Position numbers and translations under genes: made by a program
In this document: one piece after another, positions 1-64,000 of the stretch
Layout: every line of letters starts with the position of its first letter
How positions within the stretch are numbered: position 1 is the stretch's first letter
Assembly: GCA_945889495.1 (NCBI GenBank)
Contig: CAMDBU010000006.1
Location: 506-64,505, forward strand
From: Syntrophobacter sp. SbD2
GTDB taxonomy: Bacteria; Desulfobacterota; Binatia; UBA9968
Length of the DNA: 64,000 bases
Direction of reading: 5' to 3'
The notes under the pieces: generated by a model
What the model was told of the DNA's origin: nothing
Seen by the model: the letters and a program-made list of their open reading frames with translations, nothing else
The model's database searches: none

Positions 1-742
<742 letters not shown>

Positions 743-2190
743 CGCCGGCGCGCCACTGCCGCCGTCACGGAGTGGCTTGGGGTCGGCGGTAAGGCCGGCT
801 TGGAAAGCGTCGTGGTGCACCCGCTCGCGCGCTTCCTGCACTAGGTCGGAGAAGGTCGTCAGCGCCACGAGCTGGCGGCGGGTAAAGAGGTCGCCCCACG
901 TCGTGAGGCCGTAGGGCGTGCAGTTGCCACCGGTCATTCGCTTGGCGATCTCGCCCTCCGGCTTCCACGTCGGCTGCACGGTCAGCGCGAGGGCTTCCAT
1001 CTCCGGCGTCGGCGCGAGGTAGACCCGCCCGCGATCACCCTCGGCGACGATGGCCATCAGCCGCGCACCCATGCGCCCTTCTTTTCCCTCGGCCTTGATG
1101 TAGTCGCCCGACACCGGAGTGCCGGACATCAAGCAGGCAAAGTTCGCGCGCGACAGCTTGGTGCCGTTTTTCGCCCCCTCCGCGTCCTTCGGCTTGCCCA
1201 CCTTCACCGTGAACCGATAGCCGCCGTTCTCGATCATCGGCTCGACATATACCTCCCTGCCCGCCTTGGTGGAGAGCATGAAGGTTGAGACGAGCGGCAC
1301 GTCTACCCGTGCGAAGGCCGGGTTCGGACTCTTTACTGTTCGCGCCCAGAGCCAAGCGATCACGGTGAGCTTGCGGCCGACGTAGGGTTTGAGGTCCGAG
1401 CGATCTTTCGCAATCTCGGCTGTGACGTCGACCTTCGGATAAAGATGGCCGATGCGCTTCTCGGCTTCGTCACGCATCCATTTTCCATAGTATCGAACGT
1501 CTTCGGCGAGGCCTTGCGCGCCTTTCCAACCTGTCTGCGAACCGATCTTCTTTCGCGACTCGGGATTTACCGGCGGTTTGCCGGCAAACTTCGGCGGAAT
1601 CTCGATCATCGCTTTGTTGATCAGTACAGCCACGGGGTTCAAATCAGACGCATAAGATTCCAGACCGAGCCTCTGCGCTTCAAGTGGTATCGAGCCTCCG
1701 CCAGCAAATGGATCGTGAAACGCGGGAAGTTTATGCCGGTCGAATAATTCTTTAGCGCGCGGATGATCCGCGTTCTCCGCGCACGTTGCGCGCCAACTCT
1801 GCCAGATCTCGTCACGCGCGCGCTGAAGCACTTCCTCGTTGGTGGTGTTCTCCCACAGCACGAGATCCTCAATGATCTTGAAAAGCCGTTGTCGCTCTTT
1901 CTCTTGCGCCTTCTCGGTCTTGAAAATGTCCGGATGCGCCGACGGATCGTCCACCATCTGCGCAAAGATCACCGCCCGCGCCGCCGCCAACGGCCGCCGC
2001 GCCCACCACAAATGCAACGTCGACGGATGCCCATGCCGAATCGACTTCTCCCGCGCCGAAGCTTTGTTGATGGCTTCCAGGGGCAAAGCGACTTCGATGA
2101 GTTTTTTCTTGTATGCGGTCATATTGCTTCAGTTGACAGTGTTGAATCGATCTCCGGCTAGTGGCTGGCCACTGCTACGAGGCCGCGATG

Positions 2191-2601
2191 CTATCTTTTT
2201 AGTAGCGGTAATCTCTCTCTTGGAAACATCGACTTGACAAACTCGTGCGCTTCCTTGAGGTCCCTTCTAATGTCGGCCACGGAAAGCTCGAAGTCGCTCA
2301 ACGGCGGATAGCGCTCCGCCATGTAGTAGCCGGAGACACGTTCGCATAGATCGCGAAAACTCTCTAAAGCTGGCTGGTGTTTAGACGCCTCGTCCAACAA
2401 CGCGTCCAGTTCGTGAATCTTGCGCAGCTTCCAGTCGTGTTTGAGGAGAAACGCCTTGAGGTATTTCTCCAACGATTGTTGCAAGAAAAAGCCCGCGGCT
2501 TCGCTATCCTGGTCTTTGAGGTTCCTTTGGGCGCGCCGCCAGTCCTTACGGGCAATCAGAATCCACTCGTCGCCAACCGCGGCCCCAGAACCGTTGCTCA
2601 C
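2191..2601 (-). CDS. HEPN domain protein (putative toxin of HEPN/MNT type II TA pair)
   Basis: 136 aa; HEPN-like sequence; 4-bp ATGA overlap with upstream MNT gene. Confidence 0.75.
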   Translation of the reverse strand: MSNGSGAAVGDEWILIARKDWRRAQRNLKDQDSEAAGFFLQQSLEKYLKAFLLKHDWKLRKIHELDALLDEASKHQPALESFRDLCERVSGYYMAERYPPLSDFELSVADIRRDLKEAHEFVKSMFPRERLPLLKR

Positions 2602-2915
2602 AGAGAAACTCCGGTTTCGAGAATCTCCCGGACAAACGGGTCGCCGGCCTTGGTTCTTTTTTTCAGCTCCAGCGGAGTCAAGACGATGGGCGATACTGCA
2701 AGACCATCCCGCAGGTTTCTAATGAGGCGCCGGACGCTGGCCATTCTATCGAAAAACCGCTCCTTGGTGGGCGCAACGACCAGTAGGTCCACGTCGCTGT
2801 CGGCGGTTGCATTCCCCTTGGCGTAAGAGCCAAAAAGAATAACCCGTTCCGCGCGGTACTCCTGCTTGATCTTGTTTCCGATGATCTGAAGACGCCTATT
2901 CAATTTTTGAGTCAT
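2598..2915 (-). CDS. nucleotidyltransferase (MNT) domain protein, putative antitoxin
   Basis: 105 aa; pol-beta-type NTase motif ILFGSYAKGNATADSDVDLLVV. Confidence 0.85.
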   Translation of the reverse strand: MTQKLNRRLQIIGNKIKQEYRAERVILFGSYAKGNATADSDVDLLVVAPTKERFFDRMASVRRLIRNLRDGLAVSPIVLTPLELKKRTKAGDPFVREILETGVSL

Positions 2916-3001
2916 TCTCTCTCCTGGCGATTAAACGTTGCCGTCCTTCGCTCCCTGACACCGCGATCATAGCATAGCGCGTTCCTTACGACACTCGGCG
3001 G

Positions 3002-6577
<3,576 letters not shown>

Positions 6578-6788
6578 TAATTAAGTTGAGTACGATGCAA
6601 TTTCAGGAGGTATACTACGTCAGGCTCTAGAACAATGGCAACCAGCCGATAAAGCACCGAAATCCAGACGGCGCGATAACTAATTGCACGCGCACTGAAG
6701 CCTTGACAACCCCCAGGGTCAGCGTGAAATAGTCGGCCAGATGCGCTGATCGCAAGCCGTTCCGAAAAACCCAATTAGGAGACTTCCC

Positions 6789-7490
6789 ATGGCAAATCCG
6801 CCGAGCATCGGTCTGATCATTCCGTCGGCCAATCGATTGACCGAACCGCAGTTCAACACCTATCTTCCCAGCGGCGTCGGCGCCTACGTCACGCGCTTGC
6901 GCATGGCGGGGAAACATCGCAAACCGCTGGCCCAGCTGAAACCGGAATTGATTCAAGCCGCCGAGGCGCTCTCCGACATCAAACCCAACGTCATCGTGTT
7001 TCACTGCACGGCGAACTCGATGGAGAGCGGGCTCGATCATGAAAAAGCCATCGTCGACATCATCGAGCAGGCCAGCGGCTGCCCGACCATCACCACGGCG
7101 CAAGCCCTAACCCAAGCCTTCGATCGAGTAGGCATCAAGAAGATGGTCCTGGTCAGCCCCTACGTTCAGGCGACCAACCAGCTTGAAGTGAATTATTTAA
7201 GCGAGACCGGCTATACCGTGCTACACGAGAAAGGGCTGGCGCTGGAATCCCACGCCTACTCGACGATCACGCCGGAGGAATGGAAAACAGTTGTCAAAGA
7301 GAATCAACGCGACGACGCCGACGGCTATTTTTTGAGCTGCACCAATACGCGCATGATCGAAACGATCACCGACCTGGAACGCGATCTCGGCAAACCGGTG
7401 ATCAACAGCAATCAAGCGACAATTTGGGCTTGTCTGAAAAAGATGGGCATTCCGCACAGCGATCCGAGACTGGGCCGGCTGTTTAACTAA
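6789..7490 (+). CDS. Asp/Glu/hydantoin racemase superfamily protein (maleate cis-trans isomerase / arylmalonate decarboxylase-like)
   Basis: 233 aa; two Cys-containing motifs VFHCTANS and FLSCTNTR as in maleate isomerase. Confidence 0.7.
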   Translation: MANPPSIGLIIPSANRLTEPQFNTYLPSGVGAYVTRLRMAGKHRKPLAQLKPELIQAAEALSDIKPNVIVFHCTANSMESGLDHEKAIVDIIEQASGCPTITTAQALTQAFDRVGIKKMVLVSPYVQATNQLEVNYLSETGYTVLHEKGLALESHAYSTITPEEWKTVVKENQRDDADGYFLSCTNTRMIETITDLERDLGKPVINSNQATIWACLKKMGIPHSDPRLGRLFN

Positions 7491-7505
7491 CCGCGACTTC
7501 TTCAA

Positions 7506-7561
7506 GGGAGGGCGGACATTCCTGTCCGCCAGGCGGGTTAGAAAACCCGCCCTCCTTTTTT
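7506..7561 (+). terminator. two adjacent perfect 8-bp hairpins (GGCGGACA-TTCC-TGTCCGCC and GGCGGGTT-AGAA-AACCCGCC) followed by T-run; intrinsic terminator / REP copy 1
   Basis: seen directly; second copy of same architecture at 53315..53364. Confidence 0.7.
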
Positions 7562-7592
7562 AATCGCCAACGCGCGAAGCCAAGTTTTTAGC

Positions 7593-9851
7593 TTAGAAAA
7601 GCATCCCGATACTGGGCGTTGCCAGCGCCGCCACCAGCCGCTCTTTGAGTCCAGTATTGCGCGTCTCCACCCTGACGTTGCGGATCGCCATGGCCAGCGC
7701 CTTGTGGCTGCCGACGACGATGACCAACCGCTTGCCGCGGGTCACTGCGGTGTAGAGGATGCTGCGGTAGAGCATGATGTAGTGCGAGGTGTGGAGCGGC
7801 AGCACCACCACGGGATATTCGCTGCCCTGGCTTTTATGGATCGACGTGGCGTAGGCCAGACTGATTTCATCCCATTCATCGGACTCATACTCGACAATCC
7901 GCTCATCGTAGTCGACGCGAATCTTGCCATCCTCGCGGTCGATGGAGACAATTTTACCGAGATCGCCGTTAAAAACTCCCTTGTCGTAATTGTTGCGCAG
8001 CTGCATGACCTTATCGCGCACCCGCAGCGTCATGCCGGCGCGCTCGATCGCCTGGCCGGTGGGATTGAACAGCGATTGCAGATCGCGATTGAGCTGCATG
8101 GTGCCGAGCAGGCCACGGTGCATGGGGGTTAGCAATTGCACCGACTGAACGATATCGTCCGGTGACACGCCAAGCCATTGCGGGATGCGCTCGCGTAGCA
8201 ACTCTTTAATCGTCTCGAGAATTTGCTCTTCGCTCTCGCGGGCGATGAAGTCGAAATCGCGCCGCTCGCGGGCGTCGGAAAATTCTAAATTTTGCCCCTG
8301 GAGAATCCGATGCGCGTTGACGACGATCAAACTCTGCTGGTCCTGGCGAAAGATCCGCCGCAGGATCGCCACCGGCACCGCCTGCGAGTCGATGAGATCC
8401 TTCAACACGCTGCCCGGCCCCACCGACGGCAGCTGGTCGACATCGCCGACCAGAATCAAATGGGTATGCGGTTCGATGGCGGCGAGCAAATGATCCATCA
8501 GCGCGATGTCGACCATGGACGCCTCGTCGACGATGATGACGTCGACTTGCAACGGATTATCGGCGTTGCGCTGAAAGCCGCCTTCGCGCGGCGTGTATTC
8601 GAGCAAACGGTGCAAGGTCGCCGCGTCTTCGCCGGTGCTCTCGGTCATCCGCTTGGCCGCCCGACCGGTGGGCGCGGCCAATGCAAAGGTGACCTTGGCC
8701 CGCCGCAAGATCGCCAGGAGCGACATCAACAAAGTCGTCTTGCCGGTGCCCGGCCCGCCGGTGATGACAAAAACTTTTTCTTGCAGCGCCCGGCGCGCCG
8801 CGCTCACCTGGTCTGGATCGAGATTGATCGGCAAATCGGTAAACAGCGCGCCGCTCAACAAATCGACGGCGCCGCGGGTGACGCCGTGATCTTTTTCCCA
8901 GGGCCGCGACCGGCGCTCGCCTTGGAGAAACGACGGCGTGGTCAGTAAGCGCGCCACCGCCTGGGCGACTCGCTGCTCGGCTTCGAAGAGGTTAACTAAA
9001 TACACCCGCGTGAGGTGCGGATCGCGCTCGCTCTGCATGATCACTTCGCCGCGCTCGGCGAGTTTTTCCACCGCGATGTCGATGCGCTCGTCGTCGACTT
9101 CGAGCAATTGGCACGCGCTCTTGGCCAGCGCGCCCAAGGGCAAGTAGCAATGGCCGCGCTCCGCCGATTCGCGCAACACGTGGAGCACGCCGGCTTGCAC
9201 GCGCATGGGGAAATCGCCGCGGATGCCGATATGGCCGGCCAGCCGGTCGGCGAGCAGAAAACCGATGCCATGGACCTGCTGGGCCAGCGCGTAGGGATTT
9301 TCGCGCACCTGGGCGATGGTGTTGGCGCCGTAGACGCGATAAATCCGCAGCGCCAAGGAAGCGCCGACGCCATGGCCCTGGAGAAACACCATGACATCCT
9401 GCATGCCGCGCTGGGATTGCCAGGCTTCCATAATGCGCCGCGCGCGCACCTCGCCGATGCCGTCGACATCGAGAATCCGCAGCGGCTCGTCGGACAAAAC
9501 CCGCAACGTATCGAGACCGAAGGCGCCGACCAAACGCTTGGCGTAGGTCGGGCCGATGCCTTTGATCAAGCCGGAACCCAAATATTTTTCGATGCCTTCG
9601 AGGGTCGCCGGATCGACCTTGGTCCAATGATCGACTTGGAATTGCAGGCCGAAACGTGGATGGCGCTTCCACACGCCGGTGACTTTGATCTCTTCGCCTT
9701 CGGACACTGGAAACAGCACGCCGACCACCGTCGCCGCCGGCCCGCCGTCTTCGTCCAGACGCGCCACCGTGTAATGGCTCTCGGGATGCTGATAGGTGAT
9801 CCGGCTGATGGTGCCCTGGATCGACGTCAGTTGGTTCGCTTGCTCGGCCAA
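7593..9851 (-). CDS. recD2: ATP-dependent RecD-like DNA helicase (RecD2, SF1)
   Basis: Walker A GGPGTGKTT, Walker B VIIVDEASMVD, C-terminal SIHKSQGSE; likely TTG start at 9849-9851 preceded by GGAGA (ORF track extends to 9953 with unlikely N-terminal extension). Confidence 0.88.
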   Translation of the reverse strand: MAEQANQLTSIQGTISRITYQHPESHYTVARLDEDGGPAATVVGVLFPVSEGEEIKVTGVWKRHPRFGLQFQVDHWTKVDPATLEGIEKYLGSGLIKGIGPTYAKRLVGAFGLDTLRVLSDEPLRILDVDGIGEVRARRIMEAWQSQRGMQDVMVFLQGHGVGASLALRIYRVYGANTIAQVRENPYALAQQVHGIGFLLADRLAGHIGIRGDFPMRVQAGVLHVLRESAERGHCYLPLGALAKSACQLLEVDDERIDIAVEKLAERGEVIMQSERDPHLTRVYLVNLFEAEQRVAQAVARLLTTPSFLQGERRSRPWEKDHGVTRGAVDLLSGALFTDLPINLDPDQVSAARRALQEKVFVITGGPGTGKTTLLMSLLAILRRAKVTFALAAPTGRAAKRMTESTGEDAATLHRLLEYTPREGGFQRNADNPLQVDVIIVDEASMVDIALMDHLLAAIEPHTHLILVGDVDQLPSVGPGSVLKDLIDSQAVPVAILRRIFRQDQQSLIVVNAHRILQGQNLEFSDARERRDFDFIARESEEQILETIKELLRERIPQWLGVSPDDIVQSVQLLTPMHRGLLGTMQLNRDLQSLFNPTGQAIERAGMTLRVRDKVMQLRNNYDKGVFNGDLGKIVSIDREDGKIRVDYDERIVEYESDEWDEISLAYATSIHKSQGSEYPVVVLPLHTSHYIMLYRSILYTAVTRGKRLVIVVGSHKALAMAIRNVRVETRNTGLKERLVAALATPSIGMLF

Positions 9852-10084
9852 GAATATTCTCCTTGGACGCGATCCTACGTGAAAGCGCTGGCAGCGTAAA
9901 TCGCCGCCCTTGCCTTTTCCCGGCGGGCGGCTAGAATTCTCGCCAACCTCCATGCCCAGACGCAGTCCACGGCCAAGGCCGAAACTCGAATACCGGTCGA
10001 TTCATTAGCATCGTTACACGGCATTGCGCTTCGCTCCTGGAATGAAGCCCAATTGCCCCAATTACGATTGAGGAGACGCCAGGG

Positions 10085-11398
10085 ATGACTCTCGACAATT
10101 TTTGGTTTGAAGCGCTTTTGATACTCGCGTTAATTTTCGCCAACGGCTTTTTCGCCGCCGCCGAGATCGCCATGATCGCCATGCGCAAGAGCCGCATCGA
10201 CGCGCTGGTCGACCGCGGCGTCCGATCCGCCGCCGCCGTGGCCCGGCTGAAAGCCGACCCCGATCGCTTCCTCGCCACCGTCCAGATCGGTGTCACGGTG
10301 GTCAGCTCCTTTGCCTCCGCTCTCGGCGGCGCCGCCGCCATCGGTTATTTGAAACCGCAGATTGCCGCTCTGCCGTTTGCCGCCGCGCCACACTGGGCCG
10401 AGGTCATTGCCTTAACTATCGTCGTTCTGCCTATCTCGTATTTCTCCCTGGTATTGGGCGAGCTCGTGCCGAAGTCCTTGGCGCTACGATTCTCCGAACC
10501 GATCGCCTGCGCGGTCGCCCGGCCCATCGAACTGTTGGCTAAATTCAGCGCGCTCTTCGTCAAACTGCTCACCGGATCGAGTAACCTCGTACTCAAACTA
10601 TTCGGCGGCAAGGACGCCGGCAGCGCCAGCTTTATTTCCGCCGACGAGGTCAAATCGCTGATCCGCGAAGGCGCAGCCAAGGGCATCTTCAACGAGACCG
10701 AAAAGGAACTGATCCATAGCGTTTTCGAATTCACCGACACACCGGTCAAGGCGGTGATGAAGCCGCGCACCGAGATCCACGCCATCGAAGCGCACGCGTC
10801 GTTGGCCGAGGTGGCGAAGTATTTCGTCGACAGCGGCTTTTCCCGGGTGCCTGTGTACGACGGCGATTTGGACAAGGTCATCGGCATTCTCTACAACAAA
10901 GATGTCTTCAAAGCGCTGCAAGAAAACAGCGACTTTCGCGTGCGCGATCATTTGCACCAGGCCTACTTCGTGCCCAGCACGCTGCCGATCAGCGAACTCT
11001 TGAAGCAGTTGCAACGGCGCCGCTTGGCGATGGCCTTGGTGGTCAACGAATTCGGCGAGATCGAAGGTATCGCCACCCTGGAGGATTTGGTCGAAGAAAT
11101 CGTCGGCGAGATTCGCGACGAATACGACCGCGAGGAACGCGGTCCGGTGGAGCGCCTGCCGGACGGCTCCATGGTGATCTCCGGCTCGGCGCTGCTCAAG
11201 GATTTGAAAACCGATTTCGACCTGCCCTTCGAAGAATCGCCGGACTATCACACCCTGGCCGGCCTGCTCCTGGCGCGCTTGAAAAAAATCCCGCGCGGCG
11301 GCGAATGGATCGAGGAGTTCGGCTACAAGCTCACCATCGTCGACATGGAAGGCCGGCGCATCGTCAAAATCAAAGTGGAAGAAAATAACCCGGCGTAA
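10085..11398 (+). CDS. HlyC/CorC (TlyC) family transporter: CNNM/DUF21 membrane domain + 2 CBS + CorC_HlyC
   Basis: 437 aa; N-terminal TM helices, CBS pair, C-terminal transporter-associated domain. Confidence 0.88.
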   Translation: MTLDNFWFEALLILALIFANGFFAAAEIAMIAMRKSRIDALVDRGVRSAAAVARLKADPDRFLATVQIGVTVVSSFASALGGAAAIGYLKPQIAALPFAAAPHWAEVIALTIVVLPISYFSLVLGELVPKSLALRFSEPIACAVARPIELLAKFSALFVKLLTGSSNLVLKLFGGKDAGSASFISADEVKSLIREGAAKGIFNETEKELIHSVFEFTDTPVKAVMKPRTEIHAIEAHASLAEVAKYFVDSGFSRVPVYDGDLDKVIGILYNKDVFKALQENSDFRVRDHLHQAYFVPSTLPISELLKQLQRRRLAMALVVNEFGEIEGIATLEDLVEEIVGEIRDEYDREERGPVERLPDGSMVISGSALLKDLKTDFDLPFEESPDYHTLAGLLLARLKKIPRGGEWIEEFGYKLTIVDMEGRRIVKIKVEENNPA

Positions 11399-11401
11399 AA
11401 G

Positions 11402-11470
11402 AATGGGGGATTGGAGTAATGGAGTATTGGGCCCCCCACCACTCCATTACTCCAACACTCCTTCACTCCA
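11402..11470. repeat. imperfect palindrome built from TGGAGTAN octamers (copy 1 of family; second at 41437..41535)
   Basis: GGAGTAATGGAGTATTGGG...CCCACCACTCCATTACTCC inverted arms between convergent genes. Confidence 0.75.
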
Positions 11471-11475
11471 GTGCG

Positions 11476-11889
11476 TCAGTAGCAGCGAATTTCGACTTCG
11501 TTGCCGTCAGGATCGAGAAAGTAGACCGACGTCGCCTGGCCGCGCGCGCCCCAGCGCGACACCGGGCCTTCGCGAATGGCGATCTGGTTCGCCTTCAAGT
11601 CTTCGATGACAGCGGTGAATTCCGCGGCATCGACGACCAAACATAAATGATTGAGATTGCCGTCGACTTTTTCGGCAACCGGGCGATCATCGGCCGGTTT
11701 ACGCGGAAACAGATCGATGATCGTCGATGGGTTGATTCGCACGGAAGGGAAGCCAACTTTGCCGACGCGGAACTGGTCGATCCGCTCGCCTTGCAAACCC
11801 AAGACCTCAGTGTAGAACTGCAACGCCCGGTCGATGTCGCCGACGTTTAGCACGATATGATCAAGCCCGGTGATTTTGAAACGACCCAT
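11476..11889 (-). CDS. VOC/glyoxalase family protein
   Basis: 137 aa; glyoxalase-like fold motifs (HIVLNVGDIDRALQFY...). Confidence 0.8.
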   Translation of the reverse strand: MGRFKITGLDHIVLNVGDIDRALQFYTEVLGLQGERIDQFRVGKVGFPSVRINPSTIIDLFPRKPADDRPVAEKVDGNLNHLCLVVDAAEFTAVIEDLKANQIAIREGPVSRWGARGQATSVYFLDPDGNEVEIRCY

Positions 11890-11928
11890 GGCGTAACTCC
11901 TTTCGCCCGAGCCCGAGATATTTTCCCG

Positions 11929-12984
11929 CTACGCCGAAATTGTCGCCAATTCCGTGAGCAGTGCCCGCACTTCCTTGGGCGTGCCCACGGTGATGCGCAG
12001 ACAATCGCGCAGCCCCGGCGCGTCGAAGTAGCGCACTAGAATTTTCCGCCGCTTGAGCTCTTCATAGACCGGCTGCAAATTTTTGTCGCGCTGGCGGGCT
12101 AAAATAAAATTCGTGTGCGACGGGTAGACCTGATAGCCCAAGCGTTTGAGCCCAGCGGCGAGCTGTTGGCGGCTGCGCTGGATGCGCGCGGCGTTGCGTT
12201 GCATCCACGCCATGTCACCGAGCGCCGCGCTGCCGGCGGCGATGCTCAGGCGGTCGAGGTTGTAGGAGTCGCGCACTTTGTTCATGCCGGCGATGAGTTC
12301 CGCCGAGGCGAAGGCCAACCCGACGCGCATGCCGGCCAGAGAGAACGACTTCGACAGCGTGCGCAGGACGATCAGATTGGGCAATTGGTAAATCAGCGGC
12401 AGCGCCGATGCCCCCTCGCTGGCGGCGAAATCGACATAGGCTTCGTCGACCACCAGGATGCCCGCCACGGACCGAGCTAATTCGACGATTTTCGGCAGCG
12501 CCACCAGCGTCCCCGACGGCGCGTTGGGATTGCACAGGATCGTCAGCGGTGCATCTTGCCGCGCCAATTGTTCCGGCACGGAAAAATCTTCCGGGAACGG
12601 CACCCCCACCGGCACCGCCGCTTGAATTTCCACCAGGGTGTCGTAAAGCGAATAGGTCGGAACTGGATAGGCGACCCGCTGGCCAGCATCGACGAAACAG
12701 CGCATGACGATCGCCAAGAGCTCGTCCGAACCGTTGCCGGCCAAAACATTTTCCGCTTTGACCCCGTACGCCGCGGCGGCGGCGGCGCACAGACTCTCGC
12801 TCATCGGCGGCGGATAAAGGCGCAGCGAAGCGGCGATCGATTGGCGCAGGGCGGCGTAGACTTTGGGTGATGGCGGATAGGGATTCTCATTGGTGTTGAG
12901 TTTGATAAAATCACCGTCGCGCGGCTGTTCACCGGGAGCATAGCCGGACATCGCCCGGATGTTGCTGCGAAAGTAGTGGCTCAT
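11929..12984 (-). CDS. hisC: histidinol-phosphate aminotransferase
   Basis: 351 aa; class II aminotransferase, PLP lysine motif LRTLSKSFSLAGMRVG. Confidence 0.88.
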   Translation of the reverse strand: MSHYFRSNIRAMSGYAPGEQPRDGDFIKLNTNENPYPPSPKVYAALRQSIAASLRLYPPPMSESLCAAAAAAYGVKAENVLAGNGSDELLAIVMRCFVDAGQRVAYPVPTYSLYDTLVEIQAAVPVGVPFPEDFSVPEQLARQDAPLTILCNPNAPSGTLVALPKIVELARSVAGILVVDEAYVDFAASEGASALPLIYQLPNLIVLRTLSKSFSLAGMRVGLAFASAELIAGMNKVRDSYNLDRLSIAAGSAALGDMAWMQRNAARIQRSRQQLAAGLKRLGYQVYPSHTNFILARQRDKNLQPVYEELKRRKILVRYFDAPGLRDCLRITVGTPKEVRALLTELATISA

Positions 12985-13331
12985 GAGGGCGGATTCTAAC
13001 GACAGCTCACAGCCATTTCAAACCAACTGAAGGGATAACCCGACCTCATGGCGATGCGATTTCGCCATGGCCGGCGCGGCAATGGAAACCAAGGCGTTCG
13101 GACGCCCAGGAAGACATTTTTGTCCAGCATTTCCCGAATATGTCCAGAAATCATCGGAGGCGCAGTAATCTTTGCTAAACTGCCCTTTCCGGACAATCCT
13201 AACTAGCTGATATTGAACGACTCCAGATTCCCACGATGGCATGTTTTTGGCTAAGGTTCCTGCGCGAAGCGACTAGCCGGTCATCCAGTGGTAGGGTTTG
13301 CCCAGGTTAGGCTAGGCGCGGGCGATAATAT

Positions 13332-16130
13332 ATGGACACACCCAAATATCAAAAAAGTGACCCGGCGATCCTCTTGTTAAACGAGATCGACATCCTATTG
13401 GCGCAGACGCGCTTGATGGAGTTGTATCTCAAGCAAGCCCAGGCCACCGCGGCCAACGAAAACGCCCGCATCCACGAACAGTACGAAACCGAGCTGACGG
13501 CGCTGCGCGCCGAGCTCGCCGACAAGGAACGGCAGCTCCAGCAAGCGCCGGCCATCGACCGCAATCTCACCGCGGTCGTCGAGCAACTGCAACGCGAGCT
13601 CAGCGAAAAACAGCAGTGGGTCGCCGGCCAGCACGCGGTATGGCAACGCTCCAGCGGCGAGATCGCCGCGCTGCAACAACGCATCACCCAACTCGAAGGC
13701 GAAAACCAAACCGCGCTCAACGCCGCCCGCGAAGCCAATGGGATCAGGGAAAGTCTGGTCGCCGATGTCAGCGCGCTCAACCGTGAACTGGAGAAAAACC
13801 GGCGCGAATTCGACCACCAGCAACTAACCGCGCGGCAACTCGAAAGCAGCCTACGCGAGCAGCTCCAACTGTTGCAAACCCAGCTCGCCGACAAACAAGC
13901 CTACGCCCTCACGAGCGACGACGAACTCGGCAAAGCCCGTCAAGAAATCGCCGCCCTGCGCCAACATCTGGGCTCCCTGCAAGCGCTCCAGGACGAACTC
14001 CAGGCCAATGCGACGCAATCGCTGGAGCTCGCCCAGGGCCGCTTCGAGGGCGAACTGGTCAGCCTGCGCGCGGCCTTGACCGAGCGCGATCGCTCGGTGG
14101 CCGAGAGCCAAGCCGCGCTGGTCGAGATCGAGCGCGGCCTGCGCGGTGAGATCGACCAGCTGCGCAATGAACTTGATCAAAAGCAAAACGCCTTGCGGCT
14201 GCGCGACGACGATATGCGCAGCGCCGGCGGCCAAATCGCCGCGCTCCAACAACGGCTCGCCGAGCTCGAACTCGCCCAGCGCCAAGCCGCCGCCGCCAAT
14301 GCCGAGAGTGAAAGCCGGCGCCGCGAGCTCGCCGAAGAAGTCGCCAACCTCCAGCATGAAGTGGAGGTCAAGGAAAAAGAGCTGGTCAACCGCTACGAAG
14401 CGGTGACCGCCGTCGAGCTCGCCTTGCATGGCCGCATTCAAGCGTTGCAACAGGAACTGTCGCGCGCCCACGAAGCCTCAGCCGGCCAAGAAGAGGAACT
14501 CGATCAGCAGCGCGCCGCCAGTGCGAACTTACAGAGCCGCATCGCCGAACTGGAACGCAGCCAAGCCGACACCACCCTGCTCGATGCCACCCGGCGCGAA
14601 CTGGAAAGCGATCTCAACCGCCTACGCGCCGACCTGGCGCAAAAAGAATATTTGTTAAGCGGCCGCGAGCGCGCCAGCGTTGAGTTCGAAGCGCGCGCCA
14701 GCGCCGAACTCGCCACCCTGCGCCAACAGCTGGAAGCCGAACGTGGCGCCACCGCCGAAGTCCACCGCGAAGTCGATCAAGCGCGCGCCGAACTCGCCGC
14801 CAGCCGCGACCAGCTCGAAGCCCAGCTCAAACAAAAGGACGATGAGATTGTTAGCCTGCGCGCCAATGCCAGCGGTCAAAGCGCCCAGCTGGCCCAGCAG
14901 GTCAGCGACTTGCAGACGCAACTGGCCGAGCGCGCGAGCGCGGTGGCCAGTCTCGAAGCGCGTCTCGGCGGTGAATTGGCCGCCTGGCACCAACAGTTGG
15001 CCCAAGAACGCAGCAGCGCCAGCCGGGCCAATGACGCGCTAGCGAATTTACAGGCCGAACTCACCACCCTTGGCGAACGCCACGACAGCGAGCGCCAAGC
15101 AAAAGATCAAGCATTAGCCAGCGCCAGCGCGCACAACGAGCAACTGGCCCAGCGGGTGAGCGAACTACAACTGGATTTGGTCGAGAAGCAGCTCCTGGCC
15201 GAGAGTCGGGGCGGCGAACTCGATCAGCTGCGTACCAGCGTCAGCCAGTTCAACGAACAGCTGAGCGACAATGCCGTGCGCCAAGCGCAATTGGATGACG
15301 AGCTCAACCGCTTGACCAGCGCCCGTGACGACGACGCGCGCCAGCAGACCGCCCTCGCAGTGCAGCTCGACCAAGCACGCGTTGCCAACGCCGCCATCCG
15401 CGCTGAACTGCAAGAGACCAAGAACCGCGGCGCTGAACTGGAAGCGCTGCTGGAAAGCCAGCACAGCGCCATGGCGGTGATGGAGACCGAACGCGCCCGC
15501 TTGCGCCAAGATCTCGACGAGCTCGACACGCGCCACCAGCAAAACTTGGCCGATGGCAGACAGGCGTTGACCAGCCTACGCAGTAACTTGGAAGCTGAAC
15601 TGAGCACACTGCGCGCTGAACTGCAGCAAAAAGCCTGGACCCTGGCGCAGCACCAGGCGAGCGTCGAAAATCTCGCCCAGGTGCACCGCGAGCAGATTCG
15701 TAAACTGGAAGCGCGTCTGCACGATCAACAGCCCAACACCGAAGCGTCTTCGCAAGCCGTCGAGCAGGCGCTCAGCCGCGCCAATGATTTGCAGCGCCAG
15801 GTGGAAGAACTGCAAACCGCCTTACATCAAGCCCAAGCCGCCGGCGCAAACCAGGCGGAACAAATTCGCCAGGAATACGCCGCCCGTTTGGAAGCGGCTA
15901 ACAATCAGCTGGCGGTCAAATCCGCCGAGCTCGTTAACAGCGGCGCGGTGCGCGCCAATGTCGAAGAATCCCTGCGCGCCGAACTGAGCCGGCTGCGCCG
16001 CGAAACCCAATCCCGCGCCGAAGCGCTGCAAAGCCGGGAAGAAGAGCTCAACCGCGTGCGCGGCGAAATGACCGCGGTGCAGAACCGCATCGTCCAGTTG
16101 CAGTCGGTGACCGCGCGCAGCGAAATATAG
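13332..16130 (+). CDS. giant coiled-coil protein, 5' portion (932 aa ORF) of a gene interrupted by the integrative element at ~16125; stop at 16128-16130 lies in element DNA
   Basis: pure heptad-rich low-complexity sequence (ELxxLRxEL... repeats), no ATPase motifs; frame continues seamlessly into 28499..29370 if 16125..28498 is removed. Confidence 0.8.
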   Translation: MDTPKYQKSDPAILLLNEIDILLAQTRLMELYLKQAQATAANENARIHEQYETELTALRAELADKERQLQQAPAIDRNLTAVVEQLQRELSEKQQWVAGQHAVWQRSSGEIAALQQRITQLEGENQTALNAAREANGIRESLVADVSALNRELEKNRREFDHQQLTARQLESSLREQLQLLQTQLADKQAYALTSDDELGKARQEIAALRQHLGSLQALQDELQANATQSLELAQGRFEGELVSLRAALTERDRSVAESQAALVEIERGLRGEIDQLRNELDQKQNALRLRDDDMRSAGGQIAALQQRLAELELAQRQAAAANAESESRRRELAEEVANLQHEVEVKEKELVNRYEAVTAVELALHGRIQALQQELSRAHEASAGQEEELDQQRAASANLQSRIAELERSQADTTLLDATRRELESDLNRLRADLAQKEYLLSGRERASVEFEARASAELATLRQQLEAERGATAEVHREVDQARAELAASRDQLEAQLKQKDDEIVSLRANASGQSAQLAQQVSDLQTQLAERASAVASLEARLGGELAAWHQQLAQERSSASRANDALANLQAELTTLGERHDSERQAKDQALASASAHNEQLAQRVSELQLDLVEKQLLAESRGGELDQLRTSVSQFNEQLSDNAVRQAQLDDELNRLTSARDDDARQQTALAVQLDQARVANAAIRAELQETKNRGAELEALLESQHSAMAVMETERARLRQDLDELDTRHQQNLADGRQALTSLRSNLEAELSTLRAELQQKAWTLAQHQASVENLAQVHREQIRKLEARLHDQQPNTEASSQAVEQALSRANDLQRQVEELQTALHQAQAAGANQAEQIRQEYAARLEAANNQLAVKSAELVNSGAVRANVEESLRAELSRLRRETQSRAEALQSREEELNRVRGEMTAVQNRIVQLQSVTARSEI

Positions 16131-16246
16131 CGGTGGTGGTTTTTACCGTTGTTTTTATTGATGTTTTTTAAGTGTAGTATAGTTTGTAGTATAGTACCAA
16201 CGCCGAAATAATATAATAATATCAATTACTTAGAGCGTTTTTTGCC

Positions 16247-16340
16247 TACCGCAAACCACCACAAATCTATTAAACGCGATCACCGTCACTTTGCGTAACA
16301 GTCACACACGCTGAGCATGTGTCTTTGAAAACGACACTTC
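16247..16340. repeat. ~85-bp direct repeat, copy A (copy B at 16733..16815), flanking the H-NS-like gene
   Basis: shared CCGCAAACCACC...ACTTTGCGTAAC(A/G)GTCACACACGCT...GTGTC-loop-GACAC. Confidence 0.7.
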
Positions 16341-16662
16341 AGCTTAAAACAGCAAACGACTCACGCTTTGTGCCAGCTTTCTCAGCAGCCGATAACCAAC
16401 GTGGCGCCGTACCACGTCCTGTCCACGTGTTGCCCTTGCCATCATCGTACTTAACTGCAACTTTCTCTCGTTTTTTGCCAGTAGTCTTTTTCGCAGTAGC
16501 CGCCTTACCGCCCATAGCAGCACGTAATTCTGCCAAAGTAATGTCGTTGGCACTCATCTGCTTGACGATGGCTTTGATGACTTTGCCACGCTTGCGACCA
16601 ATACGTTTTGCTTCTGCTAACAGCTTGGCGATCTGTGCTGCGATTTCCGTTGGTGATCTCAT
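16339..16662 (-). CDS. H-NS family nucleoid-associated protein (xenogeneic silencer-like)
   Basis: 107 aa; C-terminal AVKYDDGKGNTWTGRGTAPRWL matches the H-NS DNA-binding motif (YxxxxGxTWTGxGRxPxW). Confidence 0.75.
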   Translation of the reverse strand: MRSPTEIAAQIAKLLAEAKRIGRKRGKVIKAIVKQMSANDITLAELRAAMGGKAATAKKTTGKKREKVAVKYDDGKGNTWTGRGTAPRWLSAAEKAGTKRESFAVLS

Positions 16663-16732
16663 TATTACTTTGTAGTTTGTTAATGAATGGACTGTAGATA
16701 TTATATCGAATTGAATACTTTGGAATTGATTT

Positions 16733-16815
16733 TCCGCAAACCACCGTTGCCACCGTTACTTTGCGTAACGGTCACACACGCTACGCAAGTGTCGTTTTGA
16801 CACGACGCTTGCTAC
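16733..16815. repeat. direct repeat copy B (see 16247..16340)
   Basis: seen directly. Confidence 0.7.
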
Positions 16816-16866
16816 AACCACACATACTTTGCAATCCTCAACCGTCCAGCAACAGGACGGTCAGCA

Positions 16867-17241
16867 CTAAACCGTAGCTATTGTCTGCTGTGCTTTAACA
16901 AGTGCTTGCTGTGCTTTACGCTGTTGCTGCCGCGCCCGCTCCGCCGTCACAGCTTGTCCCGCACGTTTCGCTAGGGTTTTCAGCGATGCTACACGTTGCT
17001 GGTCGGGTGTCAGCGGTTTGATTGGCTTGATTGATTTGGGTTGTGCTTCAGTAACGCTGGCCGCTTCGCGTTCACGCTCAGCAGCCGATTCAAGCGTTCT
17101 TGCTATTAAATCATGCAACCACTTATCGTGTCGTGCCTTAATTGTACTAGGATGATTAGGTTGGATTTCATGTATACGCATTGGGTATTTAGCGACACAA
17201 GATTTTTCATGCAAATCTTCAACTACTACAAAAAACTTCAA
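16867..17241 (-). CDS. hypothetical protein, paralog of 21009..21236 (shared AKYPMR[IL]HEIQP...TPDQ[QR]RVA[ST]L motif)
   Basis: 124 aa; ~100 nt near-identical DNA shared with 21100..21215. Confidence 0.5.
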   Translation of the reverse strand: MKFFVVVEDLHEKSCVAKYPMRIHEIQPNHPSTIKARHDKWLHDLIARTLESAAEREREAASVTEAQPKSIKPIKPLTPDQQRVASLKTLAKRAGQAVTAERARQQQRKAQQALVKAQQTIATV

Positions 17242-18050
17242 TCGCAGTTCTTGTAATTGCGAGCTTTACACTCACGTGCAAGTTTTTGTGCCGCAGCTAT
17301 CTGCTGTGTTGTCATCTTTGCTGCAACTATGTCTCTGTTTTTTTCAGCGTCTGCATTACTTTTTACCGCAGCCAAGTTCCACCACATGTGTGCACGTACA
17401 TAATCTTGCACAACACCTCGCCCGTTTCCATACATGATGCCTAAATTGTATTGTGCACGAGCAAGACCTTGTGCCGCTGCCAACTTGTACAACTTCACCG
17501 CCTCTGCATAATCTTGCACAACACCTTGCCCATTTTGATACATGAAGCCTAAATTGCTTTGTGCATCAGCAAGACCTTGTGCCGCTGCCAATCTATACAA
17601 CTTGACTGCTTCTGCGTAGCTTTGTACAACACCCTTCCCTACGTAATACATTACACCTAATTCATGCTGTGATAATGAGAGGCCTTGTATTGCAGACAAT
17701 TTTAATAAACGAACCGCCTCCGTATAATCCTGTACAACTCCTTTTCCATCAATTAGCATTTCAGCTAATTCAAACTGGGCAAGCATGTGACCTTGAGCTA
17801 TTGCCAAGTTAAACCACCGTATCGCTTCTGGGTAGTCCTGCTTTACGCCGAACCCATATTTGTACATCGCCCCAATCTGAGTTTGTGAATATGCATCGCC
17901 TCGTGCTGCTGCAATTTTAAATTTCTTAAGTGCCATCGCATAGTCTTCTTTTGCGAACGCAGCATCACCATCCTCAACTTCACCCGCCCAAACAACAGCA
18001 CTGACTACAATTGCCAGTGTGACAAAAATAGTTCGCAATATCGGCATCAC
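17238..18050 (-). CDS. Sel1-like repeat protein with N-terminal signal peptide
   Basis: 270 aa; repeated A..G.A.AQ..LG.MY..G.GV.QDY.EA..W motifs. Confidence 0.8.
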   Translation of the reverse strand: MMPILRTIFVTLAIVVSAVVWAGEVEDGDAAFAKEDYAMALKKFKIAAARGDAYSQTQIGAMYKYGFGVKQDYPEAIRWFNLAIAQGHMLAQFELAEMLIDGKGVVQDYTEAVRLLKLSAIQGLSLSQHELGVMYYVGKGVVQSYAEAVKLYRLAAAQGLADAQSNLGFMYQNGQGVVQDYAEAVKLYKLAAAQGLARAQYNLGIMYGNGRGVVQDYVRAHMWWNLAAVKSNADAEKNRDIVAAKMTTQQIAAAQKLARECKARNYKNCD

Positions 18051-18227
18051 TTATTTCCCTTGTAGTGACCACATCGTACATTACGCGCTTGTGCCACTAC
18101 CAAAGCACAAGCACTACAATGCGTTAGCTATTCTGATAGCGCTGCCGACTAAACTTTACATAGCTAGCGTAAATATAACCAAGATTGGAGCGAGGGCAGC
18201 ACAAGCAGTCGCTTGATATGAAATCAC

Positions 18228-18476
18228 CTAATTAACTTTTATAACCACATCGCAATTTCGGGCTTCGCTATTTGTGAGGTAAGAACAATTAATATTTCCA
18301 TTTATTACCTCGCCTTTTATTAGTGCACCATCTTGTTTTACCCAATCTTGCTCCTTCGTTCCGCATACTTTGTTTAATGCCTGGCGAATTGCTTTTGGGG
18401 AAACATTTTTATTTACTGTTATCAAAGCAGTTTGGAGCTGATTTCCCTGCTTCCATTGAGCGTTGACACCCACCAC
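18228..18476 (-). CDS. small hypothetical protein
   Basis: 82 aa ORF in AT-rich cargo; no recognisable motif. Confidence 0.3.
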   Translation of the reverse strand: MVGVNAQWKQGNQLQTALITVNKNVSPKAIRQALNKVCGTKEQDWVKQDGALIKGEVINGNINCSYLTNSEARNCDVVIKVN

Positions 18477-18605
18477 ATCTATACCGAGAAAATTATTTAT
18501 TTTATTTAATGCACCATTGTCAGTAAATTCAGATTATCTAGCTCGCGATCCCACCGCTTTGGATAGGCTTAAACTAAATAGCACTTTTTGAATAAGGTCA
18601 TGTTG

Positions 18606-20288
18606 CTACTGCTTTCGATATTTAGTGATCGAAAAAGCTGGTGCAATAGGACCCACTACGTGGGCAGTTTGGTAGACATAATCTTTATCTAAAAAATAGA
18701 CAGTGAATGCATCAGGACTCCCCACTTCGCCGTAGTCAACAAAAATGGTTCTAAACGTGTCATCAGAAATTTCGTCGAGGATTTTTTTATAAGATTCTGA
18801 AACAGCTTTCATTTTTTGGTAGTCAGCTGCTGAAATTACCTTTTGTTGCAACCATCCAGTGAGGCTATTCAAATCTTTATTTATATCTGTCGCTAATTCT
18901 TTTTTAGTGATTTTTCCTTTGTAATAAGCTAAACATTTTTTTTGCGCGGCAGTTTCATTTTTCACCCATTGACAATCTCCAAACTTCGTTTCGCTAATCG
19001 TCAATTTCTCAGCACTGCCTGACCGCCACACCCCAAGCCATCGATTATTAATGGATAGCGAATCCTGAGGCGCCGTCGCGGTTGCTGGCTGAGCAAGTAA
19101 ATATGACATGCCGGCTTCTTCAATAGCGCCATAAAAACTTTGCTGAAGGAATTTACCTAAACAATCTTGATCATTACAGTCAACCTTATAAACCCCTGAG
19201 TATGCTGTTTTATGGTCAAGTCGGCGTTTAGTTGCATTCTCTTCAGCGTATATATTAAGTCTTCTAATTGCCCATGCAATATTCTTAAAGTCTTCACGTG
19301 CACAGATTAATTGCAATCCTTTGTCACTGATATCACTGCAATTAGGCGGAAGAACATCCGCGTACGACGCGCTCTCTTTCATATGTTGCAAAATTAAATT
19401 GTAGTGTGATGTTTTGATATTCCAATTCTCTAAAGGTTTATTGTTATCATTCTTACTGGTTACACCTTCTCTGACCCCGTTTGATTCACCCTTAGTTTCT
19501 GGCTTTGCATCTGTGCGCTTAGCTTCTGTTGGTGGTGCCTGAACCACTTTATTGATATTCCTAACAAATGAAAGTGTGTCTTCATGACCATCGTTAGTTG
19601 TTAGTTTTAAAGTAAAGCTACCGTCCTTTGAGCTTATTTTTCTAAGTGCCCATACGACTGAAGTATTATTGTTTACGATGAGGCTCAGAATATCACTGCG
19701 GCTATCCCATTCCATTACTTTAACAGGAATCACTTTCCCATTAATTTCTATTGATTTATTGTCGCTTTTCAAGCTTATAACAACAGTGGCCTGATCAGTA
19801 TCACCCTTCCAGACACCGCTTAAATCATCTAAGGGATCACTTCCTTTAAAATCTATAAAGGAAACGATAGCAATTGTAGCGATTATCGATGCGATTCCAA
19901 TATACGCCAACTTATTTTCATCGGATTTTTCTTTTACGAATATCTTTTTGTAATAGTCTATGTTAACCCATCCACCAAAAACCAATGGCATAATAAAATA
20001 AGTTGATGCGTTTAAGTATTGCAATAATTTTATTTCTGGAAAGACTGATTCTAATAATGCTGTCAAAACACAACCGAGGGTTATTATCCCAAAGAGGAAC
20101 AGCCCCTTCTTCGACATTCCTAAGTGTACGTAATAAAAAACACCGAAAATAAATCCCCAAATATTGAATGCCGCCGTCACTCTTTCGCTTAAAGATAAGT
20201 TCTTAACTAAGGGGAGTTTCACACCACCGGCCTTGTCAATTAGATCAAATCTTTTTTTCCATTTACCACTAATTTCTTGCTCGGACAT
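18606..20288 (-). CDS. large membrane/extracytoplasmic protein with N-terminal DUF2628-like membrane module
   Basis: 560 aa; N-terminal NIWGFIFGVFYYVHLGMSKK resembles DUF2628; very AT-rich codon usage. Confidence 0.55.
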   Translation of the reverse strand: MSEQEISGKWKKRFDLIDKAGGVKLPLVKNLSLSERVTAAFNIWGFIFGVFYYVHLGMSKKGLFLFGIITLGCVLTALLESVFPEIKLLQYLNASTYFIMPLVFGGWVNIDYYKKIFVKEKSDENKLAYIGIASIIATIAIVSFIDFKGSDPLDDLSGVWKGDTDQATVVISLKSDNKSIEINGKVIPVKVMEWDSRSDILSLIVNNNTSVVWALRKISSKDGSFTLKLTTNDGHEDTLSFVRNINKVVQAPPTEAKRTDAKPETKGESNGVREGVTSKNDNNKPLENWNIKTSHYNLILQHMKESASYADVLPPNCSDISDKGLQLICAREDFKNIAWAIRRLNIYAEENATKRRLDHKTAYSGVYKVDCNDQDCLGKFLQQSFYGAIEEAGMSYLLAQPATATAPQDSLSINNRWLGVWRSGSAEKLTISETKFGDCQWVKNETAAQKKCLAYYKGKITKKELATDINKDLNSLTGWLQQKVISAADYQKMKAVSESYKKILDEISDDTFRTIFVDYGEVGSPDAFTVYFLDKDYVYQTAHVVGPIAPAFSITKYRKQ

Positions 20289-20372
20289 GGCGTTTCCTTT
20301 AATAAAAGTTTGTCTGAATGTCAGTCCTAATTTAACTCAAGATAGATACTGAGATCCCAGTTATAGCGCTGT

Positions 20373-20900
20373 CTAAATTAGCGAAGCAAATTCTATTGCA
20401 AGTAAGATAAAAATTATGAGCAAGGTGATCAATGCGCCCCAGATACTGGTTCCCCCGATTAGCGAAAAATGTAAGGGTGAGTTGGCCACCCTATGTTTGG
20501 TATCGATGTGATCTAGGTACTGCCCGTTAGCATATATTCCGCAGTATGCGACTACTCCTAGATAGAGTAGGTAGCCAACGATATCGCTTTTCGTAACGTA
20601 CACGGCAATTAAAAACGGGAAAATGGTTCCCCACCATAATACCTGTGCAGTTCGCATATACATTTTTCGGTAAGCGAACCAAAGAGATCCCAGTATCGCA
20701 GCCGGCCAATTCCAGGATCGAAAACTTACAAAAGATGCCCCAGCATTTGTATTGCAAAAGTTTTCAAATTGATAGCGGTAATAGTTAACGTTATTTTTTA
20801 TAAACCGCTCAAATTCCTCCGATGCAACAAACTCCGCAGTTATTCTGCGCTCACCTTCTACGCTTACTTTATTTGGTGTCTGTTGATCGCGGGAATTCAT
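20373..20900 (-). CDS. DUF2628 family membrane protein
   Basis: 175 aa; SWNWPAAILGSLWFAYRKMY hallmark. Confidence 0.65.
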   Translation of the reverse strand: MNSRDQQTPNKVSVEGERRITAEFVASEEFERFIKNNVNYYRYQFENFCNTNAGASFVSFRSWNWPAAILGSLWFAYRKMYMRTAQVLWWGTIFPFLIAVYVTKSDIVGYLLYLGVVAYCGIYANGQYLDHIDTKHRVANSPLHFSLIGGTSIWGALITLLIIFILLAIEFASLI

Positions 20901-21008
20901 TTTATTTAAGCCGCTTGCAAAACATTTTGTTGTCGGAAAAAGAAACGACTTATTTGTTTAGACTGTGAAAAACGCTATTTTTCTACTGCTGTTCAAACTG
21001 AAGAAAAT

Positions 21009-21236
21009 TTAAAATCCTCCGATGGTGCCAAACGGACTAAAGAGGCGTTTTGAGTCATTTTGGCTACAGTAATCGCAGTAATACTTTTTTGACTGCTTGA
21101 TCTCCACGTTTCGCATAGTTTGCAGCGTTGCTACACGCCGCTGATCTGGTGTTTTTGGTTTGATTGTTTTCGGTTGGATTTCATGTAGACGCATTGGGTA
21201 TTTAGCCAACTCTCCCATACCTAAGAGATGTGGCAC
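21009..21236 (-). CDS. hypothetical protein, paralog of 16867..17241
   Basis: 75 aa; LAKYPMRLHEIQPKTIKPKTPDQRRVATLQT. Confidence 0.45.
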   Translation of the reverse strand: MPHLLGMGELAKYPMRLHEIQPKTIKPKTPDQRRVATLQTMRNVEIKQSKKYYCDYCSQNDSKRLFSPFGTIGGF

Positions 21237-21257
21237 ATCACAGTCTTGTTGATACCG

Positions 21258-21779
21258 TCATTCACAAAACCTAAGCTGTTTATAACCATCGAAATATAAA
21301 TTAAGGGGTTTTCCGTCGATCTCAGCAGACCTCAGTTTATATCCTTTTGTTTCTAAGTTATATAGCCATTGGTAGGTAAGCTTCCCCTTTTTTTTCGTCA
21401 CTGTCGCTTCAATTATTACTAAAGTAGGGTTATTGGCATCCGTTACAAAACTTCGCCAGTTCACACTCCCTTCGAGAGCAACGCAGGCAGCGACAGAAAT
21501 CCCTGCTTCAGTTTTCTTCATCACTGCTATCTCCCCGCTCCTGGAAAAAAAGAAAAATATTGCGGCCAGAACGGCCACACTAGCTATTGGCATCGCCCAG
21601 TTTCGGTTTGAGGTCGCAATTGGTTGTTCGGGCATCCTTTCTTGTGATGCTACTTGTGCCGATAGACTAGGTGCATTTGCCGAAGATACAACCACATCAT
21701 CTTCTACTTTAGTTCCGCATGTGTCGCAGAACTTAACGCCTTGCAATAGTTGCTTCCCGCATCCTGTGCAATAAGCCAT
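21258..21779 (-). CDS. zinc-ribbon domain membrane protein
   Basis: 173 aa; N-terminal CTGCGK...CDTCG zinc ribbon, one TM segment. Confidence 0.55.
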   Translation of the reverse strand: MAYCTGCGKQLLQGVKFCDTCGTKVEDDVVVSSANAPSLSAQVASQERMPEQPIATSNRNWAMPIASVAVLAAIFFFFSRSGEIAVMKKTEAGISVAACVALEGSVNWRSFVTDANNPTLVIIEATVTKKKGKLTYQWLYNLETKGYKLRSAEIDGKPLNLYFDGYKQLRFCE

Positions 21780-21917
21780 ACGCTGCTCCCTATTTTCAGT
21801 TCATACCTTTGCCGCTACTAATCCCGATAACAGCCGTTTCAAAGTATTCCACCGTCCAGTACCAGTTTACGAATAAATCTGCGTGATACTGCAAGGGTCA
21901 GACACAGAACGCCGTTG

Positions 21918-22352
21918 CTAACGCTTGAACCCCCGACGCACCACCGCACTGACCGCCTCAATCTGTGCATCAATTTCACCACTCTCCACCGCTTTACGCA
22001 AAACTGCAAGCGTAGCATTCAATTCTGCCGCCGTCGTCTCTACCGCAGTTCGCCCTCGTGCCAATTCCACCACTTTGTTGCCGTATTTGACAGCAACACA
22101 CACCTTGCCACCGTCCACAGCCCAAAACCACGCTTTCACACGTTTGGGTTGCTGTACCACGCTGACATTGCCCGCCGCATCCTTTACACGTTTACTACGC
22201 ATAGCGGTGTAGACGGTACCCGCAGTTTTCGCCGCTGCCAGTGCTATTTGCTCATCCAGTTTTGCCAACAGCTTTTGACGACGCTGTATGACAGGGTTGT
22301 TTTCGCGTTGCGGTTTTGCGGCTACCAATTTCAGTGTGTTCAGTGTGCTCAT
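21918..22352 (-). CDS. hypothetical protein (element core)
   Basis: 144 aa ORF, no recognisable motif. Confidence 0.45.
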   Translation of the reverse strand: MSTLNTLKLVAAKPQRENNPVIQRRQKLLAKLDEQIALAAAKTAGTVYTAMRSKRVKDAAGNVSVVQQPKRVKAWFWAVDGGKVCVAVKYGNKVVELARGRTAVETTAAELNATLAVLRKAVESGEIDAQIEAVSAVVRRGFKR

Positions 22353-23611
22353 TTGTCGTTCTCCCTCTAGTTAAACTACTGAACACACGATAACGTCTGA
22401 TTTTTCAGAATACGAGTGAAGATTATTTTCACATATTGTTTGGTTTGTATAAATAACTATGACGCGAACAGAATGTTGTTTGTTGCCAGATTTGCCGTAG
22501 TTATACGTGCGATCACATTACTACCGAAAAAACGTGCAGCACCACACAGTCGCTTTGGTGCCCTAAAACTGGCCATTGATGTGCACAGGGACGGAAACGC
22601 TGCGCGGTAGCAGCGACTTGCAGTCACTATCCATAATGGACGCATTCGCATTTGTCAGCGAATTGGCGCAAGGAGAAACGAATTTGACACGAAGATGAAG
22701 CTGTGAGAACCCTACAGCTTGCGTCACAAGCAAGCACTGCCTACACGGCAACTTGCAAACTTGCAGTGGTCGTCACTTTGGCTGCTGCACTTAAGTTGCG
22801 TTTGATCAGCAGCACGTAAAAGGAGACCGCCAAACTGCCCTTTACCTCATACAGGTTGTGCCAAAGTGTTAGTGGTAAGAACTCAGCGAATGAGATTTCC
22901 ATATTGAGCCTGTTGCTTAAGGCTCAGTGTGAGTTGAATCTTGCGAATGGGTGTGTATTAAAAGCAATTCATGTATTCAATGCTTCAAATCATTTAATAG
23001 TTCGCGACTTTTTAAAACTACTAAAACTGGAAGTTAAAAAAAATCTGCAAGTCAGCAATACGTAATGAGCGTAGCGAATGAAGTAGTGCGACGCAGCAGA
23101 AACTGAGCGCGAAGCGTTCAGTTAAAAATAGACTGCCAAATAATGCTGCACGAGGCTATGGGTTGAGGTTTTTGTAACCATCTCTGTCAGCAAAACCTTC
23201 CAGCATTACAAAACCACCCTGTTGTGTCAATCATCAGCACCTGGCTGTTACATGGAACTGATACAGCACACGGCTACGCACTACACACCGACTACAGCGG
23301 TTAACGCTGAGACGCACGAAACAACGCCGCAAGCGTTTTGGTACAGCGTGGGCAAGCGTGGGTAGCTGAATGCTGCCTGACAACGCGATAACGCACGATA
23401 ACGTTGCTGAAGCGATTTACGCGACACACAGCACTGCACCCGCTATGTACAGCCCAATTCAGAATCAAATAGTTTCACTAAAGTATTTGGTCAGACGCGA
23501 ACTGCTTGAAATCATTGACCTCTTTTGCAGAGCCAGTTTCGGTCGTATTTTCGGAACAACGAATGCACAATAAATACACGACTATTATTTGATTAACGGG
23601 AGAAACGACAA

Positions 23612-24178
23612 ATGGCGCAAGCACGTACACTGAAGGAAAAAGAACTCAAACAACTACTGCAATTTATTGCTTTTCGCAAACACGCATTACGGAACCGCTG
23701 TATGTTGCTGATTACGCATTGGGCTGGAATGCGGGTTGGAGAAGTGGCTGCACTGCAATACTCAGATGTGCTGGCAGCAGACGGCAGCATACTTGCCGAA
23801 ATACGTTTGGCAGCAGATCAGACTAAAGGCGACAAAGCACGTGTTGTGTATGTGGCAGAAAAACTACGCAAAGAACTGCTGAACTATGTTCGCACTTACC
23901 CGCAGACTAACCCAACACGCCCCTTGTTTTACACGCAGAAACGCGACCACTTCACAGCAAACACTTTGGCACAGCACTTTTTCTGGTTGTACAAGGCGGC
24001 AGGGCTAAATGGTGCTTCGTCACATTCTGGCCGAAGGACTTTCATCACTACTTTGGCAAACAAGGGGGTCAGTGTGCGGTTACTGCAAGCTCTTGCTGGT
24101 CACCGTTCAATTACCACTACCCAAGTGTATATCGACGTAAATGACGCGATGAAGCGAGCGGCGGTGGAACTGGTGTGA
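23612..24178 (+). CDS. short tyrosine recombinase (catalytic domain only, phage-integrase family)
   Basis: 188 aa; R...HSGRRTF...LAGHRSITTTQVY (R-HxxR-Y catalytic residues). Confidence 0.75.
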   Translation: MAQARTLKEKELKQLLQFIAFRKHALRNRCMLLITHWAGMRVGEVAALQYSDVLAADGSILAEIRLAADQTKGDKARVVYVAEKLRKELLNYVRTYPQTNPTRPLFYTQKRDHFTANTLAQHFFWLYKAAGLNGASSHSGRRTFITTLANKGVSVRLLQALAGHRSITTTQVYIDVNDAMKRAAVELV

Positions 24179-24312
24179 GTGTCGTTTTGAAAGACACTTA
24201 TGCACGGACTGCTGTGGAATCAGGCTAAAACTTCGGTGTGGGAGTTTTGCTGCTGCAATCTTGTTGAGATTGCTGCAACCGTCCAGCAACGAGACGGTTG
24301 CACTTCGAAACA

Positions 24313-25020
24313 TTATTTCTTTTTGCTGGGAACCACAGACAAACCGCACTGCGCTGATTTCGCAACAGTAGGTAGGGGCGGCAGTGCCAAGCCGTTACGA
24401 GCCAAGTAGATGAGTTCATCCAGCTTGTTCATGTAATCGCGCAAGTCGCCTGTTGACTCCACCAGTTGCAAACAGTACAGAGCCTGCTGATCCGACAAAT
24501 GAACGTCTTCGCTCTGCAGAATTAATTGCGCTCTAGTTAGAACTTGACGTGCGCTCAAAGCAGGGAAATTTATCAGGCCACAGCGCGAACGCAGACTTTT
24601 GTGAATGTTCATCGCATCGTTGGTCGTGACAATCAACATGACTCTGTCCTGCACGGCATCAAGCGCTTTCCAAAAATTGGCGAAATCCCCTTTTAGGGTA
24701 TCTAGTTCCTCCGCCACGATAAACAATTTCTCTCCCTCCTCAAGAAATATAACGGAGGTCGCGCTCTGTAAATAAGTACGTAGATTTTTCATGCGCACGA
24801 GTTCTTCCATGTCTTTGTGTTCAATTCGTGCGTGTGCGCCGCCGATAGCCACTGGCAGTAAACGCGCCGCTGTACTTTTTCCAGTACCGTTCGGCCCCCA
24901 AAGCAAGATGTTTCCTTCAAGTGCCTTGTTTGCATAGGCGTCAATTCGGGTTTGCACAGCCAGGCTGGGGTAGATCACATCGCCAAGTGACTGGGGTGCG
25001 TATTTGATAGCGGTTTTCAT
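24313..25020 (-). CDS. clamp-loader-like (RFC/DnaX-type) AAA+ ATPase
   Basis: 235 aa; KYAPQSLGDVI...LLWGPNGTGKST (RFC box II/III), Walker B IFLEEGE, SRC arginine-finger motif LRSRCGLINF. Confidence 0.7.
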   Translation of the reverse strand: MKTAIKYAPQSLGDVIYPSLAVQTRIDAYANKALEGNILLWGPNGTGKSTAARLLPVAIGGAHARIEHKDMEELVRMKNLRTYLQSATSVIFLEEGEKLFIVAEELDTLKGDFANFWKALDAVQDRVMLIVTTNDAMNIHKSLRSRCGLINFPALSARQVLTRAQLILQSEDVHLSDQQALYCLQLVESTGDLRDYMNKLDELIYLARNGLALPPLPTVAKSAQCGLSVVPSKKK

Positions 25021-25092
25021 GTTTTGTGTTCCTTTGTGTAGTGGTTTTTTTTGTGTATGTCGAAAAGGGGAGTTCCCTCCCCCTTTCGGTCA

Positions 25093-25878
25093 TTAAGCTA
25101 CTTTTGCGAAAACATCCGCGTTGGCCGCCATCCCCAACAAATCGCTAGCCTCTTTGTTGAGCGCCTGATCTGCATCTTTTTGACCAGCGCGAACTTTTGC
25201 CATGCGTATCAGCAGTGCCTGAACGAGAGCTTCGTTGATGTCGGACAAAACACCCACAATAGAAACCATGCCGTCTGGTGCAGGTTTAGCCAGCAAAACA
25301 GCGTAATCCCCAGTGACGCCCGCCAGCGACAGCGTTGCCAATGGAGTAATTGTCGCTAGTTCCACGTTCGCTTTGACTTCGCCAGTAGCCGAAACAATCG
25401 CAGCACGTTTCGCCTGTGCCGCTTCTGACACCACCATATCGCGTTTGATTTCTTCGATGCCGCCTTGTTCTGCGATGTAAGCGGGCAGATCGTTAGCGGT
25501 GATAGCTTTAGAAATCGCCGCTTTGAGCACGTAGGCATAGCCATGCGCACGTTTGCGATCTGAGCTGAATACGAAACGCACGAACATCGTGAGTGTCGTC
25601 GTGTTGCTCTGCACTTTGACTCCATCCGCTGTAAGCCGCGCACAAAGCTCATTGCGCAGCGTCTTACGGCTGTTGCCATCAGCGTTTACGAACTTGTTTT
25701 GGAATACGTCCAAGCAGCCCGCAAGCAACGCGTACAGCCCATCATTAGCTTTCTTGTAGTCAGTTATTTCCCACTGCTGACGACGCTCAGACAGAGCGTC
25801 CAGAGACTGGACGATGCCATTTGCAATAATCATGTTGTCGTTCGACGGGGTAAAGGCGGTTTTGACAGATTTGCTCAT
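25093..25878 (-). CDS. hypothetical protein upstream of the AAA+ ATPase (likely start ATG 25876-25878 with GGAGA RBS)
   Basis: 262 aa; ORF track version starts 37 codons earlier. Confidence 0.5.
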   Translation of the reverse strand: MSKSVKTAFTPSNDNMIIANGIVQSLDALSERRQQWEITDYKKANDGLYALLAGCLDVFQNKFVNADGNSRKTLRNELCARLTADGVKVQSNTTTLTMFVRFVFSSDRKRAHGYAYVLKAAISKAITANDLPAYIAEQGGIEEIKRDMVVSEAAQAKRAAIVSATGEVKANVELATITPLATLSLAGVTGDYAVLLAKPAPDGMVSIVGVLSDINEALVQALLIRMAKVRAGQKDADQALNKEASDLLGMAANADVFAKVA

Positions 25879-26017
25879 TTTGATTCTCCGATTTAAAAGT
25901 CGGCGCGATGCTGGTGGCGGAATTGCCAGAAGTTGTATCGCGCTGACGAATAGGATTAGATCACTAAGAACTAATAAATCAGTCAACAACCAATAATCAG
26001 TTATTATCTGTAGACAT

Positions 26018-26953
26018 ATGAAAGAACAATTGCTTCCGTGGTACCTCCGTAGCGCGGATTTCTACAAACCGAACTGGCACACACGGCCTACGATTGGCTT
26101 TGAGTTGCTGTTTGAGTTTTTGCGGCTCAGCCCTAGCTATGAACTGGCCCGCAAAGCCAGCATGGAAGGGCTAAGCACTGCTGACCAGCTACTATTGCCG
26201 CCAGATTTTGAGCAGGTAAAAAACACCTATCAGCTCTTGGGCGATGTGCAAAAAATCTTGTTTCGGCAATGGTGGATCGCAAGAGGACTCAGCACCTTTG
26301 GCAATCCCTACGCACGCCCAAAATTGCACGCAGTCGCACAACTGGCAGGTGGGAAAGATATTTCGGCTGAAACCCTCGTAGGTAACTTCGAAAGTTACCT
26401 AGCTGGAGCGCGTCATGAGGAAGGGCTAGTGGATAGCGTGCTCATCGCAGTCCCTTTGGGCCTACGTCAATCAGAAATCCGCAGACAGATGTCCGCTATT
26501 CTTACTGCCTATTCAGGCCATGAGCAAAACTCACGGCAAAGTCCATTGATAAAATTGCAAGGCAAGCGGCTGCGATCAAAGGTGCTGTTCAATGGCCTAC
26601 GACTGCTTTGGTTTAAAGCTGCAAAACCCCAATGGGAACACTGGCGGCTGGGTGCTAAATCAAGATTCAGCGTCACCTATTCCAAAGAACTCAATCCTGC
26701 CAATCCCCGTAGAGTGGTCAGCACGCTGGAATCGTACGATAGAGAGATGATGACAAAAATCACCAATCGCGCGCTGAAGAAATTCGAATCCATTGCGGAG
26801 AACGCAGCAAGAGGGCGATTCCCTTCGCAAGACCCAGTCCATCCAGTAGATTTTCAGTATCCGTTTCTTGCCAAACGAATACAGCGCAAAAACACATGGG
26901 AACAAGAGGAGAAAGCACGGTTACTTGCGGCATTCCGCAGCCGTCGGCATTAG
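26018..26953 (+). CDS. hypothetical protein
   Basis: 311 aa ORF adjacent to integrase; no motif recognised. Confidence 0.5.
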   Translation: MKEQLLPWYLRSADFYKPNWHTRPTIGFELLFEFLRLSPSYELARKASMEGLSTADQLLLPPDFEQVKNTYQLLGDVQKILFRQWWIARGLSTFGNPYARPKLHAVAQLAGGKDISAETLVGNFESYLAGARHEEGLVDSVLIAVPLGLRQSEIRRQMSAILTAYSGHEQNSRQSPLIKLQGKRLRSKVLFNGLRLLWFKAAKPQWEHWRLGAKSRFSVTYSKELNPANPRRVVSTLESYDREMMTKITNRALKKFESIAENAARGRFPSQDPVHPVDFQYPFLAKRIQRKNTWEQEEKARLLAAFRSRRH

Positions 26954-27101
26954 TGCAAGACCGTCCCGTTGCTGGACGCTTGCTGAACGTAACAGCCCAG
27001 CACGACCCAGCCCACTCACGTATTCGCCCCTATTTCACCGTCGGTTCGGCGGTGATTTTGGTTTGGTGCTGCCGCAGAGGGCTGTCGTGCAAATCCGAAA
27101 C

Positions 27102-28370
27102 TCAGGCTTTCTGCCGCTTCTTCGTCGGTTTCATCGACTGCAATTTAGCCACGTTCATTTCGTTCTGGTAATGACTGCCGTAGAAACGTGTGATCATTTC
27201 CGCGCTAGTTCTGGCATTTTGCGCCAACGTATTCCAGTCGATGTTGTCGCCCTTAGTAATCCGAAACATGATTGCTGTGTGACGCAGGCTATACAACGTG
27301 CGCACCGTACTTTTCGCATCCAGTCGCAAATCAGTCACTTCTAGCAAGTGGTAAAACAGTCGCACCAGCTGTACGTAAGCGTAGTCTCTGTTGCGATGCT
27401 CTGGCATAAACACGTAATCGTCGTCTTTAGCCAATTTCCGTTCAGCTTGATATTCTCGTTGCCGTTCATACACTTCAACGGCGATGGGCATACTGATGAA
27501 GGGCTTGTTGTGCTTTTTGGTGGTTGGGGGTGACAAGCGCAAATACGTGTTGTCCTTTCGCACTACTGCCACATGCGAATGCTTCAGCACCTTAATATCT
27601 GATGGCCGCACGTAAGTGTTGACCATAAACAAGATCAAGTTATGCAACTCTTGTGTAAATCGCATCCGCCGCTCTGCCTTACCTTGCGCATTACGCACAA
27701 CGATCTCAGTGCCTACTAATGCCTTCGCTTTGTTATGCAGTTTCGTGTATTCCCAACTATTAAAATAACCACGCGGGTCATCTTCCATAGTGATGGTGGG
27801 AAACGCGGGTAAGTGCGGGATGATTTGCTTGCGGTGGGCGTGCTTTAACACTTTACGCAGCAGCGATTCGTGTAACTTAAGCGTTGCGACCTTCAGCCCT
27901 TTTTCCGTCAGCGTGTTTAAGTAAGTCTCTATAACCGTGTAATCAATCTGCCCCACATCGTATGTGCGGAAATACGGCAGCATGTGTACACGCAGACGGC
28001 TTTGTTCGTTGACGTTGATGCTTGCGCTGAGTTCCCCGCGCTTGATGCGTGACTCTTGCAACTTCAGCATCTCTTTCGCGCAAACCTCAAAGCGCGAATT
28101 TTTACCAATAACTAAACCACCCGTCTTACGCACAAGCAGCTCTTCGTAAAAGGCAATGGCTGCCTTAAACGCTTCGTTCTTCTTATCAGTTTTTGTAGTG
28201 CGTTTGAAAATTCTTCCGCTATCGTAAAAACGTGCCCAATAAAATGGGGAGGCGTCGATGCGGAATATGACTAGCTTGCTTGGATAATTCGGTACAGATT
28301 CAACAGTAGAGGGAATAGGAACTGTTCTGTGCCTACTAATTACCAAAGCTGTTTCATGCTTAGTATCCAT
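27102..28370 (-). CDS. int: tyrosine-type site-specific integrase (P4-like, ~420 aa)
   Basis: C-terminal LYSLRHTAIMF...Y catalytic box; N-terminal arm-binding-like region; located at element end next to tRNA-like att fragment. Confidence 0.88.
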   Translation of the reverse strand: MDTKHETALVISRHRTVPIPSTVESVPNYPSKLVIFRIDASPFYWARFYDSGRIFKRTTKTDKKNEAFKAAIAFYEELLVRKTGGLVIGKNSRFEVCAKEMLKLQESRIKRGELSASINVNEQSRLRVHMLPYFRTYDVGQIDYTVIETYLNTLTEKGLKVATLKLHESLLRKVLKHAHRKQIIPHLPAFPTITMEDDPRGYFNSWEYTKLHNKAKALVGTEIVVRNAQGKAERRMRFTQELHNLILFMVNTYVRPSDIKVLKHSHVAVVRKDNTYLRLSPPTTKKHNKPFISMPIAVEVYERQREYQAERKLAKDDDYVFMPEHRNRDYAYVQLVRLFYHLLEVTDLRLDAKSTVRTLYSLRHTAIMFRITKGDNIDWNTLAQNARTSAEMITRFYGSHYQNEMNVAKLQSMKPTKKRQKA

Positions 28371-28446
28371 GCTTGTAGTATAGCTTATACTATACTACAA
28401 AATCAACCACGTAAATTCCTAACTGATTGAATTTACGTGGTTTTTT

Positions 28447-28498
28447 TGGTGGAGACGAGGAGGATCGAACTCCCGACCTTCGCATTGCGAAAGCGAAG
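28447..28498 (-). tRNA. 3' half of a tRNA-Ala(CGC)-like sequence (CCA end, T-arm GGGAG-TTCGATC-CTCCT, acceptor 3' strand CGTCTCC with U70, A73 discriminator); fragment only, att-site derived, not a functional tRNA
   Basis: manual fold of reverse complement; no matching 5' half (no D-arm, no complementary acceptor strand) downstream. Confidence 0.6.
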
Positions 28499-29370
28499 CT
28501 CGGGAAATCAGCCAAGCCAAGAGCGGGCTGGAAAACGAACTCACCAGCCTACGCGGCGAGGTTCAACAAAAAGCCGCCGCGGTAGCCCAACAACAGGCAG
28601 CGATGGATGAGCTGGCGGCCAACTACCGGCACCAGGTGGAAGAGCTCGAAGCCAATCTCAGCGCCCATCAACAGGCCAGCGAACAGCGCCGCCGCGAAGT
28701 CGATCAAGCGCAGGCACAGATCGATCAATTGCACGGCCGGATCGCTGAGTTGCAAACCGAGTTGCAGCACGCCGAAGCGAACGCCAAGCGCGCCGCCACG
28801 CTCGAACAGCGCGCCGGCGCAAATTCCGCGCTTGAGCAAGCGCTGCGTAGCGAGATCGACCGGCTCATCGGCGAGGCTCAGGAACGCAATCAGATCTTGC
28901 AAGATCGCAACGAAGAATTGGTCAGAGTTAAAACCGATCTCGACGGCTTGACCGAGCGTTTCACCCAGCTGGAGTCCCAGGCGGTCCAAGCCGAAAAGAA
29001 CGCCGATGGTGAAACCGAGAGCATGCAGACGGAATATCAAGCCCAGCTGGCGCTGCTGCAAGCCGAGCTCAGCCAGAAGGAATGGGCGCTGGAAGAGCGC
29101 CAAGCGATCATCGCCGGCTTGGAGCAGGAACATCGCCACGAGCTCGAAGCCTTGCGCCAACAGTTGGCGGCCAAGGAGGTCGCGCTCACGCCCGCGCCAG
29201 GCGCCTTCGTGTTGGGCGATCCCAACCTGACCGACGAGCAGCGCGACAAACTCAAAAAGCTCGACGACATTGAGAGTGAATTACGCAATGGCGACGCCCT
29301 CGGCACTAGCCTGCTGAACCGCCGCCGTTGGCCCGGCGGCTTCGGGTCGAAACGCCGTTGGCGTTCCTAA
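28499..29370 (+). CDS. 3' portion of the interrupted giant coiled-coil gene (ORF track ATG at 28603)
   Basis: in-frame coiled-coil translation begins immediately after the AGCGAA repeat (…SEAREISQAKSGLENELTSLRGEVQQK…); repeats resemble those of 13332..16130. Confidence 0.7.
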
Positions 29371-29412
29371 GATCACAGCGAAATAAATCCAGCGGCAGAG
29401 CGAAGGACGACG

Positions 29413-30138
29413 ATGATACAAACAGAACGGGTAACCAGCGGCATCAAGGGTTTGGACCCATTGATCGAAGGCGGCTTTCCCAAGGGTCGATCGATTTTGG
29501 TGACCGGTGAGCCGGGCACCGGCAAGACCATCTTTGCCTTGCAGTTTCTCGCCGACGGGTTGGCGCGCGGCGAGAAAGCGATCTTCGTCACCGCCGACGA
29601 AGGACCGCTCGACGTGCTCGAACAAGCGGCTTCCATGGGCTGGGACTTCGAGCGCTATGTCGAGACCAAAGAGTTGGCAATCCTCAACGCCGGGACCTAT
29701 TTAAGTTCGCTGCCCGGCGCCGGCCGCGAGCGCCAGATCGATCTGCAAAAAGCGGTCAGCGATTTGGCCGCCTTCGTCAATCAAATCGGCGCCTCGCGCT
29801 TGGTCCTCGATCCGGCTGGGCCGTTCGTGCTGTTACGCGACAGCGCGGCGCGCATCCAGGATCAAACCCGGCTGTTGATTAAATTACTGCGCACCTCGAT
29901 GAATACCACCAATCTGCTCACTTCCTACGCCGTGCCGCGCACCGGCGAGCGCAGCATGCATGGCATCGAGGAATACATGGTCGCCGGCGCCATCGTGCTG
30001 GAAATGATCTGGCACAGCGAGGGCGGGCTCGGCCGCAGCTTGATCGTCGAAAAAATGCGCTGCACCAACGTCAAACCAACCCAACTCGAGTTCGACATCA
30101 TCAAAGGCGAGGGTCTGGTGATCCAACCGGCCAGTTAG
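29413..30138 (+). CDS. KaiC-like/RecA-superfamily single-domain ATPase 1
   Basis: 241 aa; Walker A GEPGTGKT, Walker B RLVLDP. Confidence 0.8.
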   Translation: MIQTERVTSGIKGLDPLIEGGFPKGRSILVTGEPGTGKTIFALQFLADGLARGEKAIFVTADEGPLDVLEQAASMGWDFERYVETKELAILNAGTYLSSLPGAGRERQIDLQKAVSDLAAFVNQIGASRLVLDPAGPFVLLRDSAARIQDQTRLLIKLLRTSMNTTNLLTSYAVPRTGERSMHGIEEYMVAGAIVLEMIWHSEGGLGRSLIVEKMRCTNVKPTQLEFDIIKGEGLVIQPAS

Positions 30139-30163
30139 CGCAGCATCGAAGAATCGCTTTCTA

Positions 30164-30946
30164 ATGAGTAACGAACCGATCTCCACCGGCATCGCCGGCC
30201 TCGATATTTTATTGCACGGCGGCTTTAGCCGCGGCCGCTCCTACTTATTTGCCGGCGAAGCCGGCAGCGGCAAGACCATCGCCTGTTTGCAATTTGTCGC
30301 CGCCCGGCTCAAAGCCGGCGACAAGGCGGTCTATGTCACGGTCGACGAGCGGCCGTCGGAAATTTTCGAAGCCGCCGCCGCCATCGGTTGGAACCTGCAA
30401 CCCTATATTCAAGACAAACAATTGATCGTCCTCGACGCCTCGCCCTACTTCGGCGCCCGCGGCGGCGGCGAAAAGGGCATCGATCCGCAAAAGATCGTCG
30501 CCGATCTCGGCAACTATGTCAGACGGCTGGGCGCGGCGCTGCTGATCATCGATCCGGTGACGCCGTTTAGCCTGCCGCCCGATGCCAGCAGTCCGGCCCA
30601 GGACCAGGCGCGCTCGCTGATCCAACTGGTGCAAACCCAGATCGGCGTCACCAACTTGCTCACCGCCCAGCGCGCTCCAGGCGGCGCGGAGCCCACCACC
30701 ATCGCCATCGAAGAACATTTGGCCAGCGGCGTGTTGATCTTCAAGTTGACCGAAACCGCGGATGGCTATGAGCGCAGCGTCACCATCAAGAAAATGCGCG
30801 GCGTCGCGGTCGCGCCGAAAAAATATCCGTTCACTCTGGAACAGGATCGCGGCATCGTCATCGACCTGCCCGATCACGCGCCGACCGCGCTAAGCAACCC
30901 AGCCCCGATGTTCGAATGCTTCGACCCGAGCAAGCCGAGTAACTAG
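30164..30946 (+). CDS. KaiC-like/RecA-superfamily single-domain ATPase 2
   Basis: 260 aa; Walker A GEAGSGKT, Walker B LLIIDP; 26-bp gap to upstream paralog. Confidence 0.8.
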   Translation: MSNEPISTGIAGLDILLHGGFSRGRSYLFAGEAGSGKTIACLQFVAARLKAGDKAVYVTVDERPSEIFEAAAAIGWNLQPYIQDKQLIVLDASPYFGARGGGEKGIDPQKIVADLGNYVRRLGAALLIIDPVTPFSLPPDASSPAQDQARSLIQLVQTQIGVTNLLTAQRAPGGAEPTTIAIEEHLASGVLIFKLTETADGYERSVTIKKMRGVAVAPKKYPFTLEQDRGIVIDLPDHAPTALSNPAPMFECFDPSKPSN

Positions 30947-31043
30947 CCAGCCGCGTCAATTAACTGGCGGCGCAATGCCGGAGCGCGGAGCCGGCGGCAA
31001 ATCTTGCGAATAACGCCGATTTCCCTTAGTTCCGACGGTTTTC

Positions 31044-31072
31044 TTGACAGCCCGCCGAACCATGCTTAACTT
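31044..31072 (+). promoter_or_regulatory. putative promoter of clpB: -35 TTGACA (31044-31049), 17-bp spacer, -10 TAACTT (31067-31072); RBS GGAGAA 31085-31090
   Basis: seen directly; sigma-32-like alternative (CCATGCTT) cannot be excluded. Confidence 0.4.
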
Positions 31073-31095
31073 CCCGCCAGCGGCGGAGAAATTAT

Positions 31096-33723
31096 ATGCG
31101 TTTGGAAAAGCTCACTACCAAGTCTCAAGAAGCGTTGCGCGATGCTCAGTCGCTCGCCGACAAGCGCAATCACCAGGCCCTCGATGTCGAACACCTGCTT
31201 TTCGCATTGTTGGGACAAAAGGATGGCGTGGTCTTGGCGCTGCTGCAAAAGCTCGCCGTGCCGCTGAGCCAACTCACCGAGCGACTGCAAAAAGCCCTCG
31301 ATCGTTTGCCCCAGGTGACCGGCGCCAGCGGCCAGAGCTATATCACGCCGCGGCTCAAGAAAGTCATCGAAAGCGCCGAGTCCGAAGCCGAAGCTTTGAA
31401 AGACGACTATGTCTCCACCGAGCATCTACTGCTTGCCATGGTGCAAGAGAGCGGCGAGGCGGGAAAAGCGCTCAAAGAACTGGGCGCCAGCCGGGATAAA
31501 ATTTTGAGCGCGCTGGTCAGCATCCGCGGTTCCCAGCGCATCACCGATCCCAATCCCGAAGAAAAATATCAATCGCTTGAAAAATACGGCCGCGATCTCA
31601 CCGATCTGGCGCGCAAGGGCAAGCTCGATCCGGTGATCGGCCGCGACGATGAAATTCGCCGGGTGATTCAAGTGCTGTCGCGCCGGACCAAGAACAATCC
31701 GGTGCTGATCGGCGAACCGGGCGTCGGCAAGACCGCCATCGTCGAAGGGCTCGCCCTGCGCATCGTCAACGGCGATGTGCCCGAAGGTTTGAAGGAGAAG
31801 AAATTAATTTCGCTCGACTTGAGCGCCCTGGTCGCCGGCGCGAAATTCCGCGGCGAGTTTGAAGATCGGCTCAAAGCAGTGTTGAAAGAAGTCACCGAGG
31901 CGAGCGGCCAGATCGTCCTGTTCATCGACGAACTCCATACTCTAGTCGGCGCCGGCGCCGCCGAGGGCGCCATGGACGCGTCCAACATGTTGAAACCGGC
32001 TCTGGCGCGCGGCGAGCTGCGCTGCGTCGGCGCGACGACTCTGGACGAATTCCGCAAACGGATCGAAAAGGATCCGGCGCTGGAGCGGCGCTTTCAGCAG
32101 GTCTACGTCGGCGAGCCTTCGGTGGAAGACACCATCGCCATTCTGCGCGGCCTGAAGGAGCGCTACGAAGTCCATCACGGCGTGCGCATCACCGATCCGG
32201 CAATCATCGGCGCGGCGACCCTGTCGCACCGCTACATCAGCGACCGATTTTTGCCCGACAAGGCGATCGACTTGATCGACGAAGCGGCGTCGCGGCTGAG
32301 AATTGAAATCGACAGCATGCCCATCGAGATCGACGAAGTTGAACGCAAGATCATGCAGCTGGAAATAGAACGCCAAGCGCTCAAGCGCGAAGAGGACAAA
32401 GCGTCGAAGGATCGCTTGGCCCTGCTCGAACAAGAAATTCACAGCCTGAAAGAAACCTCCAGCGGCCTCAAAGCCCATTGGCAAAATGAGAAAGCCGCCA
32501 TCCAACAGCTGCGCGGCATCAAGGAAAAGATCGAAGCGACCAAGGTCGAGGAACAAAAAGCCCAGCGCGAGGGCAATTTGAATAGGGCCGCCGAGCTGCG
32601 CTACGGCACCTTGACCCAATTGCAAAAAGACAGCGACACAGCCAATCGGAAATTGGCCGAACTGCAAAAGCATCAAAAGATGCTCAAGGAAGAGGTCGAC
32701 GCCGAGGACATCGCCGAAGTGGTCGCCAAGTGGACCGGCATCCCGGTATCGAGGATGCTCGAAGGCGAGGTACAAAAGCTCCTCAAGATGGAAGAGCGCT
32801 TGAAGCTTCGCGTGGTCGGCCAGGAGAGCGCCATCATCGCGGTGTCCAACGCCGTGCGCCGCGCCCGCGCCGGCTTGCAGGATGACAACCGGCCGATCGG
32901 CTCGTTTATCTTTCTCGGCCCCACCGGCGTCGGCAAGACTGAATTGTGCCGCGCCCTGGCGGAATTTCTCTTCGACGACGAGCAGGCGATGATCCGTCTC
33001 GACATGTCGGAGTACATGGAAAAGCATTCGGTGTCGCGCTTGATCGGCGCCCCGCCCGGCTATGTCGGCTACGATGAAGGCGGCCAATTGACCGAAGCGG
33101 TGCGCCGCCGGCCCTACTCCGTGGTGCTGTTCGACGAGATCGAAAAGGCCCATCCCGATGTCTTCAACGCGCTCTTGCAGTTGCTCGAAGACGGCCGCAT
33201 GACCGACGGCCAGGGGCGCACGGTGGATTTTAAGAATACCGTGATCATCATGACCTCCAATCTCGGCAGCCAATTCATCCAAGAGCATGGCGGCAAAGAC
33301 CGCCAGCGCATGGAAGAATATGTCGGCAACGCGCTACGCGAAGCCTTCAAGCCGGAATTTTTAAACCGGGTCGACGAGACCATTATCTTCGGCAGTCTCG
33401 GCCGCGACGAGATCAAGTCCATCGTCGACATTCAGTTGAAGCGGCTGCGCCACAATCTGGCCAATCGCAAAATGGCCCTGGAGATCACCGAGCCGGCCAA
33501 AGCGCTACTCGCCGACAAGGGCTACGATCCGGTCTACGGCGCGCGCCCGCTCAAGCGCACCATCCAACGATTGATTCAGGACCCGCTGGCGGTTAAGATT
33601 CTTAGCGGCGAGTTCAAGGAAGGCGACACCGTGCGCGTCGAGGTCGAAGACGATGAGTTGAGTTTCACCCATGGTCAAAGCGCGGCCAGCGGCGAAGCCT
33701 TCGAACCGAGGATGTTGCATTGA
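31096..33723 (+). CDS. clpB: ATP-dependent chaperone ClpB
   Basis: 875 aa; Clp-N repeats, two AAA+ modules (GEPGVGKT / GPTGVGKT), long middle coiled-coil domain. Confidence 0.95.
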
Positions 33724-33731
33724 AGTCAGCG

Positions 33732-33884
33732 GTGAAAAAAATCCCCATCGGCCTAGCCAAAGTGCGAAAAGAGCTGCCGCCGCCGGGTAAAATCTTGCCG
33801 AGCAAGAAAGACTTGCTGCGCAAACGGGCCAAGGCCGAACTGCAACGGCAACTCAAAGCTGCTGTGAGCAATAGCCGAAGCTAG
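33732..33884 (+). CDS. possible small basic protein (50 aa, GTG start)
   Basis: VKKIPIGLAKVRKELPPPGKILPSKKDLLRKRAKAELQRQLKAAVSNSRS; followed by strong terminator; not in ORF track (<60 aa). Confidence 0.3.
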   Translation: MKKIPIGLAKVRKELPPPGKILPSKKDLLRKRAKAELQRQLKAAVSNSRS

Positions 33885-33911
33885 TCAGCTCCTGAACAGC
33901 AGCGACCGCAA

Positions 33912-33951
33912 GAGGGGGCAGCCATATCGGCCCGCCCCCTCTTCGTTTTTG
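33912..33951 (+). terminator. rho-independent terminator: 9-bp stem AGAGGGGGC...GCCCCCTCT + TCGTTTTT
   Basis: seen directly. Confidence 0.75.
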
Positions 33952-33983
33952 GTCGTTGCGGCTGAATTGTAACATGATCTTCA

Positions 33984-34064
33984 TCCGTCATACCCGCGAA
34001 AGCGGGTATCCAGGCTAATTCGGCGCTGTACAAACCTGGATTCCCGCCTGCGCGGGAATGACGA
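33984..34064. repeat. REP doublet: two inverted copies of ~28-nt unit GTCAT(A/T)CCCGCG.A.GCGGG(T/A)ATCCAGG (the repeat type whose translation yields the spurious 'IPAFAGMT' peptide)
   Basis: seen directly; ORF 33881..34183 translates it. Confidence 0.75.
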
Positions 34065-34166
34065 ACTCGGTTAGTGCGGCGGTTGGAGATAAATCCACCA
34101 TGTTCATTGTCCGGGGACGAGCCTAAGCTCATGCGCACTTCGTAGAAAGAAACAGATTTCCAATTC

Positions 34167-35603
34167 ATGGCCGATTCAACCATTAGCGCAGAGCAGCAAC
34201 GCCATTCCCGGCTAATCCTTTATCAGGTATCGCTGGGTCTCGCCGTGGTGGCGATCAATCATCGCGCCATTCAGATCGCGTTGCCGACGCTTACCCATGT
34301 GTTTCACAGTGACTTGTCGTTCATTCAGTGGGTGTTGCTGGTCTACGATCTTTGCGTCATCGGTTTGGTGTTGACGCTGGGCCGGTTGGGCGACTTGTTC
34401 GGCCGCAAGTGGATCTATATCTCGGGGTTTTTGATCTTTTCCGCCGGCTCAGCGCTCTGCGGTTTGGCCCAATCGTCGACCCAGTTAATTCTATTCCGCG
34501 TCCTCCAGGGCATCGGCGGCGCCATGATCATGGCCAACGGCCGCGCCCTGGTGACGGTCAATTCGCCGGCGTCGGAACGCGGCAAAGCGCTCGGCTTCAC
34601 CTCCATGGCGTTTCATGTCGGCTACATCACCGGGCCGACGCTGGGCGGTTTCATCATCGACGCGGTGGGCTGGCGCTGGGTGTTTTTTCTCACCGTACCC
34701 ATCGGTCTCGCCTGCGCTTATTTCGGCTGGAAGATTTTGAAGGAACGCGCGCCAAGCGACCAACCGGTGCAACTGGACTTCGCCGGCGCCGCTTACCTCT
34801 TGCTCACCAACATCTGTTTTCTCTACGCGCTCAATCGCCTGCCCCACCGCGGCGCCCGAGACGCGCTGGTCATCACGTTTTTTATCGTTGCCGCCGTGAC
34901 CTTGTATCTGTTCATACGGACGGAACAAAAAGCGCCGACGCCGATCTTGAGTTTATCGCTGTTCAGCAATCGGCTGTTCACCGCGGCCAATCTCAGTCTG
35001 TTTTTTCTCACCTCGACGCAATCGGCGGTGAGCGTGTTAATCCCCTTCTATTTGCAAAACTTGATGGGCTTCACGCCGACCCAGATGGGCTGGATCTTGA
35101 TCGGCGGTTCGGTGGTGATCATCGTCCTGGCGCCGGTGGCCGGCCGCATGTCGGACCGCTTCGGGTCGAGAATGCTGTGCAGCGTCGGCGCGGCGATCAT
35201 GATCGTCGGCCAATATTTTATCGGCTCGCTGACTTTGCAGTCGACGATTTTCCAAATGGTCATGCCGCAAATCTTGATCGGCCTGGGCTGGGCGCTGTTC
35301 AATTCGCCTAATCAAAGCGCGATCATGGGCACGGTACCGCGCGACAAGGTCGGCGCCGCTTCGGGCATGACGCTCACCACGGCGCGCATCGGCGGCGCCA
35401 TGGGCATCGCGATCTCCGGCGCGGTGATGACCTATGCGCTCGGCGCCAACGGTCTAACCCCGGAACAGATCGAGTCGCCGGCCAGCTGGGCGGCGGCGCC
35501 GGAAATATTTTTAAAATCGTTTAGCTTCACCGCCCACTGGATCAACGCGTTTGCCATTTTCGCGGTGATTTTCGCCGCCATGCGCGGCCCACGCAAGGAT
35601 TAA
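34167..35603 (+). CDS. MFS transporter (14-TMS DHA2/EmrB-like)
   Basis: 478 aa; MFS signature GRLGDLFGRKW. Confidence 0.85.
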   Translation: MADSTISAEQQRHSRLILYQVSLGLAVVAINHRAIQIALPTLTHVFHSDLSFIQWVLLVYDLCVIGLVLTLGRLGDLFGRKWIYISGFLIFSAGSALCGLAQSSTQLILFRVLQGIGGAMIMANGRALVTVNSPASERGKALGFTSMAFHVGYITGPTLGGFIIDAVGWRWVFFLTVPIGLACAYFGWKILKERAPSDQPVQLDFAGAAYLLLTNICFLYALNRLPHRGARDALVITFFIVAAVTLYLFIRTEQKAPTPILSLSLFSNRLFTAANLSLFFLTSTQSAVSVLIPFYLQNLMGFTPTQMGWILIGGSVVIIVLAPVAGRMSDRFGSRMLCSVGAAIMIVGQYFIGSLTLQSTIFQMVMPQILIGLGWALFNSPNQSAIMGTVPRDKVGAASGMTLTTARIGGAMGIAISGAVMTYALGANGLTPEQIESPASWAAAPEIFLKSFSFTAHWINAFAIFAVIFAAMRGPRKD

Positions 35604-35614
35604 ACAGTTAAACG

Positions 35615-37060
35615 ATGAGTCAACTCAACGAAAGCGCCGCCGTCGTCCATTCCAAACGTACGGCCAATTTAATTTTGCTGAGCGTCTGCTTGGGCCAAGC
35701 TCTGGTCGGCCTCGATCAGCGCGCCATCACCGTCGCCCTGCCGACCCTGACGACCAAGTTCAACACCGCGTTCACGACCATCCAATGGACGATTCTGGTT
35801 TACGATCTGGTTCTGATCGGCTTGATCATCACCATGGGCCGCTTGGGCGATATGTTCGGCCGGCGCCGTTTTTACACTCTGGGATTTTTGATCTTCGTCA
35901 TCGCCTCGGCGGTCTGCGGCGTGACCCAAACCACCGGCCAGCTAATTTTTTTCCGCGCCGTGCAAGCCATCGGCGGTTCGATGATCGCCGCCAATGGCCG
36001 CGCCATCGTGTCGGTGAATTTGCCGGTGGAAGAACGCGGCCGCGCCTTGGGTCTCACCTCGACGGCGTTTCACATCGGTTTTCTCACCGGCCCGGCGCTC
36101 GGCGGCTTCTTGATCGACAGCTTGGGCTGGCGCTGGATTTTTTATATCAACATGCCGTTCAGCCTGGCCGGCGCCTATCTGGCGTGGAAGGTGGTTCCCG
36201 AGACCCGCATGCCTGGCAAAAGCCCGGTGGACATCGCCGGCGCGGCGCTATTGCTCCTAACCAACGGCCTGTTCATCTACGCCATCGATCAATTGCCGCG
36301 GGTGGGCTGGCGCCAGCCACATTTCTTTGTGCCCATGATGTCGGCCGCGGTGTCGCTGCTAATTCTCCTGCGCGTCGAAGGCCGTGCCAAGCTGCCGATA
36401 CTCGTGCTGTCGATGTTTCGCGCCCGGCTGTTCAGCGCCGGCATCGCCAGCCTATTTGTGCTCGCCGCCACTCTGTCGGCGATTAATTTTTTATTGCCTT
36501 TCTATTTGCAGAGCCTGTTGGGCTTCTCGGCCTCGCAGACCGGCTGGATCATCGTCGCCGACTCGGTAATCATCATGGTCATGGCGCCCATCGCCGGCGC
36601 GCTCTCCGATCGTCTCGGCTCACGGCTGCTGTGCACGCTCGGTTGCTTGGGCGTCGCCGCGGCGCAATTTTTATTAGCCTCCCTCGATCTCCACGCGTCG
36701 ATTCCACAAATTATGCTACCGCTGGTCATCTGGGGCATCGGCTGGTCGCTGTTCAACGCGCCCAACCAACGGTCGATCTTGGGCGCGGTGGCTTCGGACA
36801 AAATCGGCGCCGCCGCCGGCATGATCGCCACCACTGCGCGCACCGGCGGCGCCATGGGCGTGGCGCTGTCGGCGACGCTGTTCGGCTATCTCTTGGCCGG
36901 CGCCGGCCTGCCGGCGAGCCAAGTGAACTCGCCGTCAAGTTGGCGCGCCGCGCCGGAACTTTTCATGTCCGGCTTCTCGACAACCATCTATGCTTTGAGT
37001 TGCTTCACCCTCCTCGCGGTGATCTCGTCGGCGGTGCGCGGCACGCAACCGGAACGCTAA
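35615..37060 (+). CDS. MFS transporter, tandem paralog
   Basis: 481 aa; GRLGDMFGRRR; ~co-linear with upstream gene. Confidence 0.85.
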   Translation: MSQLNESAAVVHSKRTANLILLSVCLGQALVGLDQRAITVALPTLTTKFNTAFTTIQWTILVYDLVLIGLIITMGRLGDMFGRRRFYTLGFLIFVIASAVCGVTQTTGQLIFFRAVQAIGGSMIAANGRAIVSVNLPVEERGRALGLTSTAFHIGFLTGPALGGFLIDSLGWRWIFYINMPFSLAGAYLAWKVVPETRMPGKSPVDIAGAALLLLTNGLFIYAIDQLPRVGWRQPHFFVPMMSAAVSLLILLRVEGRAKLPILVLSMFRARLFSAGIASLFVLAATLSAINFLLPFYLQSLLGFSASQTGWIIVADSVIIMVMAPIAGALSDRLGSRLLCTLGCLGVAAAQFLLASLDLHASIPQIMLPLVIWGIGWSLFNAPNQRSILGAVASDKIGAAAGMIATTARTGGAMGVALSATLFGYLLAGAGLPASQVNSPSSWRAAPELFMSGFSTTIYALSCFTLLAVISSAVRGTQPER

Positions 37061-37139
37061 GTAAATCCCGTCAATTTCCTTGACAGCTACTGGATAGCTC
37101 GCCTACTCTCCGGCCATTAACACGGCATGGGAGGCAGAG

Positions 37140-38135
37140 ATGATCCAACGGCTCGGCAAAATTAACCTTGCGGCGGTTTTCGTGCTAGCGCTTCAACTCT
37201 TGATCGGCGCCCAAGCCGGCGCCGCCGAAGCGCCCAACCTGCGCGGCGTTTACAACGCGCTGGGTGGCAACATGTCAGTGGTCTGGGTCGCTCAGGATCT
37301 CGGCCTATTCACCAAGCATGGCTTGCAACATAGCCTGGACTATCTCGCCGCCACCACCGCCGTCCAGGCGATCGCCGCCGGCAGCCAGGACATCGGCCTG
37401 GTCGGCAACCAAGCCATCGATCTTGGCCTCGAAGGCGCCGACACGGTCTATGTCGCCGACACCGCGTCGCGTTTTCTCTTTCAGCTCTACGGCGACCCGT
37501 CGATCAAGAGCGTCGCCGATTTAAAAGGCAAAGTGGTCGCCGCCACCCAGCCCGCCGCTTCCAGCGACTACGCCCTGCGCATATTGTTGCGCAAGTACGG
37601 CTTGACGCCGGACAAGGACGTGAAAATCATTTACGCTGGCAGCAGCCCGGCGCTGTTGTCGATGATAAAGGGCGGCAACGCGGTGGCCGGATTGATGACC
37701 GCGCCAGCGATTTACGCCGCTCAAGAAGTGGGCTTGAAAGAAATCGTCAACGTCACCGAGCTCAATATTCCGTTCCTATTCGTCGGCGTCGCCACCACCC
37801 GCCGCGTCCTGCAACAGAAACCGGACGCGGTGATGCGCTATCTACGCGGCTACACCGAGGCGATCTCGGTGATCCTGCGCGATAAAGAAACCGCCATCAA
37901 AGTCATCAGCAAGTATATGAAAATGGACAACCGGCAACATCTTGAAGCGGTCTACAACGAATTTACCCCGGTGCTCCAGCGCGTGCCCTATATCAACAAG
38001 AAAGTAGTCGAAGCCGTGCTCGACGTGGTCAAAAGCCCGAAAGGCGTGCAAGCCAAGCCGGAAATTTTTTACGACAATTCCTTTTTGCAGAAACTCGACG
38101 CCAGCGGATTTATCAACGCGCTTTACGCACGCTAA
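37140..38135 (+). CDS. NMT1/THI5-like (NitT/TauT-type) ABC substrate-binding protein
   Basis: 331 aa with signal peptide. Confidence 0.75.
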   Translation: MIQRLGKINLAAVFVLALQLLIGAQAGAAEAPNLRGVYNALGGNMSVVWVAQDLGLFTKHGLQHSLDYLAATTAVQAIAAGSQDIGLVGNQAIDLGLEGADTVYVADTASRFLFQLYGDPSIKSVADLKGKVVAATQPAASSDYALRILLRKYGLTPDKDVKIIYAGSSPALLSMIKGGNAVAGLMTAPAIYAAQEVGLKEIVNVTELNIPFLFVGVATTRRVLQQKPDAVMRYLRGYTEAISVILRDKETAIKVISKYMKMDNRQHLEAVYNEFTPVLQRVPYINKKVVEAVLDVVKSPKGVQAKPEIFYDNSFLQKLDASGFINALYAR

Positions 38136-38159
38136 TCTACTTGGACCGAGGAGAAACCG

Positions 38160-39164
38160 ATGACACCATTGCGCTTTTCAACATTCCGCCATCGCCTGAT
38201 ATTGGCCTTGCTGTTGACCCTTGCGCTGTCAGGACTACGCCCGCTCCACGGTGCCGAAGCGCCGAGCATGCGCATCGTCTACAACGCGCTGGGCGGTTCC
38301 ATGGCGCCGCTTTGGTTGGGTCAAGAGCTCGGCCTGTTCGCCAAGCATGGCTTGCAGCATAGTTTGAACTACTTGGCCGCCACCACTTCGGTGCAGGCGA
38401 TCGTCGCCGGCAGCGAAGACATCGGCATGGTCGGTAACCAGTGCGTCGATGTCGCGCTGGAAGGCGCCGACACCATCTACGTCGCCGCCAACATCAACCG
38501 CTTTGTTTTTCATCTCTTCGGCGATCCGGCGATCAAGACGGTGCAAGATTTGAAGGGCAAAACCATCGCCGCCACCCAGGCCGCCGCTTCCACCGACTAT
38601 GCCAGCCGCATCGTCCTGCGTCGTTATGGCCTGGTGCCGGACAAGGACGTAAAAATTCTCTTCACCGGCAGCATGCCCGCCTTGGTAACCACGGTGAAGT
38701 CGGGCAACGCCGCCGCCGGCCTGATGTCGGCGCCGACCACGACCCAAGCGTTGGAGTTGGGCTTAAAGCCGATCCTCAACGTCACCGAACTGAACATCCC
38801 GTTTCTGTTCGTCGGCGTCTGCACCACGCGCAAAATGATCCAGCAAAAACCCGATCATATTAACCGCTTTCTGCGCGCTTACATCGAAGCCCTGGCGATC
38901 ATCCGCACCGACAAGGAAACCACCTACAAAGCCATGGGCAAGTTTTTGAAAACCGACAACCGCCAAGTCTTGGAAAGCATTTACGACGACTACGGCAGCG
39001 CCTACCAGCGCGTGCCGCTGGTGACCCGGCAAGAAGTCCAAGCGGTCCTCGACGTGGTCAAAAGTCCCAAAGGTGTCCAAGCCCGGCCGGAAGTCTTCTA
39101 CGACAACTCCTTCGTGCAAAAGATCGAAGCGTCGGGTTTCATCAACACGCTTTACGCCCGTTAA
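38160..39164 (+). CDS. NMT1/THI5-like substrate-binding protein, tandem paralog
   Basis: 334 aa; strongly similar to upstream gene. Confidence 0.75.
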   Translation: MTPLRFSTFRHRLILALLLTLALSGLRPLHGAEAPSMRIVYNALGGSMAPLWLGQELGLFAKHGLQHSLNYLAATTSVQAIVAGSEDIGMVGNQCVDVALEGADTIYVAANINRFVFHLFGDPAIKTVQDLKGKTIAATQAAASTDYASRIVLRRYGLVPDKDVKILFTGSMPALVTTVKSGNAAAGLMSAPTTTQALELGLKPILNVTELNIPFLFVGVCTTRKMIQQKPDHINRFLRAYIEALAIIRTDKETTYKAMGKFLKTDNRQVLESIYDDYGSAYQRVPLVTRQEVQAVLDVVKSPKGVQARPEVFYDNSFVQKIEASGFINTLYAR

Positions 39165-39224
39165 CTCGAATGCCAAGTATTCACCGATCCGAACCACGAA
39201 CACGATCACGAGTCACGAACACGA

Positions 39225-40355
39225 ATGTCCTGGTTCCTCCACATCGACATGGACGCCTTTTACGCGTCGGTGGAAGTCGCCCTCGATCCGAGTCTGAAGG
39301 GCAAACCGGTCATCGTCGGCGGCCGCAACGGCCGCGGCGGCCGCGGCGTGGTCACCTCGGCCTCCTACGAGGCGAGAAAGTTCGGCGTGCACTCGGCCAT
39401 GCCGGGTTTCCAAGCCAAGAAACTCTGCCCACAGGGAATCTTTCTGCCGAACCGAAGGCGAACCTATGTCGAGTTCTCCGTCAAAGTCTTCGCCATCCTC
39501 GCACAGTACTCGCCAACGATTCACAAACTCTCCATCGATGAAGCGCTCATCGATCTCACCGGCACTGAACGGCTGCTCGGCCCGCCGCTGAAAACCACCG
39601 ACGAAATTATTCGCCGCATCGAAAAAGAACTGGCACTGCCGTCATCCGGCGGTCTGTCGACCAACCGCGTGGTCGCCAAAATCGCCGCCACATTGGCGAA
39701 ACCACACGGCCTGATTTACATACCCGCCGGTTGTGAAGAAAACTTTCTCGCGCCCCAAGCGGTGGAAATGATCCCCGGGGTCGGTCCCAAGACGCACAAG
39801 ACCATGCTCCAGCGCGGCATCCAAACCATCGGCGATCTATTGGCGCAACCGGAATTGGCCGCGCGCTATCTCGATCTCGGCGCGACGACGAAGTCCGAAC
39901 AGCACCACGACCATTCCGTCGGCAACGAGACCACCTCGATCGCGCCGCTCAAGACCATCGGCGCAATGGAAGAAGTGCTGTGGGATCTGGTCGAAGAGGT
40001 CGGCGGCCGGCTGCGCCACGCAGAGCTGTTCGCCCGCTGCTTGACGCTAAAGATTCGTTACAGCAATTTTCAGACGATCACCCGCTCGCGCACGCTGCCG
40101 TCACCCACCTGCTTCGACAAAGAAATCTTCCAGGTGGTCAGCGAATTACTGCGCCAAAACGTTGCCCAGGGCCGCGCCGTGCGACTACTGGGTGTCAGCG
40201 CCAGCGCGCTGCAAGATTCCGGCTGGCAAGAACCGTTGCTCGACCGCGAGCGGCGTAACTCCTTCGAGCGGCTCTACAAAGGCATCGACAAGCTGCGCGA
40301 GAAATACGGCGCGGAAACTATCGGCGCGGCCACGCCGCGCAAGCGGTCGAGTTGA
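39225..40355 (+). CDS. dinB: DNA polymerase IV
   Basis: 376 aa; HIDMDAFYASVE, SIDEA catalytic motifs. Confidence 0.9.
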   Translation: MSWFLHIDMDAFYASVEVALDPSLKGKPVIVGGRNGRGGRGVVTSASYEARKFGVHSAMPGFQAKKLCPQGIFLPNRRRTYVEFSVKVFAILAQYSPTIHKLSIDEALIDLTGTERLLGPPLKTTDEIIRRIEKELALPSSGGLSTNRVVAKIAATLAKPHGLIYIPAGCEENFLAPQAVEMIPGVGPKTHKTMLQRGIQTIGDLLAQPELAARYLDLGATTKSEQHHDHSVGNETTSIAPLKTIGAMEEVLWDLVEEVGGRLRHAELFARCLTLKIRYSNFQTITRSRTLPSPTCFDKEIFQVVSELLRQNVAQGRAVRLLGVSASALQDSGWQEPLLDRERRNSFERLYKGIDKLREKYGAETIGAATPRKRSS

Positions 40356-40400
40356 TTTTGCCGCCAAAGCTTCATACTGTTTTTCATCCCGACCAACATT

Positions 40401-41435
40401 ATGGCAACACCGAATCACCCGTTCCTCGCCGCCTGCCGCCGCGAACCGACTTCCTTCACGCCTGTCTGGCTCATGCGCCAGGCCGGCCGTTACATGGAAG
40501 AGTATCGCAAGCTGCGCGCTCAACATGGCTTTCTCGAACTGTGCAAAAAATCCGATCTCGCCACCGAGATCACCGTCACGCCGGTGGAAAAACTCGGCGT
40601 CGACGCGGCGATCTTGTTCGCCGACATCTTGCTCATCCTCGAACCCATGGGCGTCGGCCTGGAATATTCCAAAGGCGACGGCCCGGTGCTACACCACCCG
40701 GTGCGCAGCGGCAAGGATGTCGACGGCTTGAAGGAATTCAACGTCGAGACCGAGCTCAGCTATGTCTACGAGTCGGTGAAAAAAATCCGCAAGGAATTGA
40801 AAAACAAAGTGCCGCTCATCGGTTTCGCCGGCGCGCCATTCACCCTGGCGTCTTACTTGATCGAAGGCGCCGGCTCGCGCAACTACGTTCATACCAAGCG
40901 GCTGTTCTACTCGGCGCCGGAAGCCTGGAAGCGCTTGATGGAGCGGCTCGCCAAAGTCATCGGCGAATATTTGAACTGCCAGATCGCCGCCGGCGCCCAA
41001 GCGGTGCAGATCTTCGACAGCTGGGCCGGCTGTCTGACACCCAACGACTACGAACAGTTCGTTCAACCCTACACCAAAGCGGTGATCGACGCGGTGACGC
41101 CGGGCGTGCCGGTGATCAATTTCAGCACCGGCACCACCGGCTTGTTGAAAAATATCCGCGCCGCCGGCGGCGATGTCATCGGCCTCGACTGGCGCGTCAA
41201 TCTCGACGAAGGCTGGGCCGCCGTCGGCCACGATGTCGCCGTCCAAGGCAACCTCGATCCGGTGGCGCTCTTCGCCTCGCCCAAAGAAATCAAAAGCCGT
41301 GTGGCGGAAATCTTGAAACGCGCCGCCGGCCGCCCTGGCCATATCTTCAACCTCGGTCACGGCGTCCTGCCGGAAACGCCAGTGGATCATGTCATCGCCA
41401 TGGTCGACGCCGTGCATGAGCTCAGCGCGCGGTGA
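40401..41435 (+). CDS. hemE: uroporphyrinogen decarboxylase
   Basis: 344 aa; PVWLMRQAGRY signature. Confidence 0.92.
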   Translation: MATPNHPFLAACRREPTSFTPVWLMRQAGRYMEEYRKLRAQHGFLELCKKSDLATEITVTPVEKLGVDAAILFADILLILEPMGVGLEYSKGDGPVLHHPVRSGKDVDGLKEFNVETELSYVYESVKKIRKELKNKVPLIGFAGAPFTLASYLIEGAGSRNYVHTKRLFYSAPEAWKRLMERLAKVIGEYLNCQIAAGAQAVQIFDSWAGCLTPNDYEQFVQPYTKAVIDAVTPGVPVINFSTGTTGLLKNIRAAGGDVIGLDWRVNLDEGWAAVGHDVAVQGNLDPVALFASPKEIKSRVAEILKRAAGRPGHIFNLGHGVLPETPVDHVIAMVDAVHELSAR

Positions 41436-41436
41436 G

Positions 41437-41535
41437 GGGAATGGAGTGATGGAGTACTGGAGTATTGGAGTAATGGTCAAGACCCTCCCCTCCGGCCCAA
41501 CACTCCAACACTCCATTACTCCATCACTCCACTCT
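41437..41535. repeat. ~100-bp imperfect palindrome of TGGAGTAN octamers (copy 2 of family)
   Basis: left arm GGAATGGAGTGATGGAGTACTGGAGTATTGGAGTAATGG, right arm is its near reverse complement; 20-nt central loop. Confidence 0.8.
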
Positions 41536-41544
41536 TGACCCACC

Positions 41545-42438
41545 ATGCCTTATCAAGCGATCTTGCTCATCGCCTTCGGTGGTCCAACCGCTCCGGAAGA
41601 AATCAGACCGTTCCTCGCTCGCGTCACCAAAGGTATCCCGATTCCACCCCAGCGGCTTGAAGATGTCGCGCATCATTATGAGGCGGTGGGCGGCAAATCG
41701 CCGCTCAATGAAATCACAACTCGCCAAGCCAACGCCCTGCGACTTGCGCTGAATAGCCAGCTGCCGGTCTACATCGGCATGCGTAACGCGGCGCCGTTCT
41801 TCAGTGGAACGTTGAAACAAATGGCGGCCGATGGCGTGAAGCACGCCCTTGGCTTCATTCTGTCGTCCCACCGCACTGAAGCGAGCTGGGAGCGCTATCA
41901 GCAAAATATCGCCGATGCCCGCGCCGAGCTTGGCGACGGCACGCCGGAAGTCGACTATTGCGACGGCTGGCATGACCATCCGCTGTTTGTTCAAAGCTGG
42001 CTGGAGCTAATCCAAGCGGCGGCCAAGGGCAGCCAGGCGCCGCTCATCTTCACCGCCCACAGTTTGCCGACGGCGATGGCGGCGCGCTCGCCCTATGTCG
42101 AACAGCTCACCGCCAGCGCCCAGCTGATCGCGGCCGGGCTCCATCGTCAGAACTGGTCGCTGGCCTATCAAAGCCGCAGCGGCCGGCCAAGCGATCCCTG
42201 GTTGGAACCCGACATCGGCGCTGCCATCAAGAAGCTCGCCGGCGAAGGCCACCGAGAAGTCATCGTCGCACCCATCGGTTTTGTCTGCGATCATGTCGAA
42301 GTGCTCTACGACTTGGACATCGAAGCGAAGAAGATCGCCGACGATCTCGGCGTGCGGCTTGTGCGCGTCAGCTGCCCCAACGATCATCCGACGTTCATCC
42401 GCATGGTCGCCGAGGTCATCGGCGAAAAGATCAAATGA
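41545..42438 (+). CDS. hemH: ferrochelatase (possibly coproporphyrin ferrochelatase CpfC given hemEHY context)
   Basis: 297 aa ferrochelatase family. Confidence 0.85.
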   Translation: MPYQAILLIAFGGPTAPEEIRPFLARVTKGIPIPPQRLEDVAHHYEAVGGKSPLNEITTRQANALRLALNSQLPVYIGMRNAAPFFSGTLKQMAADGVKHALGFILSSHRTEASWERYQQNIADARAELGDGTPEVDYCDGWHDHPLFVQSWLELIQAAAKGSQAPLIFTAHSLPTAMAARSPYVEQLTASAQLIAAGLHRQNWSLAYQSRSGRPSDPWLEPDIGAAIKKLAGEGHREVIVAPIGFVCDHVEVLYDLDIEAKKIADDLGVRLVRVSCPNDHPTFIRMVAEVIGEKIK

Positions 42439-43862
42439 CTCCTCGCGTCATCGTCATTGGCGGCGGCATCGCCGGCCTGGCCGCCGCCCACCGGCTCACG
42501 GAACTGGCGACTGAGAAGTCGCAAAGCATCGACGTTAGATTGCTCGAAGCTTCACCGCGCCTGGGCGGCGCTATCGGCAGTGAGCGAGTCGGCGACTTTC
42601 TCGTCGAAGCCGGTCCCGATTCGTTCATCAGCGAAAAACCTTGGGCGTTGAAACTCTGCCAGCGCATCGGTCTGGCGCCGCGGCTGGTGTCGACCCAATC
42701 GGCCTATCAGAAAATCTACATCGTCCACGATGGCAAGTTGGTGGCGCTGCCGGAGGGCTTCTTCCTGCTCGCGCCGACCCGGCTCTGGCCGTTCATCCAA
42801 ACGCCGCTGTTCTCCTGGGCCGGCAAACTACGCATGGCGAGGGAGCTGTTTTTGCCGCGCGGCGAACCGACCGGCGACGAAAGCCTCGGCGCCTTCGTGC
42901 GCCGCCGCTTCGGCGACGAAGCGTTGGAGCGCGTCGCTCAACCGTTGGTCGGCGGCATTTACGCCAGCGATCCCGACCGACTGAGCCTCAGCGCCACCAT
43001 CCCGCGCTTCAAGGAAATGGAGCGGGACAAGCGCAGCGTCATCTACGCCATGTGGGCGGCCCAGCGCGAGCGGACGAAAAAAGCCGCTACCGGCAGCGGC
43101 GCGCGCTGGAGTTTGTTCGTCACTCTCGCCGGCGGCATGCAGGAGCTGGTTGACCAGCTCGCCGAGCGTTTGCCCAACGGCAGCGTAGAATTGAACCGCG
43201 CCGCGACGGGGTTGAAGCGAAACAGCGATGGCACTTGGAGCGTCGCCGTCGGCAGCGCAGAAATCATCGACGCCGACGCGGTGATCATCGCGACACCGGC
43301 ATTTCGCGCTGGCGCTTTACTCGGCGCCATCGACGCCAACGGGGCGGCTGAGCTGAAAGCGATTACCTACGCCTCCACCGCCACCGTCAGCCTAGCTTAC
43401 CGGCGCAAAGATTTTCCCCAGGCGCCCAACAGCTTCGGTTTCGTCGTGCCCGCCATCGAGCGGCGCAAGATCATGGCCTGCACCTTCAGCAGCTTGAAAT
43501 ATCCCGGCCGCGCGCCCGACGATTGCATCTTGCTGCGCGCCTTTGTCGGCGGCAGCTTGCAAGCGGAATTGTTCGAGCAGAATGACGCCGACATGGAGCA
43601 CACCGTGCGCGGCGAACTGGCGAGCCTGCTCGGCGTCAGTGCCGCGCCGCTTTTCTCGCGCATCTGGCGCCATCCCAACTCGATGCCGCAATATCACGTC
43701 GGCCACGACGCGCGCGTGAGCCGCATCGAAGGCGCGTTGAAACCGTTCCCCACCCTGGCGCTGGCCGGCAGCGCCTATCACGGCGTCGGCATCTCCGACT
43801 GCGTCCGCACCGGCGAAGCAGCCGCGGAAAAAGTCTTTGCGCACCTGCTTCCGACTTCGTAG
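42435..43862 (+). CDS. hemY: FAD-dependent protoporphyrinogen/coproporphyrinogen oxidase (HemY/CgoX)
   Basis: 475 aa; N-terminal VIGGGIAGLAAA dinucleotide fold; 4-bp overlap with hemH. Confidence 0.85.
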   Translation: MTPRVIVIGGGIAGLAAAHRLTELATEKSQSIDVRLLEASPRLGGAIGSERVGDFLVEAGPDSFISEKPWALKLCQRIGLAPRLVSTQSAYQKIYIVHDGKLVALPEGFFLLAPTRLWPFIQTPLFSWAGKLRMARELFLPRGEPTGDESLGAFVRRRFGDEALERVAQPLVGGIYASDPDRLSLSATIPRFKEMERDKRSVIYAMWAAQRERTKKAATGSGARWSLFVTLAGGMQELVDQLAERLPNGSVELNRAATGLKRNSDGTWSVAVGSAEIIDADAVIIATPAFRAGALLGAIDANGAAELKAITYASTATVSLAYRRKDFPQAPNSFGFVVPAIERRKIMACTFSSLKYPGRAPDDCILLRAFVGGSLQAELFEQNDADMEHTVRGELASLLGVSAAPLFSRIWRHPNSMPQYHVGHDARVSRIEGALKPFPTLALAGSAYHGVGISDCVRTGEAAAEKVFAHLLPTS

Positions 43863-43920
43863 GGTGCGCCGTGCGCACCATCCGGTGGTCGGTGCGCGCG
43901 GCGCACCCTACAAAAAAAAG
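43859..43920 (+). other. long GC-rich hairpin (13-bp outer stem GTAGGGTGCGCCG/CGGCGCACCCTAC) followed by A8; possible factor-independent terminator without U-tract
   Basis: seen directly. Confidence 0.35.
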
Positions 43921-44023
43921 ACGATTCGGTCTCACAATTCATCTTGTCATTTCGACCCCAGGGAGAAATCTTTCTCACAGTCGCTGCTTGACGCCTACAT
44001 GATTACCGGATTATGAATCCGCT

Positions 44024-44863
44024 ATGTTTATCATCGATTCACAAGTTCATATTTGGGCGCCCGAGACGCCGGACAAACCTTACGCCAAAGAGAACGCCTC
44101 CAAGCCCCATCGCGATGTCGCTCTCGGCCATGACGAACTCTTGCGCGAGATGGACGGCGCCGGCGTGGCGCGCTGCATCCTCGTGCCGCCGACCTGGGAA
44201 GGCGACCGCAACGACACCTCCATCGAAGCGGCGCGGCAACATCCCGATCGCTTTCGCGTCATGGGCAAGTTGGCTTTGAACAATCCCAACGGCCCGGCAT
44301 TGATGGCGAGCTGGAAACAGCAGCCCTACATGCTCGGCATTCGCATGGTGTTCAACCGCGGCGAATCCGCGAAATGGCTCACCGACGGCACCGCCGATTG
44401 GTTCTGGCGGGAAGCCGAACGCCACGACATTCCAGTGATGACTCTAGCCCAAGGGCAAGTGCCCGCCCTTGGCGCAGTCGCCGAGCGCCATCCGGGGCTG
44501 CGCTTGATCGTCGATCACATGGGCTTGAACGCCGCGCTACGCGGCAAACCGCTCGGGCCGTCGGTGGACGACGTGGTCAAACTAGCCCGCCACAAAAACG
44601 TCGCGGTGAAAGTTTCCGCGCTGCCGGTTTACGTCGACGAGCCCTATCCATTTCCGACGTTGCATCCATTGGTGCGCCGGGTCGTCGACGCCTTTGGTCC
44701 GCAGCGCTGCTTCTGGGGCACCGATTTGTCGCACCTGCCCTGCCCGTACAAACGAGTCGTCACGCTGTTCACCGAAGAAATGAAATCGTTAACCACGACC
44801 GAACTGGATTGGATCATGGGCCGCGCCATCGCCCAATGGCTCAGCTGGCCGCTGGCGAATTAA
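44024..44863 (+). CDS. amidohydrolase-2 family metal-dependent hydrolase (LigI/ACMSD-like)
   Basis: 279 aa; N-terminal DSQVHIW, TIM-barrel hydrolase pattern. Confidence 0.7.
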   Translation: MFIIDSQVHIWAPETPDKPYAKENASKPHRDVALGHDELLREMDGAGVARCILVPPTWEGDRNDTSIEAARQHPDRFRVMGKLALNNPNGPALMASWKQQPYMLGIRMVFNRGESAKWLTDGTADWFWREAERHDIPVMTLAQGQVPALGAVAERHPGLRLIVDHMGLNAALRGKPLGPSVDDVVKLARHKNVAVKVSALPVYVDEPYPFPTLHPLVRRVVDAFGPQRCFWGTDLSHLPCPYKRVVTLFTEEMKSLTTTELDWIMGRAIAQWLSWPLAN

Positions 44864-44879
44864 TCTGGAGGATAAGACA

Positions 44880-45590
44880 ATGAACATCATCAATCGCGAT
44901 CTCACCACCGAGAAAGACGGCGTACCCGGCTACCTCGCCCATCCCGACCGCAAAGAGCCCGGTCCCGGTGTGATGATCGTGCATCATCACTACGGCTGCA
45001 CCGGCAACATGAAAGTCAAAGTCTGCGACTACGCCAAACTCGGCTACACCACCATCGTGCCCGACATGTACCAGATGCTCGGGGTCGCCGACGGCGTTCA
45101 CGAGGCGCAGAAAAAAACCACCGACGGCCAGTTCGTCGAGATCCTGACGCGCTCCTGGAACTATCTTACCAGCCGACCGGAAGTCGACGCCAAACGTTGC
45201 GCCGTGGTCGGCTACTGCATGGGCGGGCGCATCGGCATTCACTTCGCTGCCGCGACACCGAGCGCCCGCGCCTTCGTCGCCTATTACCCATCCGTCCGCG
45301 AAGAAGGCCCCAGCCAACTGCGCCCGCGCCATCCCAACGACGCCGTCAAAGACATGAAATGCCCAGCGCAAATCTTCATCGGCGGCCAAGACCGCGTGTC
45401 ATCGATCCCGGTACAGCAAAAACTCATGGCCGCCTTTCAAGCCAACGGCCAGCCATTGGACTGGCACTACTTCCACCGCGCCGGCCACGGCTTCGCCATG
45501 GCCGATGGCGACTGCTACGATCCGGCACTGGCGGATCAGGCGTGGAGTTTGATGTCGGAGTTCTTAGGCCGCGAGTTGGGCAACGGTTAG
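44880..45590 (+). CDS. dienelactone hydrolase family protein
   Basis: 236 aa; nucleophile elbow GYCMGG. Confidence 0.8.
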   Translation: MNIINRDLTTEKDGVPGYLAHPDRKEPGPGVMIVHHHYGCTGNMKVKVCDYAKLGYTTIVPDMYQMLGVADGVHEAQKKTTDGQFVEILTRSWNYLTSRPEVDAKRCAVVGYCMGGRIGIHFAAATPSARAFVAYYPSVREEGPSQLRPRHPNDAVKDMKCPAQIFIGGQDRVSSIPVQQKLMAAFQANGQPLDWHYFHRAGHGFAMADGDCYDPALADQAWSLMSEFLGRELGNG

Positions 45591-46125
45591 AGCGAACAGA
45601 TCACGATGATGCTCAGCAACCTGGTAGAACCGCGTTCCGGTGAATTCCCCTCTTAGTTGATCGGGATTGACCGGCTTCACTGCTTACTCATTGCTCGGTG
45701 CCTAACGGCTCCACGATCAGCCGCAAGAAGCGCGGTCCTCATCTCTTATCGGACTATCCGACGCGAGCCGATTGTCAGGTGCATCGTACTGAAACCGACA
45801 ATCTCTGCCATAACGAAATCGCTCTGTAAAACGCTGCATACAAACAAATGCCTGCAATCACCGCGTAGAGTAACGCTACGAGAGTAAAGCTTACTGGCTG
45901 CGTCCGAAACGAAAACGTCAAAGTCGAATCGGTATGATAAATACGCCCAGTCCGAACGCCGCTGACAACCATACTCAGAAGCCACGCGCCGAAAAAACAA
46001 AGCCAAGTACGTCTCGAATCATGCGAGTCGACCTAAAGCAAAGCGGCTGAGCCGCTGCCGAACAAAGCGAGCCCACGGCGAGCATTTTGGGCATCGGTTT
46101 CCAGCCGCGGCTTCGGCACCCTTCA

Positions 46126-46419
46126 TTAGTTATTCTCCGCCTCGTTATCCGGAAAGAAAGTGAAGCCCCGGACCACCAGAGGCACCTTTGCTGGATCTAT
46201 TTCTTCAATCTCGTCGACGAAAACACGCGGAGGATCACGGCGGTCGTTCAATGGTTTGAGTTGGTCATCAACACGCAGCAACTCTATTGCGGCAAGCTCC
46301 GCCGCCTCAGCGTTTTTTGCTTCTAAAAAACGCGTCGTGTAGAAACCCATGCGCTCCTGTTTGTCCTCATTACGCAGCCAAAAATTCCGCCCGTTCATCA
46401 GTACGCGGTAGTGGGGCAT
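46126..46419 (-). CDS. hypothetical protein
   Basis: 97 aa ORF, no motif. Confidence 0.4.
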   Translation of the reverse strand: MPHYRVLMNGRNFWLRNEDKQERMGFYTTRFLEAKNAEAAELAAIELLRVDDQLKPLNDRRDPPRVFVDEIEEIDPAKVPLVVRGFTFFPDNEAENN

Positions 46420-46629
46420 AGTTTCCCGTCTGGCGAACTATTTAGTGAGCCACCGTAGGCGCCGACAATTGCCGGTGGGCATATTCAGACAACGGCTGGG
46501 TTCAGCAAACATTTAAAGTTGCTGGAATATCCATTAGGTAGCCGCGCTTGTCAATGTCAAATTCGCTGGCAATAGCGGGCCGGCGCGATTGAACCAATGA
46601 AAGACCGAAGGATGGTAATAAAATACTTT

Positions 46630-47808
46630 TCACGCCGCCTGCCCCGCCGCCCAGCCCGACGACCAGGCCCATTGAAAGTTGAAGCCGCCGAGATGACCGG
46701 TGACGTCAACGACCTCGCCGACGAAGTAAAGGCCGGGAACGACCTTCGACTCCATGGTCGTCGACGACAGCTCGTCGGTATTGACGCCGCCCACCGTAAC
46801 CTCCGCGGTGCGGTAGCCTTCGGTCTCGCTGGGCTGAAAGCGCCAACTTTGCAGCCGCTCGCAGATCGCGCGCACATCGCGCGGCGTATACTGGCGCAAT
46901 GGCCGGCTGCCGAGTTCAATATCGCACAACCGTTGGGCCAAACGCTTCGGCAAGAACTCCCCCAGCACGGTTTTCAGCTCCGCGTCGGGGCGCGCCGACT
47001 GCCTTCCTTTCAACCACGCGTCGGCATCGGTCAACGGCAGAAAATTGATCGCCAGCTCATCACCCGGCTGCGAGTAGGACGAGATTTGCAAAATCGCCGG
47101 CCCGCTGATGCCGCGATGGGTGAACAACATGGCGTTGGAAAAACTCTGCCGTCGGCACTCGACTTGTACCGGCAAGCTGACACCGGACAGATCTTTGTAA
47201 CGCACCAAGTCGTCCGGGCTGAAAACCAACGGCACCAGACCGGCGCGGGTCGGTGCCAAACTATGCCCGAAGCGCTTGGCGATGTCGTAACCGAAACCGC
47301 TGGCGCCCATCTTGGGCACCGATAGACCGCCGCAAGCAACCACCAGCGAGGAAACTTCGACGGCGCCGCGCTTGGTCTTGACGACAAAGCCGGCGGCACC
47401 GCGCTCGACAGCGCTGACAGTGCAATCGGTGCTGATGCGCACGCCCGCTTCGCGGCATTCGTCGGTGAGCAGTTTGACGATCTGGCGCGCCGATTGGTCG
47501 CAGAACAGTTGGCCCAATTCTTTCTCGTGATAGGCGATGCCATGGCGCTGCACCAGGTCGATAAAATCCCACTGCGTGTAACGCGCCAGCGCGGATTTAC
47601 AAAAGTGCGGATTGGCCGAGAGAAAAGTGTCCGGCGTGACGTTGAGGTTGGTAAAGTTGCAGCGGCCGCCGCCGGAGATGAGAATTTTCTTGCCGACTCG
47701 GTCGCTATGCTCGATGACCAGCACGCGCCGGCCGCGCTTGCCCGCCTCGACGGCGCACATCAAGCCCGCGGCGCCGCCGCCGATCACCGCTACGTCGTAG
47801 TCAAGCAT
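46630..47808 (-). CDS. HI0933/BaiN-like NAD(P)/FAD-dependent oxidoreductase
   Basis: 392 aa; N-terminal DVAVIGGGAAGLMCA. Confidence 0.85.
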   Translation of the reverse strand: MLDYDVAVIGGGAAGLMCAVEAGKRGRRVLVIEHSDRVGKKILISGGGRCNFTNLNVTPDTFLSANPHFCKSALARYTQWDFIDLVQRHGIAYHEKELGQLFCDQSARQIVKLLTDECREAGVRISTDCTVSAVERGAAGFVVKTKRGAVEVSSLVVACGGLSVPKMGASGFGYDIAKRFGHSLAPTRAGLVPLVFSPDDLVRYKDLSGVSLPVQVECRRQSFSNAMLFTHRGISGPAILQISSYSQPGDELAINFLPLTDADAWLKGRQSARPDAELKTVLGEFLPKRLAQRLCDIELGSRPLRQYTPRDVRAICERLQSWRFQPSETEGYRTAEVTVGGVNTDELSSTTMESKVVPGLYFVGEVVDVTGHLGGFNFQWAWSSGWAAGQAA

Positions 47809-47923
47809 TAACGATGATCGCGGTCGGGTTGTTTACGGTAACCGGCCGTGCCAGGGATTTTGAGAACATGAAGAAAGCAGCTGCGGTTTGGTTACTGAGT
47901 AGTGTGATTCACCCCTGCTGGAT

Positions 47924-49099
47924 TCAGATAATCCCCTTGTCCTTGAACTCCGCGATCTGCTGATCGCTGTAGCCGAGCGGCTTCAGGTACTCGGCGTTAT
48001 GCTCGCCCAATTCCGGCGGCGGTATCGGGTGGGGATTTTTGTCGTCGCTGTAGATGTTCGGAAACGCCACGGTGCGGATGTCCGGTTTGTCTTGGCGTTC
48101 GAGGGTGATCTCCAGGCCCATATGTTTGATCTGCGGGTCTTGGAACACTTCGAGCATGTTGTAGACCGGCGTGTGCGGCACGTCTTCGGCTTCGAGCCGC
48201 GCCATCCAGTGGGCGCGCGGCTGTTGCTTGAAGAACTCGCCGAAGGTCGACGCCAACTGATCGTAATTCTTGCGCCGGTTGGGCCGCGTGCTGAAGCGCG
48301 GGTCGTCGATAAGTTCCGCATGGCCGGCGGCTTTGCACAGCCCTTCCCAAAATTTCTGCGGCGACGACAGATGAATCGCGAACATGGCGCCGTCCGAACC
48401 GCTGAACGCGTAGGTCTGCGACTGCATCGGCCGGGTGTAGGGACCTGGAATTTTGCCGGTCGCCAACGCGTCCGTCGCCGGCGCGATCAAGAACGCCAAC
48501 ACCGAGCCCGCCATCGTGGTATCGACTTGCTGGCCTTTGCCGGTCTTGGCCCGCGCCGCGATGGCGCCGAGCACGCCGATGGTGGCGAACATGCCGCTCA
48601 AGCTGTCAGCATAGTTGGGTCCGATGGGCCGGGGATTGTTGGCATCCATGAGAAGACTCAACATGCCGCCCAGCCCTTGGCCGACGGTGTCGTAGGCCGG
48701 CCGCTTGACGTAGGGTCCGCTCGGCCCAGTGCCGGTGATCGACAGATAGATGACGCCGGGATTGGTCTTGCTCACGGTATCGTAATCGATGCCGAGTTTT
48801 TTCATCACGCCGGGCCGATAATTGTCGAGCACCACGTCGGCGGTCTTGGCGAGCGCGAGAAAGATATCCTTGCCCTCGGGCGTTTGCAGATTGAGCGTGA
48901 TGCTACGCTTGCCGCGATTGTAGGACCAAAAGTTTGGCTGGTCGCCGCCCAAATCCCAACCGCGAAACGGATCGCCGCCCTTGGGATTTTCAACCTTAAC
49001 AACTTCCGCGCCCATGTCGGCCAACAACATCGCGCCGTAGGGGCCAGAAATAAAATTGCCCAACTCCAAAACTTTGATGCCTTCTAAGCAGCCGTTCAT
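47924..49099 (-). CDS. family III CoA-transferase (CaiB/BaiF)
   Basis: 391 aa; N-terminal LEGIKVLELGNFISGPYGAMLLADMGAEV. Confidence 0.88.
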   Translation of the reverse strand: MNGCLEGIKVLELGNFISGPYGAMLLADMGAEVVKVENPKGGDPFRGWDLGGDQPNFWSYNRGKRSITLNLQTPEGKDIFLALAKTADVVLDNYRPGVMKKLGIDYDTVSKTNPGVIYLSITGTGPSGPYVKRPAYDTVGQGLGGMLSLLMDANNPRPIGPNYADSLSGMFATIGVLGAIAARAKTGKGQQVDTTMAGSVLAFLIAPATDALATGKIPGPYTRPMQSQTYAFSGSDGAMFAIHLSSPQKFWEGLCKAAGHAELIDDPRFSTRPNRRKNYDQLASTFGEFFKQQPRAHWMARLEAEDVPHTPVYNMLEVFQDPQIKHMGLEITLERQDKPDIRTVAFPNIYSDDKNPHPIPPPELGEHNAEYLKPLGYSDQQIAEFKDKGII

Positions 49100-49131
49100 G
49101 AATCGCTCCGTCCCGTGATCTAATATCGTTA

Positions 49132-49449
49132 CTACGCCGCGCGCCGTTTGGTCTCGACTTGCACGGCAATTCCCGCTTTCGCCAGCATGTTAATTAATTT
49201 GTCCACGCTAAAGCGGCTGATCTCGCCTTTGAGCAGATTACTAATGCGCGGCTGGGTCTCGGCAAAAAACGTTGCGGCTTGCGCCTGAGTCCAACCTTGA
49301 TCTTCAATGTAGCGCCGCAAGTCGATCATCAAATCCGCGCGGATTTTTAAGTTCGCGGCTTCCCACGGGTCGAAGCCCAGATCTGCAAATACATTCTGAC
49401 TGCCACGCGAGAACGTCACTCTGCCAACTTCAGATGGTTTTTTGACCAT
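49132..49449 (-). CDS. higA: HigA-type XRE-family antitoxin
   Basis: ~106 aa from ATG 49447-49449; HTH region GWTQAQAATFFAETQPRISNLLKG. Confidence 0.7.
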   Translation of the reverse strand: MVKKPSEVGRVTFSRGSQNVFADLGFDPWEAANLKIRADLMIDLRRYIEDQGWTQAQAATFFAETQPRISNLLKGEISRFSVDKLINMLAKAGIAVQVETKRRAA

Positions 49450-49771
49450 GGAGGGCCTGCGCTTCTTTGAAACGCTCCTGGCCGATGACGATGTCGCGCT
49501 TGGAGGTTTTTTGCGTTTTCTTTTGGAACGCGTGAAGGACATAAACACCCTCGTCAAATTTTGTCACATAGAAAACCCGGAACGCGCCACCCGTTTGAAT
49601 GCGAATCTCGTAGGCTCCCGGCCCGATGATCGGCATGGCCTTGAAATCGCTTGGGCTCTCACCGCGCTGTACGGCGCGCAGTTCGAAACCTGCTCGGCGT
49701 CTAGCTTCGCCGGGGAATTCCAGCAAATCGCGACGCGACGCACCGATCCAAACCGGCAGCTTGTCAGCCAT
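49430..49771 (-). CDS. higB: HigB-like RelE/ParE-superfamily toxin
   Basis: 113 aa; ...YVLHAFQKKTQKTSKRDI... hallmark; toxin upstream of antitoxin with 20-nt overlap. Confidence 0.75.
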   Translation of the reverse strand: MADKLPVWIGASRRDLLEFPGEARRRAGFELRAVQRGESPSDFKAMPIIGPGAYEIRIQTGGAFRVFYVTKFDEGVYVLHAFQKKTQKTSKRDIVIGQERFKEAQALHGQKTI

Positions 49772-49856
49772 AGTTTACATGCCAAATGAGGTATACAACC
49801 TTTTCGGTCGGCCGTCAAAGTAACAGTAAGCGATTGACGTCGACGAATGGGCGATC

Positions 49857-51032
49857 CTAGATAATCCCCTTCTCCTTAAACTCCGCGATCTTCGCGTCGT
49901 CATAACCGAGCGACTTCAGAAACTCGCCATTGTTCTCACCCAATTCCGGTGGCGGCGCGGGGAATGGCGACGGCGTGTCGCTGTGGGTGAGCGGGAACTT
50001 CACCGTGTTGATGGTCGGCTTGCCTTGGCGTTCGATGGCGATCTGCATGCCCATATGTTTGACCTGCGGATCGTCGAAGACTTCTTTTAAATTGTACACC
50101 GGGGTGTGCGGCACGTCGTTGGCTTCGAGCTGGTCGACCCAATGGGCGCGCGGCTTTTCCTTGAAGAACACCGCGAAGGTCTTGTTGAGCTCGTCGTAGT
50201 TGGCGCGCCGGTTGGGCCGGGTGTTGAAACGCGGATCGTCAATCACTTCGGGACGGCCCACCGCCTTGCACAGCCCTTCCCAAAATTTTTGCGGCGACGA
50301 CAAGTGAATCGCCAGCATGGCGCCGTCGGCGCAAGCGAACGCGTAGGTCTGCGACTGGCGCGGCCGAGTGTACGGACCGGGGATGCGTCCATGGGCCATG
50401 GTCTCGGTGGCCGGCGCGTTCAAGAACGCCAGGATCGAGCCGACCATCGTCGCGTCGACCTGCTGGCCTTTGCCGGTAGTGTTGCGCGCCATCAGCGCGC
50501 CGAGAACGCCCAACGCGGAAAACATCCCGCTCAAGCAGTCGGCGTAAGCCGGACCGACGGGCTTGGGATCCTTCGGGTCCATGAGCACGCTCATCATGCC
50601 GCCCATGCCCTGGCCGACGGTGTCGTAAGCTGGCCGCTTGACGTAAGGGCCAGATGGGCCGGTGCCGGTGATCGAGCAGCAGATGATTTTCGGATTGAGC
50701 TTGCTCAACGACTCGAAGTCGATGCCGAGCTTCTTGGTCACGCCGGGCCGGTAGTTGTCCATCACGACGTCGGCTTTTTTCACCAAGCCGTAGAAGACTT
50801 CTTTACCTTCGGGAGTCTGCAAATTCAGTGTCACGCTCTTCTTGCCGCGATTGTAAGCCCAAAAGTTCGGCTGATCGCCGCCGAAATCCCAGCCGCGAAA
50901 CGGATCGCCGCCCTTGGGATTTTCTACTTTGATCACTTCCGCGCCCATATCGGCCAGCAACATCGCGCCGTAGGGGCCGGAAATAAAATTACCCAACTCC
51001 AAAACCTTGATGCCGTCTAAACAACCTGCCAT
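49857..51032 (-). CDS. family III CoA-transferase, paralog of 47924..49099
   Basis: 391 aa from ATG 51030-51032 (GGAGATAT RBS); ORF track's 98-codon upstream extension is unlikely. Confidence 0.85.
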   Translation of the reverse strand: MAGCLDGIKVLELGNFISGPYGAMLLADMGAEVIKVENPKGGDPFRGWDFGGDQPNFWAYNRGKKSVTLNLQTPEGKEVFYGLVKKADVVMDNYRPGVTKKLGIDFESLSKLNPKIICCSITGTGPSGPYVKRPAYDTVGQGMGGMMSVLMDPKDPKPVGPAYADCLSGMFSALGVLGALMARNTTGKGQQVDATMVGSILAFLNAPATETMAHGRIPGPYTRPRQSQTYAFACADGAMLAIHLSSPQKFWEGLCKAVGRPEVIDDPRFNTRPNRRANYDELNKTFAVFFKEKPRAHWVDQLEANDVPHTPVYNLKEVFDDPQVKHMGMQIAIERQGKPTINTVKFPLTHSDTPSPFPAPPPELGENNGEFLKSLGYDDAKIAEFKEKGII

Positions 51033-51168
51033 CGTGATATCTCCTCTTTCGCCGTGAAATTTGAATTCTGGAATTTGAAATTCCTCGCCCCGCGAGGCTT
51101 GCCTGTTGCCTATTGGCTTCCTAATCCGATATTGAACTTTCATATCGCCCATTGCGCAGGAGAACAAG

Positions 51169-52536
51169 ATGGCAACACCTCCGCCGGTCACCGACCTACT
51201 CGCGCGCTTTGTCAGCGCCACTGACCTGTCGTCCATGTCGGCCAAGACCTTGGCCAATGCCAAGATGCATATCCTCGACGTCCTCGGCGTGGCGCTGGCC
51301 GGCGTGGCGACCGATGTCGCCGCCATCGCGCTGGATTATTGCAAAGAGTTAGGCGCGTCCAACGAAGCGTCGATCTGGGGAACTCAGGCCAAAGCTTCGG
51401 TGAGCAGCGCCGCCTTCGCCAACGGCCTACTCGCCCACGCGCTCGATTACGACGACTGGGACGCCTTCATCCATGTCGGCCATCCGACCAGCATGATCGT
51501 CGGCGCGGCACTGCCGCTGGCGGAACATATCGGCGCATCGGGCCGGGATTTTCTCACCGCCTACGTCCTCGGCATGGAAGTGATCTGTAAGCTCGCCGCC
51601 AACGCGCCCAATGTGCAAGAGCGCGGCTTTCACAGCACACCGGTGTTTGGCAGCCTCGGCGCCACGGTCGCCTGCGCGAAGTTGTTGAAACTGCCGGTAG
51701 AAAAAATCAAAGCCGCTCTCGGCGTCGCGTCCTCCGGCGCCGGCGGCATCCATCGCCAACAGGGTTCCATGGTCAAACCGTTTCACGCTGGCAACTCGGC
51801 GCGCAACGGCGCCGAAGCAGCATTGCTCGCGAGCCAAGGCTTCACCGCCGACGCCGCAATCTTCGAAGCGCCGCGCGGCTTCTGCGACACCTTCTTCGGC
51901 CCCGACACTTGCGATTATGAAAAAATGGTCGACAACATCGGCCAGCCCTACTTTCTCGACAGCCCCGGCATGGGACTCAAGTGGCACCCCTGCAGCGCGC
52001 CGCAGTTCTTGGCCGCCGACGCGGCGTTGCAGTTGAAGCGCGAGCACAAGATCGACATCGCCGACGTGATCAAAATGGAAGTCAGCATCCCGCCCAAACG
52101 CTACGCGCGCCATTATTCGGCCGAGGTCAAAACCGGCCTGCGCGGCAAGTTCGCCATCAACTTCGTCGTCGCCATGTGCTTCCTCGACGGCAAACTGGAG
52201 ATCGCGACATTCACCGACGAGAAGGTCAACCGCCCGGAAGTCCAAGACGCGTTCAATAAAGTCCAGGTCATCTGCGACGAATCGATCCCCGAGCCCGGCC
52301 CTTACTGCCCGGTGAGTGTCGAACTGAAAAACGGCACGCGCCACAGCTACACGGCGAAAATCGCCAAAGGCGATCCGCGCAATCCGATGACTGAAGAAGA
52401 AGTGACCGAGAAATTCCGCGGCAACGTCAGAGGCGTGATCTCGGAGGACCGCACCAAAAACCTCGTCACCGCCGTGCAGAATCTCGAAATCGTCGACAAC
52501 ATGCAGAAGATCGCGAGCTTACTGACACCCGCCTGA
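51169..52536 (+). CDS. MmgE/PrpD family protein (2-methylcitrate dehydratase-like)
   Basis: 455 aa; family-typical length and motifs. Confidence 0.8.
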   Translation: MATPPPVTDLLARFVSATDLSSMSAKTLANAKMHILDVLGVALAGVATDVAAIALDYCKELGASNEASIWGTQAKASVSSAAFANGLLAHALDYDDWDAFIHVGHPTSMIVGAALPLAEHIGASGRDFLTAYVLGMEVICKLAANAPNVQERGFHSTPVFGSLGATVACAKLLKLPVEKIKAALGVASSGAGGIHRQQGSMVKPFHAGNSARNGAEAALLASQGFTADAAIFEAPRGFCDTFFGPDTCDYEKMVDNIGQPYFLDSPGMGLKWHPCSAPQFLAADAALQLKREHKIDIADVIKMEVSIPPKRYARHYSAEVKTGLRGKFAINFVVAMCFLDGKLEIATFTDEKVNRPEVQDAFNKVQVICDESIPEPGPYCPVSVELKNGTRHSYTAKIAKGDPRNPMTEEEVTEKFRGNVRGVISEDRTKNLVTAVQNLEIVDNMQKIASLLTPA

Positions 52537-52624
52537 GCGGAATCCCGTAGGATGGGTAGAGCCCTTCGGCTATCGCTCAGGATAGACTCCGCGAAACCCA
52601 TCATCTTGAGGCTTCAAGCATTTC

Positions 52625-53299
52625 ATGGGCACAACCCTCCAACTCACCGCCCGCGACGGCCACCTCCTCGACGCCTACCTGGCGCGACCGGCGCAAACAC
52701 CGCGCGGCGCCGTCGTCATCGCCCAAGAAATGTACGGCGTCACCAGCTACCTGCTCGACACTTGCGACTTCTACGCTACTCAAGGCTATCTCACCATCGC
52801 GCCGGCGCTCTACGACCGCCGCCAACGCAATTTGGTCCTGGAGTACAACCAGCAAAACCACAACCTCGCCCAGGCGATTTATAAGAACTGGAACTTCGAT
52901 CATGCCCTCGACGATCTCGACGCCGGCAAGAACTGCGTCGCTGAAGCCGGAGCCGTCGCCATCCTCGGTTTCTGCTGGGGCGGCACACTCGCCTGGCTCG
53001 CCGCCTGCCGGCGCGATTACACCGCCGCGGTCGCCTACTACGGCTCGATGATGCCGGACTTCAGATCGGAAACCGCTCATTGCCCCGTGGTCGCGCACAT
53101 CGGCAGCGTCGATAACACCATGCCGCAAGAACGCATCGATCTATTTCACCAAGTGCAGCCAACCGTTCCCATCCACATGTATCCCGGTGCCCAGCATGGC
53201 TTCGACAATCCGAGCAGAGCCGACCGGTTCCACGCCGAAGCTTGCCAGCTGGCGCGGCAGCGAACGCTAGAGTTCCTCGCCCAGCATGCGGCGAAGTGA
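52625..53299 (+). CDS. dienelactone hydrolase family protein, second copy
   Basis: 224 aa; GFCWGG nucleophile elbow. Confidence 0.8.
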   Translation: MGTTLQLTARDGHLLDAYLARPAQTPRGAVVIAQEMYGVTSYLLDTCDFYATQGYLTIAPALYDRRQRNLVLEYNQQNHNLAQAIYKNWNFDHALDDLDAGKNCVAEAGAVAILGFCWGGTLAWLAACRRDYTAAVAYYGSMMPDFRSETAHCPVVAHIGSVDNTMPQERIDLFHQVQPTVPIHMYPGAQHGFDNPSRADRFHAEACQLARQRTLEFLAQHAAK

Positions 53300-53314
53300 A
53301 GTTAGCGCAAAGGC

Positions 53315-53364
53315 GCGCGGACATTCCTGTCCGCGTCTTCTAATCGCGGGTTGGAAAACCCGCG
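53315..53364. repeat. two-hairpin REP copy 2: CGCGGACA-TTCC-TGTCCGCG ... CGCGGGTT-GGAA-AACCCGCG
   Basis: same loops and cores as 7511..7551 but stems carry compensatory G/C swaps. Confidence 0.7.
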
Positions 53365-53479
53365 CTCCTGTCAAAAGGCTTCGCTCTGTCACATGGAAAC
53401 TTCAGCGCATCCCCACGGACTTGAGTTCACCGCCGCCGTCAATCAGGATGATCGGGTAATCCGCTGAAAGAAAACACTT

Positions 53480-53887
53480 ATGCCCGAAGAAACCGTCATC
53501 GACGACAGCCCGTCGCCCGCCCTGGTCAACGCCACCCACCTGGTCTATGCCCTGCACGCGCTCAGCCTGGTGATCGGCATCACCACCGCCGCGACCATCA
53601 TCGGCGCCTTCGTCTTCGGCCTGCCATCGATCGCCGCCGTGATCATTAACTATCTGAAACGCGGCGAAGCCCGCGGCACCTTTCTCGAATCGCATTTTCG
53701 CTGGCAGATCCGGACTTTTTGGTTTTGCTTCCTGGCAAATCTGGCCGGTTGGTTTTTCTTCGTCACATTCATCGGCATTCCGCTGGCGGTGATGATTTTC
53801 ATCGCCGCCGGTTTATGGGTCATCTACCGCGTCGTGCGCGGCTGGCTGGCGCTTCGGGATCGCTGGCCGATGTACTCCAACCGTTGA
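53480..53887 (+). CDS. small integral membrane protein (DUF4870-like)
   Basis: 135 aa, 3-4 predicted TM helices. Confidence 0.6.
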   Translation: MPEETVIDDSPSPALVNATHLVYALHALSLVIGITTAATIIGAFVFGLPSIAAVIINYLKRGEARGTFLESHFRWQIRTFWFCFLANLAGWFFFVTFIGIPLAVMIFIAAGLWVIYRVVRGWLALRDRWPMYSNR

Positions 53888-53926
53888 CTTTGGCTAGGTT
53901 GTGAATCGCTTCTATCATGGTTTAGT

Positions 53927-54060
53927 TTCGGAATATCTCTCGCAAAGGCGCAAAGGCCGCAAAGGTCGGAGAATCGGAATGAACATCTCGGATAATGGTT
54001 TCACCCTTTCTTTTCCGAACTTGGCGCCTTTGCGTCTTTGCGAGAGGAATATCCGATCCC
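53927..54060. repeat. repeat-rich structured intergenic region: CGCAAAGG x3 tandem (53941-53967) and ~40-bp imperfect inverted repeat (53928-53968 vs 54017-54060); TCGGAAT motifs
   Basis: seen directly. Confidence 0.6.
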
Positions 54061-54180
54061 GAGTCCGTTCGCTCGGCGCGAGCCGCGCAAAGTGTCGGTT
54101 ATCGTAGTACGAAGTTCGGAATAAAACTTCCTGAACCCTTCGTGCCCTTCGCGTCTTCGTGGTAAAAGATCAATTTCAGT

Positions 54181-54939
54181 ATGGCGCAAAAATTCTACGT
54201 AGTATGGGCCGGCAGACAGACTGGCGTGTTCACCGATTGGGCGACTACCCAACGTGCCGTCGACAAGTTCGCCGGCGCGCGCTTCAAATCTTTCCCGACC
54301 CGTGCGGATGCTGAGCAAGCATTCGCTCACGGCGGCGGCGCGAGCCGTTCTGCGCCAAGCGCGAACCGCCCCAAAGGCAGCAGTTCCGACAGCGCGCGGC
54401 GCGCCGCCCACGTCGCCCACCAGTTCGATGTCAGCATCTATTGCGACGGCGCCTGCGAGCCCAACCCCGGCCGCGCCGGCTCCGGTGTCGTCGTCTATCG
54501 CGGCGGTGAACTGGTAGAGCTGTGGTACGGCCTCTACAACCCCATGGGCACCAACAACACCGCCGAGCTGAACGCACTCTATCACGCCTTGCGCATTGCC
54601 GAAGCGGAGATCGACAAGGGTAACAGCGTCGAGATTTGCAGCGACTCGGCCTACTCGATCAACTGTATCCGCACTTGGGCGCCGGGCTGGGAAAAGAAAG
54701 GCTGGAAACGAGCCGACGGCGAAATTAAAAACTTGGAAATCATCCAGGCCTGCTACGGGATCTTCCTGCGGATCAAGAAAAAACTAACTCTCACCCATGT
54801 CTCCGCCCATGTCGGCACCGAAGGCAACGAACTCGCCGACCGCATGGCCATGCTCGGCGCCCAGCGTCGGGAAAAAGAACTGCGGCTTTATGAGGACGAG
54901 ATGGATATTCCGGCGTTGCTCAAGCTGCGGACAGGATAG
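54181..54939 (+). CDS. rnhA: ribonuclease HI with N-terminal RNA-DNA hybrid-binding domain (RNase H1-type)
   Basis: 252 aa; N-terminal KFYVVWAGRQTGVF.W hybrid-binding domain; catalytic DGAC...E...D...HVGTEGNELADRMA. Confidence 0.85.
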   Translation: MAQKFYVVWAGRQTGVFTDWATTQRAVDKFAGARFKSFPTRADAEQAFAHGGGASRSAPSANRPKGSSSDSARRAAHVAHQFDVSIYCDGACEPNPGRAGSGVVVYRGGELVELWYGLYNPMGTNNTAELNALYHALRIAEAEIDKGNSVEICSDSAYSINCIRTWAPGWEKKGWKRADGEIKNLEIIQACYGIFLRIKKKLTLTHVSAHVGTEGNELADRMAMLGAQRREKELRLYEDEMDIPALLKLRTG

Positions 54940-54972
54940 CTTGATCGCTCTGGCTTAAAACGATAGATCGGT

Positions 54973-55758
54973 TTGACACTGAACAGGAGAATCCCCGTGA
55001 AGCAAAAATATTTCGATTGCCATTTTCATATCATCGACAAAAACTTTCCGGTGGTGCCCAATCAAGGCTTCATGCCTGACGCCTTTGTCAGCGAAGATTA
55101 TTTGGCGCGGCTAAAAGACATCGACCTATGCGGCGGCGCGGTGGTGTCGGGATCGTTCCAGGAGCTAGATCAGACTTACTTGTATCACGCGCTCAAAGTC
55201 TTGGGCCCGACTTTTGTCGGCGTCACCCAGGTGCCGGCGACCATTTCGGATGGCGAGTTGCAGGATCTCAACGCTGCCGGCGTGCGCGCCGTGCGCTTCA
55301 ACGTCAAGCGCGGCGGCTCGGAAGATATCAAACATCTGGAAAACTTCGCCCGCCGGGTGCATAAGTTGGTCGGCTGGCACACCGAACTGTATATCGACTC
55401 CACCGACGCTACTCCATTGTTCGACACGCTGGTGTCGCTGCCGGCGGTCAGCATCGACCACATCGGCCTTTCCAAAGCCGGCTTTCCGACGCTGCTCAAA
55501 CTTGTGGATAAGGGTGTGAAAGTAAAAGCCACCGGCTTCGGCCGCGTCGACTTCGACGTCGCCTTGGCGCTAAAAGAGCTGTACGCAGCCAATCCGAAAG
55601 CGCTCATGTTCGGCACCGACCTGCCCTCCACCCGCGCGCCCAGAGCGTATCTCGATAGCGATTACACGTTGGTGTTGGAGGCGTTGGGAGAAGAAAAGGC
55701 GGCGAACGTTTTTTATAAGAACGCCGTCGAGTTTTATCGGCCGAAAAAGGTTGGGTAG
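54973..55758 (+). CDS. amidohydrolase-2 family hydrolase
   Basis: 261 aa; N-terminal DCHFHI motif. Confidence 0.7.
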   Translation: MTLNRRIPVKQKYFDCHFHIIDKNFPVVPNQGFMPDAFVSEDYLARLKDIDLCGGAVVSGSFQELDQTYLYHALKVLGPTFVGVTQVPATISDGELQDLNAAGVRAVRFNVKRGGSEDIKHLENFARRVHKLVGWHTELYIDSTDATPLFDTLVSLPAVSIDHIGLSKAGFPTLLKLVDKGVKVKATGFGRVDFDVALALKELYAANPKALMFGTDLPSTRAPRAYLDSDYTLVLEALGEEKAANVFYKNAVEFYRPKKVG

Positions 55759-55845
55759 AAAGCGCCGGGTATATCAAAACTACGAATCGGGTAAACAATA
55801 TAATAACCCGCGCCTGAAATTTGCGGGGCAGTACACGTCACCCAG

Positions 55846-56085
55846 TCACGCAACATTCTGCATTTTGGTGGCGAAGTCGCGCCCCGAGGTTGGTAACGGC
55901 AGGGCTTTGCCGTCATTGCGATAGAGTTCGATCGCTTCCTCGACCACCTGACAAAGTTCGCGGAAAACAACTTGCTCATCATCGCCATGACAACCGCCCA
56001 AGACCAACCCAGGCGCACTGCCGACATAACATTGGTCCTCCTCGGACCATTCGACTATTTTGGCGTACTTCGCGCTATCTTTCAT
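55846..56085 (-). CDS. hicB: HicB-family antitoxin
   Basis: 79 aa; IEWSEEDQCYVGSAPGLVLGGCHGDDEQ. Confidence 0.75.
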   Translation of the reverse strand: MKDSAKYAKIVEWSEEDQCYVGSAPGLVLGGCHGDDEQVVFRELCQVVEEAIELYRNDGKALPLPTSGRDFATKMQNVA

Positions 56086-56291
56086 TTTTTCGCCTCCTCG
56101 ACGGCGAGCTCGACGGCCCGAACCTGATATCGTTTCGCGTCGTCACCCGGTTTCCCGGCAATCGTGATCGGCCGCGCTACTTTCGGATGGACATAGTTGC
56201 GGTGACTTCCCTTGCCACCCCGGTCGACGAAACCGGCCTTCTCAAGATCCGCTATAAGTTCTCTTATCTTAGGCGGCATGCCATTCCCCAA
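56082..56291 (-). CDS. hicA: HicA-family toxin (mRNA interferase)
   Basis: 69 aa; MPPKIRELIADLEKAGF..RGGKGSHRNYVHP; 4-bp overlap with hicB. Confidence 0.8.
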   Translation of the reverse strand: MGNGMPPKIRELIADLEKAGFVDRGGKGSHRNYVHPKVARPITIAGKPGDDAKRYQVRAVELAVEEAKK

Positions 56292-56557
56292 CGGCCAAAT
56301 CCCAAGCTGCGCTTAGTTTATGCTGCCGAGCCCTTCTGTCAACAGTCGGTTTTACCATGGTAAAGCTCTACCGCTCGGCAAACGGCACACGATGACACGC
56401 AGGTCCGAGATTGCAGGTGCTCTTTCTGCGCATCCTTGACACCCCGCTGCATCACGGACTACAAGTCGATTTCCGAGCAATCGTTAGTTCTGGGGGACCG
56501 ATCTTGATCCCGATTCACAATACCTTAACCACCATGCAGCGAACAGCAGGAAGCGGC

Positions 56558-57556
56558 ATGAAACGCTTCGTCGCGCTGCGAATAGTAATATTGCTGATGT
56601 ATTTGTTTTTTCCTCGGCACGTTGCGCAGGCGGCGGACAAGGTGATCATCGGCTTCTCGTCGTTGAGCGCGGTGCATGGCGCCACCTGGGTGGCCGAAGA
56701 GAAGGGCTTGTTCAAAAAGCACGGTCTTGAGCCGCAGATCGTCATCATGCCCGGCACCGCCGTCGGCATCAGCGCGTTGATGGCCGGCGATGTCGATTTC
56801 CTCAACGCCGGCGGCAACATCATCATCGGCGCCAATCTCAAAGGCGCCGACTTGGTCATGCTCGGCGCCTATATCAACAAAGGCGTGCAGAGCGTCATGG
56901 CGCGCAGCGAGATCAAAACTCCCGGCGACCTCAAAGGCAAAACTGTCGGCGTCACGCGTCTATTCGACGGCGGCCACCGGCTCTTGGAGCGCGCGTTTGG
57001 CATCTGGAAAATCAATCCCGCCGATGTCCGCCTGTTGTCCTTGGGTTCGTCGCCGGCGATGTTGGCGCGGCTGGAGAAAGGCGGCATCGACGCCGCGGTG
57101 CTGACGATCCCGTCGGTCTTCGTCGCCGAGGACAAAGGCTTTCGCGCGCTAGCGAACTTTTCCGACATGGGGCTTTATTCGCTAAGTGGCATGCTGTCCA
57201 CCCGCCGCGCGTTTCTGCGGTCGAACCGCGACCTGGCGACCCGCTTCATGAAAGGCTTCGTCGAAGGAGTCGCCTACTTCAACCGCAACAAGAAGGAAAG
57301 TATCGCGGTGCTGCGCAAGAAACTACGGACCGGCCCGGAGGGCGACAAATATCTCGAACGCGCCTACGATCTCTTGGCCAACAAGCAGTACGAGAGAGTA
57401 CCGACGCCATCGCCAATCGGACTGAAAACCGTCATGGAGTTCATCGCCCTCGACGATCCCAAAGCCAAGAACGTCGATCCCTCTTCTTATATCGACGGCT
57501 CAATCCTCAAGGAGTTGGACGACAGCGGCTTTATCAGGAGTCTTTACGAACGGTAA
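56558..57556 (+). CDS. NMT1/THI5-like substrate-binding protein (third copy in window)
   Basis: likely ATG 56558 (signal peptide MKRFVALRIVILLMYLFF); ORF track starts 49 codons earlier. Confidence 0.7.
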   Translation: MKRFVALRIVILLMYLFFPRHVAQAADKVIIGFSSLSAVHGATWVAEEKGLFKKHGLEPQIVIMPGTAVGISALMAGDVDFLNAGGNIIIGANLKGADLVMLGAYINKGVQSVMARSEIKTPGDLKGKTVGVTRLFDGGHRLLERAFGIWKINPADVRLLSLGSSPAMLARLEKGGIDAAVLTIPSVFVAEDKGFRALANFSDMGLYSLSGMLSTRRAFLRSNRDLATRFMKGFVEGVAYFNRNKKESIAVLRKKLRTGPEGDKYLERAYDLLANKQYERVPTPSPIGLKTVMEFIALDDPKAKNVDPSSYIDGSILKELDDSGFIRSLYER

Positions 57557-57705
57557 AGACAAGAATTCGGAACTCTTCGAGAGCCTCAGCATAAACGGTC
57601 TTCACTGAGGTACTGAAACTCTTATCCCGTTTGTCCTGAGCCAGTCGAAGGACTCCGAGAATTTATTCAAAGCCTTGCTACTGCGACCGCCAAGGAGAGG
57701 ACGAA

Positions 57706-58785
57706 ATGACAAACACAGTGAATGGAGAGAAAAAAGTCAACGATATTCTGATCTCCTCGGACTCCCATGTCATCGAGCCGGCTGAGCTGTTGAAGCAGCG
57801 CGTCGCGCCGGCGTTTCGCGAGCACGCACCGCTGTTCAAGCATCAAGCGCTGGGCGGCGGGTTCCAGGGCCACCCCGGCGGCGCCGATCCCAACTGCCGC
57901 ATCACCGAGATGGAGACCGACGGTCTCTCCGCCGAAGTACTTTATCCGACCTACATCCTCGACCTGTTCGCCATGGACGACGGCCCGCTGCAAGCCGCCT
58001 GCTTTCGCGCCTACAACGACTGGCTGATGGAGTATTGCCAGGTGGCGCCGCGCCGTTTGTACGGCATCGCGGCGATTTCCGTCTACGACATCGACGAGGC
58101 GGTGCAGGAATTGGCGCGCTGCAAAAAGGCTGGCATGAAAGGTTCGATCATCTGGCAGGTGCCTCATCCCAAGCTGCCGTTTCACTCCGATCACTACGAT
58201 AAATTCTGGGCTGCCTCCCAGGATCTCGACATGCCGGTGAGCCTGCACATCCTCACCGGCTACGGTTATCATTTGAGCGAAGCGCACCTGACCACGGTGG
58301 AACGTTACCGCGGCAGCATCATCACCAAGTACCAGGAAATCGCCGGCGCGTTATTTGAATTAATGTTCTACGGCGCCTTCGAGCGCTATCCGGGATTGAA
58401 GTTGGTCACGGTGGAAAACGAAGTCGGCTGGATACCTTTCACCTTGCAGCAGTGGGATTACTATTACGGCCGCCACCACAAAGTGACGACGTCACCGCTC
58501 AAGGACCAAGTACCCAGCGAAGTCTTCACCCGCCACGTCTTCCCGACGTTTTTCCGCGACCAAGTCGGCGGCCACAACTTCGAATGGTGGGGCAACGACA
58601 ACTGCATGTGGTCCACGGACTACCCCCACGGCAACTCGACCTGGCCAAACTCCCGCGAAATCATGGAGCGCAACCTAGCGCGCCTGACGCCGGAGCAGAA
58701 ATACAAACTGGTGTGCGGCAACGTGGCTAAGCTTTACGGCATCGAGGTTCCGGAGAGCGGTCAGAAAAAAGCAGCAGCTAGTTGA
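57706..58785 (+). CDS. amidohydrolase-2 family hydrolase (ACMSD-like)
   Basis: 359 aa; SSDSHVIEP N-terminal metal-binding motif. Confidence 0.75.
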   Translation: MTNTVNGEKKVNDILISSDSHVIEPAELLKQRVAPAFREHAPLFKHQALGGGFQGHPGGADPNCRITEMETDGLSAEVLYPTYILDLFAMDDGPLQAACFRAYNDWLMEYCQVAPRRLYGIAAISVYDIDEAVQELARCKKAGMKGSIIWQVPHPKLPFHSDHYDKFWAASQDLDMPVSLHILTGYGYHLSEAHLTTVERYRGSIITKYQEIAGALFELMFYGAFERYPGLKLVTVENEVGWIPFTLQQWDYYYGRHHKVTTSPLKDQVPSEVFTRHVFPTFFRDQVGGHNFEWWGNDNCMWSTDYPHGNSTWPNSREIMERNLARLTPEQKYKLVCGNVAKLYGIEVPESGQKKAAAS

Positions 58786-58960
58786 CGCAAGCAGCAACCT
58801 CTCCCGCCACAACATTCATGGGCTTAGCTGGTTTTGCCGATTGGCGGAGGGAAAGTGTAATCGAACCTTTGAAATTTGATCCGACTCGCTCGATTAGCTG
58901 TAGATAGGTCATACTCAGGCACGACCACCAATCTGAGTTACAACTGCTCGTCTCTACAAA

Positions 58961-59524
58961 TCAGTAATTATCCTTCATGTACTGGTAAGCAATGGTGGCG
59001 ATATAGTCGAACAGATTCCGGTCGCTTTTGCCAATTGACAACGCTCCGACCACAGAATCTGCATTACGCATAATGCGCGGCTTCGCAACTTGCTCGGTGG
59101 TGGTTGGGTCGGTCATGACAAGGTCCACATCGATACTCGAATCTCCCGCTAAGGCGCCAATGAAAAACCTCGCGCCGCCACTGACGACCTTCAGTGCCGC
59201 GAGATGCGGTTCGATGACAAGTTTGCCCGCACGTTCGCTAGATACGGCGGATTTCCACTCATCGAGCAGAGGTAGAAGCTTAGCTCGTAGTATAATTTCT
59301 AATTCTCCCGCTACCCGTACTTTACCGGGCTCACTTTGAACAGCCGGACTCAGTTTCATCGGCTTCAGTTCGTAATCAGCAAAACTAGAAAACCGCTTTG
59401 CCGGCGGCGCCATTCTCGCCGACTCGGCCTTGCCGACCGATTCGAGGGCACGGGGATTCGCAGCGCAGCTCGAAAGGGCGATGCATAATAGAAAAATTAA
59501 GTTCTTCATGTTGTTCACCGTCAT
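58961..59524 (-). CDS. lipoprotein of unknown function
   Basis: 187 aa; signal peptide with lipobox LSSC. Confidence 0.6.
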   Translation of the reverse strand: MTVNNMKNLIFLLCIALSSCAANPRALESVGKAESARMAPPAKRFSSFADYELKPMKLSPAVQSEPGKVRVAGELEIILRAKLLPLLDEWKSAVSSERAGKLVIEPHLAALKVVSGGARFFIGALAGDSSIDVDLVMTDPTTTEQVAKPRIMRNADSVVGALSIGKSDRNLFDYIATIAYQYMKDNY

Positions 59525-59614
59525 ACACCCAGCCGTGCCAAAGTGATCACTCTGGCGAGGGAGCAGATTTTATTGCCTTCCTGATTTACTTTTCTTGAAA
59601 AGTCTTGATTGAAC

Positions 59615-60820
59615 TCAACGCCACAGTTTCCTACTCGCCAACTCCGCCCCTTCACACAACACCCTCAACTTCGCCCAGGCGATCTGCGGATGCACGCGGC
59701 CGCCGAGGCCGCAGTCGGTGCCGGCGATGACGTTTTCACGGCCGACGATTTCAGCGAACGCGATAATGCGGTCGGCCACCAGTTCCGGGTGTTCGACGAT
59801 GTCGCTGGCGTGGCTTACAACTCCAGGAATAATGATTTTCCCGGCAGGCAGTTTTACGTCGCGCCAGACTTTGTATTCATGTTCGTGGCGGACGTTGCCG
59901 GCTTCGACCAAATAAGCCTGGGCGTTCACCCGGAGCATGATGTCGACGATGTCGCGCAACGGAAAGTCCGTGGTGTGCGGGCCATGCCAACTGCCCCAGC
60001 AGATGTGATAGCGCACGCGGTCCATTGGAATGCCCTGGAGCGCGTGATTTAAAATCTCGACGCGCAGCGCCGCGTAGCGGCGGTACTCCTCGACGCTCGG
60101 TTGCGGATCGAGCATGTCCCAAGCGCCGGGTAGGCCGGGATCGTCCAACTGCAAGATGAAGCCGGCGTCGACGATGGCGCGGTATTCCTCGCGTAGCGCC
60201 GCGGCGATCGCTTCCAAGAACGCTTCGTCGGTCGGATAGTAAACGTTTTGATCGCGGCAAAACATCTCCAAACTGCCGGGGGCGATGGCGCTGACGAACG
60301 CTTCGTCGGCGCCGGCGGTATTGGCGGCCAATTTCAAGTTCACCAGCTGATCGTTCAAATAGCTTCGCGCCGTGTAGGCGATGGTACCGGTGCAGGTCGG
60401 GCGCAGGGCGGCGGTGCTCGGCGCGCCGAGACCGGTGTCGGCGTAGAATTCGCCGAACTCGCGCTGCTCCCAGCGCAGGCCGACGATGCGCGTGGGCGAT
60501 CCAGGCTTGGCGATGTCGGGAGCGATGGTCTGTTCGGTGGTGGCGGTGAAACCGGAGACTCGGTCGAAAATATAGTTACCCCAAGCGCCGCGGTCCACCG
60601 CCGCGCGCATGGGCTTGCCGAACTCGCCGTCGTTGAGAATATCGACGCCGATAATTTTCTGCGTCGCGACCACTTCGCCGACGGCGGCGCGCAGCCGCGC
60701 TTGCAGCGCCGCTTCATCATCGGCGCCGCCGCTTGGCTTCGCCCACATGGCGCGCAGGTCGGCGGGCCGGGGCAGGCTGCCGACATGGGTGGTGAGTATC
60801 CGATCAGTGCTTCGTTTCAT
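59615..60820 (-). CDS. cobalamin-independent methionine synthase (MetE) C-terminal-domain-like protein
   Basis: 401 aa; Zn-ligand-like motifs YHICWGSWHG and AGTDCGLG. Confidence 0.6.
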   Translation of the reverse strand: MKRSTDRILTTHVGSLPRPADLRAMWAKPSGGADDEAALQARLRAAVGEVVATQKIIGVDILNDGEFGKPMRAAVDRGAWGNYIFDRVSGFTATTEQTIAPDIAKPGSPTRIVGLRWEQREFGEFYADTGLGAPSTAALRPTCTGTIAYTARSYLNDQLVNLKLAANTAGADEAFVSAIAPGSLEMFCRDQNVYYPTDEAFLEAIAAALREEYRAIVDAGFILQLDDPGLPGAWDMLDPQPSVEEYRRYAALRVEILNHALQGIPMDRVRYHICWGSWHGPHTTDFPLRDIVDIMLRVNAQAYLVEAGNVRHEHEYKVWRDVKLPAGKIIIPGVVSHASDIVEHPELVADRIIAFAEIVGRENVIAGTDCGLGGRVHPQIAWAKLRVLCEGAELASRKLWR

Positions 60821-60910
60821 GGTTTTTTTTCTCCGGTGCAGTTGCTTCTCTCGGGCAGAATTTCACGAGTCGGCCAAGTTGTGCAACTGGCAGATTCCTC
60901 GCCCGCTGGT

Positions 60911-61987
60911 CTAACGCGGCGGCAACGGATCGGGGCCGGTGAGCTTTTTGAACAGCTCGACCGCTTCGCGGTCGCGCGGCATGTCCTTGATGGTTTGCTC
61001 CAGCTCCTCGGGCAGTTGCGGCTCGGCCTTGAGGCCGGTGAGTTTGCTGTACTCCTTGGCGAACTCCGGGTCGCGATAAATCCTGCGCATGGCATCCTGC
61101 AAGATGCGCACACGGTCTTTGGGCGTGCCCGGCGGCAGGATCAACGGATTGCCGCTGCCGACGAAGGTCCGGTACAGGGCAATAAGTTTGCGCTCCAGCG
61201 CCGACTTGGCGAAGCTCTCGATGTCAGGAAGATCGGCGAAGCGCGCATGGCTATGCTTGCGCCCCTTGGGAATCTCGATGATGGCGTGGAAGTCCATCTG
61301 ATTTTTATCGATCCATTGCGGCTTCTCGTGCAGCAGCGCGTCGGCCACGGTGGACCGGGTGTCGATCTCGCCCTGTTCGATGGCGACGTCAAGCTCAGGC
61401 GAGCTGTAGCCAGTGACAAATCGCGGCGGTTTCAGACCGATCAGATGGGCGAACATGCGGCCCGAGATGTAGATCAGATGGCCGACCGATTGGGAACCGA
61501 TTTTCAGACCCGCTGCCCCACGGAGCTTTTCTAAACTGTCGAGCCCCGACTCCCGGCGGGTGAAAAAGACATGATAGCCGCCGCTGTAGCTGGTGCCGAG
61601 ATAATTCACTTTGTCGATGTCGTAGAGAATCCCACTCTCGCCGAGAATCGGATGCATCACGAAGGGCGTGTTCATCCGCCCGATGGTCAGACCGTCGGGC
61701 TTGACCGAGTTGTACATATGATTGGCCGCCTTCTTGCCACCGGCGCCGTCCATATGCTGCATGATGATCGTCGGCTTTCCCGGCACATACTTTTGCAGAA
61801 ACGGCACCAGCGCCTTGGTCCGCATGCTGCCGACGCCGCCCGGCGCGCTGCTCTCGAGGATGGTAATGGTTTTGCCTTGGAAGAAAGAGGTCTGCGCCCG
61901 AGCGCCGCCGCTCATCAAGACAGCGAGCGATAACCCGCTAAGAAAAATACGCCGAAACCGCGCCAGCCGAGATTGGTTGCGTCCCAT
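60911..61987 (-). CDS. tripartite tricarboxylate transporter TctC / Bug-family substrate-binding protein
   Basis: 358 aa with signal peptide. Confidence 0.65.
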   Translation of the reverse strand: MGRNQSRLARFRRIFLSGLSLAVLMSGGARAQTSFFQGKTITILESSAPGGVGSMRTKALVPFLQKYVPGKPTIIMQHMDGAGGKKAANHMYNSVKPDGLTIGRMNTPFVMHPILGESGILYDIDKVNYLGTSYSGGYHVFFTRRESGLDSLEKLRGAAGLKIGSQSVGHLIYISGRMFAHLIGLKPPRFVTGYSSPELDVAIEQGEIDTRSTVADALLHEKPQWIDKNQMDFHAIIEIPKGRKHSHARFADLPDIESFAKSALERKLIALYRTFVGSGNPLILPPGTPKDRVRILQDAMRRIYRDPEFAKEYSKLTGLKAEPQLPEELEQTIKDMPRDREAVELFKKLTGPDPLPPR

Positions 61988-62243
61988 CGGAACCTCCGGT
62001 CTTGGTCAATAGGCTTTGATACTCTTGCCGGGAAACCACGACAACTTGATGGCGCAGTAACACCACCGAAAACTCCTGTCAATGAAACTTGCTCGACTTG
62101 AGCCGCCGCAACAAGCAGTCATGATTGAAAATTTCGCTAGCGCGAGCGAAAAACATGATGCTATAAGAAGCCATGTCCACGGGAACCGGAAATGCTGGGC
62201 CAGACAATCGATGCACCAATGATATCAGGGCGAGGAGAAATCT

Positions 62244-64000
62244 ATGCGAACTAGTCAGCTGCAACGGATCGCGCTGGGGTTGGCGCTAATGGCTAGCCTG
62301 GGCGGCGCGGCGCAAGCGCAACCGGCGCGCGCCGGTAAAAGGTTCCAAATCGTCGAAGCCACCATCGCCGATATTCATCGCGCGATCCGGTCGAAACAGC
62401 TCACGTCGACGCAACTGGTGAACCTGTATCTGGCCCGGATCAAGGCCTACAACGGCACCTGCGTCAACGAACCGCAGGGCATTCTCGGACCGGTCACGCC
62501 GATCGCCAACGCCGGCGCGCTCAACGCCTTGACCACCGTCAATCTGCGCCCCGCCGCGCGCAAGCAGTGGGGCTTCGACGAGCGCAAAGCGCGCAGCATG
62601 ACCGATGCCCTCGACAACGATCCGAACATGCCGGATGCCCTCGAAGTAGCGGCCAAGCTCGACGCAACCTTCGCTCGCACCGGCAAGCTGGTGGGACCGC
62701 TGCATGGCATTGTGTTCAGCATCAAAGACATGCTCGACACCTACGACCTGCGCACCACCAGCGGTGCCGATGCCGACTACGCCAATGACCGTCCGCCGCG
62801 CGACGCGACGCTGGTCAAACGGCTGCGCGAGGCCGGCGCGATCATCCTGGCGAAGTCCAATCTCGGCGAATACGCCTCGGGCAGCCGCAGCGCCTTCGGC
62901 GGCACCATGTGTAACCCCTATGCCACCGACCGCGATGTCGGCGGCTCCAGCGGCGGCTCGGCGTCATCGGTGGCGGCCAATTTGGTCACCTGCGCGATCT
63001 CCGAAGAAGGCGGCCCGTCGATTCGCATGCCGTCGCGCTTAAATAACGGCGTCGGTCTGTCGCAGACCCAAGGATTGATCAGCCGCGACGGCATGATCGG
63101 CGGCGGCCCACTCAACGACCGCAACGGCGCCGCCTGCCGCACCGTCGAAGATGTCGCCCGCGTGCTCGACGTCATCGCCGGCTACGATCCGGCGGACGAC
63201 TTGACCGTCTACAGCCTCGGCCGGGTTCCCAAAGAAGGCTACCCAAGCTTTGCCCGGGCGACCAGCCTCAAAGGACTCAGGATCGGCGTCGTGCGTGAAT
63301 ACATGGACAAGCGGCTATTCACCCAGGCCGATCACGAGACCATCGATATCGTCGAGCGCGCCATCGCCGAGCTACGTAAACTCGGCGCCACCATCGTCGA
63401 TCCGGGCGCCGAAGGCGCATTGTTTCAAAAATGCCTCGACCAGCATCTACCGCGCAATCTGAATGCGCTGTTCACCAGAGAGTTTCCCGCGCAGTTTCCT
63501 GCCACCGCCGATCACGTCAACCTACTGCGCGACATGTATTTCAACCCGGCGCTGGTGCCGGCCAAGTCGACCATCCGCGACTTCGGCACCAGGGCGGTGA
63601 ACGTCGGCGAGGCCAAGTATTATTTCAACCGCTATCTCAAGCAGCGCGGCGACGCCAATATTAAAGACCTCACCGATCTGATCGACAAGTCGCGCTACTA
63701 CGTCGACGCCTTCGGCCGCGACACCCGGTTCCGTGACGTGAAATCAACCTTGCAGGACTTCAACAAGCCGATGACTCTGGACACCCGCGATCGCGACGCC
63801 AACCGCGCGGCGATTCAGCAGACCGTCATGCAATGCATGGCGACGCTCAAGCTCGACGCGGTGACCTACCCCACCGGCAATGTGCCCGCGGCGCTGATCA
63901 AGGCGCCGGTGGAGCCGGATGTGAACGGCCGGTCCCATCAAGCTTGGACATTGCTCGGCACCATGGGCTTCCCAGCGATCACCGTGCCGGCCGGATTCAC
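62244..64000 (+). CDS. secreted amidase (amidase-signature family), partial at window end
   Basis: signal peptide; catalytic region GGSSGGSA in frame (62934 onward); frame open to position 64000; absent from ORF track because it has no stop. Confidence 0.8.
   Translation, partial: MRTSQLQRIALGLALMASLGGAAQAQPARAGKRFQIVEATIADIHRAIRSKQLTSTQLVNLYLARIKAYNGTCVNEPQGILGPVTPIANAGALNALTTVNLRPAARKQWGFDERKARSMTDALDNDPNMPDALEVAAKLDATFARTGKLVGPLHGIVFSIKDMLDTYDLRTTSGADADYANDRPPRDATLVKRLREAGAIILAKSNLGEYASGSRSAFGGTMCNPYATDRDVGGSSGGSASSVAANLVTCAISEEGGPSIRMPSRLNNGVGLSQTQGLISRDGMIGGGPLNDRNGAACRTVEDVARVLDVIAGYDPADDLTVYSLGRVPKEGYPSFARATSLKGLRIGVVREYMDKRLFTQADHETIDIVERAIAELRKLGATIVDPGAEGALFQKCLDQHLPRNLNALFTREFPAQFPATADHVNLLRDMYFNPALVPAKSTIRDFGTRAVNVGEAKYYFNRYLKQRGDANIKDLTDLIDKSRYYVDAFGRDTRFRDVKSTLQDFNKPMTLDTRDRDANRAAIQQTVMQCMATLKLDAVTYPTGNVPAALIKAPVEPDVNGRSHQAWTLLGTMGFPAITVPAGF

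What the first reader, a model, noticed from the sequence alone, without database searches (positions are those of the whole stretch)
16119..28498. 12.4-kb AT-rich integrative element inserted inside a coiled-coil gene; excision restores the ORF in frame
GC content drops abruptly at ~16125 and recovers at ~28498. The left flank ends ...GCG CGC AGC GAA (TARSE) and the ORF stops two codons later in element DNA. The right flank resumes ...AGC GAA GCT CGG GAA ATC (SEAREISQAK...) in the same coiled-coil style. Deleting the element plus one copy of the 6-bp AGCGAA repeat joins the two halves in frame (…LQSVTARSE|AREISQAKSGLENELTSLRGEVQQK…). The element carries a P4-like integrase at one end. TGTAGTATAG arm-type repeats lie near both ends (16173-16194; 28374-28383, 4 bp upstream of the int start codon).
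Basis: seen in the sequence. Interest (0 to 1): 0.85.

Follow-up and report, generated by a model that had tools for sequence, protein, structure and literature searches.

The report
tRNA-specific island misintegrated into a gene
A 12.4-kb mobile island whose integrase normally inserts into a tRNA-Ala gene of freshwater Proteobacteria has instead landed at a look-alike site inside a conserved coiled-coil gene of a Binatia bacterium and split it, which is a clean natural example of a known process (off-target site-specific integration), not a new mechanism.

Summary
A 45% GC block sits in 59-60% GC DNA and splits a conserved 1223-aa coiled-coil gene. Syntenic orthologues are uninterrupted.

The integrase-proximal end carries the 3' 45 nt of a tRNA-Ala(CGC) gene, from the anticodon loop to CCA. 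A 95.5%-identical sister island sits beside an intact tRNA-Ala(CGC) in a Burkholderiales-like MAG. Other relatives sit at tRNA-Ala, Thr, Pro, Arg and Val genes of Proteobacteria.

This copy is therefore an off-target insertion at a pseudo-attB. That site matches the tRNA core at 17 of 24 positions, the single best match in 51.6 kb of host DNA. The junctions lie in the canonical crossover register.

Two details need correcting. The duplicated core is GCGAAA (16120-16125 and 28487-28492), not AGCGAA, which restores ...ARSESEAREI... as in all orthologues checked. The integrase is a divergent lambda-Int-type tyrosine recombinase, and no P4-type domain was found.

The island also carries an H-NS-like gene, a second small recombinase and a Polynucleobacter-1 RNA. 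The host is Binatia, so recent cross-phylum transfer is likely.

The phenomenon is known (ICEBs1 and SGI1 secondary sites). This is a new member of a known kind, of moderate interest.

The parts
13332..16125 (+). N-terminal 931 codons of the split Binatia coiled-coil gene. The truncated ORF runs on to a stop at 16128-16130.
   Evidence: ORF list. It is 85% identical to the uninterrupted 1235-aa orthologue P0001. Synteny is the same: aminotransferase, coiled-coil gene, two KaiC-like genes, ClpB.
16120..16125 (.). Left copy of the 6-bp crossover core GCGAAA (TTTCGC on the minus strand).
   Evidence: Sequence. This register restores ARSESEAR as in the orthologues.
16126..16200 (-). P arm of the element. 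It holds two direct arm-type repeats, TGTAGTATAG at 16173-16182 and 16185-16194. On the minus strand, the conserved AACGG that follows them lies 21 nt upstream of the crossover.
   Evidence: The same arm and the same 21-nt spacing occur at the canonical attR of L012, L102 and L103.
16339..16662 (-). H-NS-family DNA-binding protein gene (107 aa).
   Evidence: PF00816, E 1.2e-12, above the cut-off.
16867..22352 (-). Cargo block. It holds a 124-aa ORF, a Sel1-repeat protein (17238-18050), two DUF2628 membrane proteins (18606-20288 and 20373-20900), a zinc-ribbon protein (21258-21779) and a DUF6641 protein (21918-22352).
   Evidence: Pfam. No PADLOC hit for any of them. Only the DUF6641 gene is shared with the sister islands.
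22534..22670 (+). Polynucleobacter-1 RNA motif (RF01718).
   Evidence: 93.5 bits against a gathering score of 37. It is syntenic in L006, L007 and L008.
23612..24178 (+). Second, small (188 aa) tyrosine recombinase consisting of the catalytic domain only.
   Evidence: PF00589, E 1.7e-28. phrog_216 and sub-threshold Xer/invertase models. Conserved in all sister islands.
24313..26953 (.). Conserved backbone genes. These are a clamp-loader-like AAA+ ATPase (24313-25020, -), an unknown protein of 261-298 aa (25093-25989, -) and an unknown protein of 311 aa (26018-26953, +).
   Evidence: The same gene order occurs in L010-L021.
27102..28370 (-). Integrase (422 aa), a divergent lambda-Int-type tyrosine recombinase.
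   Evidence: phrog_1, E 3e-19. AF2 model pLDDT 84. Best PDB matches are full-length lambda Int, 1z1g and 1z1b. R255, K285, R363 and Y397 are invariant. Relatives lie beside tRNA genes.
28374..28399 (.). Inverted pair of arm-type sites, TGTAGTATAG-N6-CTATACTACA. It overlaps a promoter-like site for int.
   Evidence: The palindrome is conserved in L006, L012 and L023.
28405..28442 (-). 14-bp-stem hairpin between the tRNA fragment and the arm sites, probably the terminator that served the regenerated tRNA.
   Evidence: (I8). Present in L005 and L011 and absent from L023.
28447..28491 (-). Element-borne 3' 45 nt of tRNA-Ala(CGC), positions 32-76: anticodon loop TTCGCAA through the CCA end.
   Evidence: Identical to the 3' part of the intact tRNA-Ala(CGC) of L006, L008, L009 and L023. 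ARAGORN finds no whole tRNA in the window. The Rfam tRNA model gives only a partial, sub-threshold match.
28487..28492 (.). Right copy of the crossover core GCGAAA.
28493..29370 (+). C-terminal 291 codons of the split coiled-coil gene. Gene callers report a 255-aa ORF from the ATG at 28603.

Best explanation
The block is a small integrative genomic island. It has an integrase, a conserved backbone of about 5 kb, variable cargo and an H-NS-like gene. Its lambda-Int-type integrase normally recombines attP with the anticodon-loop region of a tRNA-Ala(CGC) gene, and the island supplies a replacement 3' half of the tRNA.

In this Binatia genome, Int instead recombined attP with a pseudo-attB inside a conserved coiled-coil gene. 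On the minus strand that site reads GAGCTTCGCT-TTCGCTG-CGCGCGG. It mimics the tRNA's D/anticodon-stem, loop and stem (GAGCGTCGCG-TTCGCAA-TGCGAAG).

Strand exchange took place within T-TTCGC. That left the 6-bp core at both junctions, an orphan tRNA half next to int, and the gene split after codon 931.

Shown here: the insertion, its exact borders, the canonical tRNA target of the sister islands, the register of the crossover, and the Binatia identity of the flanks.

Inferred: that Int catalysed the event; that the island came recently from a freshwater Burkholderiales-type proteobacterium; that the cognate tRNA core is absent or different in the host; and that excision from this site is impaired.
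For: 1. Split gene. The joined ORF of 1223 aa has no internal stop. It is 85% identical end to end to P0001. The L001 DNA runs straight across the site, and gene order on both sides is identical.

2. tRNA half. The 45 nt at 28491-28447 are identical to the 3' part of intact tRNA-Ala(CGC) genes that lie just upstream of related integrases in L006, L008, L009 and L023.

3. Sister islands. L023 is 95.5% identical over 4.4 kb and sits at an intact tRNA-Ala(CGC). L012 and L018 are 93% identical over 5.1 kb and sit at tRNA-Thr(CGT). L012 has the displaced native tRNA 3' half at its far end.

4. Register. On the minus strand, the conserved AACGG that follows the P-arm repeats is followed by 21 nt and then TTCG, both here and at the canonical attR sites of L012, L102 and L103.

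5. Pseudo-attB. It matches the 24-nt tRNA core at 17 of 24 positions. That is the only site reaching 17 in 51,633 bp of host DNA on both strands. It also fits AGCnnCGCnTTCGY, the consensus of the Ala and Thr targets.

6. Family habit. In 41 of 60 GTDB loci a tRNA gene lies within about 350 bp of int.

7. Integrase identity. phrog_1 hit, lambda-Int fold, invariant R/K/R/Y residues, and arm repeats in both arms.

8. Not an artefact. Both junctions are 100% identical in contigs from other assemblies.

9. Host and origin. The host ClpB clusters at 90% or more with Candidatus Binatia proteins, and the coiled-coil orthologues are named Binatia. Relatives of the integrase are almost all Beta- or Alphaproteobacteria. 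Homologues of the L023 flank are named Burkholderiales. The island carries a Polynucleobacter-1 RNA, described as 'Burkholderiales, fresh water', and an H-NS gene.
Against: Only 5-6 bp are shared at the crossover, and the B' side of the pseudo-site matches poorly in register (4 of 7).

Extrapolating from this window (my estimate), a 4-5 Mb genome would hold tens of sites scoring 17 of 24 or better. Similarity explains the choice of site only in part.

The host's own tRNA-Ala(CGC) could not be examined, so 'primary site missing' is untested.

No empty-site or circular-attP sequences from the same population were found: the P0002 cluster has one member, and no hit of 90% identity or more spans the junction.

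All the data are metagenome assemblies.

L005 shows the same int module joined to another non-tRNA sequence. This variant may simply have relaxed specificity, so the present insertion need not be a rare accident.

The low GC of the island is a family trait even in 60-64% GC proteobacterial hosts, so it says nothing about the direction of transfer.
Confidence: 0.85

Rival explanations
1. The island is a dedicated gene-interrupting element, like skin/sigK, the comK prophage or 'active lysogeny' elements. On this view the coiled-coil gene is its proper target, and regulated excision reconstitutes the gene, which lies upstream of two KaiC-like ATPase genes.
For: Precise excision would restore an intact, conserved ORF. 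The integrase and both arms are intact. The insertion is identical in samples from at least three assemblies.
Against: The element carries a tRNA-Ala 3' half that has no function at this site. The closest relatives and 41 of 60 more distant ones sit at tRNA genes. No other genome shows an insertion in this gene: 13 orthologues are uninterrupted. The two junctions share only 5-6 bp, which impaired excision in ICEBs1 (PMC3715440). No excisionase candidate was recognised.
Confidence: 0.05
2. The structure is an assembly chimera. On this view a proteobacterial island was joined to Binatia DNA by the assembler.
For: All sequences are short-read metagenome contigs. L011 breaks inside the tRNA fragment, which suggests a branching assembly graph there. 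The island is 95% identical to one in a different phylum.
Against: Both junctions fall at the same codon of one gene. They share only 6 bp, far below any assembly k-mer. They lie exactly in the canonical crossover register. The left and right junctions are reproduced base for base in ERZ27280297, and the left one also in Logan ERR3719144. A chimera would not produce a reciprocal pair of junctions that restores an ORF.
Confidence: 0.03
3. The island got there without its integrase, for example by microhomology-mediated illegitimate recombination of a linear or circular copy, or through the second 188-aa recombinase.
For: Only 5-6 bp of identity lie at the junctions. A second recombinase gene is present.
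Against: The break in the island lies exactly at the attP crossover used at canonical tRNA sites, with the same 21-nt spacing and a start at T32 of the tRNA. The target resembles the tRNA core beyond the microhomology. The 188-aa protein lacks a core-binding domain and is not next to the att site.
Confidence: 0.05

Closest known systems
ICEBs1 of Bacillus subtilis at secondary attachment sites (Menard & Grossman 2013, PMC3715440; review PMC5812530)
   Same: The primary attB lies in a tRNA gene. A tyrosine integrase mediates integration. Insertion can occur at secondary sites that resemble attB, including sites inside genes, particularly when the primary site is absent. Mismatched junctions then impair excision.
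   Different: ICEBs1 is conjugative, with a relaxase and T4SS, and belongs to Firmicutes. Its secondary sites were obtained experimentally. Here no transfer genes were recognised, the event is natural, it is seen in an uncultured Binatia, and it apparently followed cross-phylum transfer.
tDNA-integrating genomic islands with an anticodon-centred attP (class A of Williams 2002; Islander database, PMC4383910)
   Same: Int lies next to the target. The island supplies the 3' part of the tRNA from the anticodon loop onward. In sister islands the regenerated tRNA and the displaced 3' fragment mark the two ends (L012).
   Different: In the window copy there is no regenerated tRNA and no displaced fragment, because the target was a protein-coding gene. 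The integrase family falls below Pfam PF00589's cut-off, the model the Islander pipeline uses to find candidate integrases.
Salmonella genomic island 1 at its secondary chromosomal site (PMC2297512)
   Same: It is a small integrative mobilisable island that uses a secondary chromosomal attachment site.
   Different: The primary target of SGI1 is the 3' end of a protein gene (trmE, formerly thdF; PMC8409611), not a tRNA. Its integrase and backbone are unrelated.
Phage lambda Int with attP arm-type and core-type sites
   Same: The predicted fold matches full-length lambda Int, including an N-terminal beta-sheet domain. Repeated 10-bp motifs occur in both arms at a distance from the crossover.
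   Different: Sequence identity is 14-17%. The first His of the HxxR motif is Tyr (my reading of the YSLRHT motif). No Xis or IHF sites were identified. The element is not a phage: there were no phage-record matches and it is essentially absent from IMG/VR.
Gene-interrupting excisable elements (B. subtilis skin in sigK, Listeria phi10403S in comK; from my own knowledge)
   Same: The element lies inside an ORF, and precise excision restores the gene.
   Different: Those elements are dedicated to their gene target. This one is dedicated to a tRNA and is here by accident.

Membership tests
Tyrosine recombinase, heterobivalent lambda-Int type | Catalytic-domain fold and core-binding domain of tyrosine recombinases | tested here: met
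   AF2 model has mean pLDDT 84.3. Top Foldseek PDB matches are lambda Int 1z1g and 1z1b (E 5e-8, about 400 aligned columns), followed by Cre, Tn1549 Int and Xer. phrog_1 integrase, E 3e-19. The core-binding domain matches 2kd1. Pfam PF00589 scores only 17 bits, below its cut-off of 27.1.
Tyrosine recombinase, heterobivalent lambda-Int type | Conserved catalytic residues R, K, H/x-x-R, H/W and Y | tested here: inconclusive
   R255, K285, R363, H364 and Y397 are invariant in 32 sequences. Assignment to catalytic roles comes from motif context (RPxD, TKKH, YSLRHT, RFY), not from a residue-level structural superposition. The first His of HxxR is Tyr360.
Tyrosine recombinase, heterobivalent lambda-Int type | Arm-type binding sites in both att arms and an N-terminal arm-binding domain | tested here: met
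   There are four exact TGTAGTATAG copies, all in the arms. They are conserved in L006, L012, L023 and L103. The model has a three-stranded sheet plus a helix at residues 33-83. Binding itself was not tested.
P4-like integrases | N-terminal DUF4102/PF13356 arm domain plus Phage_int_SAM_3 plus PF00589 above threshold (definition from my own knowledge) | tested here: not met
   The Pfam scan at E <= 0.01 returns only PF13102 (19 bits) and PF00589 (17 bits), both below their cut-offs, and no PF13356. No NCBIfam model matches.
tDNA-integrating genomic island, anticodon-centred attP (Islander class A) | The island carries the 3' part of the target tRNA, starting at the anticodon loop, next to int | tested here: met
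   The 45 nt at 28491-28447 are identical to positions 32-76 of tRNA-Ala(CGC) in L006 and L023.
tDNA-integrating genomic island, anticodon-centred attP (Islander class A) | A regenerated intact tRNA at one end and a displaced tRNA fragment at the other | tested here: not met
   The window has no tRNA gene and only one copy of the 3' fragment. The feature is met in sister islands: L012 has an intact tRNA-Thr at 9872-9947 and the displaced half at 19357-19400. This copy therefore belongs to the family but is not at a tDNA site.
Secondary-site (pseudo-attB) integration of a site-specific element | Junctions lie at the canonical attP crossover, and the target resembles the primary attB | tested here: met
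   The 21-nt spacing from arm to crossover is the same as in canonical attR sites. The target matches the tRNA core at 17 of 24 positions, the unique best site in 51.6 kb on both strands.
Secondary-site (pseudo-attB) integration of a site-specific element | The primary attB is absent or divergent in the host, and excision from the secondary site is reduced | not testable with these tools
   The rest of the Binatia genome and the raw reads are not available. No empty-site or attP sequence of the same population was found in the protein and contig collections.
Integrative and conjugative element (ICE) | Relaxase, coupling protein and type IV secretion genes | tested here: not met
   No such domains were found in any ORF of 16.1-28.5 kb by Pfam, PHROGs or NCBIfam. 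At 12.4 kb the element is too small.
Prophage or phage satellite | Capsid, terminase or tail genes, or known satellite modules; presence in phage collections | tested here: not met
   PHROG hits are limited to integrases, a clamp-loader-like ATPase and families of unknown function. There is no tblastn match in 50,697 phage records. IMG/VR holds one relative at 37% identity plus a short partial match.
Rfam RF01718 Polynucleobacter-1 RNA | Covariance-model score above the curated gathering threshold | tested here: met
   93.5 bits against a threshold of 37, full-length match to model positions 1-141. L006, L007 and L008 score 81.8 bits.

The most novel reading that the evidence does not exclude
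After crossing from freshwater Burkholderiales into Binatia, the island may have stayed excision-competent at its pseudo-site. It would then act as a reversible switch. Integrated, it truncates the coiled-coil protein and may be polar on the two KaiC-like ATPase genes downstream. Excised, it restores them. That would be an 'active-lysogeny'-type regulatory element born from an off-target event.
Probability: 0.05. Interest if true: 0.65.

Novelty: new member of a known kind. Interest (0 to 1): 0.4.

Why it matters
The case gives base-pair resolution on how a tRNA-specific island can enter a phylum outside its usual host range, by using a look-alike site inside a protein gene at the cost of a conserved host gene.

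Because the flanks differ on both sides of T-TTCGC, this natural accident narrows the strand-exchange region of an uncharacterised integrase family to the 5' side of the anticodon loop.

The work also defines a widespread island family of freshwater Proteobacteria that standard integrase models miss. In addition, it places the orphan Polynucleobacter-1 RNA motif inside a mobile element.

None of this changes current understanding of site-specific recombination.

Tried and rejected
- 'P4-like' integrase: not supported by Pfam or NCBIfam.
- Whole tRNA gene at the right end: ARAGORN finds none, and Rfam gives only a partial sub-threshold match.
- Natural gene end at ...ARSEI: rejected, because the orthologues continue colinearly.
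- Assembly chimera: rejected (plus the junction logic).
- ICE, prophage, satellite or defence island: no supporting domains. PADLOC gave only weak AAA hits.
- Function of the 311-aa and 298-aa backbone proteins: no Pfam, PHROG, NCBIfam or PDB sequence hits. Unresolved.
- Excisionase: no candidate among the small ORFs of 22.36-23.61 kb.
- JGI metagenome scan for the exact hairpin variant of the att region: 0 hits. The P-arm scan gave two more canonical tRNA-Thr attR sites only.
- Low GC as evidence for the direction of transfer: rejected, because sister islands are equally AT-rich relative to their proteobacterial hosts.
- L005 upstream 63 bp as a tRNA 5' half: it has some D-arm-like similarity in the alignment, but ARAGORN finds no tRNA. 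Left open.

Full report
OBSERVATION

Sliding-window GC is 0.61-0.66 over the coiled-coil gene. It drops to 0.36-0.52 between about 16.1 and 28.4 kb and recovers to about 0.60 after 28.5 kb. The block averages 0.453 GC; the flanks average 0.595 and 0.593.

ORF 13332-16130 (932 aa) ends ...TARSE-I-stop, two codons into AT-rich DNA. The frame that begins AGC GAA GCT CGG at 28492 stays open to 29370. The composition break, the frame continuity, the integrase gene (27102-28370, minus strand) and the TGTAGTATAG repeats are all real. The repeat occurs four times exactly, only in the two ends of the block. About 0.55 matches are expected by chance, and 0 of 100 shuffles reached 4.

THE GENE REALLY IS SPLIT

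A search with the joined protein found full-length, colinear orthologues. P0001 is 1235 aa, 85% identical and covers 100% of the query. Many others are 55-73% identical, and several are named Candidatus Binatia. The exact 932-aa truncated product was found only in this population.

The P0001 locus has the same neighbours as the window: CNNM, glyoxalase and aminotransferase upstream, then two KaiC-like ATPases, ClpB, two MFS genes and NMT1-family genes downstream. L001 DNA is 90% identical across the joined site but has six extra bases there, GCGCGCAGCGAAAGCGAAGCC. All 13 uninterrupted orthologues where the motif was located read AR[ST]x[SN]EA....

The native junction is therefore ...ARSESEAREI.... 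The duplicated core is GCGAAA (16120-16125 and 28487-28492), and the unique element DNA is 16126-28486 (12,361 bp). The restored gene encodes 1223 aa with no internal stop.

Read on the minus strand, the right end is host DNA followed by TTCGCAATGCGAAGGTCGGGAGTTCGATCCTCCTCGTCTCCACCA. After that come a 14-bp-stem hairpin, the palindrome TGTAGTATAG-N6-CTATACTACA and the int ATG.

The 45 nt are positions 32-76 of a tRNA-Ala(CGC): anticodon loop, 3' anticodon stem, variable loop, T arm, a 3' acceptor strand with U70, A73 and CCA. ARAGORN finds no whole tRNA in the window. The Rfam tRNA model gives only a partial match of 20.7 bits.

RELATIVES SHOW THE NORMAL TARGET

The integrase has hundreds of homologues.

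- L006, L008 and L009 (63% aa identity) have an intact tRNA-Ala(CGC) 68 bp upstream of int. Its 3' 45 nt are identical to the window fragment, and the GTAGTATAG palindrome follows.
- L023 is 95.5% identical in DNA to the window over 4.4 kb (28501-24106) and also sits at an intact tRNA-Ala(CGC). Homologues of its host flank are named Burkholderiales.
- L012 and L016-L022 are 93% identical over 5.1 kb and sit at tRNA-Thr(CGT). That anticodon arm differs from the Ala one by a single base in TTCGYAATGCGAAGGTCG.
- L012 contains a whole island of about 9.4 kb. Its far end reads CTATACTACAAACTATACTACAC...AACGG, then 21 nt, then TTCGTAATGCGAAGGTCCCC..., which is the displaced native tRNA-Thr 3' half. 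Two JGI contigs show the same arrangement.
- Among 60 GTDB loci with more distant family members (38-47% identity), 41 have a tRNA gene within about 350 bp of int. The tRNAs are Thr, Pro, Arg, Val, Ala and Met. The hosts are almost all Beta- or Alphaproteobacteria, many of them freshwater genera such as Limnohabitans, Polynucleobacter and Sphingorhabdus.

THE INSERTION HERE IS OFF-TARGET BUT INT-LIKE

On the minus strand, the window's distal end reads ...CTATACTACAAACTATACTACAC...AACGG, then 21 nt, then TTCGC-TGCGCGCGG. The island therefore broke at exactly the canonical crossover position.

The reconstructed target is GAGCTTCGCT-TTCGCTG-CGCGCGG. The tRNA core is GAGCGTCGCG-TTCGCAA-TGCGAAG. 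They match at 17 of 24 positions: 8 of 10 on the left arm, 5 of 7 in the loop and 4 of 7 on the right. This is the only position reaching 17 in 51,633 bp of reconstructed host DNA on both strands; three sites reach 16. The target also fits AGCnnCGCnTTCGY, the consensus of the Ala and Thr targets.

The flanks differ on both sides of T-TTCGC, so strand exchange must have occurred within those six bases, that is, on the 5' side of the anticodon loop. This agrees with the anticodon-centred attP class of tDNA islands (PMC4383910).

THE INTEGRASE

Pfam gives only sub-threshold PF13102 and PF00589 hits and no PF13356. NCBIfam gives nothing. 'P4-like' is therefore not supported.

PHROGs phrog_1 matches at 3e-19. 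A profile of the family hits an integrase core-binding domain in the PDB. An AlphaFold2 model (pLDDT 84.3) has an N-terminal three-stranded sheet plus helix, a helical core-binding domain and a catalytic domain. Its best PDB matches are full-length lambda Int, 1z1g and 1z1b. R255, K285, R363, H364 and Y397 are invariant.

A promoter-like site lies inside the palindromic arm-site pair, with a -10 of TATACT that ends 6 nt before the ATG. This suggests, but does not show, autoregulated and possibly leaderless int expression.

THE REST OF THE ISLAND

The backbone shared with sister islands comprises int, a 311-aa protein and a 261-298-aa protein of unknown function, a clamp-loader-like AAA+ ATPase, a 188-aa catalytic-domain-only tyrosine recombinase, and a DUF6641 protein.

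The cargo here comprises a zinc-ribbon protein, two DUF2628 membrane proteins, a Sel1-repeat protein, a 124-aa ORF (with a decayed paralogue at 21009-21236) and an H-NS-family protein.

No relaxase, T4SS, phage structural genes or convincing defence-system matches were found. The integrase has no match in phage records and only 26-36% identical matches on five plasmid or chromid records. IMG/VR holds one full-length relative at 37% identity plus a short partial match. How the island moves between cells is unknown. I infer mobilisation in trans.

Position 22534-22670 (+) is a full-length Polynucleobacter-1 RNA (RF01718), scoring 93.5 bits against a threshold of 37. The same motif lies in the same relative position in L006, L007 and L008. 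It was described only as 'Burkholderiales, fresh water/estuary' (PMC2864571).

HOST AND ORIGIN

The flanks are Binatia. The ClpB belongs to a 90% cluster of proteins named Candidatus Binatia, and the coiled-coil orthologues carry the same name.

The island is 93-95.5% identical to islands in proteobacterial contigs, and it carries two markers I take to be proteobacterial: H-NS (from my own knowledge) and the Polynucleobacter-1 RNA. I infer a recent Proteobacteria-to-Binatia transfer, with confidence about 0.7. Low GC does not help with direction, because sister islands are 46-51% GC in 60-64% GC hosts.

ARTEFACT CHECK

The left junction is reproduced base for base in contigs from ERZ27280223, ERZ27280297 and Logan ERR3719144. 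The right junction is reproduced in ERZ27280297. The junctions share 6 bp, are reciprocal and restore an ORF. A chimera is very unlikely.

COMPARISON WITH WHAT IS KNOWN

Integration of tRNA-specific elements at secondary sites that resemble attB is established for ICEBs1. It occurs especially when the primary site is absent, and excision from such sites is impaired when the junctions are mismatched (PMC3715440, PMC5812530). SGI1 also uses a secondary site (PMC2297512).

The present case works the same way but is a natural event in an uncultured lineage and involves a previously undescribed island family. The 7-nt loops at the two junctions differ (TTCGCAA against TTCGCTG). By analogy I expect poor excision, so 'excision restores the ORF' is formally true but probably rare.

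VERDICT

This is a new member of a known kind. Interest is 0.4.

Noticed in passing
window 22534-22670 (+); L006 16150-16290 (-); L007 6202-6342 (-); L008 6342-6482 (-): A full-length Polynucleobacter-1 RNA (RF01718; 93.5 bits here, 81.8 bits in the loci) lies inside the island. In every case it sits 0.8-0.9 kb upstream of the 188-aa small recombinase gene, in the same orientation, and divergent from the DUF6641 gene. This orphan motif thus appears to be a component of a mobile island family. It is absent from the 93%-identical tRNA-Thr islands L012 and L018, where that segment is replaced.
   Followed up: partly
L005 1-165 (ERZ27280268 k141_3860794): The same int module (98.6% DNA identity over 1.5 kb) and the same tRNA-Ala 3' half are joined here to a different GC-rich, non-tRNA sequence (...GCAGTTCGGCGACCGCC|TTCGCAATGCG). 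This may be a second off-target insertion of this variant in another host. Only 63 bp of flank are available.
   Followed up: partly
L023 2866-2941 versus L012 9872-9947: Islands that are 93-95% identical, with integrases about 91% identical, use two different tRNA genes: Ala(CGC) and Thr(CGT). Each island carries the matching 3' half. The two cores differ by one base (TTCGCAATGCGAAGGTCG against TTCGTAATGCGAAGGTCG). This looks like a recent target switch by exchange of the attP core.
   Followed up: partly
window 28377-28406 (-): A sigma-70-like promoter (TTGATT, 18 nt, TATACT) lies inside the palindromic arm-site pair. Its -10 ends 6 nt before the int ATG, which suggests an autoregulated and possibly leaderless int transcript.
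   Followed up: no
window 23612-24178 (+): A 188-aa tyrosine recombinase with a catalytic domain only (FimB/Xer-like hits below the curated cut-offs) is conserved in all sister islands. Its role is unknown. No convincing flanking inverted repeats for an invertible segment were seen.
   Followed up: partly
window 16839-16862, 24275-24298, 26959-26983; and 16319-16338, 24178-24197: Two families of near-identical GC-rich hairpins recur at gene ends within the island, apparently as shared terminator-like palindromes. A 46-nt direct repeat (16281-16326 and 16751-16796, 87% identical) brackets the H-NS-like gene.
   Followed up: no
window 16867-17241 (-) and 21009-21236 (-): The 124-aa ORF and a decayed 75-aa ORF are paralogues sharing ...KYPMR(I/L)HEIQP.... 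The DNA repeats are 78-95% identical. L012 has the same segment at the backbone/cargo boundary, which may mark modular cargo exchange.
   Followed up: no
L024-L049, L065, L078-L081 (GTDB loci): In many alphaproteobacterial relatives the tRNA-Thr(CGT) gene lies about 80-200 bp downstream of the int stop on the same strand. That is the opposite arrangement to the window's clade, where the tRNA is upstream of int.
   Followed up: no
window 29413-30946 (+): Two tandem single-domain KaiC/RecA-like ATPase genes (241 and 260 aa) start 42 bp after the coiled-coil gene and are syntenic in orthologous loci. They may form an operon with the coiled-coil gene, in which case the insertion could be polar on them.
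   Followed up: no
L003 1-133; L004 start (window 13311): Contigs from two other assemblies end or diverge at window position 13311, 21 bp upstream of the coiled-coil start codon. The first 133 nt of L003 do not match the window. This may be a contig-end artefact or a structural variant.
   Followed up: no

What the first reader, a model, noticed from the sequence alone, without database searches (positions are those of the whole stretch)
13332..30946. Operon of a ~1,200-aa pure coiled-coil protein plus two paralogous single-domain KaiC/RecA-like ATPases: uncharacterised system, here disrupted
Once the insertion is removed, the operon is a coiled-coil gene of ~3.7 kb. It has no Walker motifs or globular domain that I can see. 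Two KaiC-like ATPases of 241 and 260 aa follow tightly, with gaps of 43 bp and 26 bp, and ClpB lies immediately downstream. I do not recognise this trio as a described system. The architecture loosely recalls SMC-like or filament-plus-ATPase modules. In this strain the first gene is split by the mobile element, so the module may be inactive, or expressed as two halves.
Basis: inference. Interest (0 to 1): 0.8.

Follow-up and report, generated by a model that had tools for sequence, protein, structure and literature searches.

The report
Sigma-54 coiled-coil plus KaiC-like ATPase operon
An uncultured soil bacterium (phylum Binatota) carries a conserved, uncharacterised operon for a giant rod-shaped coiled-coil protein and one or two clock-protein-like (KaiC-type) ATPases; here a 12.4-kb mobile island has split the first gene and probably silenced the operon.

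Summary
Removing a 12,367-bp island (16126-28492) restores, in frame, a 1,223-aa heptad-repeat protein identical to the intact allele in sister metagenome contigs. Two paralogous single-domain KaiC-type ATPases follow (241 and 260 aa, 40% identical), then clpB.

New findings:
- The locus belongs to Binatia/Binatota, and the gene order is kept in every related lineage recovered.
- A near-consensus sigma-54 promoter, TGGCATGTTTTTGGCT (13237-13252), is conserved upstream, with repeat and IHF-like blocks before it. It is the only such match in 64 kb.
- The rod varies from about 316 to 1,879 aa. Only about 45 N-terminal residues and about 170 C-terminal residues are conserved, ending in an Arg/Trp-rich tail.
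- The first ATPase is the constant core (73-92% identity). The second ATPase is optional, and one lineage lacks the rod gene.
- clpB has its own conserved promoter-like block.
- More distant relatives pair the ATPase with receiver-domain proteins.

No Pfam, NCBIfam or PADLOC family, and no paper, covers the rod protein or the operon. It is neither SMC-like nor a circadian clock. My best guess, at low confidence, is an inducible coiled-coil scaffold or tether switched by a KaiC-like ring ATPase. In this strain the ATPase genes are cut off from their promoter.

The parts
13113..13147 (+). Conserved upstream blocks that could be an enhancer-binding-protein site: palindrome GACA-TTTT-TGTC (13113-13124) and two TGTCCAG copies (13121-13127 and 13141-13147) 20 bp apart.
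   Evidence: The blocks are conserved in the alignment of 12 upstream regions, while the surrounding sequence has diverged. They are also present in L033. The window sequence was read. Their function is inferred.
13200..13214 (+). Conserved block TAACTAGCTGATATT between the repeats and the promoter. Its reverse complement resembles the IHF consensus WATCAANNNNTTR with one mismatch.
   Evidence: Conservation is shown. The match to the IHF consensus is my own reading from memory and was not tested.
13237..13252 (+). Sigma-54 (RpoN)-type -24/-12 promoter TGGCATGTTTTTGGCT, 80 bp upstream of the start codon of the coiled-coil gene.
   Evidence: It is the only match to TGGCAYGNNNNTKGCW in 64 kb on both strands, against 0.08 expected. 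It occurs once per locus, always upstream of the operon, in 17 distinct related sequences. It is invariant in the alignment.
13332..16125 (+). 5' part of the coiled-coil gene (codons 1-931 plus one base). In this strain it is truncated after two foreign-encoded bases by a TAG at 16128-16130.
16120..16125 (.). Left copy of the 6-bp crossover core GCGAAA (attL).
   Evidence: Alignment of both junctions with the empty site in L002.
16126..28492 (.). 12,367-bp low-GC integrative island, counted with the right core copy at 28487-28492. Cargo: a Sel1-repeat protein, two DUF2628/zinc-ribbon proteins, a DUF6641 protein, a 188-aa catalytic-domain-only tyrosine recombinase, an AAA ATPase and two proteins with no family match.
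   Evidence: GC profile, Pfam, empty site in L002, L003, L005 and L006 and the same insertion in L001. No match among phage records.
27102..28370 (-). Island integrase (422 aa, tyrosine recombinase) at the right end of the island.
   Evidence: The Pfam Phage_int_SAM_5 and Phage_integrase hits are weak. By tblastn it is 26-28% identical over about 90% of its length to annotated site-specific integrases, E down to 6e-25.
28447..28492 (-). 46-nt copy of the 3' half of a tRNA, from the anticodon loop TTCGCAA (anticodon CGC, Ala) through the T arm and an acceptor strand with U70 to CCA. This is the island's attP-derived tRNA segment. The crossover core lies in the anticodon loop.
   Evidence: Read from the sequence. 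ARAGORN finds no complete tRNA in the window. The identity as tRNA-Ala is my inference.
28493..29370 (+). 3' part of the coiled-coil gene. It holds the conserved C-terminal module and the tail RRRWPGGFGSKRRWRS. The listed ORF starts at an internal ATG at 28603.
   Evidence: The AF2 model of the last 204 aa shows a helical hairpin, a disordered linker, a helix and a disordered tail.
29413..30138 (+). KaiC-like ATPase A (241 aa), single RecA-like domain of the CI type. It is the conserved core of the module. An AAGGA ribosome-binding site lies 7 nt upstream.
   Evidence: PF06745 E=2e-56. It aligns end to end with KaiC CI. It is 73-92% identical across Binatia. The ribosome-binding site was read.
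30164..30946 (+). KaiC-like ATPase B (260 aa), a paralogue 40% identical to A, with a C-terminal acidic-aromatic tail (PMFECFDPSKPSN). It is optional across lineages.
   Evidence: PF06745 E=7.5e-50. It matches KaiC CI. Orthologues are 47-95% identical. It is absent in L007, L017 and L018.
31044..31071 (+). Conserved promoter-like block of clpB: TTGACA-N16-TTAACT, preceded by TG. It marks clpB (31096-33723) as a neighbouring unit and not part of the operon.
   Evidence: TTTCTTGACA...TGCTTA is conserved in 12 of 13 aligned clpB upstream regions, including L025 and L007. The sequence was read. The consensus scan did not call it, because its second position is T.

Best explanation
Shown or read directly from sequence. 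This is a sigma-54-type operon found in the uncultured phylum Binatota.
- Gene 1 encodes a cytoplasmic heptad-repeat rod. Its length is evolutionarily elastic, about 316 to 1,879 aa.
- Three parts of gene 1 are conserved: an N-terminal helix of about 45 aa (..P..LLLNEIDILLAQxRLMELYLKQAQ), a C-terminal module of about 170 aa, and a basic Arg/Trp tail (RRWxxGFGWKRRW).
- Genes 2 and 3 encode single-domain KaiC-type ATPases with CI-like sequence. Both have an intact Walker A, Walker B, catalytic Glu and Arg finger.
- The promoter region and ATPase A are the invariant core.

Inferred mechanism, at low confidence.
- An unknown enhancer-binding protein bound at the conserved upstream repeats induces the operon.
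- The rod forms a parallel coiled-coil tether or scaffold. A rod of about 1,150 residues would be roughly 170 nm long.
- The Arg/Trp tail attaches the rod to an anionic surface, most likely the membrane.
- The conserved C-terminal module docks a ring of ATPase A, or of A plus B.
- The ring's ATP-bound and ADP-bound states switch the assembly of the scaffold, or what its distal N-terminal helix holds. This would resemble the single-domain KaiC-like FlaH/ArlH, which binds the C-terminal domain of the coiled-coil scaffold FlaX.

State in this strain.
- A 12.4-kb integrase island whose attP carries a tRNA-Ala 3' half has recombined at a 6-bp look-alike site inside gene 1.
- Gene 1 is truncated at codon 932.
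- Both ATPase genes are now separated from their only recognisable promoter by 12.4 kb. Most of the listed ORFs in that stretch lie on the opposite strand.
- The module is therefore probably silent.
For: Operon and promoter:
- The genes share a strand with gaps of 42 and 25 bp, and no promoter-like site was found in 28400-34200.
- There is a single sigma-54-type match in the window, against 0.08 expected.
- That motif is invariant in the 12 aligned upstream regions and occurs once per locus in 17 distinct related sequences.
- The whole regulatory region is retained directly upstream of ATPase A in L033, which lacks the rod gene.

Linkage of the rod gene and the ATPase gene:
- It is seen in L002, L007, L011-L020, L022, L024, L040, L041 and L044.
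- More distant KaiC-like genes (43-47% identity) are also preceded by a coiled-coil ORF ending ...GRWKVR, and these are not next to clpB.

Rod properties:
- Heptad periodicity.
- Conserved termini and tail.
- Tandem repeats of about 159 aa in L024.
- In L007 the rod is replaced by a Pro-rich linker.

ATPases:
- Catalytic motifs were read. ATPase A aligns end to end with KaiC CI. ATPase B's best match is also KaiC CI.
- ATPase A is conserved about as strongly as ClpB.

Precedents for a KaiC-like ATPase working with a coiled coil:
- FlaX-FlaH (PMC5019145).
- The coiled-coil register switch of Rhodobacter sphaeroides KaiC (PMC10076222).

Disruption:
-.
Against: - No physical interaction between the rod and the ATPases was tested or predicted.
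- L033 keeps both ATPases without the rod gene. L025 has a 50%-identical ATPase with receiver-domain partners in place of the rod gene. The ATPases can therefore work without this rod.
- Membrane binding by the tail is only an analogy with Arg/Trp-rich peptides. The tail could bind nucleic acid or an acidic protein surface instead.
- The parallel orientation of the rod is inferred from tandem repeats, not shown.
- The C-terminal model comes from a single sequence (pLDDT 75, pTM 0.5). It has no significant structural neighbour.
- No enhancer-binding-protein gene lies in the window.
- Whether Binatia encode RpoN was not checked.
- All evidence comes from one uncultured phylum. Conserved gene order there partly reflects shared ancestry.
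Confidence: 0.4

Rival explanations
1. The module is a signalling device, and the ATPases are the whole machine. One or two single-domain KaiC-like proteins would form a non-circadian nucleotide-driven switch or timer, in effect a KaiC split into separate genes. The coiled-coil protein would be a dispensable, lineage-specific adaptor, localisation factor or output substrate, not a structure that the ATPases remodel.
For: - The promoter and ATPase A are the invariant parts. L033 lacks the rod gene yet keeps both ATPases and the promoter.
- In L025, a 50%-identical ATPase sits at the same genomic position. It is followed by a receiver-KaiC fusion and a receiver-histidine kinase.
- In L027-L029 a KaiC-like gene is followed immediately by a receiver-KaiC fusion.
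- In L026 two KaiC-like genes lie among single-domain response regulators.
- KaiC-like ATPases have been proposed as signal-transduction hubs in archaea. I know this from the title of Makarova et al. 2017, which several papers found cite. I did not read that paper.
Against: - The termini of the rod protein are under clear purifying selection, and the gene is retained as the first cistron in nearly all lineages.
- The ATPase domain of the receiver-KaiC fusions is only distantly related and is not an orthologue of ATPase B.
- No kinase, response-regulator or DNA-binding output gene lies in the Binatia operon.
Confidence: 0.3
2. The module belongs to protein quality control or the stress response and works with ClpB. 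The sigma-54-induced coiled-coil protein and KaiC-like ATPases would act with the adjacent disaggregase, for example as a stress-induced scaffold in the manner of PspA.
For: - clpB lies immediately downstream on the same strand in every Binatia locus. This includes L025, where the partner genes differ.
- The sigma-54 promoter with an IHF-like site, driving a coiled-coil protein, resembles the psp operon by analogy. This rests on my own knowledge.
- Vipp1, PspA and ESCRT-III hairpins appear among the fold matches, but none is significant.
Against: - clpB has its own conserved promoter-like block.
- The whole region (CNNM, glyoxalase, aminotransferase ... clpB, MFS, dinB, hemE, hemH) keeps its gene order across the phylum, so adjacency may be inherited.
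- The more distant pairs of a coiled-coil gene and a KaiC-like gene are not next to clpB.
- There is no PspA_IM30 Pfam match.
- No fold match has E below 0.07.
Confidence: 0.1
3. The module is an SMC-like or DNA-repair system. The rod would bind DNA through its basic tail, and the RecA-superfamily ATPases would act on DNA.
For: - The ATPases have the RecA-superfamily fold, with weak matches to RecA, RadA, RadB and DnaB.
- The tail is strongly basic (pI 12).
- recD2 lies upstream and dinB downstream in the region.
- There are weak matches to the coiled-coil regions of SMC, Rad50, LmuB and JetC.
Against: - The best matches by far are to KaiC CI (E=1e-46). RecA scores near its Pfam cut-off of 27 bits, 28.0 for ATPase A and 19.2 for B.
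- The rod has no ABC head halves and no hinge. Its SMC score is 58.8 against a cut-off of 567.
- The PADLOC hits cover only coiled-coil segments.
- recD2 and dinB are separated from the operon by unrelated genes and belong to other transcription units.
Confidence: 0.07
4. There is no functional unit. The coiled-coil gene and the ATPase genes are merely neighbours kept together by shared ancestry within one phylum.
For: - All strong evidence comes from Binatia, where long-range gene order is conserved.
- Exceptions exist in L033 and L025.
Against: - The genes share a strand with a gap of 13-113 bp. A single conserved promoter lies upstream, and no promoter-like site or strong terminator lies between the genes.
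- An analogous pairing occurs in a more distant clade in a different genomic context.
Confidence: 0.05

Closest known systems
ArlH/FlaH with the scaffold ArlX/FlaX (archaellum motor)
   Same: A single-domain KaiC-like RecA-fold ATPase partnered with a coiled-coil scaffold protein. [quoted passage not shown]
   Different: - This locus is bacterial, not archaeal, and has no ArlI, ArlJ or archaellin genes.
- The NCBIfam ArlH scores are 38.9 and 35.8 against a cut-off of 215.
- The rod is 5-8 times longer than FlaX, has no transmembrane helix, and is unrelated in sequence.
Cyanobacterial and proteobacterial KaiC (circadian or hourglass oscillator)
   Same: - It matches the same Pfam family, PF06745.
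- Both ATPases' best match is the CI domain, and ATPase A aligns with it end to end. The Walker A, catalytic Glu and Arg finger are conserved.
- Rhodobacter sphaeroides KaiC uses a coiled-coil bundle as an allosteric element (PMC10076222).
   Different: - Here there are two separate single-domain genes, not a fused CI-CII protein.
- The residues at the position of the CII phospho-sites are Glu-Glu, as in CI.
- No kaiB or kaiA gene lies within 10 kb.
- The coiled coil is a separate giant protein.
psp operon (PspF, sigma-54, PspA)
   Same: A sigma-54 promoter with an upstream activator region and an IHF-like site drives a cytoplasmic coiled-coil protein that has a candidate membrane-binding element. 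The comparison concerns regulation and general logic only, and rests on my own knowledge.
   Different: - There is no PspA_IM30 match, and the structural similarity is not significant.
- The partner ATPases are of the KaiC/RecA type and are encoded in the operon. They are not a AAA+ activator.
Bacterial coiled-coil-rich cytoskeletal proteins (crescentin, FilP, Scy, Ccrp)
   Same: Long heptad-repeat rods with short non-coiled ends and lineage-specific length variation. This rests on my own knowledge. A review of such proteins in cyanobacteria appeared (PMC7766704), but I did not read it.
   Different: - Those proteins are not encoded with dedicated ATPases.
- They show no detectable sequence relationship to this rod protein.
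- The Pfam Filament hit is only E=0.0064, 16.6 bits against a cut-off of 40.
SMC, Rad50, MukB and JetC/LmuB-type proteins
   Same: A very long coiled coil associated with ATP hydrolysis.
   Different: - In those proteins the ATPase is an ABC head split between the two ends of the same polypeptide, which folds back on itself.
- Here the termini carry no nucleotide-binding motifs. The ATPases are separate RecA-type proteins. The rod expands by head-to-tail repeats.
Integrative islands that target tRNA genes (tyrosine integrases crossing over in the anticodon loop)
   Same: The integrase gene lies at one end, next to an attP-derived copy of a tRNA 3' half. A short direct repeat flanks the element. 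An empty site exists in sister genomes.
   Different: The island is inserted in a protein-coding gene, at a 6-bp core (GCGAAA) that resembles the anticodon-loop region. It is not in a tRNA gene.

Membership tests
KaiC/RecA-like ATPase domain (Pfam PF06745) | Significant full-length match to the family profile, above the gathering score. | tested here: met
   ATPase A scores 191.4 bits and ATPase B 169.9 bits against a cut-off of 26.6, covering profile positions 1-229 of 231 and 1-227 of 231.
KaiC/RecA-like ATPase domain (Pfam PF06745) | Catalytic motifs: Walker A GxxGxGKT, a Walker B Asp, a catalytic Glu after strand 2, and an Arg finger in the K-x-R-G/C motif. | tested here: met
   Read from the translations. 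ATPase A has GEPGTGKT, RLVLDP, FVTADE and EKMRC. ATPase B has GEAGSGKT, LLIIDP, YVTVDE and KKMRG. ATPase A's motifs align with KaiC CI FVTFEE and KLRG/KFRG; ATPase B's were assigned by eye. ATPase activity itself was not testable.
Circadian-clock KaiC (TIGR02655 / PRK09302) | Two tandem RecA-like domains (CI and CII) in one polypeptide of about 500 aa. | tested here: not met
   The proteins are 241 and 260 aa with one domain each. TIGR02655 scores are 91.6 and 97.3 against a cut-off of 546. PRK09302 scores are 131.3 and 123.5 against 408.
Circadian-clock KaiC (TIGR02655 / PRK09302) | A Ser/Thr autophosphorylation pair in a CII-type domain. | tested here: not met
   ATPase A aligns over its full length only with CI. 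The corresponding residues are Glu-Glu (GIEEY), as in CI (GVEEF). ATPase B has IAIEEH.
Circadian-clock KaiC (TIGR02655 / PRK09302) | An adjacent kaiB gene, with or without kaiA. | tested here: not met
   No KaiB or KaiA Pfam family appears among the called genes within 10 kb in L001-L010 and L020-L024.
ArlH/FlaH | Score above the NCBIfam ArlH cut-off, and a location in an archaellum gene cluster. | tested here: not met
   Scores are 38.9 and 35.8 against a cut-off of 215. The neighbours are a coiled-coil gene, an aminotransferase gene and clpB.
SMC / Rad50 / MukB-type coiled-coil ATPases | N-terminal Walker A and C-terminal Walker B/signature halves of an ABC head at the ends of the coiled-coil protein. 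| tested here: not met
   There is no SMC_N or other P-loop match. The TIGR02168 score of 58.8 against a cut-off of 567 covers coiled-coil regions only. The conserved termini are a 45-aa helix and a helical module with a basic tail.
SMC / Rad50 / MukB-type coiled-coil ATPases | An antiparallel fold-back of the rod around a central hinge. | not testable with these tools
   No multimer prediction was available. The head-to-tail 159-aa tandem repeats in L024, and the complete loss of the rod in L007, argue against a paired two-arm design. This is an inference.
PspA / IM30 / Vipp1 (ESCRT-III superfamily) | A match to PF04012, or a significant structural match to the ESCRT-III hairpin fold. | tested here: not met
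   No PF04012 hit at E<=0.01. The best Vipp1 or PspA Foldseek hits have E=0.17-0.7 and TM 0.24-0.35.
Sigma-54-dependent promoter | GG at -24 and GC at -12 with exact spacing, in a TGGCAC-N5-TTGCW-like element placed upstream of the gene. | tested here: met
   TGGCATGTTTTTGGCT at 13237-13252 differs from the consensus at 2 of 11 positions. It is the single match in the window, against 0.08 expected. It is conserved in all related loci.
Sigma-54-dependent promoter | Dependence on RpoN and on an enhancer-binding protein bound upstream. | not testable with these tools
   Conserved repeat blocks lie about 100 bp upstream. No enhancer-binding-protein gene is in the window. The presence of rpoN in the genome was not examined.
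Integrative island with a tyrosine integrase that targets a tRNA gene | An integrase at one end, flanking direct repeats, and an empty site in related genomes. | tested here: met
   The integrase is at 27102-28370. GCGAAA is present at both junctions, and the empty site is in L002.
Integrative island with a tyrosine integrase that targets a tRNA gene | Insertion into the 3' part of a tRNA or tmRNA gene. | tested here: not met
   The target is codons 930-931 of the coiled-coil gene. There is no tRNA gene in the window. Only the island's own 46-nt tRNA 3' fragment is present.

The most novel reading that the evidence does not exclude
The rod and ATPases could form a new kind of ATP-driven cytoskeletal machine. 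A homo- or hetero-hexameric (A3B3-like) RecA-fold ring would engage the C-terminal helical hairpin of a length-programmable coiled-coil tether. This would resemble the way F1, V1 and FliI rings hold a coiled-coil stalk. Nucleotide state would be transmitted along, or would assemble and disassemble, a 0-270 nm rod that links the membrane (through the Arg/Trp tail) to a distal cargo (through the N-terminal helix). The whole device would be switched on by a dedicated sigma-54 activator.
Probability: 0.1. Interest if true: 0.85.

Novelty: new variant of a known kind. Interest (0 to 1): 0.55.

Why it matters
Single-domain KaiC-like ATPases are widespread, yet apart from the archaellum protein ArlH almost none has a known partner or role, especially in bacteria. 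This locus offers several things that make the question testable.

- It has a clear, conserved partner: a rod protein with sharply defined conserved ends.
- It has a recognisable regulatory input: a sigma-54 promoter with conserved upstream sites.
- It shows natural variation in rod length (0-1,800 residues) and in ATPase number (one or two).
- It includes a natural insertion mutant that coexists with the intact allele in the same kind of sample.

Together these give concrete experiments for finding out what a non-clock KaiC-like ATPase does in a major uncultured soil phylum. The island is also a clean example of a tRNA-targeting element inactivating a gene through a 6-bp pseudo-attachment site.

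Tried and rejected
- SMC-like reading: rejected. There are no head domains, and only coiled-coil-region matches far below the cut-offs.
- Anti-phage defence system: PADLOC gave only weak hits to coiled-coil or P-loop segments, and nothing for ATPase B.
- Canonical clock: rejected.
- 'The second ATPase goes with a long rod': I proposed this, when the three loci without ATPase B had short rods. I dropped it when L041 showed a short rod with both ATPases and L033 showed no rod with both ATPases.
- clpB as part of the operon: rejected, because clpB has its own conserved promoter-like block and the distant pairs are not next to clpB.
- Reaching beyond Binatia by protein search: the best 120 hits of all three word-index searches were saturated by Binatia sequences. 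The genome scan returned only 9 loci. The representative search showed the ATPase A clade collapsing into one full-length 50% cluster, with the next relatives at 47% identity or less. The metagenome scan with distant relatives supplied the outgroup contexts.
- Plasmid search with ATPase A: only two hits at about 30% identity to ordinary KaiC.
- Fold search of the C-terminal model: no significant neighbour.
- Island against phage records: no match.
- Search for an enhancer-binding-protein gene in the window by the GAFTGA, ELFGH and LFLDE motifs: none found.
- Literature searches: six queries found no description of this operon. The one paper mentioning both Binatota and KaiC was irrelevant.
- I did not use the second structure job. 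A monomer model of a RecA-fold ATPase would not bear on the open question, which is who binds whom.

Full report
**1. The observation**

- A 932-codon heptad-repeat ORF lies at 13332-16130. Its continuation runs in frame up to 29370. ORFs of 241 aa (29413-30138) and 260 aa (30164-30946) follow, and then clpB at 31096-33723.
- Between the two halves of the first gene the GC content falls from about 0.60 to 0.38-0.52.
- That stretch carries a 422-aa tyrosine integrase at its right end, a second truncated recombinase, and cargo genes with no link to the flanks.
- Sister metagenome contigs encode a 100% identical ATPase and hold an uninterrupted 1,223-aa gene (L002, L003, L005, L006). Another contig (L001) has the same insertion.
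- Aligning both junctions with the empty site shows the hexamer GCGAAA duplicated at 16120-16125 and 28487-28492. The inserted element is 12,367 bp. Excision restores ...VTARSESEAREISQ... in frame.
- The rod protein shows clear heptad periodicity (LIVMF autocorrelation peaks at 7, 14, 21 and 28). It has no Cys, 8 Pro, and no match that reaches any Pfam or NCBIfam cut-off.

**2. The island**

- The 46 nt at the right end (28447-28492, minus strand) read as the 3' half of a tRNA. The parts are an anticodon loop TTCGCAA (anticodon CGC), a variable loop AGGTC, a T arm GGGAG-TTCGATC-CTCCT, and an acceptor strand CGTCTCC with U70, then ACCA.
- That pattern fits tRNA-Ala. This is my reading. ARAGORN finds no complete tRNA in the window.
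- The layout, with the integrase next to an attP-derived tRNA 3' half and the crossover in the anticodon loop, is that of a tRNA-targeting island.
- Here the island recombined with a 6-bp look-alike site inside a coding sequence.
- The insertion is polymorphic among otherwise identical populations, so it is recent.

**3. Lineage and conservation**

- The nine genome-collection loci that encode relatives of ATPase A all come from MAGs. They are labelled Binatia, 'uncultured delta proteobacterium', Thermodesulfobacteriota or Limnocylindrales. Names attached to protein hits are mostly Candidatus Binatia or Binatota.
- The gene order is kept in all of them: CNNM transporter, glyoxalase (-), aminotransferase (-), coiled-coil gene, ATPase A, [ATPase B], clpB, MFS.
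- ATPase A is 73-92% identical across lineages. In most of the same loci ClpB is 84-93% identical and the aminotransferase 64-83%.
- ATPase B orthologues are 47-95% identical.
- In the 50%-identity representative library the ATPase A clade collapses to one full-length cluster. The next relatives are 47% identical or less.

**4. Anatomy of the rod protein**

- Length varies widely: 316 aa (L007), about 440 (L017, L018), 389 or more (L041), 1,108-1,441 (L002, L011, L016, L020, L022), about 1,600 (L013, L015, where frameshifts break the ORF in those MAGs), and 1,879 (L024).
- Three parts are conserved:
  - an N-terminal helix, ..P..LLLNEI(D/E)ILxxQxRLMELYxKQ(A/S)Q;
  - a C-terminal module, ..LRxEIDRLxxExxEKNxxLQxRNDELVRVKxExDxL...EFQAQLALLQAELSQKEWAL..;
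  - the tail RRWxxGFGWKRRW(K/R).
- In L007 the rod is replaced by a Pro-rich linker.
- In L024 the rod is built from head-to-tail repeats of about 159 aa, up to 65% identical to one another.
- Expansion by tandem repeats, and complete loss of the rod, are easy for a parallel rod and hard for an SMC-type fold-back. I therefore infer a parallel coiled coil with two functionally distinct ends.
- A single-sequence AF2 model of the last 204 residues gives a helical hairpin (helices 2-81 and 88-142), a disordered linker, a short helix and a disordered tail (pLDDT 75, pTM 0.5). It has no significant structural neighbour. The best E is 0.076, and the hits are generic hairpins such as V-ATPase stalk subunits, Vipp1/PspA and YscO/CdsO.
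- The tail has pI 12, while the protein as a whole and both ATPases are acidic.

**5. The ATPases**

- Both match PF06745 over the whole domain. Both find the CI domain of KaiC as best solved relative, with E=1e-46 and 4e-39.
- The Walker A, Walker B, catalytic Glu and Arg finger are intact in both.
- At the position of the CII phosphorylation pair, ATPase A has Glu-Glu, as CI does.
- They are far below the cut-offs for circadian KaiC and for ArlH. No kaiB or kaiA gene is nearby.
- ATPase B and its orthologues carry a C-terminal acidic-aromatic motif: MFECF, LEFFQLP, LEYFEP, MFEFFELP.

**6.

- I aligned the region between the aminotransferase gene and the coiled-coil gene from 12 loci. The 16-mer TGGCATGTTTTTGGCT is invariant within otherwise diverged sequence.
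- It fits the sigma-54 -24/-12 consensus (TGGCAC-N5-TTGCW) with exact spacing.
- It is the only match to a degenerate version of that consensus in the 64-kb window, against 0.08 expected.
- It occurs once per locus, always in this position, in the related loci.
- About 100 bp upstream lie conserved blocks: GACA-N4-TGTC overlapping TGTCCAG, a second TGTCCAG 20 bp further on, and then an IHF-like block TAACTAGCTGATWTT.
- In L033 the coiled-coil gene is absent, yet this whole regulatory region is retained directly upstream of ATPase A and B.
- The leftmost conserved block is the divergent sigma-70-type promoter of the aminotransferase gene (TTGAAA-17-TAGAAT).
- No enhancer-binding-protein gene is in the window.
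- clpB has its own conserved block (TTTCTTGACA-N..-TGCTTAAnTT) in 12 of 13 loci. I treat clpB as a separate unit.

**7. What the relatives say**

- At the same genomic position, L025 has a 50%-identical KaiC-like gene. It is followed by a receiver-KaiC fusion, a receiver-HisKA-HATPase kinase and clpB, with no coiled-coil gene.
- L027-L029 (36-41% identical to ATPase A) each have a KaiC-like gene followed within 0-2 bp by a receiver-KaiC fusion.
- L026 has two KaiC-like genes among single-domain response regulators.
- L034 and L039 (43-47% identical to ATPase A) are preceded by a different coiled-coil ORF ending ...GRWKVR(R). L031 is preceded by a partial coiled-coil ORF. None of the three is next to clpB.
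- This ATPase clade is therefore usually paired either with a second KaiC-like protein that takes phosphorelay input, or with a coiled-coil protein that has a basic Trp-containing tail.

**8. Interpretation**

What is shown: a conserved, sigma-54-type, three-cistron unit found in Binatota. Its constant core is the promoter region plus ATPase A, and it is disrupted in this strain.

What is inferred:
- The rod is a parallel tether or scaffold.
- The tail binds an anionic surface. I favour the membrane, by analogy with Arg/Trp-rich peptides, which is my own knowledge.
- The conserved C-terminal module, encoded immediately upstream of the ATPase genes, docks the ATPase ring.
- The nucleotide state of the ring switches the scaffold.

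There are two precedents for a KaiC-like ATPase working with a coiled coil. FlaH binds the C-terminal domain of the coiled-coil scaffold FlaX (PMC5019145). Rhodobacter sphaeroides KaiC has a coiled-coil register switch (PMC10076222).

The main rival is that the ATPases are a self-sufficient signalling switch and the rod is an accessory. The evidence for it is L033 and the receiver-domain contexts. The remaining rivals are less likely, for the reasons listed with each: coupling to ClpB, a DNA or SMC-like role, and mere inherited gene order.

**9. Consequence of the insertion**

- Gene 1 is truncated after residue 931, with one foreign codon added.
- The 255-aa C-terminal ORF and both ATPase genes now lie 12.4 kb from the only recognisable promoter. 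Most of the listed ORFs in between lie on the opposite strand, and no promoter-like site was found in 28400-34200.
- The module is probably silent here. That the intact and the disrupted alleles coexist suggests the module is dispensable under at least some conditions.

**10. Novelty**

- No curated family covers the rod protein, no paper describes the operon, and it is not a defence, SMC, Psp or clock system by the tests run.
- It is best filed as a new variant of the class 'KaiC-like ATPase plus partner'. It brings a new partner family and an unusually clear regulatory signature.
- All of it comes from uncultured organisms, and the mechanism is conjecture, which tempers the score.

Noticed in passing
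window 28447-28492 (-) with 16120-16125 and 28487-28492: The island carries the 3' half of a tRNA-Ala(CGC)-like gene as its attP remnant. It integrated off-target into a coding sequence at a 6-bp core (GCGAAA, or TTTCGC on the minus strand) that resembles the anticodon-loop region. The host sequence next to the core (TCGCT) even mimics 4 of the 5 bases of the anticodon stem.
   Followed up: partly
window 16126-28492: The island cargo has no obvious function. It includes a Sel1-repeat protein (17238-18050, -), two DUF2628 proteins, one of 560 aa (18606-20288 and 20373-20900, -), a zinc-ribbon protein (21258-21779, -), a DUF6641 protein (21918-22352, -), a 188-aa recombinase with only the catalytic domain (23612-24178, +), a 235-aa AAA ATPase (24313-25020, -) and two ORFs with no family match (25093-25989 -, 26018-26953 +). 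GC is as low as 0.385, which implies a donor very different from the host. No phage record matches.
   Followed up: partly
window 653-6577 (-): A DUF1156/D12-class adenine methyltransferase-like protein (653-2122) lies next to a 1,191-aa SNF2/ResIII helicase with a C-terminal NOV_C domain (3002-6577). This pairing looks like a restriction or defence locus. It is absent from this position in L002 and L007, where an Amdase gene lies upstream of recD2.
   Followed up: no
window 31044-31071; L007, L013-L025 and L033 upstream of clpB: A strongly conserved block TTTCTTGACA-N16/17-(TG)CTTAAnTT lies about 25-50 bp upstream of clpB in 12 of 13 Binatia loci. It is probably the clpB promoter, but the consensus scan misses it because the -10-like hexamer is TTAACT.
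   Followed up: partly
L025 7320-10471; L027 6974-8811; L028 6060-7929; L029 6998-8810: A recurrent two-gene module pairs a single-domain KaiC-like ATPase with an immediately following fusion of a receiver domain and a divergent KaiC-like (DUF7504-like) ATPase. In L025 a receiver-HisKA-HATPase kinase follows as well. It looks like a phosphorelay-controlled KaiC-like pair, and I found no description of it.
   Followed up: partly
L024 2469-8108: The 1,879-aa orthologue of the rod protein contains at least four head-to-tail repeats of about 159 aa. The motif ELEHGFRAR recurs at residues 784, 943, 1102 and 1261, and the repeats are up to 65% identical. Rod length therefore changes by recent tandem duplication.
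   Followed up: yes
L013, L015, L019 (coiled-coil gene); L019 (glyoxalase, ATPase A, clpB): In these 'MFD' MAG contigs the reading frames are broken by frameshifts, while the conserved C-terminal module continues in another frame. These are most likely long-read assembly errors, not pseudogenes.
   Followed up: no
window 12993-13021 (-): A sigma-70-type promoter, TTGAAA-17-TAGAAT, serves the divergently transcribed aminotransferase gene. It is conserved across the Binatia loci as ATTCTA...TTTCAAA on the plus strand.
   Followed up: partly
P0133, P0144 (representative proteins): Some relatives of ATPase A (about 39% identical) carry N-terminal zinc-ribbon repeats and an acidic linker fused to the KaiC-like domain. 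This is another input-domain variant of the clade.
   Followed up: no

What the first reader, a model, noticed from the sequence alone, without database searches (positions are those of the whole stretch)
16339..16662. H-NS-like xenogeneic silencer encoded on the AT-rich element
A 107-aa protein has the H-NS C-terminal DNA-binding signature (KYDDGKGNTWTGRGTAPRWL) and a helical N-terminus. Mobile elements often carry their own H-NS paralogs ('stealth' proteins), and the element is much more AT-rich than the host. The gene is flanked by an ~85-bp direct repeat (16247-16340 and 16733-16815).
Basis: partly seen in the sequence, partly recalled or inferred. Interest (0 to 1): 0.6.

Follow-up and report, generated by a model that had tools for sequence, protein, structure and literature searches.

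The report
H-NS-like gene on integrative island
A small AT-rich mobile island that has jumped into a host gene carries its own copy of an H-NS-type DNA-coating protein, a well-known trick by which mobile DNA is thought to keep itself quiet in a new host, so the finding is real but ordinary.

Summary
ORF 16339-16662 (-) encodes a 107-aa protein whose C-terminus matches Pfam PF00816 (H-NS C-terminal domain; 47.8 bits, cutoff 25.6). The predicted fold and the best solved-structure matches are the DNA-binding domains of Ler, H-NS and Bv3F. It belongs to the short, betaproteobacterial 'Bv3F/RGR-type' H-NS branch, but has R-G-T in place of R-G-R, and that position varies across the family. The gene is the last gene of a 12,367-bp integrative island (16126-28492; GC 45% versus 59% in the flanks). 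The island has a tyrosine integrase and a tRNA 3' fragment at the other end, and four copies of a 10-mer found only at its two ends. Here it sits in a secondary site inside a coiled-coil gene. Related metagenome contigs show the same hns end next to a tRNA 3' end, and one shows a circular-form junction. The flanking direct repeat is real: about 84-93 nt with a 15-nt indel. It is a conserved two-hairpin 3' module that also follows a small neighbouring ORF family, so it is not a private feature of hns. Island-, plasmid- and phage-borne H-NS homologs are well documented. This is a new member of a known kind, and silencing was not tested. Whether the host has its own H-NS could not be determined.

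The parts
16339..16662 (-). hns-like gene (107 aa, stop included); last gene of the island, transcribed towards the left junction
   Evidence: Purifying selection: 10 synonymous and 0 nonsynonymous codon differences against L004.
16516..16653 (-). N-terminal helical part (residues 4-49): long amphipathic helix 4-38 plus helix 43-49; presumed oligomerisation domain
   Evidence: AlphaFold2 model, pLDDT 82-91 over this part. Hydrophobic residues fall every 7 positions (I7, L14, I21, V28), read from the sequence. The only solved N-terminal domain matched is TurB/MvaT 5b52 at E 0.83, which is not significant.
16348..16458 (-). C-terminal H-NS DNA-binding domain (residues 69-105)
   Evidence: PF00816 at 47.8 bits. 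Foldseek gives Ler 2lev (prob 1.0, rmsd 1.8 A), H-NS 2l93 and Bv3F 2l92. The family profile against PDB gives Ler at 9e-12, StpA at 9e-8 and Bv3F at 1e-7.
16408..16416 (-). R83-G84-T85, at the position of the AT-hook-like Q/RGR minor-groove motif
   Evidence: Alignments to Ler (VGR) and Bv3F (RGR). The third position varies in the family: RGR 77, RGP 51, RGK 28, RGS 19, RGL 13, RGM 12, RGT 5.
16248..16340 (-). Downstream copy of the two-hairpin repeat; begins at the hns stop codon
   Evidence: It is conserved downstream of hns in L004, L005, L006, L007, L100 and L105.
16733..16816 (-). Upstream copy of the repeat; lies 3' of the small ORF 16867-17241 and about 70 nt 5' of the hns start
   Evidence: (z -3.3 on the gene-sense strand). 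The same arrangement is seen in L005, L007 and L100.
16700..16705 (-). TATAAT hexamer 38-43 nt upstream of the hns ATG; candidate -10 element with no convincing -35
   Evidence: Read from the sequence. The consensus scan did not call a promoter here.
16867..17241 (-). Small ORF (124 aa, AKYPMRIHEIQP...TPDQQRVA), neighbour of hns and followed by the same repeat; paralog at 21009-21236
   Evidence: No Pfam, PHROG or PADLOC match.
16126..28492 (.). Integrative island, 12,367 bp, GC 45.3%; bounded by a 6-bp direct repeat GCGAAA (16120-16125 and 28487-28492)
   Evidence: Deleting it restores a single 1,223-aa ORF. Homologs P0177 and P0179 are continuous across the junction. Composition.
16173..16194 (+). 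Two direct copies of TGTAGTATAG at the hns end of the island (candidate recombinase arm sites)
   Evidence: Four copies in the window, all at the island ends; 0.01 expected.
28374..28399 (.). Two inverted copies of TGTAGTATAG between the integrase start and the tRNA fragment
28447..28492 (-). 46-nt 3' part of a tRNA gene, from anticodon loop to CCA; tRNA-Ala(CGC) by my own parse; the element-borne half of the attachment site
   Evidence: Sequence. It is identical in L005, where chromosomal DNA follows it, and in L100, where it joins the two island ends. ARAGORN finds no intact tRNA in the window.
27102..28370 (-). Tyrosine integrase (422 aa) at the end opposite hns
   Evidence: phrog_1 integrase, E 3e-19. 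The Pfam Phage_integrase and SAM-like hits are weak and below cutoff.

Best explanation
The gene encodes a full-length member of the short, betaproteobacterial (Bv3F/'RGR'-type) branch of the H-NS family. It is carried as an accessory gene at the far end of a 12.4-kb tyrosine-integrase island that normally targets the anticodon-loop region of a tRNA gene; here the island has landed in a look-alike site inside a host coiled-coil gene. [quoted passage not shown] Inferred from the family: the protein self-associates through its N-terminal amphipathic helix. It inserts the R83-G84 loop into the narrow minor groove of AT-rich DNA. It coats and bridges the island's own AT-rich cargo (38-45% GC) and attachment region, and so dampens transcription of island genes. 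This would supplement or spare the host's own silencer and lower the cost of carrying the island, as proposed for Sfh, Pmr and Hfp/H-NSB. The two-hairpin repeat most likely acts in the mRNA, as a 3' stem-loop that ends or stabilises the transcripts of hns and of the small upstream ORF.
For: PF00816 scores 47.8 bits against a 25.6 cutoff. There are weak partial matches to the NCBIfam StpA and H-NS equivalogs. PDB sequence hits are Ler, Bv3F, H-NS and StpA. The AF2 model has helix 4-38, helix 43-49, a low-confidence linker at 50-70 and a beta-beta-alpha-helix C-terminal domain; its best structural matches are Ler, H-NS and Bv3F C-terminal domains. Homology to H-NS-like genes of Bordetella, Achromobacter, Pusillimonas and Paraburkholderia is full-length: residues 7-105 at 35-46% identity. 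The family is large: 5,331 representatives at E<=1e-3. Window against L004 shows 10 synonymous and 0 nonsynonymous codon differences. Island evidence: an exact in-frame restoration of the host gene, an integrase, a tRNA fragment plus end-specific 10-mers, the same end next to a tRNA in L005, a circular-type junction in L100, and GC of 45.3% against 59.4%. Repeat: the hairpin-2 stem is kept by several one-sided changes that give G-U pairs only on the gene-sense strand. Literature: the Q/RGR minor-groove mechanism and the Bv3F family in GC-rich Proteobacteria (PMC8476142); H-NS homologs on islands, plasmids and phages (PMC7074111).
Against: The third residue of the minor-groove motif is Thr, not Arg. 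Changing QGR or RGR to AGA abolishes binding in H-NS and Bv3F (PMC8476142), so affinity or specificity may differ; however, this position is variable throughout this branch. The N-terminal domain has no significant match to any solved oligomerisation domain (best is TurB, E 0.83), and no multimer model was made. There is no evidence for expression: no promoter was called and the Shine-Dalgarno sequence is weak. Some relatives of the element keep only a 3' remnant of hns (L097, L101/L102), so the gene is dispensable for the element. The hairpins are not followed by a U-tract, so they are not canonical intrinsic terminators, and no pair shows a double compensatory change. It is unknown whether the host has its own H-NS.
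Confidence: 0.62

Rival explanations
1. It acts as an anti-silencer or modulator, like Ler, rather than a silencer. On this reading it binds the same AT-rich DNA but displaces or remodels the host's H-NS filaments, so that island genes are switched on instead of off.
For: The best solved-structure match by both sequence and fold is the Ler C-terminal domain (44% identity over 39 columns). The RGT motif departs from the silencer consensus. Ler is also island-encoded (PMC7074111).
Against: Full-length similarity is to ordinary H-NS-like proteins of Alcaligenaceae and Burkholderiaceae. Closest relatives in the same 90% cluster carry canonical RGR, so RGT looks like drift at a tolerant position. 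Ler's similarity is confined to the shared domain.
Confidence: 0.15
2. Its main role is architectural, in recombination. It bends or coats the AT-rich attachment region and so controls integrase expression, excision or integration of the island, rather than silencing cargo.
For: The gene ends 213 bp from the left junction. In the circular form it lies about 330 bp from the integrase start, separated only by the att core and the four TGTAGTATAG sites. The lowest-GC 100-nt windows of the island include 16126-16250 (GC 0.28-0.29). The hns end lies next to the attachment site in L005, L100 and L105.
Against: No dedicated test was possible. H-NS proteins bind broadly rather than at a single site. 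Variants of the element without intact hns exist, so recombination cannot depend on it.
Confidence: 0.12
3. hns plus its 3' hairpin module is a mobile gene cassette, and the hairpin repeats are recombination sites that move it between elements. The flanking repeat would be the footprint of cassette insertion.
For: The gene with its downstream repeat is found beside unrelated neighbours. These are a cytosine-methyltransferase-like ORF in L004 (identified by my own reading of the sequence, not by a tool) and a 403-aa ORF in L006. Similarity to the window stops at about 16273-16281, the outer edge of hairpin 2. Repeat units sit at mosaic breakpoints in L090, L097 and L103.
Against: There is no integron-type integrase nearby, and the hairpins lack the attC GTTRRRY core (sequence read). 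The G-U-only substitutions favour an RNA-level rather than a DNA-level structure. Shared terminator-like modules are common breakpoints for ordinary homologous recombination. Upstream breakpoints differ from locus to locus.
Confidence: 0.08

Closest known systems
Bv3F (Burkholderia vietnamiensis) and the 'RGR-type' H-NS proteins of Betaproteobacteria, including the Bordetella and Achromobacter H-NS-like proteins
   Same: About 100-125 aa. N-terminal helix, flexible basic linker and C-terminal PF00816 domain with W-[ST]-G-R-G-x-x-P-[RA]-W-L. Similarity is full-length, 35-46% identity. The hosts are GC-rich (PMC8476142).
   Different: R-G-T instead of R-G-R. The gene is on a small integrative island rather than shown to be a core chromosomal gene. 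The closest genome-collection hit is only 57% identical (L008, a Lake Erken betaproteobacterial MAG).
Hfp/H-NSB and the H-NS homologs of the EARL/ROD21 and serU genomic islands of Enterobacteriaceae
   Same: Full-length H-NS homolog carried by an excisable, AT-rich island that targets a tRNA gene and has a tyrosine integrase (PMC7074111).
   Different: It belongs to a different H-NS branch (QGR type, gammaproteobacterial), a different integrase and tRNA target, and a much larger island. The present island is 12.4 kb and carries no recognisable virulence, conjugation or defence cargo.
Sfh (plasmid R27/pSf-R27) and Pmr (pCAR1), the 'stealth' silencers
   Same: A mobile-element-encoded paralog of the host silencer, proposed to stop the element's AT-rich DNA from titrating host H-NS (PMC7074111).
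   Different: Those are on conjugative plasmids and were shown experimentally to interact with host H-NS/MvaT and to reduce fitness cost. Nothing of that kind has been tested here.
Ler (LEE pathogenicity island)
   Same: Island-encoded. It is the best solved-structure match to the C-terminal domain.
   Different: Ler is an anti-silencer with VGR in the loop. The N-terminal parts are not detectably similar.

Membership tests
H-NS family (Pfam PF00816; Bv3F/RGR-type branch) | C-terminal H-NS DNA-binding domain above the curated HMM threshold | tested here: met
   47.8 bits against a cutoff of 25.6, E 1.2e-12, covering profile positions 2-38 of 38.
H-NS family (Pfam PF00816; Bv3F/RGR-type branch) | Fold of the C-terminal domain: two short strands, a helix and a short helix | tested here: met
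   AF2 model (pLDDT 83-86 in this part) has E71-73, a bridge near 79-80, H88-95 and H100-103. Foldseek top hits are 2lev, 2l93 and 2l92. This is a prediction, not a solved structure.
H-NS family (Pfam PF00816; Bv3F/RGR-type branch) | AT-hook-like loop T/S-x-Q/R-G-R-x-P-A that enters the minor groove | tested here: inconclusive
   The sequence is T81-G-R83-G84-T85-A-P87-R. The first Arg, Gly and Pro are present; the second Arg is Thr. This position is non-Arg in most of the 150 best family representatives.
H-NS family (Pfam PF00816; Bv3F/RGR-type branch) | N-terminal coiled-coil oligomerisation domain joined by a flexible linker | tested here: inconclusive
   A long amphipathic helix 4-38, helix 43-49 and a low-confidence linker 50-70 are predicted. 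There is no significant hit to solved N-terminal domains (TurB 5b52, E 0.83). Oligomerisation was not modelled.
H-NS family (Pfam PF00816; Bv3F/RGR-type branch) | [quoted passage not shown] | not testable with these tools
   This needs biochemistry or genetics.
Mobile-element-encoded ('stealth') H-NS homologs (Sfh, Pmr, Hfp/H-NSB) | The gene lies inside a horizontally acquired element that has its own mobility functions | tested here: met
   The island 16126-28492 has an integrase, a tRNA-derived att half and end-specific repeats. Removing it restores the host ORF. Independent copies sit at a tRNA and as a circular-type junction.
Mobile-element-encoded ('stealth') H-NS homologs (Sfh, Pmr, Hfp/H-NSB) | The element is more AT-rich than the host chromosome | tested here: met
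   GC is 45.3% against 59.4%; cargo genes go down to 38%.
Mobile-element-encoded ('stealth') H-NS homologs (Sfh, Pmr, Hfp/H-NSB) | The host has a chromosomal H-NS-family protein with which the element's copy overlaps or interacts | not testable with these tools
   There is no second homolog in the 64-kb window (profile search of all six-frame ORFs). The host genome is not in the genome collection.
Mobile-element-encoded ('stealth') H-NS homologs (Sfh, Pmr, Hfp/H-NSB) | Presence of the gene lowers the fitness cost of the element | not testable with these tools
   This needs competition experiments.
H-NST-type truncated antagonists | N-terminal domain only, with no DNA-binding domain | tested here: not met
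   The protein has a complete PF00816 domain.
Integron gene cassette (attC) reading of the flanking repeat | IntI-type integrase nearby and attC with R''/R' cores (GTTRRRY) | tested here: not met
   The island's recombinases are a 422-aa phage-type integrase and a 188-aa tyrosine recombinase, neither adjacent to the repeat. The repeat has GTTACGC, which does not fit GTTRRRY.
tRNA-targeting tyrosine-integrase genomic island | Integrase at one end, an element-borne copy of the tRNA 3' part, and flanking direct repeats | tested here: met
   Integrase at 27102-28370 and tRNA 3' part at 28447-28492. In this window the direct repeat is only 6 bp because the island is in a secondary site. L005 shows the tRNA-adjacent end.

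The most novel reading that the evidence does not exclude
The conserved two-hairpin unit that follows hns and the small ORF family is more than a transcript end. It would be a recombination hotspot or site that lets hns move as a self-contained cassette among small freshwater betaproteobacterial islands, and the RG-T/M/S variants would tune which DNA each island's silencer recognises.
Probability: 0.08. Interest if true: 0.6.

Novelty: new member of a known kind. Interest (0 to 1): 0.27.

Why it matters
This adds a clean, compact example outside the Enterobacteriaceae of an island that brings its own H-NS-type protein: 12.4 kb, with defined ends and a documented canonical site, secondary site and circular junction. 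Such an element would be a convenient system for testing whether a self-encoded silencer lowers the cost of acquisition in GC-rich freshwater Betaproteobacteria. It could also show what the variable third residue of the R-G-x loop does to DNA preference. It does not change the current understanding of xenogeneic silencing.

Tried and rejected
- Integron/attC reading of the flanking repeat: rejected. There is no IntI, no GTTRRRY core, and the G-U-only substitutions point to RNA.
- Known RNA family for the repeat: none in Rfam at E<=1.
- Canonical intrinsic terminator: not called, and there is no U-tract.
- RGT as an exceptional, possibly inactivating change: rejected as exceptional, because the position is variable across the family.
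- Phage origin: no tblastn hit in 50,697 phage records and none in IMG/VR contigs. There is only a PHROG of unknown function (phrog_10171).
- Plasmid relatives: only C-terminal-domain hits, 57-59% identity, in Ralstonia megaplasmids and one Sphaerotilus plasmid.
- Defence cargo on the island: no meaningful PADLOC hit.
- Host identification and the search for a chromosomal H-NS: failed. The window's genome is not among the GTDB species representatives scanned (best hit 57%), and the contigs carrying the exact protein are unnamed metagenome assemblies. No DNA was available for the P0005 context.
- N-terminal domain homology to solved H-NS, MvaT or TurB domains: not significant.

Full report
**1. 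Checking the observation**

KYDDGKGNTWTGRGTAPRWL occupies residues 71-90.

- Pfam PF00816 (H-NS C-terminal domain) matches residues 71-105 at 47.8 bits against a curated cutoff of 25.6 (E 1.2e-12).
- The NCBIfam equivalogs for E. coli StpA and H-NS match only weakly and far below their cutoffs. That is expected for a distant branch of the family.
- Against PDB sequences, the single protein finds Ler, Bv3F, H-NS and StpA C-terminal domains.
- A 40-sequence family profile finds the same domains much more strongly: Ler 9e-12, StpA 9e-8, Bv3F 1e-7, H-NS 7e-6.

**2. The protein**

An AlphaFold2 model built on 13 close relatives has mean pLDDT 80. It shows:
- a long helix at residues 4-38 and a short helix at 43-49;
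- a low-confidence basic linker at 50-70;
- a small domain with strands at 71-73 and about 79-80, and helices at 88-95 and 100-103.

Foldseek against the PDB returns only the Ler, Salmonella H-NS and Bv3F C-terminal domains as credible hits. The N-terminal helix has hydrophobic residues every seven positions (I7, L14, I21, V28; read from the sequence). It has no significant match to a solved oligomerisation domain; the best is TurB/MvaT 5b52 at E 0.83.

An exhaustive profile search of 1.84 billion representatives shows that the family is large. It gives 5,331 hits at E<=1e-3 and 613 at E<=1e-10, and many are full-length matches to 100-125-aa proteins.

In one genome per species, the best hit is 57% identical, in a Lake Erken betaproteobacterial MAG. 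The next hits are 35-46% identical over residues 7-105 and come from Bordetella, Achromobacter, Pusillimonas, Pigmentiphaga, Castellaniella, Polaromonas and Paraburkholderia.

This is the branch the literature calls Bv3F-type or RGR-type H-NS, typical of Proteobacteria with 32-42% AT (PMC8476142).

**3. The DNA-binding loop**

Alignments to Ler (VGR) and Bv3F (RGR) put R83-G84-T85 at the AT-hook-like Q/RGR motif. The second arginine is therefore a threonine.

This looked like a possible oddity, because QGR or RGR changed to AGA abolishes binding (PMC8476142). It is not exceptional, however.
- Across the family representatives the triplet counts are RGR 77, RGP 51, RGK 28, RGS 19, RGL 13, RGM 12 and RGT 5.
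- Within the protein's own 90% cluster, R, M and T alternate.
- The invariant features are W80, G82, R83 (nearly invariant), G84, P87 and W89.

**4. The gene is functional**

The window and L004 encode the identical protein but differ at 10 codons, all synonymous. More distant copies show 12-17 synonymous against 8-14 nonsynonymous codon differences. This is the pattern of purifying selection.

**5. The element**

GC falls from about 60% to 39-50% between about 16.1 and 28.5 kb. The exact figures are 45.3% for 16126-28492 and 59.4% for the rest of the window.

Evidence for the island boundaries:
- Removing 16126-28492 (12,367 bp) fuses ORF 13332-16130 in frame to ORF 28603-29370, giving one 1,223-aa coiled-coil protein.
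- Homologs from other metagenomes (P0177, P0179; 73-74% identical locally) read ...SARTESEAREISQAKSGLE... without a gap across that exact point.
- The island is bounded by a 6-bp direct repeat, GCGAAA.

The right end of the island carries:
- a 422-aa tyrosine integrase (phrog_1, E 3e-19; Pfam hits are weak);
- 46 nt that are the 3' part of a tRNA gene, from the anticodon loop to CCA. By my own parse this is tRNA-Ala(CGC), with U70 and A73.

No intact tRNA is present in the window. The 10-mer TGTAGTATAG occurs four times in the window, twice at each island end, with 0.01 expected by chance. These are candidate arm sites.

Independent contigs complete the picture.
- L005 has the same hns end (99.3% identical) joined through the tRNA 3' part to unrelated chromosomal DNA. 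This is the canonical insertion.
- L100 has the hns end joined through the tRNA part to the integrase end (99.4% over 485 nt). This is the junction expected of the excised circle, though an assembly join through the 46-nt repeat cannot be excluded.
- L105 shows a related element next to the 3' part of a different tRNA.

The window therefore shows a tRNA-targeting island that has integrated at a secondary site and broken a host gene.

hns is the last gene of the island. It is transcribed outward and ends 213 bp from the left junction.

**6. The flanking repeat**

The repeat is confirmed, with details.
- The copies are 16248-16340 and 16733-16816. A 46-nt core is 87% identical, a 12-nt block is exact, and there is one 15-nt indel.
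- Each copy holds two hairpins. The upstream copy folds better than all 200 shuffles on either strand.
- In an alignment of seven copies, hairpin 2 extends to 16 pairs. Several positions vary on one side only and remain paired as G-U on the gene-sense strand; they would be A-C mismatches on the other strand. There are no double compensatory changes.
- No Rfam family matches, and no U-tract follows.

The repeat is not private to hns. A metagenome scan with the hairpin-2 core found 18 contigs. The unit follows hns in L100 and L105. It follows the small AKYPMR.HEIQP ORF in L090, L100 and L103. In L097 and L101/L102 it sits beside mere 3' remnants of hns.

Similarity between the window and other hns contexts (L004, L006, L007) stops at the outer edge of hairpin 2.

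My reading is that this is a shared 3' stem-loop module that ends or stabilises the transcripts, and that it also serves as a breakpoint for mosaic recombination. An integron-like cassette site was considered and rejected.

**7. How it most likely works**

Shown here:
- a selected, full-length H-NS-family gene;
- a location on a mobile island that is 14 GC points more AT-rich than its host.

Inferred from the family (PMC8476142, PMC7074111):
- oligomerisation through the N-terminal helix;
- minor-groove binding of AT-rich DNA by the R-G loop;
- coating and bridging of the island's AT-rich cargo and att region, which damps its transcription and supplements or spares the host's silencer.

The rival readings are a Ler-like anti-silencer, an architectural factor for excision and integration, and a mobile cassette. 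None is excluded, and all are less likely.

Remnant-only variants show that the element does not need hns.

**8. Limits**

- The host was not identified. The contigs carrying the exact protein are unnamed metagenome assemblies.
- Hints point to a freshwater member of the Burkholderiales. These are the taxonomy of the nearest genome hits, a Burkholderiaceae label on one homolog of the interrupted gene, and a Polynucleobacter-1 RNA inside the island (PMC2864571).
- No second H-NS homolog exists in the window, and the rest of the genome could not be examined.
- No phage record or IMG/VR contig carries a relative. Plasmid hits are limited to the C-terminal domain.

**9. Verdict**

Both the observation and the interpretation are sound. 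H-NS homologs on tRNA-targeting islands, plasmids and phages are well documented: Hfp/H-NSB, the EARL/ROD21 islands, Ler, Sfh and Pmr (PMC7074111). This is a new member of a known kind, in a lineage and habitat where such islands are little described. Interest is modest.

Noticed in passing
window 13332-16125 + 28493-29370 (junctions at 16120-16130 and 28487-28493): The island interrupts a 1,223-aa coiled-coil ('chromosome segregation ATPase'-like) host gene at a secondary site that shares only GCGAAA with the tRNA attachment core. Homologs elsewhere are uninterrupted across this point. The truncated 5' part gains one codon and a stop from the island.
   Followed up: yes
window 16173-16194 and 28374-28399: TGTAGTATAG occurs four times in 64 kb, only at the two island ends (two direct copies, two inverted copies). 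These are probably integrase or excisionase arm sites.
   Followed up: partly
window 22534-22670 (+): A full-length Polynucleobacter-1 RNA (RF01718; 93.5 bits against a gathering score of 37) lies inside the island, in a 1.2-kb stretch without long ORFs between the DUF6641 gene and a short recombinase gene. Its function is unknown. It was described only from Burkholderiales and freshwater metagenomes.
   Followed up: partly
window 16867-17241 (-) and 21009-21236 (-): Two paralogous small ORFs share AKYPMR[IL]HEIQP...TPDQ[QR]RVA. They have no Pfam, PHROG or PADLOC family and recur in related contigs (L006, L090, L100, L103), often followed by the same hairpin module as hns.
   Followed up: partly
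window 23612-24178 (+): A second, short (188-aa) tyrosine recombinase consisting of little more than the catalytic domain (PF00589, 100 bits) sits in the middle of the island.
   Followed up: no
L100 1380-1700; L105 1000-1100; L005 950-1020: Related elements appear as a circular-type attP junction (L100), next to the 3' part of another tRNA (L105; Thr-CGT by my parse) and next to the tRNA-Ala 3' part (L005). The lineage therefore uses several tRNA targets at the anticodon loop.
   Followed up: partly
L097 2175-2315; L101 2909-3058; L102 819-968: Some variants of the element keep only the last ~30 codons of hns plus the hairpin module, so hns has been lost or replaced repeatedly.
   Followed up: partly
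protein P0029, also P0033, P0049, P0088 and others: The family search turned up an 801-aa protein with 11 tandem H-NS C-terminal-domain-like units, and many 160-350-aa proteins with 2-4 units. This is an unusual multi-domain architecture for this DNA-binding domain.
   Followed up: no
window 24313-25020 (-), 25093-25989 (-), 26018-26953 (+): The island core has an AAA ATPase resembling clamp-loader subunits (phrog_168, E 2e-21) beside two proteins with no family. This may be a replication or mobilisation module.
   Followed up: no
window 653-6577 (-): The host flank holds a protein with a short DUF1156 anti-phage-associated match (70 bits, far below cutoff) next to a 1,191-aa SNF2/DEAD/NOV_C helicase. 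This may be a defence locus.
   Followed up: no
L004 1-898: In another metagenome, an identical H-NS protein (10 synonymous differences) sits beside an ORF that looks like a DNA cytosine-5 methyltransferase. That identification is my own reading of the sequence and was not tested with a tool.
   Followed up: no

What the first reader, a model, noticed from the sequence alone, without database searches (positions are those of the whole stretch)
28447..28498. tRNA-Ala-like 3' half at the integrase-proximal end: likely secondary-site integration of a tRNA-targeting element
The reverse complement of 28447-28498 folds as the 3' part of a tRNA: variable loop, T-arm GGGAG/TTCGATC/CTCCT, acceptor strand CGTCTCC, A73, CCA. 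U70 and A73 are the tRNA-Ala identity elements, and the anticodon region reads CGC. No 5' half follows. P4-type integrases carry the tRNA 3' end in attP. Here the element sits in a protein-coding gene that shares only AGCGAA with the anticodon-stem region, which suggests integration at a degenerate secondary att site.
Basis: partly seen in the sequence, partly recalled or inferred. Interest (0 to 1): 0.6.

Follow-up and report, generated by a model that had tools for sequence, protein, structure and literature searches.

The report
tRNA-targeting island inserted at a pseudo-site
A 12.4-kb mobile element that normally inserts into an alanine tRNA gene of freshwater proteobacteria has instead landed inside a protein-coding gene of a bacterium from another phylum, at a short sequence that mimics the tRNA's anticodon arm; this kind of event is well known, but here every partner site could be recovered.

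Summary
Window 28447-28491 (- strand) is 45 nt identical to positions 32-76 (anticodon loop to CCA) of the tRNA-Ala(CGC) gene common in Burkholderiales. No 5' half is present.

It is the attP-borne copy of a 12,367-bp low-GC integrative element (16126-28492) with a lambda-Int-like tyrosine integrase (27102-28370, -). The element splits a Binatia coiled-coil gene.

All four att partners were recovered:
- The attP junction comes from an independent metagenome contig (L152).
- The empty site comes from a relative (L123).
- Both junctions are in the window.

Recombination was conservative, and the crossover lies in TTTCGC, the first five bases of the anticodon loop plus one. The TTCGCT next to the loop (28492-28497) is host gene sequence, not tRNA stem. 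The host site matches the real tRNA attB at 16 of 22 positions.

Sibling elements sit at complete tRNA-Ala(CGC) or tRNA-Thr(CGT) genes, and the tRNA-Thr(CGT) sibling L139 retains its displaced 3' fragment.

The crossover is in the loop, not the stem hexamer. The integrase is not P4-type by domain content.

This is a new, well-documented example of a known phenomenon, secondary-site integration. Interest is modest.

The parts
28447..28491 (-). Element-borne 3' portion of tRNA-Ala(CGC): anticodon loop TTCGCAA, 3' anticodon stem, variable loop, T-arm, acceptor 3' strand, A73, CCA (tRNA positions 32-76, 45 nt)
   Evidence: Identical to the dominant tRNA-Ala(CGC) gene of 87/120 genome loci. The same 45 nt sit in the attP junction of L152.
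28492..28498 (+). Host coding sequence (second AGCGAA = Ser-Glu, plus G). On the - strand it reads TTCGCT and mimics the 5' strand of the anticodon stem (tRNA has GTCGCG). It is not tRNA-derived.
   Evidence: Absent from attP in L152. Present as AGCGAAAGCGAA in the empty site of L123. All 13 homologues have ...AR[ST]ESEAREI....
28487..28492 (.). GCGAAA (TTTCGC on the - strand): right copy of the 6-bp identity between attP and the host site, within which the strands crossed over
   Evidence: attP x attB' reconstruction reproduces both junctions base for base.
16120..16125 (.). GCGAAA: left copy of the crossover identity
16126..28492 (-). Integrative element, 12,367 bp, GC 0.453 against 0.594 for the host flanks
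   Evidence: Composition. The circularised element is colinear with L152 across the junction, 94.5% over 1181 nt. The gene order int-311aa-261aa-AAA-188aa recombinase-DUF6641 is shared with siblings.
27102..28370 (-). Integrase, 422 aa, a divergent lambda-Int-like tyrosine recombinase
   Evidence: PHROG_1 integrase E=3e-19. Pfam hits are sub-threshold. AF2 model pLDDT 85.6. Top Foldseek hits are full-length lambda Int 1z1g/1z1b, E about 2e-8, about 394 aligned columns. R255, K285, R363, H364 and Y397 are invariant in 27 homologues.
28405..28442 (-). 14-bp-stem hairpin immediately 3' of the CCA, followed by GATTTT. It looks like a terminator for a regenerated tRNA, and lies in the P' arm.
   Evidence: fold z = -7.0. 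Also present in L152.
28375..28398 (.). Inverted pair of GTAGTATAG just upstream of the int start codon. It overlaps a promoter-like site (-35 at 28406-28401, -10 at 28382-28377 on the - strand). Proposed arm-type or operator sites.
   Evidence: These are two of only four copies of the 9-mer in the window. The same layout occurs in all siblings. Promoter scan.
16174..16194 (.). Direct pair of GTAGTATAG in the P arm at the far end of the element
   Evidence: Homologous P arms occur in L137, L139, L146 and L152.
13332..16130 (+). 5' part of the host coiled-coil gene. It runs 931 codons of host sequence, then ATA TAG supplied by the element.
   Evidence: The truncated 932-aa product is called in 4 assemblies.
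28493..29370 (+). 3' part of the same host gene, in frame with the 5' part once the element is removed
   Evidence: Full-length homologues of 1217-1352 aa align across the junction. The DNA empty site is in L123.
16339..16662 (-). H-NS-like gene, the last gene of the element before the P arm
   Evidence: PF00816 E=1.2e-12. The same gene lies directly upstream of attP in L137 and L152.

Best explanation
The fragment is the tRNA-Ala(CGC) 3' segment that a small integrative element carries in its attP. The element's lambda-Int-like tyrosine integrase normally recombines attP with the anticodon-loop region of a tRNA gene. That regenerates the tRNA from the element-borne 3' half and displaces the host's 3' half to the far end.

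Here the same reaction used a pseudo-attB inside a coiled-coil gene of a Candidatus Binatia bacterium. On the tRNA-sense strand:
- host site: GAGC T TCGCT TTCGCTG CGCGC
- real attB: GAGC G TCGCG TTCGCAA TGCGA

Strand exchange took place within TTTCGC and was conservative.
- The integrase-proximal junction is host...TTCGCT + TTCGCAA + TGCGAAGG...CCA.
- The distal junction is ...CCGCTATAT + TTCGCTG + CGCGCGG...host.

The two junctions carry different last two bases of the 7-nt loop (AA and TG). That is what is expected when a mismatched overlap is resolved by replication or repair.

Because the target was not a tRNA, no 5' half precedes the fragment and no displaced fragment marks the far end.

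Shown: the identity of the fragment, the attP junction, the empty site, both junctions, conservative exchange, and the primary tRNA targets of siblings.

Inferred:
- that the 422-aa protein catalysed the event
- that GTAGTATAG repeats are arm sites
- that the element came from a proteobacterium, and why the primary site was not used
For: (1) Fragment identity. The 45 nt equal positions 32-76 of the tRNA-Ala(CGC) gene found in mostly betaproteobacterial genomes.

(2) attP. JGI contig L152 reads H-NS gene, P arm ending ...CCACCGCTATAT, then TTCGCAATGCGAAGG...CCA, hairpin, GTAGTATAG inverted repeat, int ATG. The search pattern allowed 0-6 extra bases and the gap found was 0. The circularised window element aligns with L152 across the junction at 94.5% over 1181 nt.

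(3) Empty site. A 1235-aa intact orthologue (85% aa identity, same neighbours) has ...GCGCGC AGCGAA AGCGAA GCCCGGG.... All 13 full-length homologues have the two Ser-Glu pairs. The reconstructed attB' differs from L123 by 3 SNPs in 60 nt.

(4) attP x attB' crossed in TTTCGC reproduces both window junctions exactly, with no base gained or lost.

(5) The junction 60-mers are identical in independent assemblies: the left junction in L125-L128, the right junction in L001.

(6) Siblings.
- An integrase 63% identical sits right after a complete tRNA-Ala(CGC) in 5 contigs.
- Integrases 89-92% identical sit after a complete tRNA-Thr(CGT).
- L139 shows the full canonical island. Its displaced fragment begins exactly at the anticodon loop, and its P arm is homologous to the window's.

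(7) The insertion site is the single best match (16/22) to tRNA positions 22-43 in 51.6 kb of host DNA on both strands.

(8) The integrase fold matches full-length lambda Int.

(9) Literature. Anticodon-centred attP is one of the standard tDNA sublocations (PMC4383910). Secondary-site integration with mismatched crossover regions gives ends with different crossover sequences (PMC3715440).
Against: No copy of this exact element was found at a bona fide tRNA-Ala(CGC); only siblings with 63% integrase identity are at that tRNA. The attP-type junction (L152) could come from a circle or from a tandem array.

Sites matching attB at 16/22 or better are expected roughly once per 50 kb, so on the order of 100 per genome. 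Sequence similarity alone therefore does not explain why this site was used.

The host's own tRNA-Ala(CGC) could not be examined, so it is unknown whether a primary site was available.

The host's pre-insertion sequence is inferred from relatives, not observed in the same strain.

The integrase is below Pfam gathering thresholds, and no activity was tested. The element also encodes a second, 188-aa tyrosine recombinase.
Confidence: 0.87

Rival explanations
1. The crossover was in the hexamer TTCGCT/AGCGAA at tRNA positions 26-31, the stem 5' strand. It requires attP to carry TTCGCT TTCGCAA and the host gene to have had a single AGCGAA.
For: AGCGAA is present at both junctions, 16119-16124 and 28492-28497. 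A single-unit reconstruction also gives an open frame.
Against: attP in L152 has no TTCGCT unit; the pattern allowed a 0-6 nt gap and the gap found was 0. Sibling attPs L137 and L136 also start tRNA identity at the loop. All 13 homologues have two Ser-Glu pairs, and the L123 empty site has AGCGAAAGCGAA.
Confidence: 0.04
2. The fragment is a displaced host tRNA 3' half, or an internal junction of a tandem island array at a real tRNA-Ala(CGC). On this view the GC-rich DNA upstream of it is another island.
For: Displaced 3' fragments of this very tRNA exist elsewhere (L033 Sulfuriferula, L076, L097). Tandem arrays are common at tDNAs (PMC4383910).
Against: The sequences on the two sides of the island are the two halves of one conserved gene, in frame and in conserved synteny. 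The fragment is next to int, as the attP-borne copy is. The window holds no tRNA.
Confidence: 0.02
3. Illegitimate, microhomology-mediated insertion of a circular element without the integrase. On this view the position in the att core is a coincidence.
For: Only 6 bp of uninterrupted identity are shared between attP and the host site. Sites matching attB at least as well are not rare.
Against: The break in the element falls exactly at the position used in canonical integrations of siblings, the loop. The exchange is perfectly conservative. The flanks of the host site resemble the attB arms at 16/22, the best match in 51.6 kb.
Confidence: 0.05
4. Metagenome assembly chimera that joins a proteobacterial element to a Binatia contig through a shared short repeat.
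For: The strong GC contrast. Contig L002 breaks inside the T-arm.
Against: Both junctions are present. The junctions are exact in four samples and five contigs. A chimera would not place an element precisely between the two in-frame halves of one gene.
Confidence: 0.02

Closest known systems
tDNA-targeting genomic islands with anticodon-centred attP (Islander class 'A'; Williams' anticodon-loop sublocation; PMC4383910)
   Same: A tyrosine integrase lies next to, and co-oriented with, the tDNA segment. attP carries the tRNA from the anticodon loop to the 3' end. The crossover is in the loop. Siblings regenerate the tRNA and leave a displaced 3' fragment (L139).
   Different: In the window the target is a protein-coding gene, so there is no regenerated tRNA and no displaced fragment. 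An Islander-type search, which pairs a tDNA with its fragment, would miss it.
Secondary (pseudo-attB) integration of site-specific elements: lambda at secondary sites, ICEBs1 (PMC3715440), SGI1 (PMC2297512), SXT
   Same: Integration occurs at a site partly similar to attB. The exchange is conservative. The mismatched overlap is resolved to different sequences at the two ends. A gene is disrupted.
   Different: Those cases were produced or observed in the element's normal host, usually after the primary site was deleted. This one is a natural event seen in metagenomes, in a host of another phylum than the siblings' hosts. Whether the primary site was missing is unknown.
Lambda integrase (heterobivalent tyrosine recombinase; PDB 1z1g, 1z1b)
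   Same: The predicted fold matches over about 394 columns, including an N-terminal beta-sheet domain. R, K, R and Y are conserved at the expected places. Repeated 9-mers lie in both arms of attP.
   Different: Sequence identity is about 15%. There is no Pfam assignment above threshold. The first His of the HxxR motif is Tyr (Y360). The arm sites and any Xis or IHF requirement are unknown.
P4-type integrases
   Same: They target tRNA genes and carry the tRNA 3' segment in attP.
   Different: No DUF4102/Arm-DNA-bind_3 N-terminal domain was found.

Membership tests
tRNA-Ala(CGC) gene | Complete cloverleaf detectable by a tRNA finder or covariance model | tested here: not met
   ARAGORN finds 0 genes in the window. 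Rfam finds no tRNA at gathering threshold. At E<=10 there is only an 11.2-bit truncated tmRNA partial hit.
tRNA-Ala(CGC) gene | Sequence identity of the 3' portion (loop CGC, T-arm, U70, A73, CCA) to real tRNA-Ala(CGC) genes | tested here: met
   45/45 nt match the gene present in 87 of 120 loci. 59/60 scanned loci are called tRNA-Ala(cgc).
tmRNA 3' end (alternative source of an Ala-like acceptor/T-arm) | Exact matches elsewhere lie in tmRNA genes | tested here: not met
   All complete genes that hold the 29-mer are tRNA-Ala(cgc), and none is a tmRNA.
tDNA-targeting island, anticodon-centred attP | attP holds the tDNA from the crossover site to the 3' end, beginning at the anticodon loop | tested here: met
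   L152 attP junction...CCGCTATAT|TTCGCAATGCGAAGG...CCA.
tDNA-targeting island, anticodon-centred attP | Tyrosine integrase gene adjacent to the tDNA segment | tested here: met
   int lies 76 nt downstream and is co-oriented. Fold and profile evidence.
tDNA-targeting island, anticodon-centred attP | Integrated in a tDNA, with a regenerated gene at one end and a displaced 3' fragment at the other | tested here: not met
   In the window the target is a coiled-coil gene, and there is no tRNA and no second fragment. The feature is met by sibling L139, whose integrase is 91% identical.
Secondary-site (pseudo-attB) integration | An uninterrupted target exists, and the junctions equal attP x target with no gain or loss | tested here: met
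Secondary-site (pseudo-attB) integration | The target resembles the primary attB around the crossover | tested here: met
   16/22 over tRNA positions 22-43, the best of about 103,000 positions in the host DNA of the window. Six other sites reach 15/22.
Secondary-site (pseudo-attB) integration | The same element uses the primary site (tRNA-Ala(CGC)) elsewhere | tested here: inconclusive
   Only siblings were found at tRNA-Ala(CGC) (63% int identity) or tRNA-Thr(CGT) (89-92%). The one other context of this element is the attP-type junction.
Secondary-site (pseudo-attB) integration | The primary site is absent or divergent in this host | not testable with these tools
Lambda-Int-like heterobivalent tyrosine recombinase | Three-domain fold: arm-binding, core-binding, catalytic | tested here: met
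   AF2 pLDDT 85.6. Foldseek top hits 1z1g_A and 1z1b_A, E about 2e-8, about 394 aligned columns. The profile hits the integrase SAM-like domain 2kd1.
Lambda-Int-like heterobivalent tyrosine recombinase | Catalytic R-K-H-R-H/W-Y residues | tested here: inconclusive
   R255, K285, R363, H364 and Y397 are invariant in 27 homologues. The first His is Y360. The assignment is by motif inspection, not by structure superposition.
P4-type integrase | N-terminal DUF4102 / Arm-DNA-bind_3 domain | tested here: not met
   Pfam scan at E<=0.01 lists only Phage_int_SAM_5 and Phage_integrase, both below their cut-offs.

The most novel reading that the evidence does not exclude
The element belongs to an undescribed family of small (about 9-12 kb) integrative elements of freshwater Burkholderiales-type proteobacteria.
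- Nearly identical integrases (91% identity) serve either tRNA-Ala(CGC) or tRNA-Thr(CGT), through the shared anticodon arm TTCG[C/T]AATGCGAAGGTC.
- The elements carry the orphan Polynucleobacter-1 RNA next to a 188-aa recombinase.
- One member has crossed into the phylum Binatota, where it established itself at a tRNA-anticodon-arm mimic inside a gene.

On this reading, a short arm-plus-half-overlap match is enough for a tRNA-targeting integrase to colonise a distant lineage.
Probability: 0.35. Interest if true: 0.5.

Novelty: new member of a known kind. Interest (0 to 1): 0.35.

Why it matters
This is a complete natural example of secondary-site integration assembled from public data alone: attP, empty site, both junctions and the primary-site siblings.

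- **Island finders.** Methods that pair a tRNA gene with its displaced fragment will miss such insertions, and orphan tRNA 3' halves can mark them.
- **tRNA annotation.** The fragment is an example of what tRNA annotators must not call a gene.
- **Host range.** The GC contrast, the betaproteobacterial tRNA sequence, the H-NS gene and the Burkholderiales-specific RNA motif inside a Binatia contig suggest transfer between phyla. That bears on how far tRNA-targeting elements can spread when the exact attB is not guaranteed.
- **Pseudo-site requirements.** The site identity (one arm plus five of seven overlap bases) gives a concrete datum on how little a pseudo-attB needs.

Tried and rejected
- **tmRNA origin.** The acceptor CGTCTCCACCA and Rfam's only partial hit suggested it. 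All complete genes holding the 29-mer are tRNA-Ala(cgc), so it was rejected.
- **Direct repeat of the tRNA fragment at the far end.** None was found.
- **Homologues of the integrase within the 120 tRNA-Ala(CGC) genome loci.** None was found. Those loci include other, unrelated islands at the same tRNA (L033, L076, L097).
- **My first reconstruction, with one AGCGAA.** It gave an open frame. It was abandoned when L123 and 13 homologues showed two units and L152 showed attP without the unit.
- **Defence-system and NCBIfam scans of the cargo.** Nothing informative came out.
- **Sequence search of PDB with the integrase alone.** No hit. The profile hit only the core-binding domain.
- **Phage and plasmid collections.** No phage match, and only about 27%-identical integrases on alphaproteobacterial replicons.
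- **IMG/VR.** Only a 37%-identical relative.
- **Invertible-switch repeats around the 188-aa recombinase.** Nothing convincing.

Full report
**1. Observation**

On the - strand, 28498->28447 reads CTTCGCT TTCGCAA TGCGA AGGTC GGGAG TTCGATC CTCCT CGTCTCC A CCA. A 14-bp hairpin follows, then an inverted repeat, then an ORF start.

ARAGORN finds no tRNA or tmRNA anywhere in the window. Rfam at gathering threshold finds only a Polynucleobacter-1 RNA at 22534-22670. With permissive thresholds the fragment gives just an 11.2-bit, 5'-truncated tmRNA hit, and one lower-scoring overlapping match from the same clan was left out without its family being named. Covariance models therefore do not certify the fragment.

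Direct comparison does.
- The 29-mer GGTCGGGAGTTCGATCCTCCTCGTCTCCA is unique in the window, with 0 matches in 100 shuffles.
- It is exact in at least 120 genome loci, mostly Burkholderiales and other betaproteobacteria.
- 59 of 60 scanned loci carry a complete tRNA-Ala(cgc) ending in it.
- The window is identical to the commonest gene (87/120) from position 32 through CCA, which is 45 nt at 28447-28491.

The tmRNA alternative is excluded.

**2. Surroundings**

A low-GC block (0.39-0.50) spans about 16.1-28.5 kb between flanks of about 0.60. The element is 0.453 GC and the host flanks 0.594.

Next to the fragment, and co-oriented with it, is a 422-aa ORF (27102-28370, -).
- It hits PHROG_1 'integrase' at 3e-19.
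- Its Pfam integrase domain hits are only sub-threshold.
- A model built with 27 homologues has pLDDT 85.6.
- The best PDB matches to that model are full-length lambda integrase (1z1g, 1z1b; E about 2e-8; about 394 aligned columns), ahead of Cre, Tn1549 Int and Xer.
- R255, K285, R363, H364 and Y397 are invariant in the family.
- No DUF4102 arm domain was found, so I do not file it as P4-type.

The island interrupts a + strand coiled-coil gene. ORF 13332-16130 ends in ATA TAG, supplied by the island. The frame resumes at 28493 and runs to 29370.

**3. The host gene and the empty site**

The joined protein finds uninterrupted homologues of 1217-1352 aa. These include P0001 (85% identity, 100% coverage) and several named Candidatus Binatia. 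P0001 lies in the same gene neighbourhood: aminotransferase, glyoxalase and CNNM upstream; two KaiC-like ATPases, ClpB and two MFS genes downstream.

At the DNA level the relative L123 reads ...GCGCGC AGCGAA AGCGAA GCCCGGG... at the insertion point. All 13 full-length homologues have ...AR[ST]ESEAREI..., that is two Ser-Glu pairs.

The window's ClpB falls in a 90%-identity cluster named Candidatus Binatia, phylum Candidatus Binatota.

The left junction 60-mer is exact in four contigs from four samples. The right junction is exact in a further locus. The insertion is therefore real and not an assembly artefact.

**4. attP**

I predicted two possible attP sequences, with or without a TTCGCT unit before the loop. 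I then scanned metagenome contigs with CCGCTATAT N{0,6} TTCGCAATGCGAAGGTC.

There was one hit, L152, and its gap is 0. It reads H-NS gene, CTATACTACAAACTATACTAC...CCACCGCTATAT|TTCGCAATGCGAAGGTCGGGAGTTCGATCCTCCTCGTCTCCACCA, hairpin, GTAGTATAG-N-CTATACTAC, ATG of int. The circularised window element is colinear with L152 across this junction, at 94.5% over 1181 nt.

Three conclusions follow.
- Both ends of the island belong to one 12,367-bp element (16126-28492).
- attP carries the tRNA from the anticodon loop onward and has no stem 5' strand.
- The TTCGCT at 28492-28497 is host DNA.

**5. The recombination event**

On the tRNA-sense strand the four sites are:
- attP: CCGCTATAT TTCGCAA TGCGAAGG
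- attB': GAGCTTCGCT TTCGCTG CGCGCGG
- integrase-proximal junction: GAGCTTCGCT TTCGCAA TGCGAAGG
- distal junction: CCGCTATAT TTCGCTG CGCGCGG

This is a conservative exchange within TTTCGC (GCGAAA at 16120-16125 and 28487-28492), and no base is gained or lost.

The last two loop bases differ between the two junctions (AA and TG). Menard and Grossman describe exactly this outcome for ICEBs1 at secondary sites, where a mismatched crossover region is resolved to different left and right ends. They also found that excision from such sites is impaired (PMC3715440). An anticodon-centred attP is one of the standard tDNA sublocations (PMC4383910).

**6. How good is the pseudo-site?**

Against the real attB (tRNA positions 22-43, GAGCGTCGCGTTCGCAATGCGA), the host site GAGCTTCGCTTTCGCTGCGCGC matches 16/22. 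The matches are the left arm and five of the seven loop bases. This is the single best score among about 103,000 positions of host DNA in the window; six other sites reach 15/22.

By extrapolation, a genome of several Mb would hold on the order of a hundred sites this good. The similarity makes the site eligible but does not single it out.

**7. Siblings at primary sites**

- P0109 (63% identity) lies immediately after a complete, consensus tRNA-Ala(CGC) downstream of leuA in five contigs. It shares cargo with the window element: the 188-aa recombinase and DUF6641.
- P0237 (91%), P0236 and P0102 (89%) lie after a complete tRNA-Thr(CGT).
- L139 contains a whole island of this kind. Its attL is a full tRNA. 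9452 bp further on there is a displaced fragment that begins exactly at the loop (caataa|TTCGTAA TGCGAAGGTC...). Its P arm is homologous to the window's. Its T-arm differs from the element-borne copy, which confines the crossover to TTCGTAATGCGAAGGTC.
- L137 (92%) and L136 (68%) are attP-type junctions with Thr and with a variant Ala 3' half.
- Host labels for siblings are Betaproteobacteria and Gammaproteobacteria.

The 9-mer GTAGTATAG occurs only four times in the window: two direct copies in the P arm (16174, 16186) and an inverted pair in front of int (28375-28398). Every sibling has the same layout. I infer that these are arm-type or operator sites. A sigma-70-like promoter match overlaps the inverted pair.

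**8. Origin**

Several features point to a proteobacterial, probably freshwater Burkholderiales, source for the element, which now sits in a Binatia chromosome:
- the exact betaproteobacterial tRNA sequence
- the H-NS gene
- the Polynucleobacter-1 RNA, whose known range is 'Burkholderiales, fresh water/estuary' (PMC2864571), and which is also present in siblings L129 and L131
- the sibling host labels
- the 14-point GC deficit

This is inference. Whether the primary site was unavailable therefore remains open.

**9. Comparison and verdict**

The element works like an anticodon-class tDNA island with a lambda-type heterobivalent integrase. The event is a secondary-site integration of the kind known for lambda, ICEBs1, SXT and SGI1 (PMC3715440, PMC2297512).

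The integrase family has no close relatives in the collections searched:
- phages: no match
- plasmids: 27% identity at most
- IMG/VR: 37% at best

The crossover is in the loop, and the adjacent 'stem' hexamer is host sequence. The integrase is not demonstrably P4-type.

Novelty: a new member of a known kind. Interest is modest. What value it has comes from the completeness of the reconstruction, the apparent cross-phylum host, and the Ala/Thr target switching among near-identical integrases.

Noticed in passing
window 22534-22670 (+); L129 16150-16290 (-); L131 6342-6482 (-): The orphan Polynucleobacter-1 RNA motif (RF01718; 93.5 bits in the window) lies inside the mobile element. It is conserved in sibling elements integrated at tRNA-Ala(CGC). 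It is always divergent from the DUF6641 gene, and it is co-oriented with the 188-aa recombinase about 0.8-0.9 kb downstream. The motif may be a component of this element family rather than of Polynucleobacter chromosomes as such.
   Followed up: partly
window 23612-24178 (+): A second tyrosine recombinase of only 188 aa, a catalytic domain alone (PF00589 E=1.7e-28). Its best NCBIfam similarities are to Xer recombinases and tyrosine-type DNA invertases. It is conserved in siblings. No convincing flanking inverted repeats were found. Its role is unknown.
   Followed up: partly
L139 9872-9947 and 19355-19400; L137 766-810; window integrase: Integrases 89-92% identical to the window's serve tRNA-Thr(CGT) instead of tRNA-Ala(CGC). 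The two tRNAs share TTCG[C/T]AATGCGAAGGTC. In L139 the element-borne 3' half and the displaced host 3' half differ in the T-arm, and L137's attP carries the other T-arm version. The family therefore swaps the tRNA segment it carries.
   Followed up: partly
L033 (Sulfuriferula sp. GW1), L076, L097: Other, unrelated islands use the same tRNA-Ala(CGC). Their displaced fragments begin in the anticodon stem (TCGCA TTCGCAA...). L033 and L097 share arm repeats GTGTGCCAAAATTGTGCCAA / GTGTGGCAAAATTGTGGCAA. No homologue of the window's integrase lies within those 8-kb loci.
   Followed up: no
window 13332-16130 + 28493-29370; homologues P0001-P0019: The interrupted host gene encodes a coiled-coil protein of about 1220-1350 aa with a conserved N-terminus (MDxPKYQKSDPAILLLNEIDILLAQTRLMELYLKQAQ) and C-terminus (GFGxKRRWRS). 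It is conserved in Binatia-like MAGs and always lies upstream of two KaiC-like ATPase genes and clpB. Its function is unknown.
   Followed up: no
window 16339-16662 (-), with direct repeats 16281-16326 / 16751-16796: An H-NS-like gene is the last gene of the AT-rich element. It is flanked on both sides by an 87%-identical 46-nt repeat. H-NS on an AT-rich island could act as a self-silencer.
   Followed up: no
window 16976-17024 / 21118-21166 and 17156-17193 / 21169-21206; 17353-17568: Internal direct repeats (80-95% identity) link the 5' regions of two cargo ORFs about 4 kb apart. A 108-nt tandem duplication lies inside the Sel1-repeat gene (17238-18050).
   Followed up: no
L002 position 1 (Logan ERR5863107): A contig carrying the identical integrase starts exactly inside the T-arm (TCGGGAG...). 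This is most simply a k-mer graph break caused by the many tRNA-Ala(CGC) genes in the sample that share the 3' 32-mer. It shows how such junctions get lost in short-read assemblies.
   Followed up: partly
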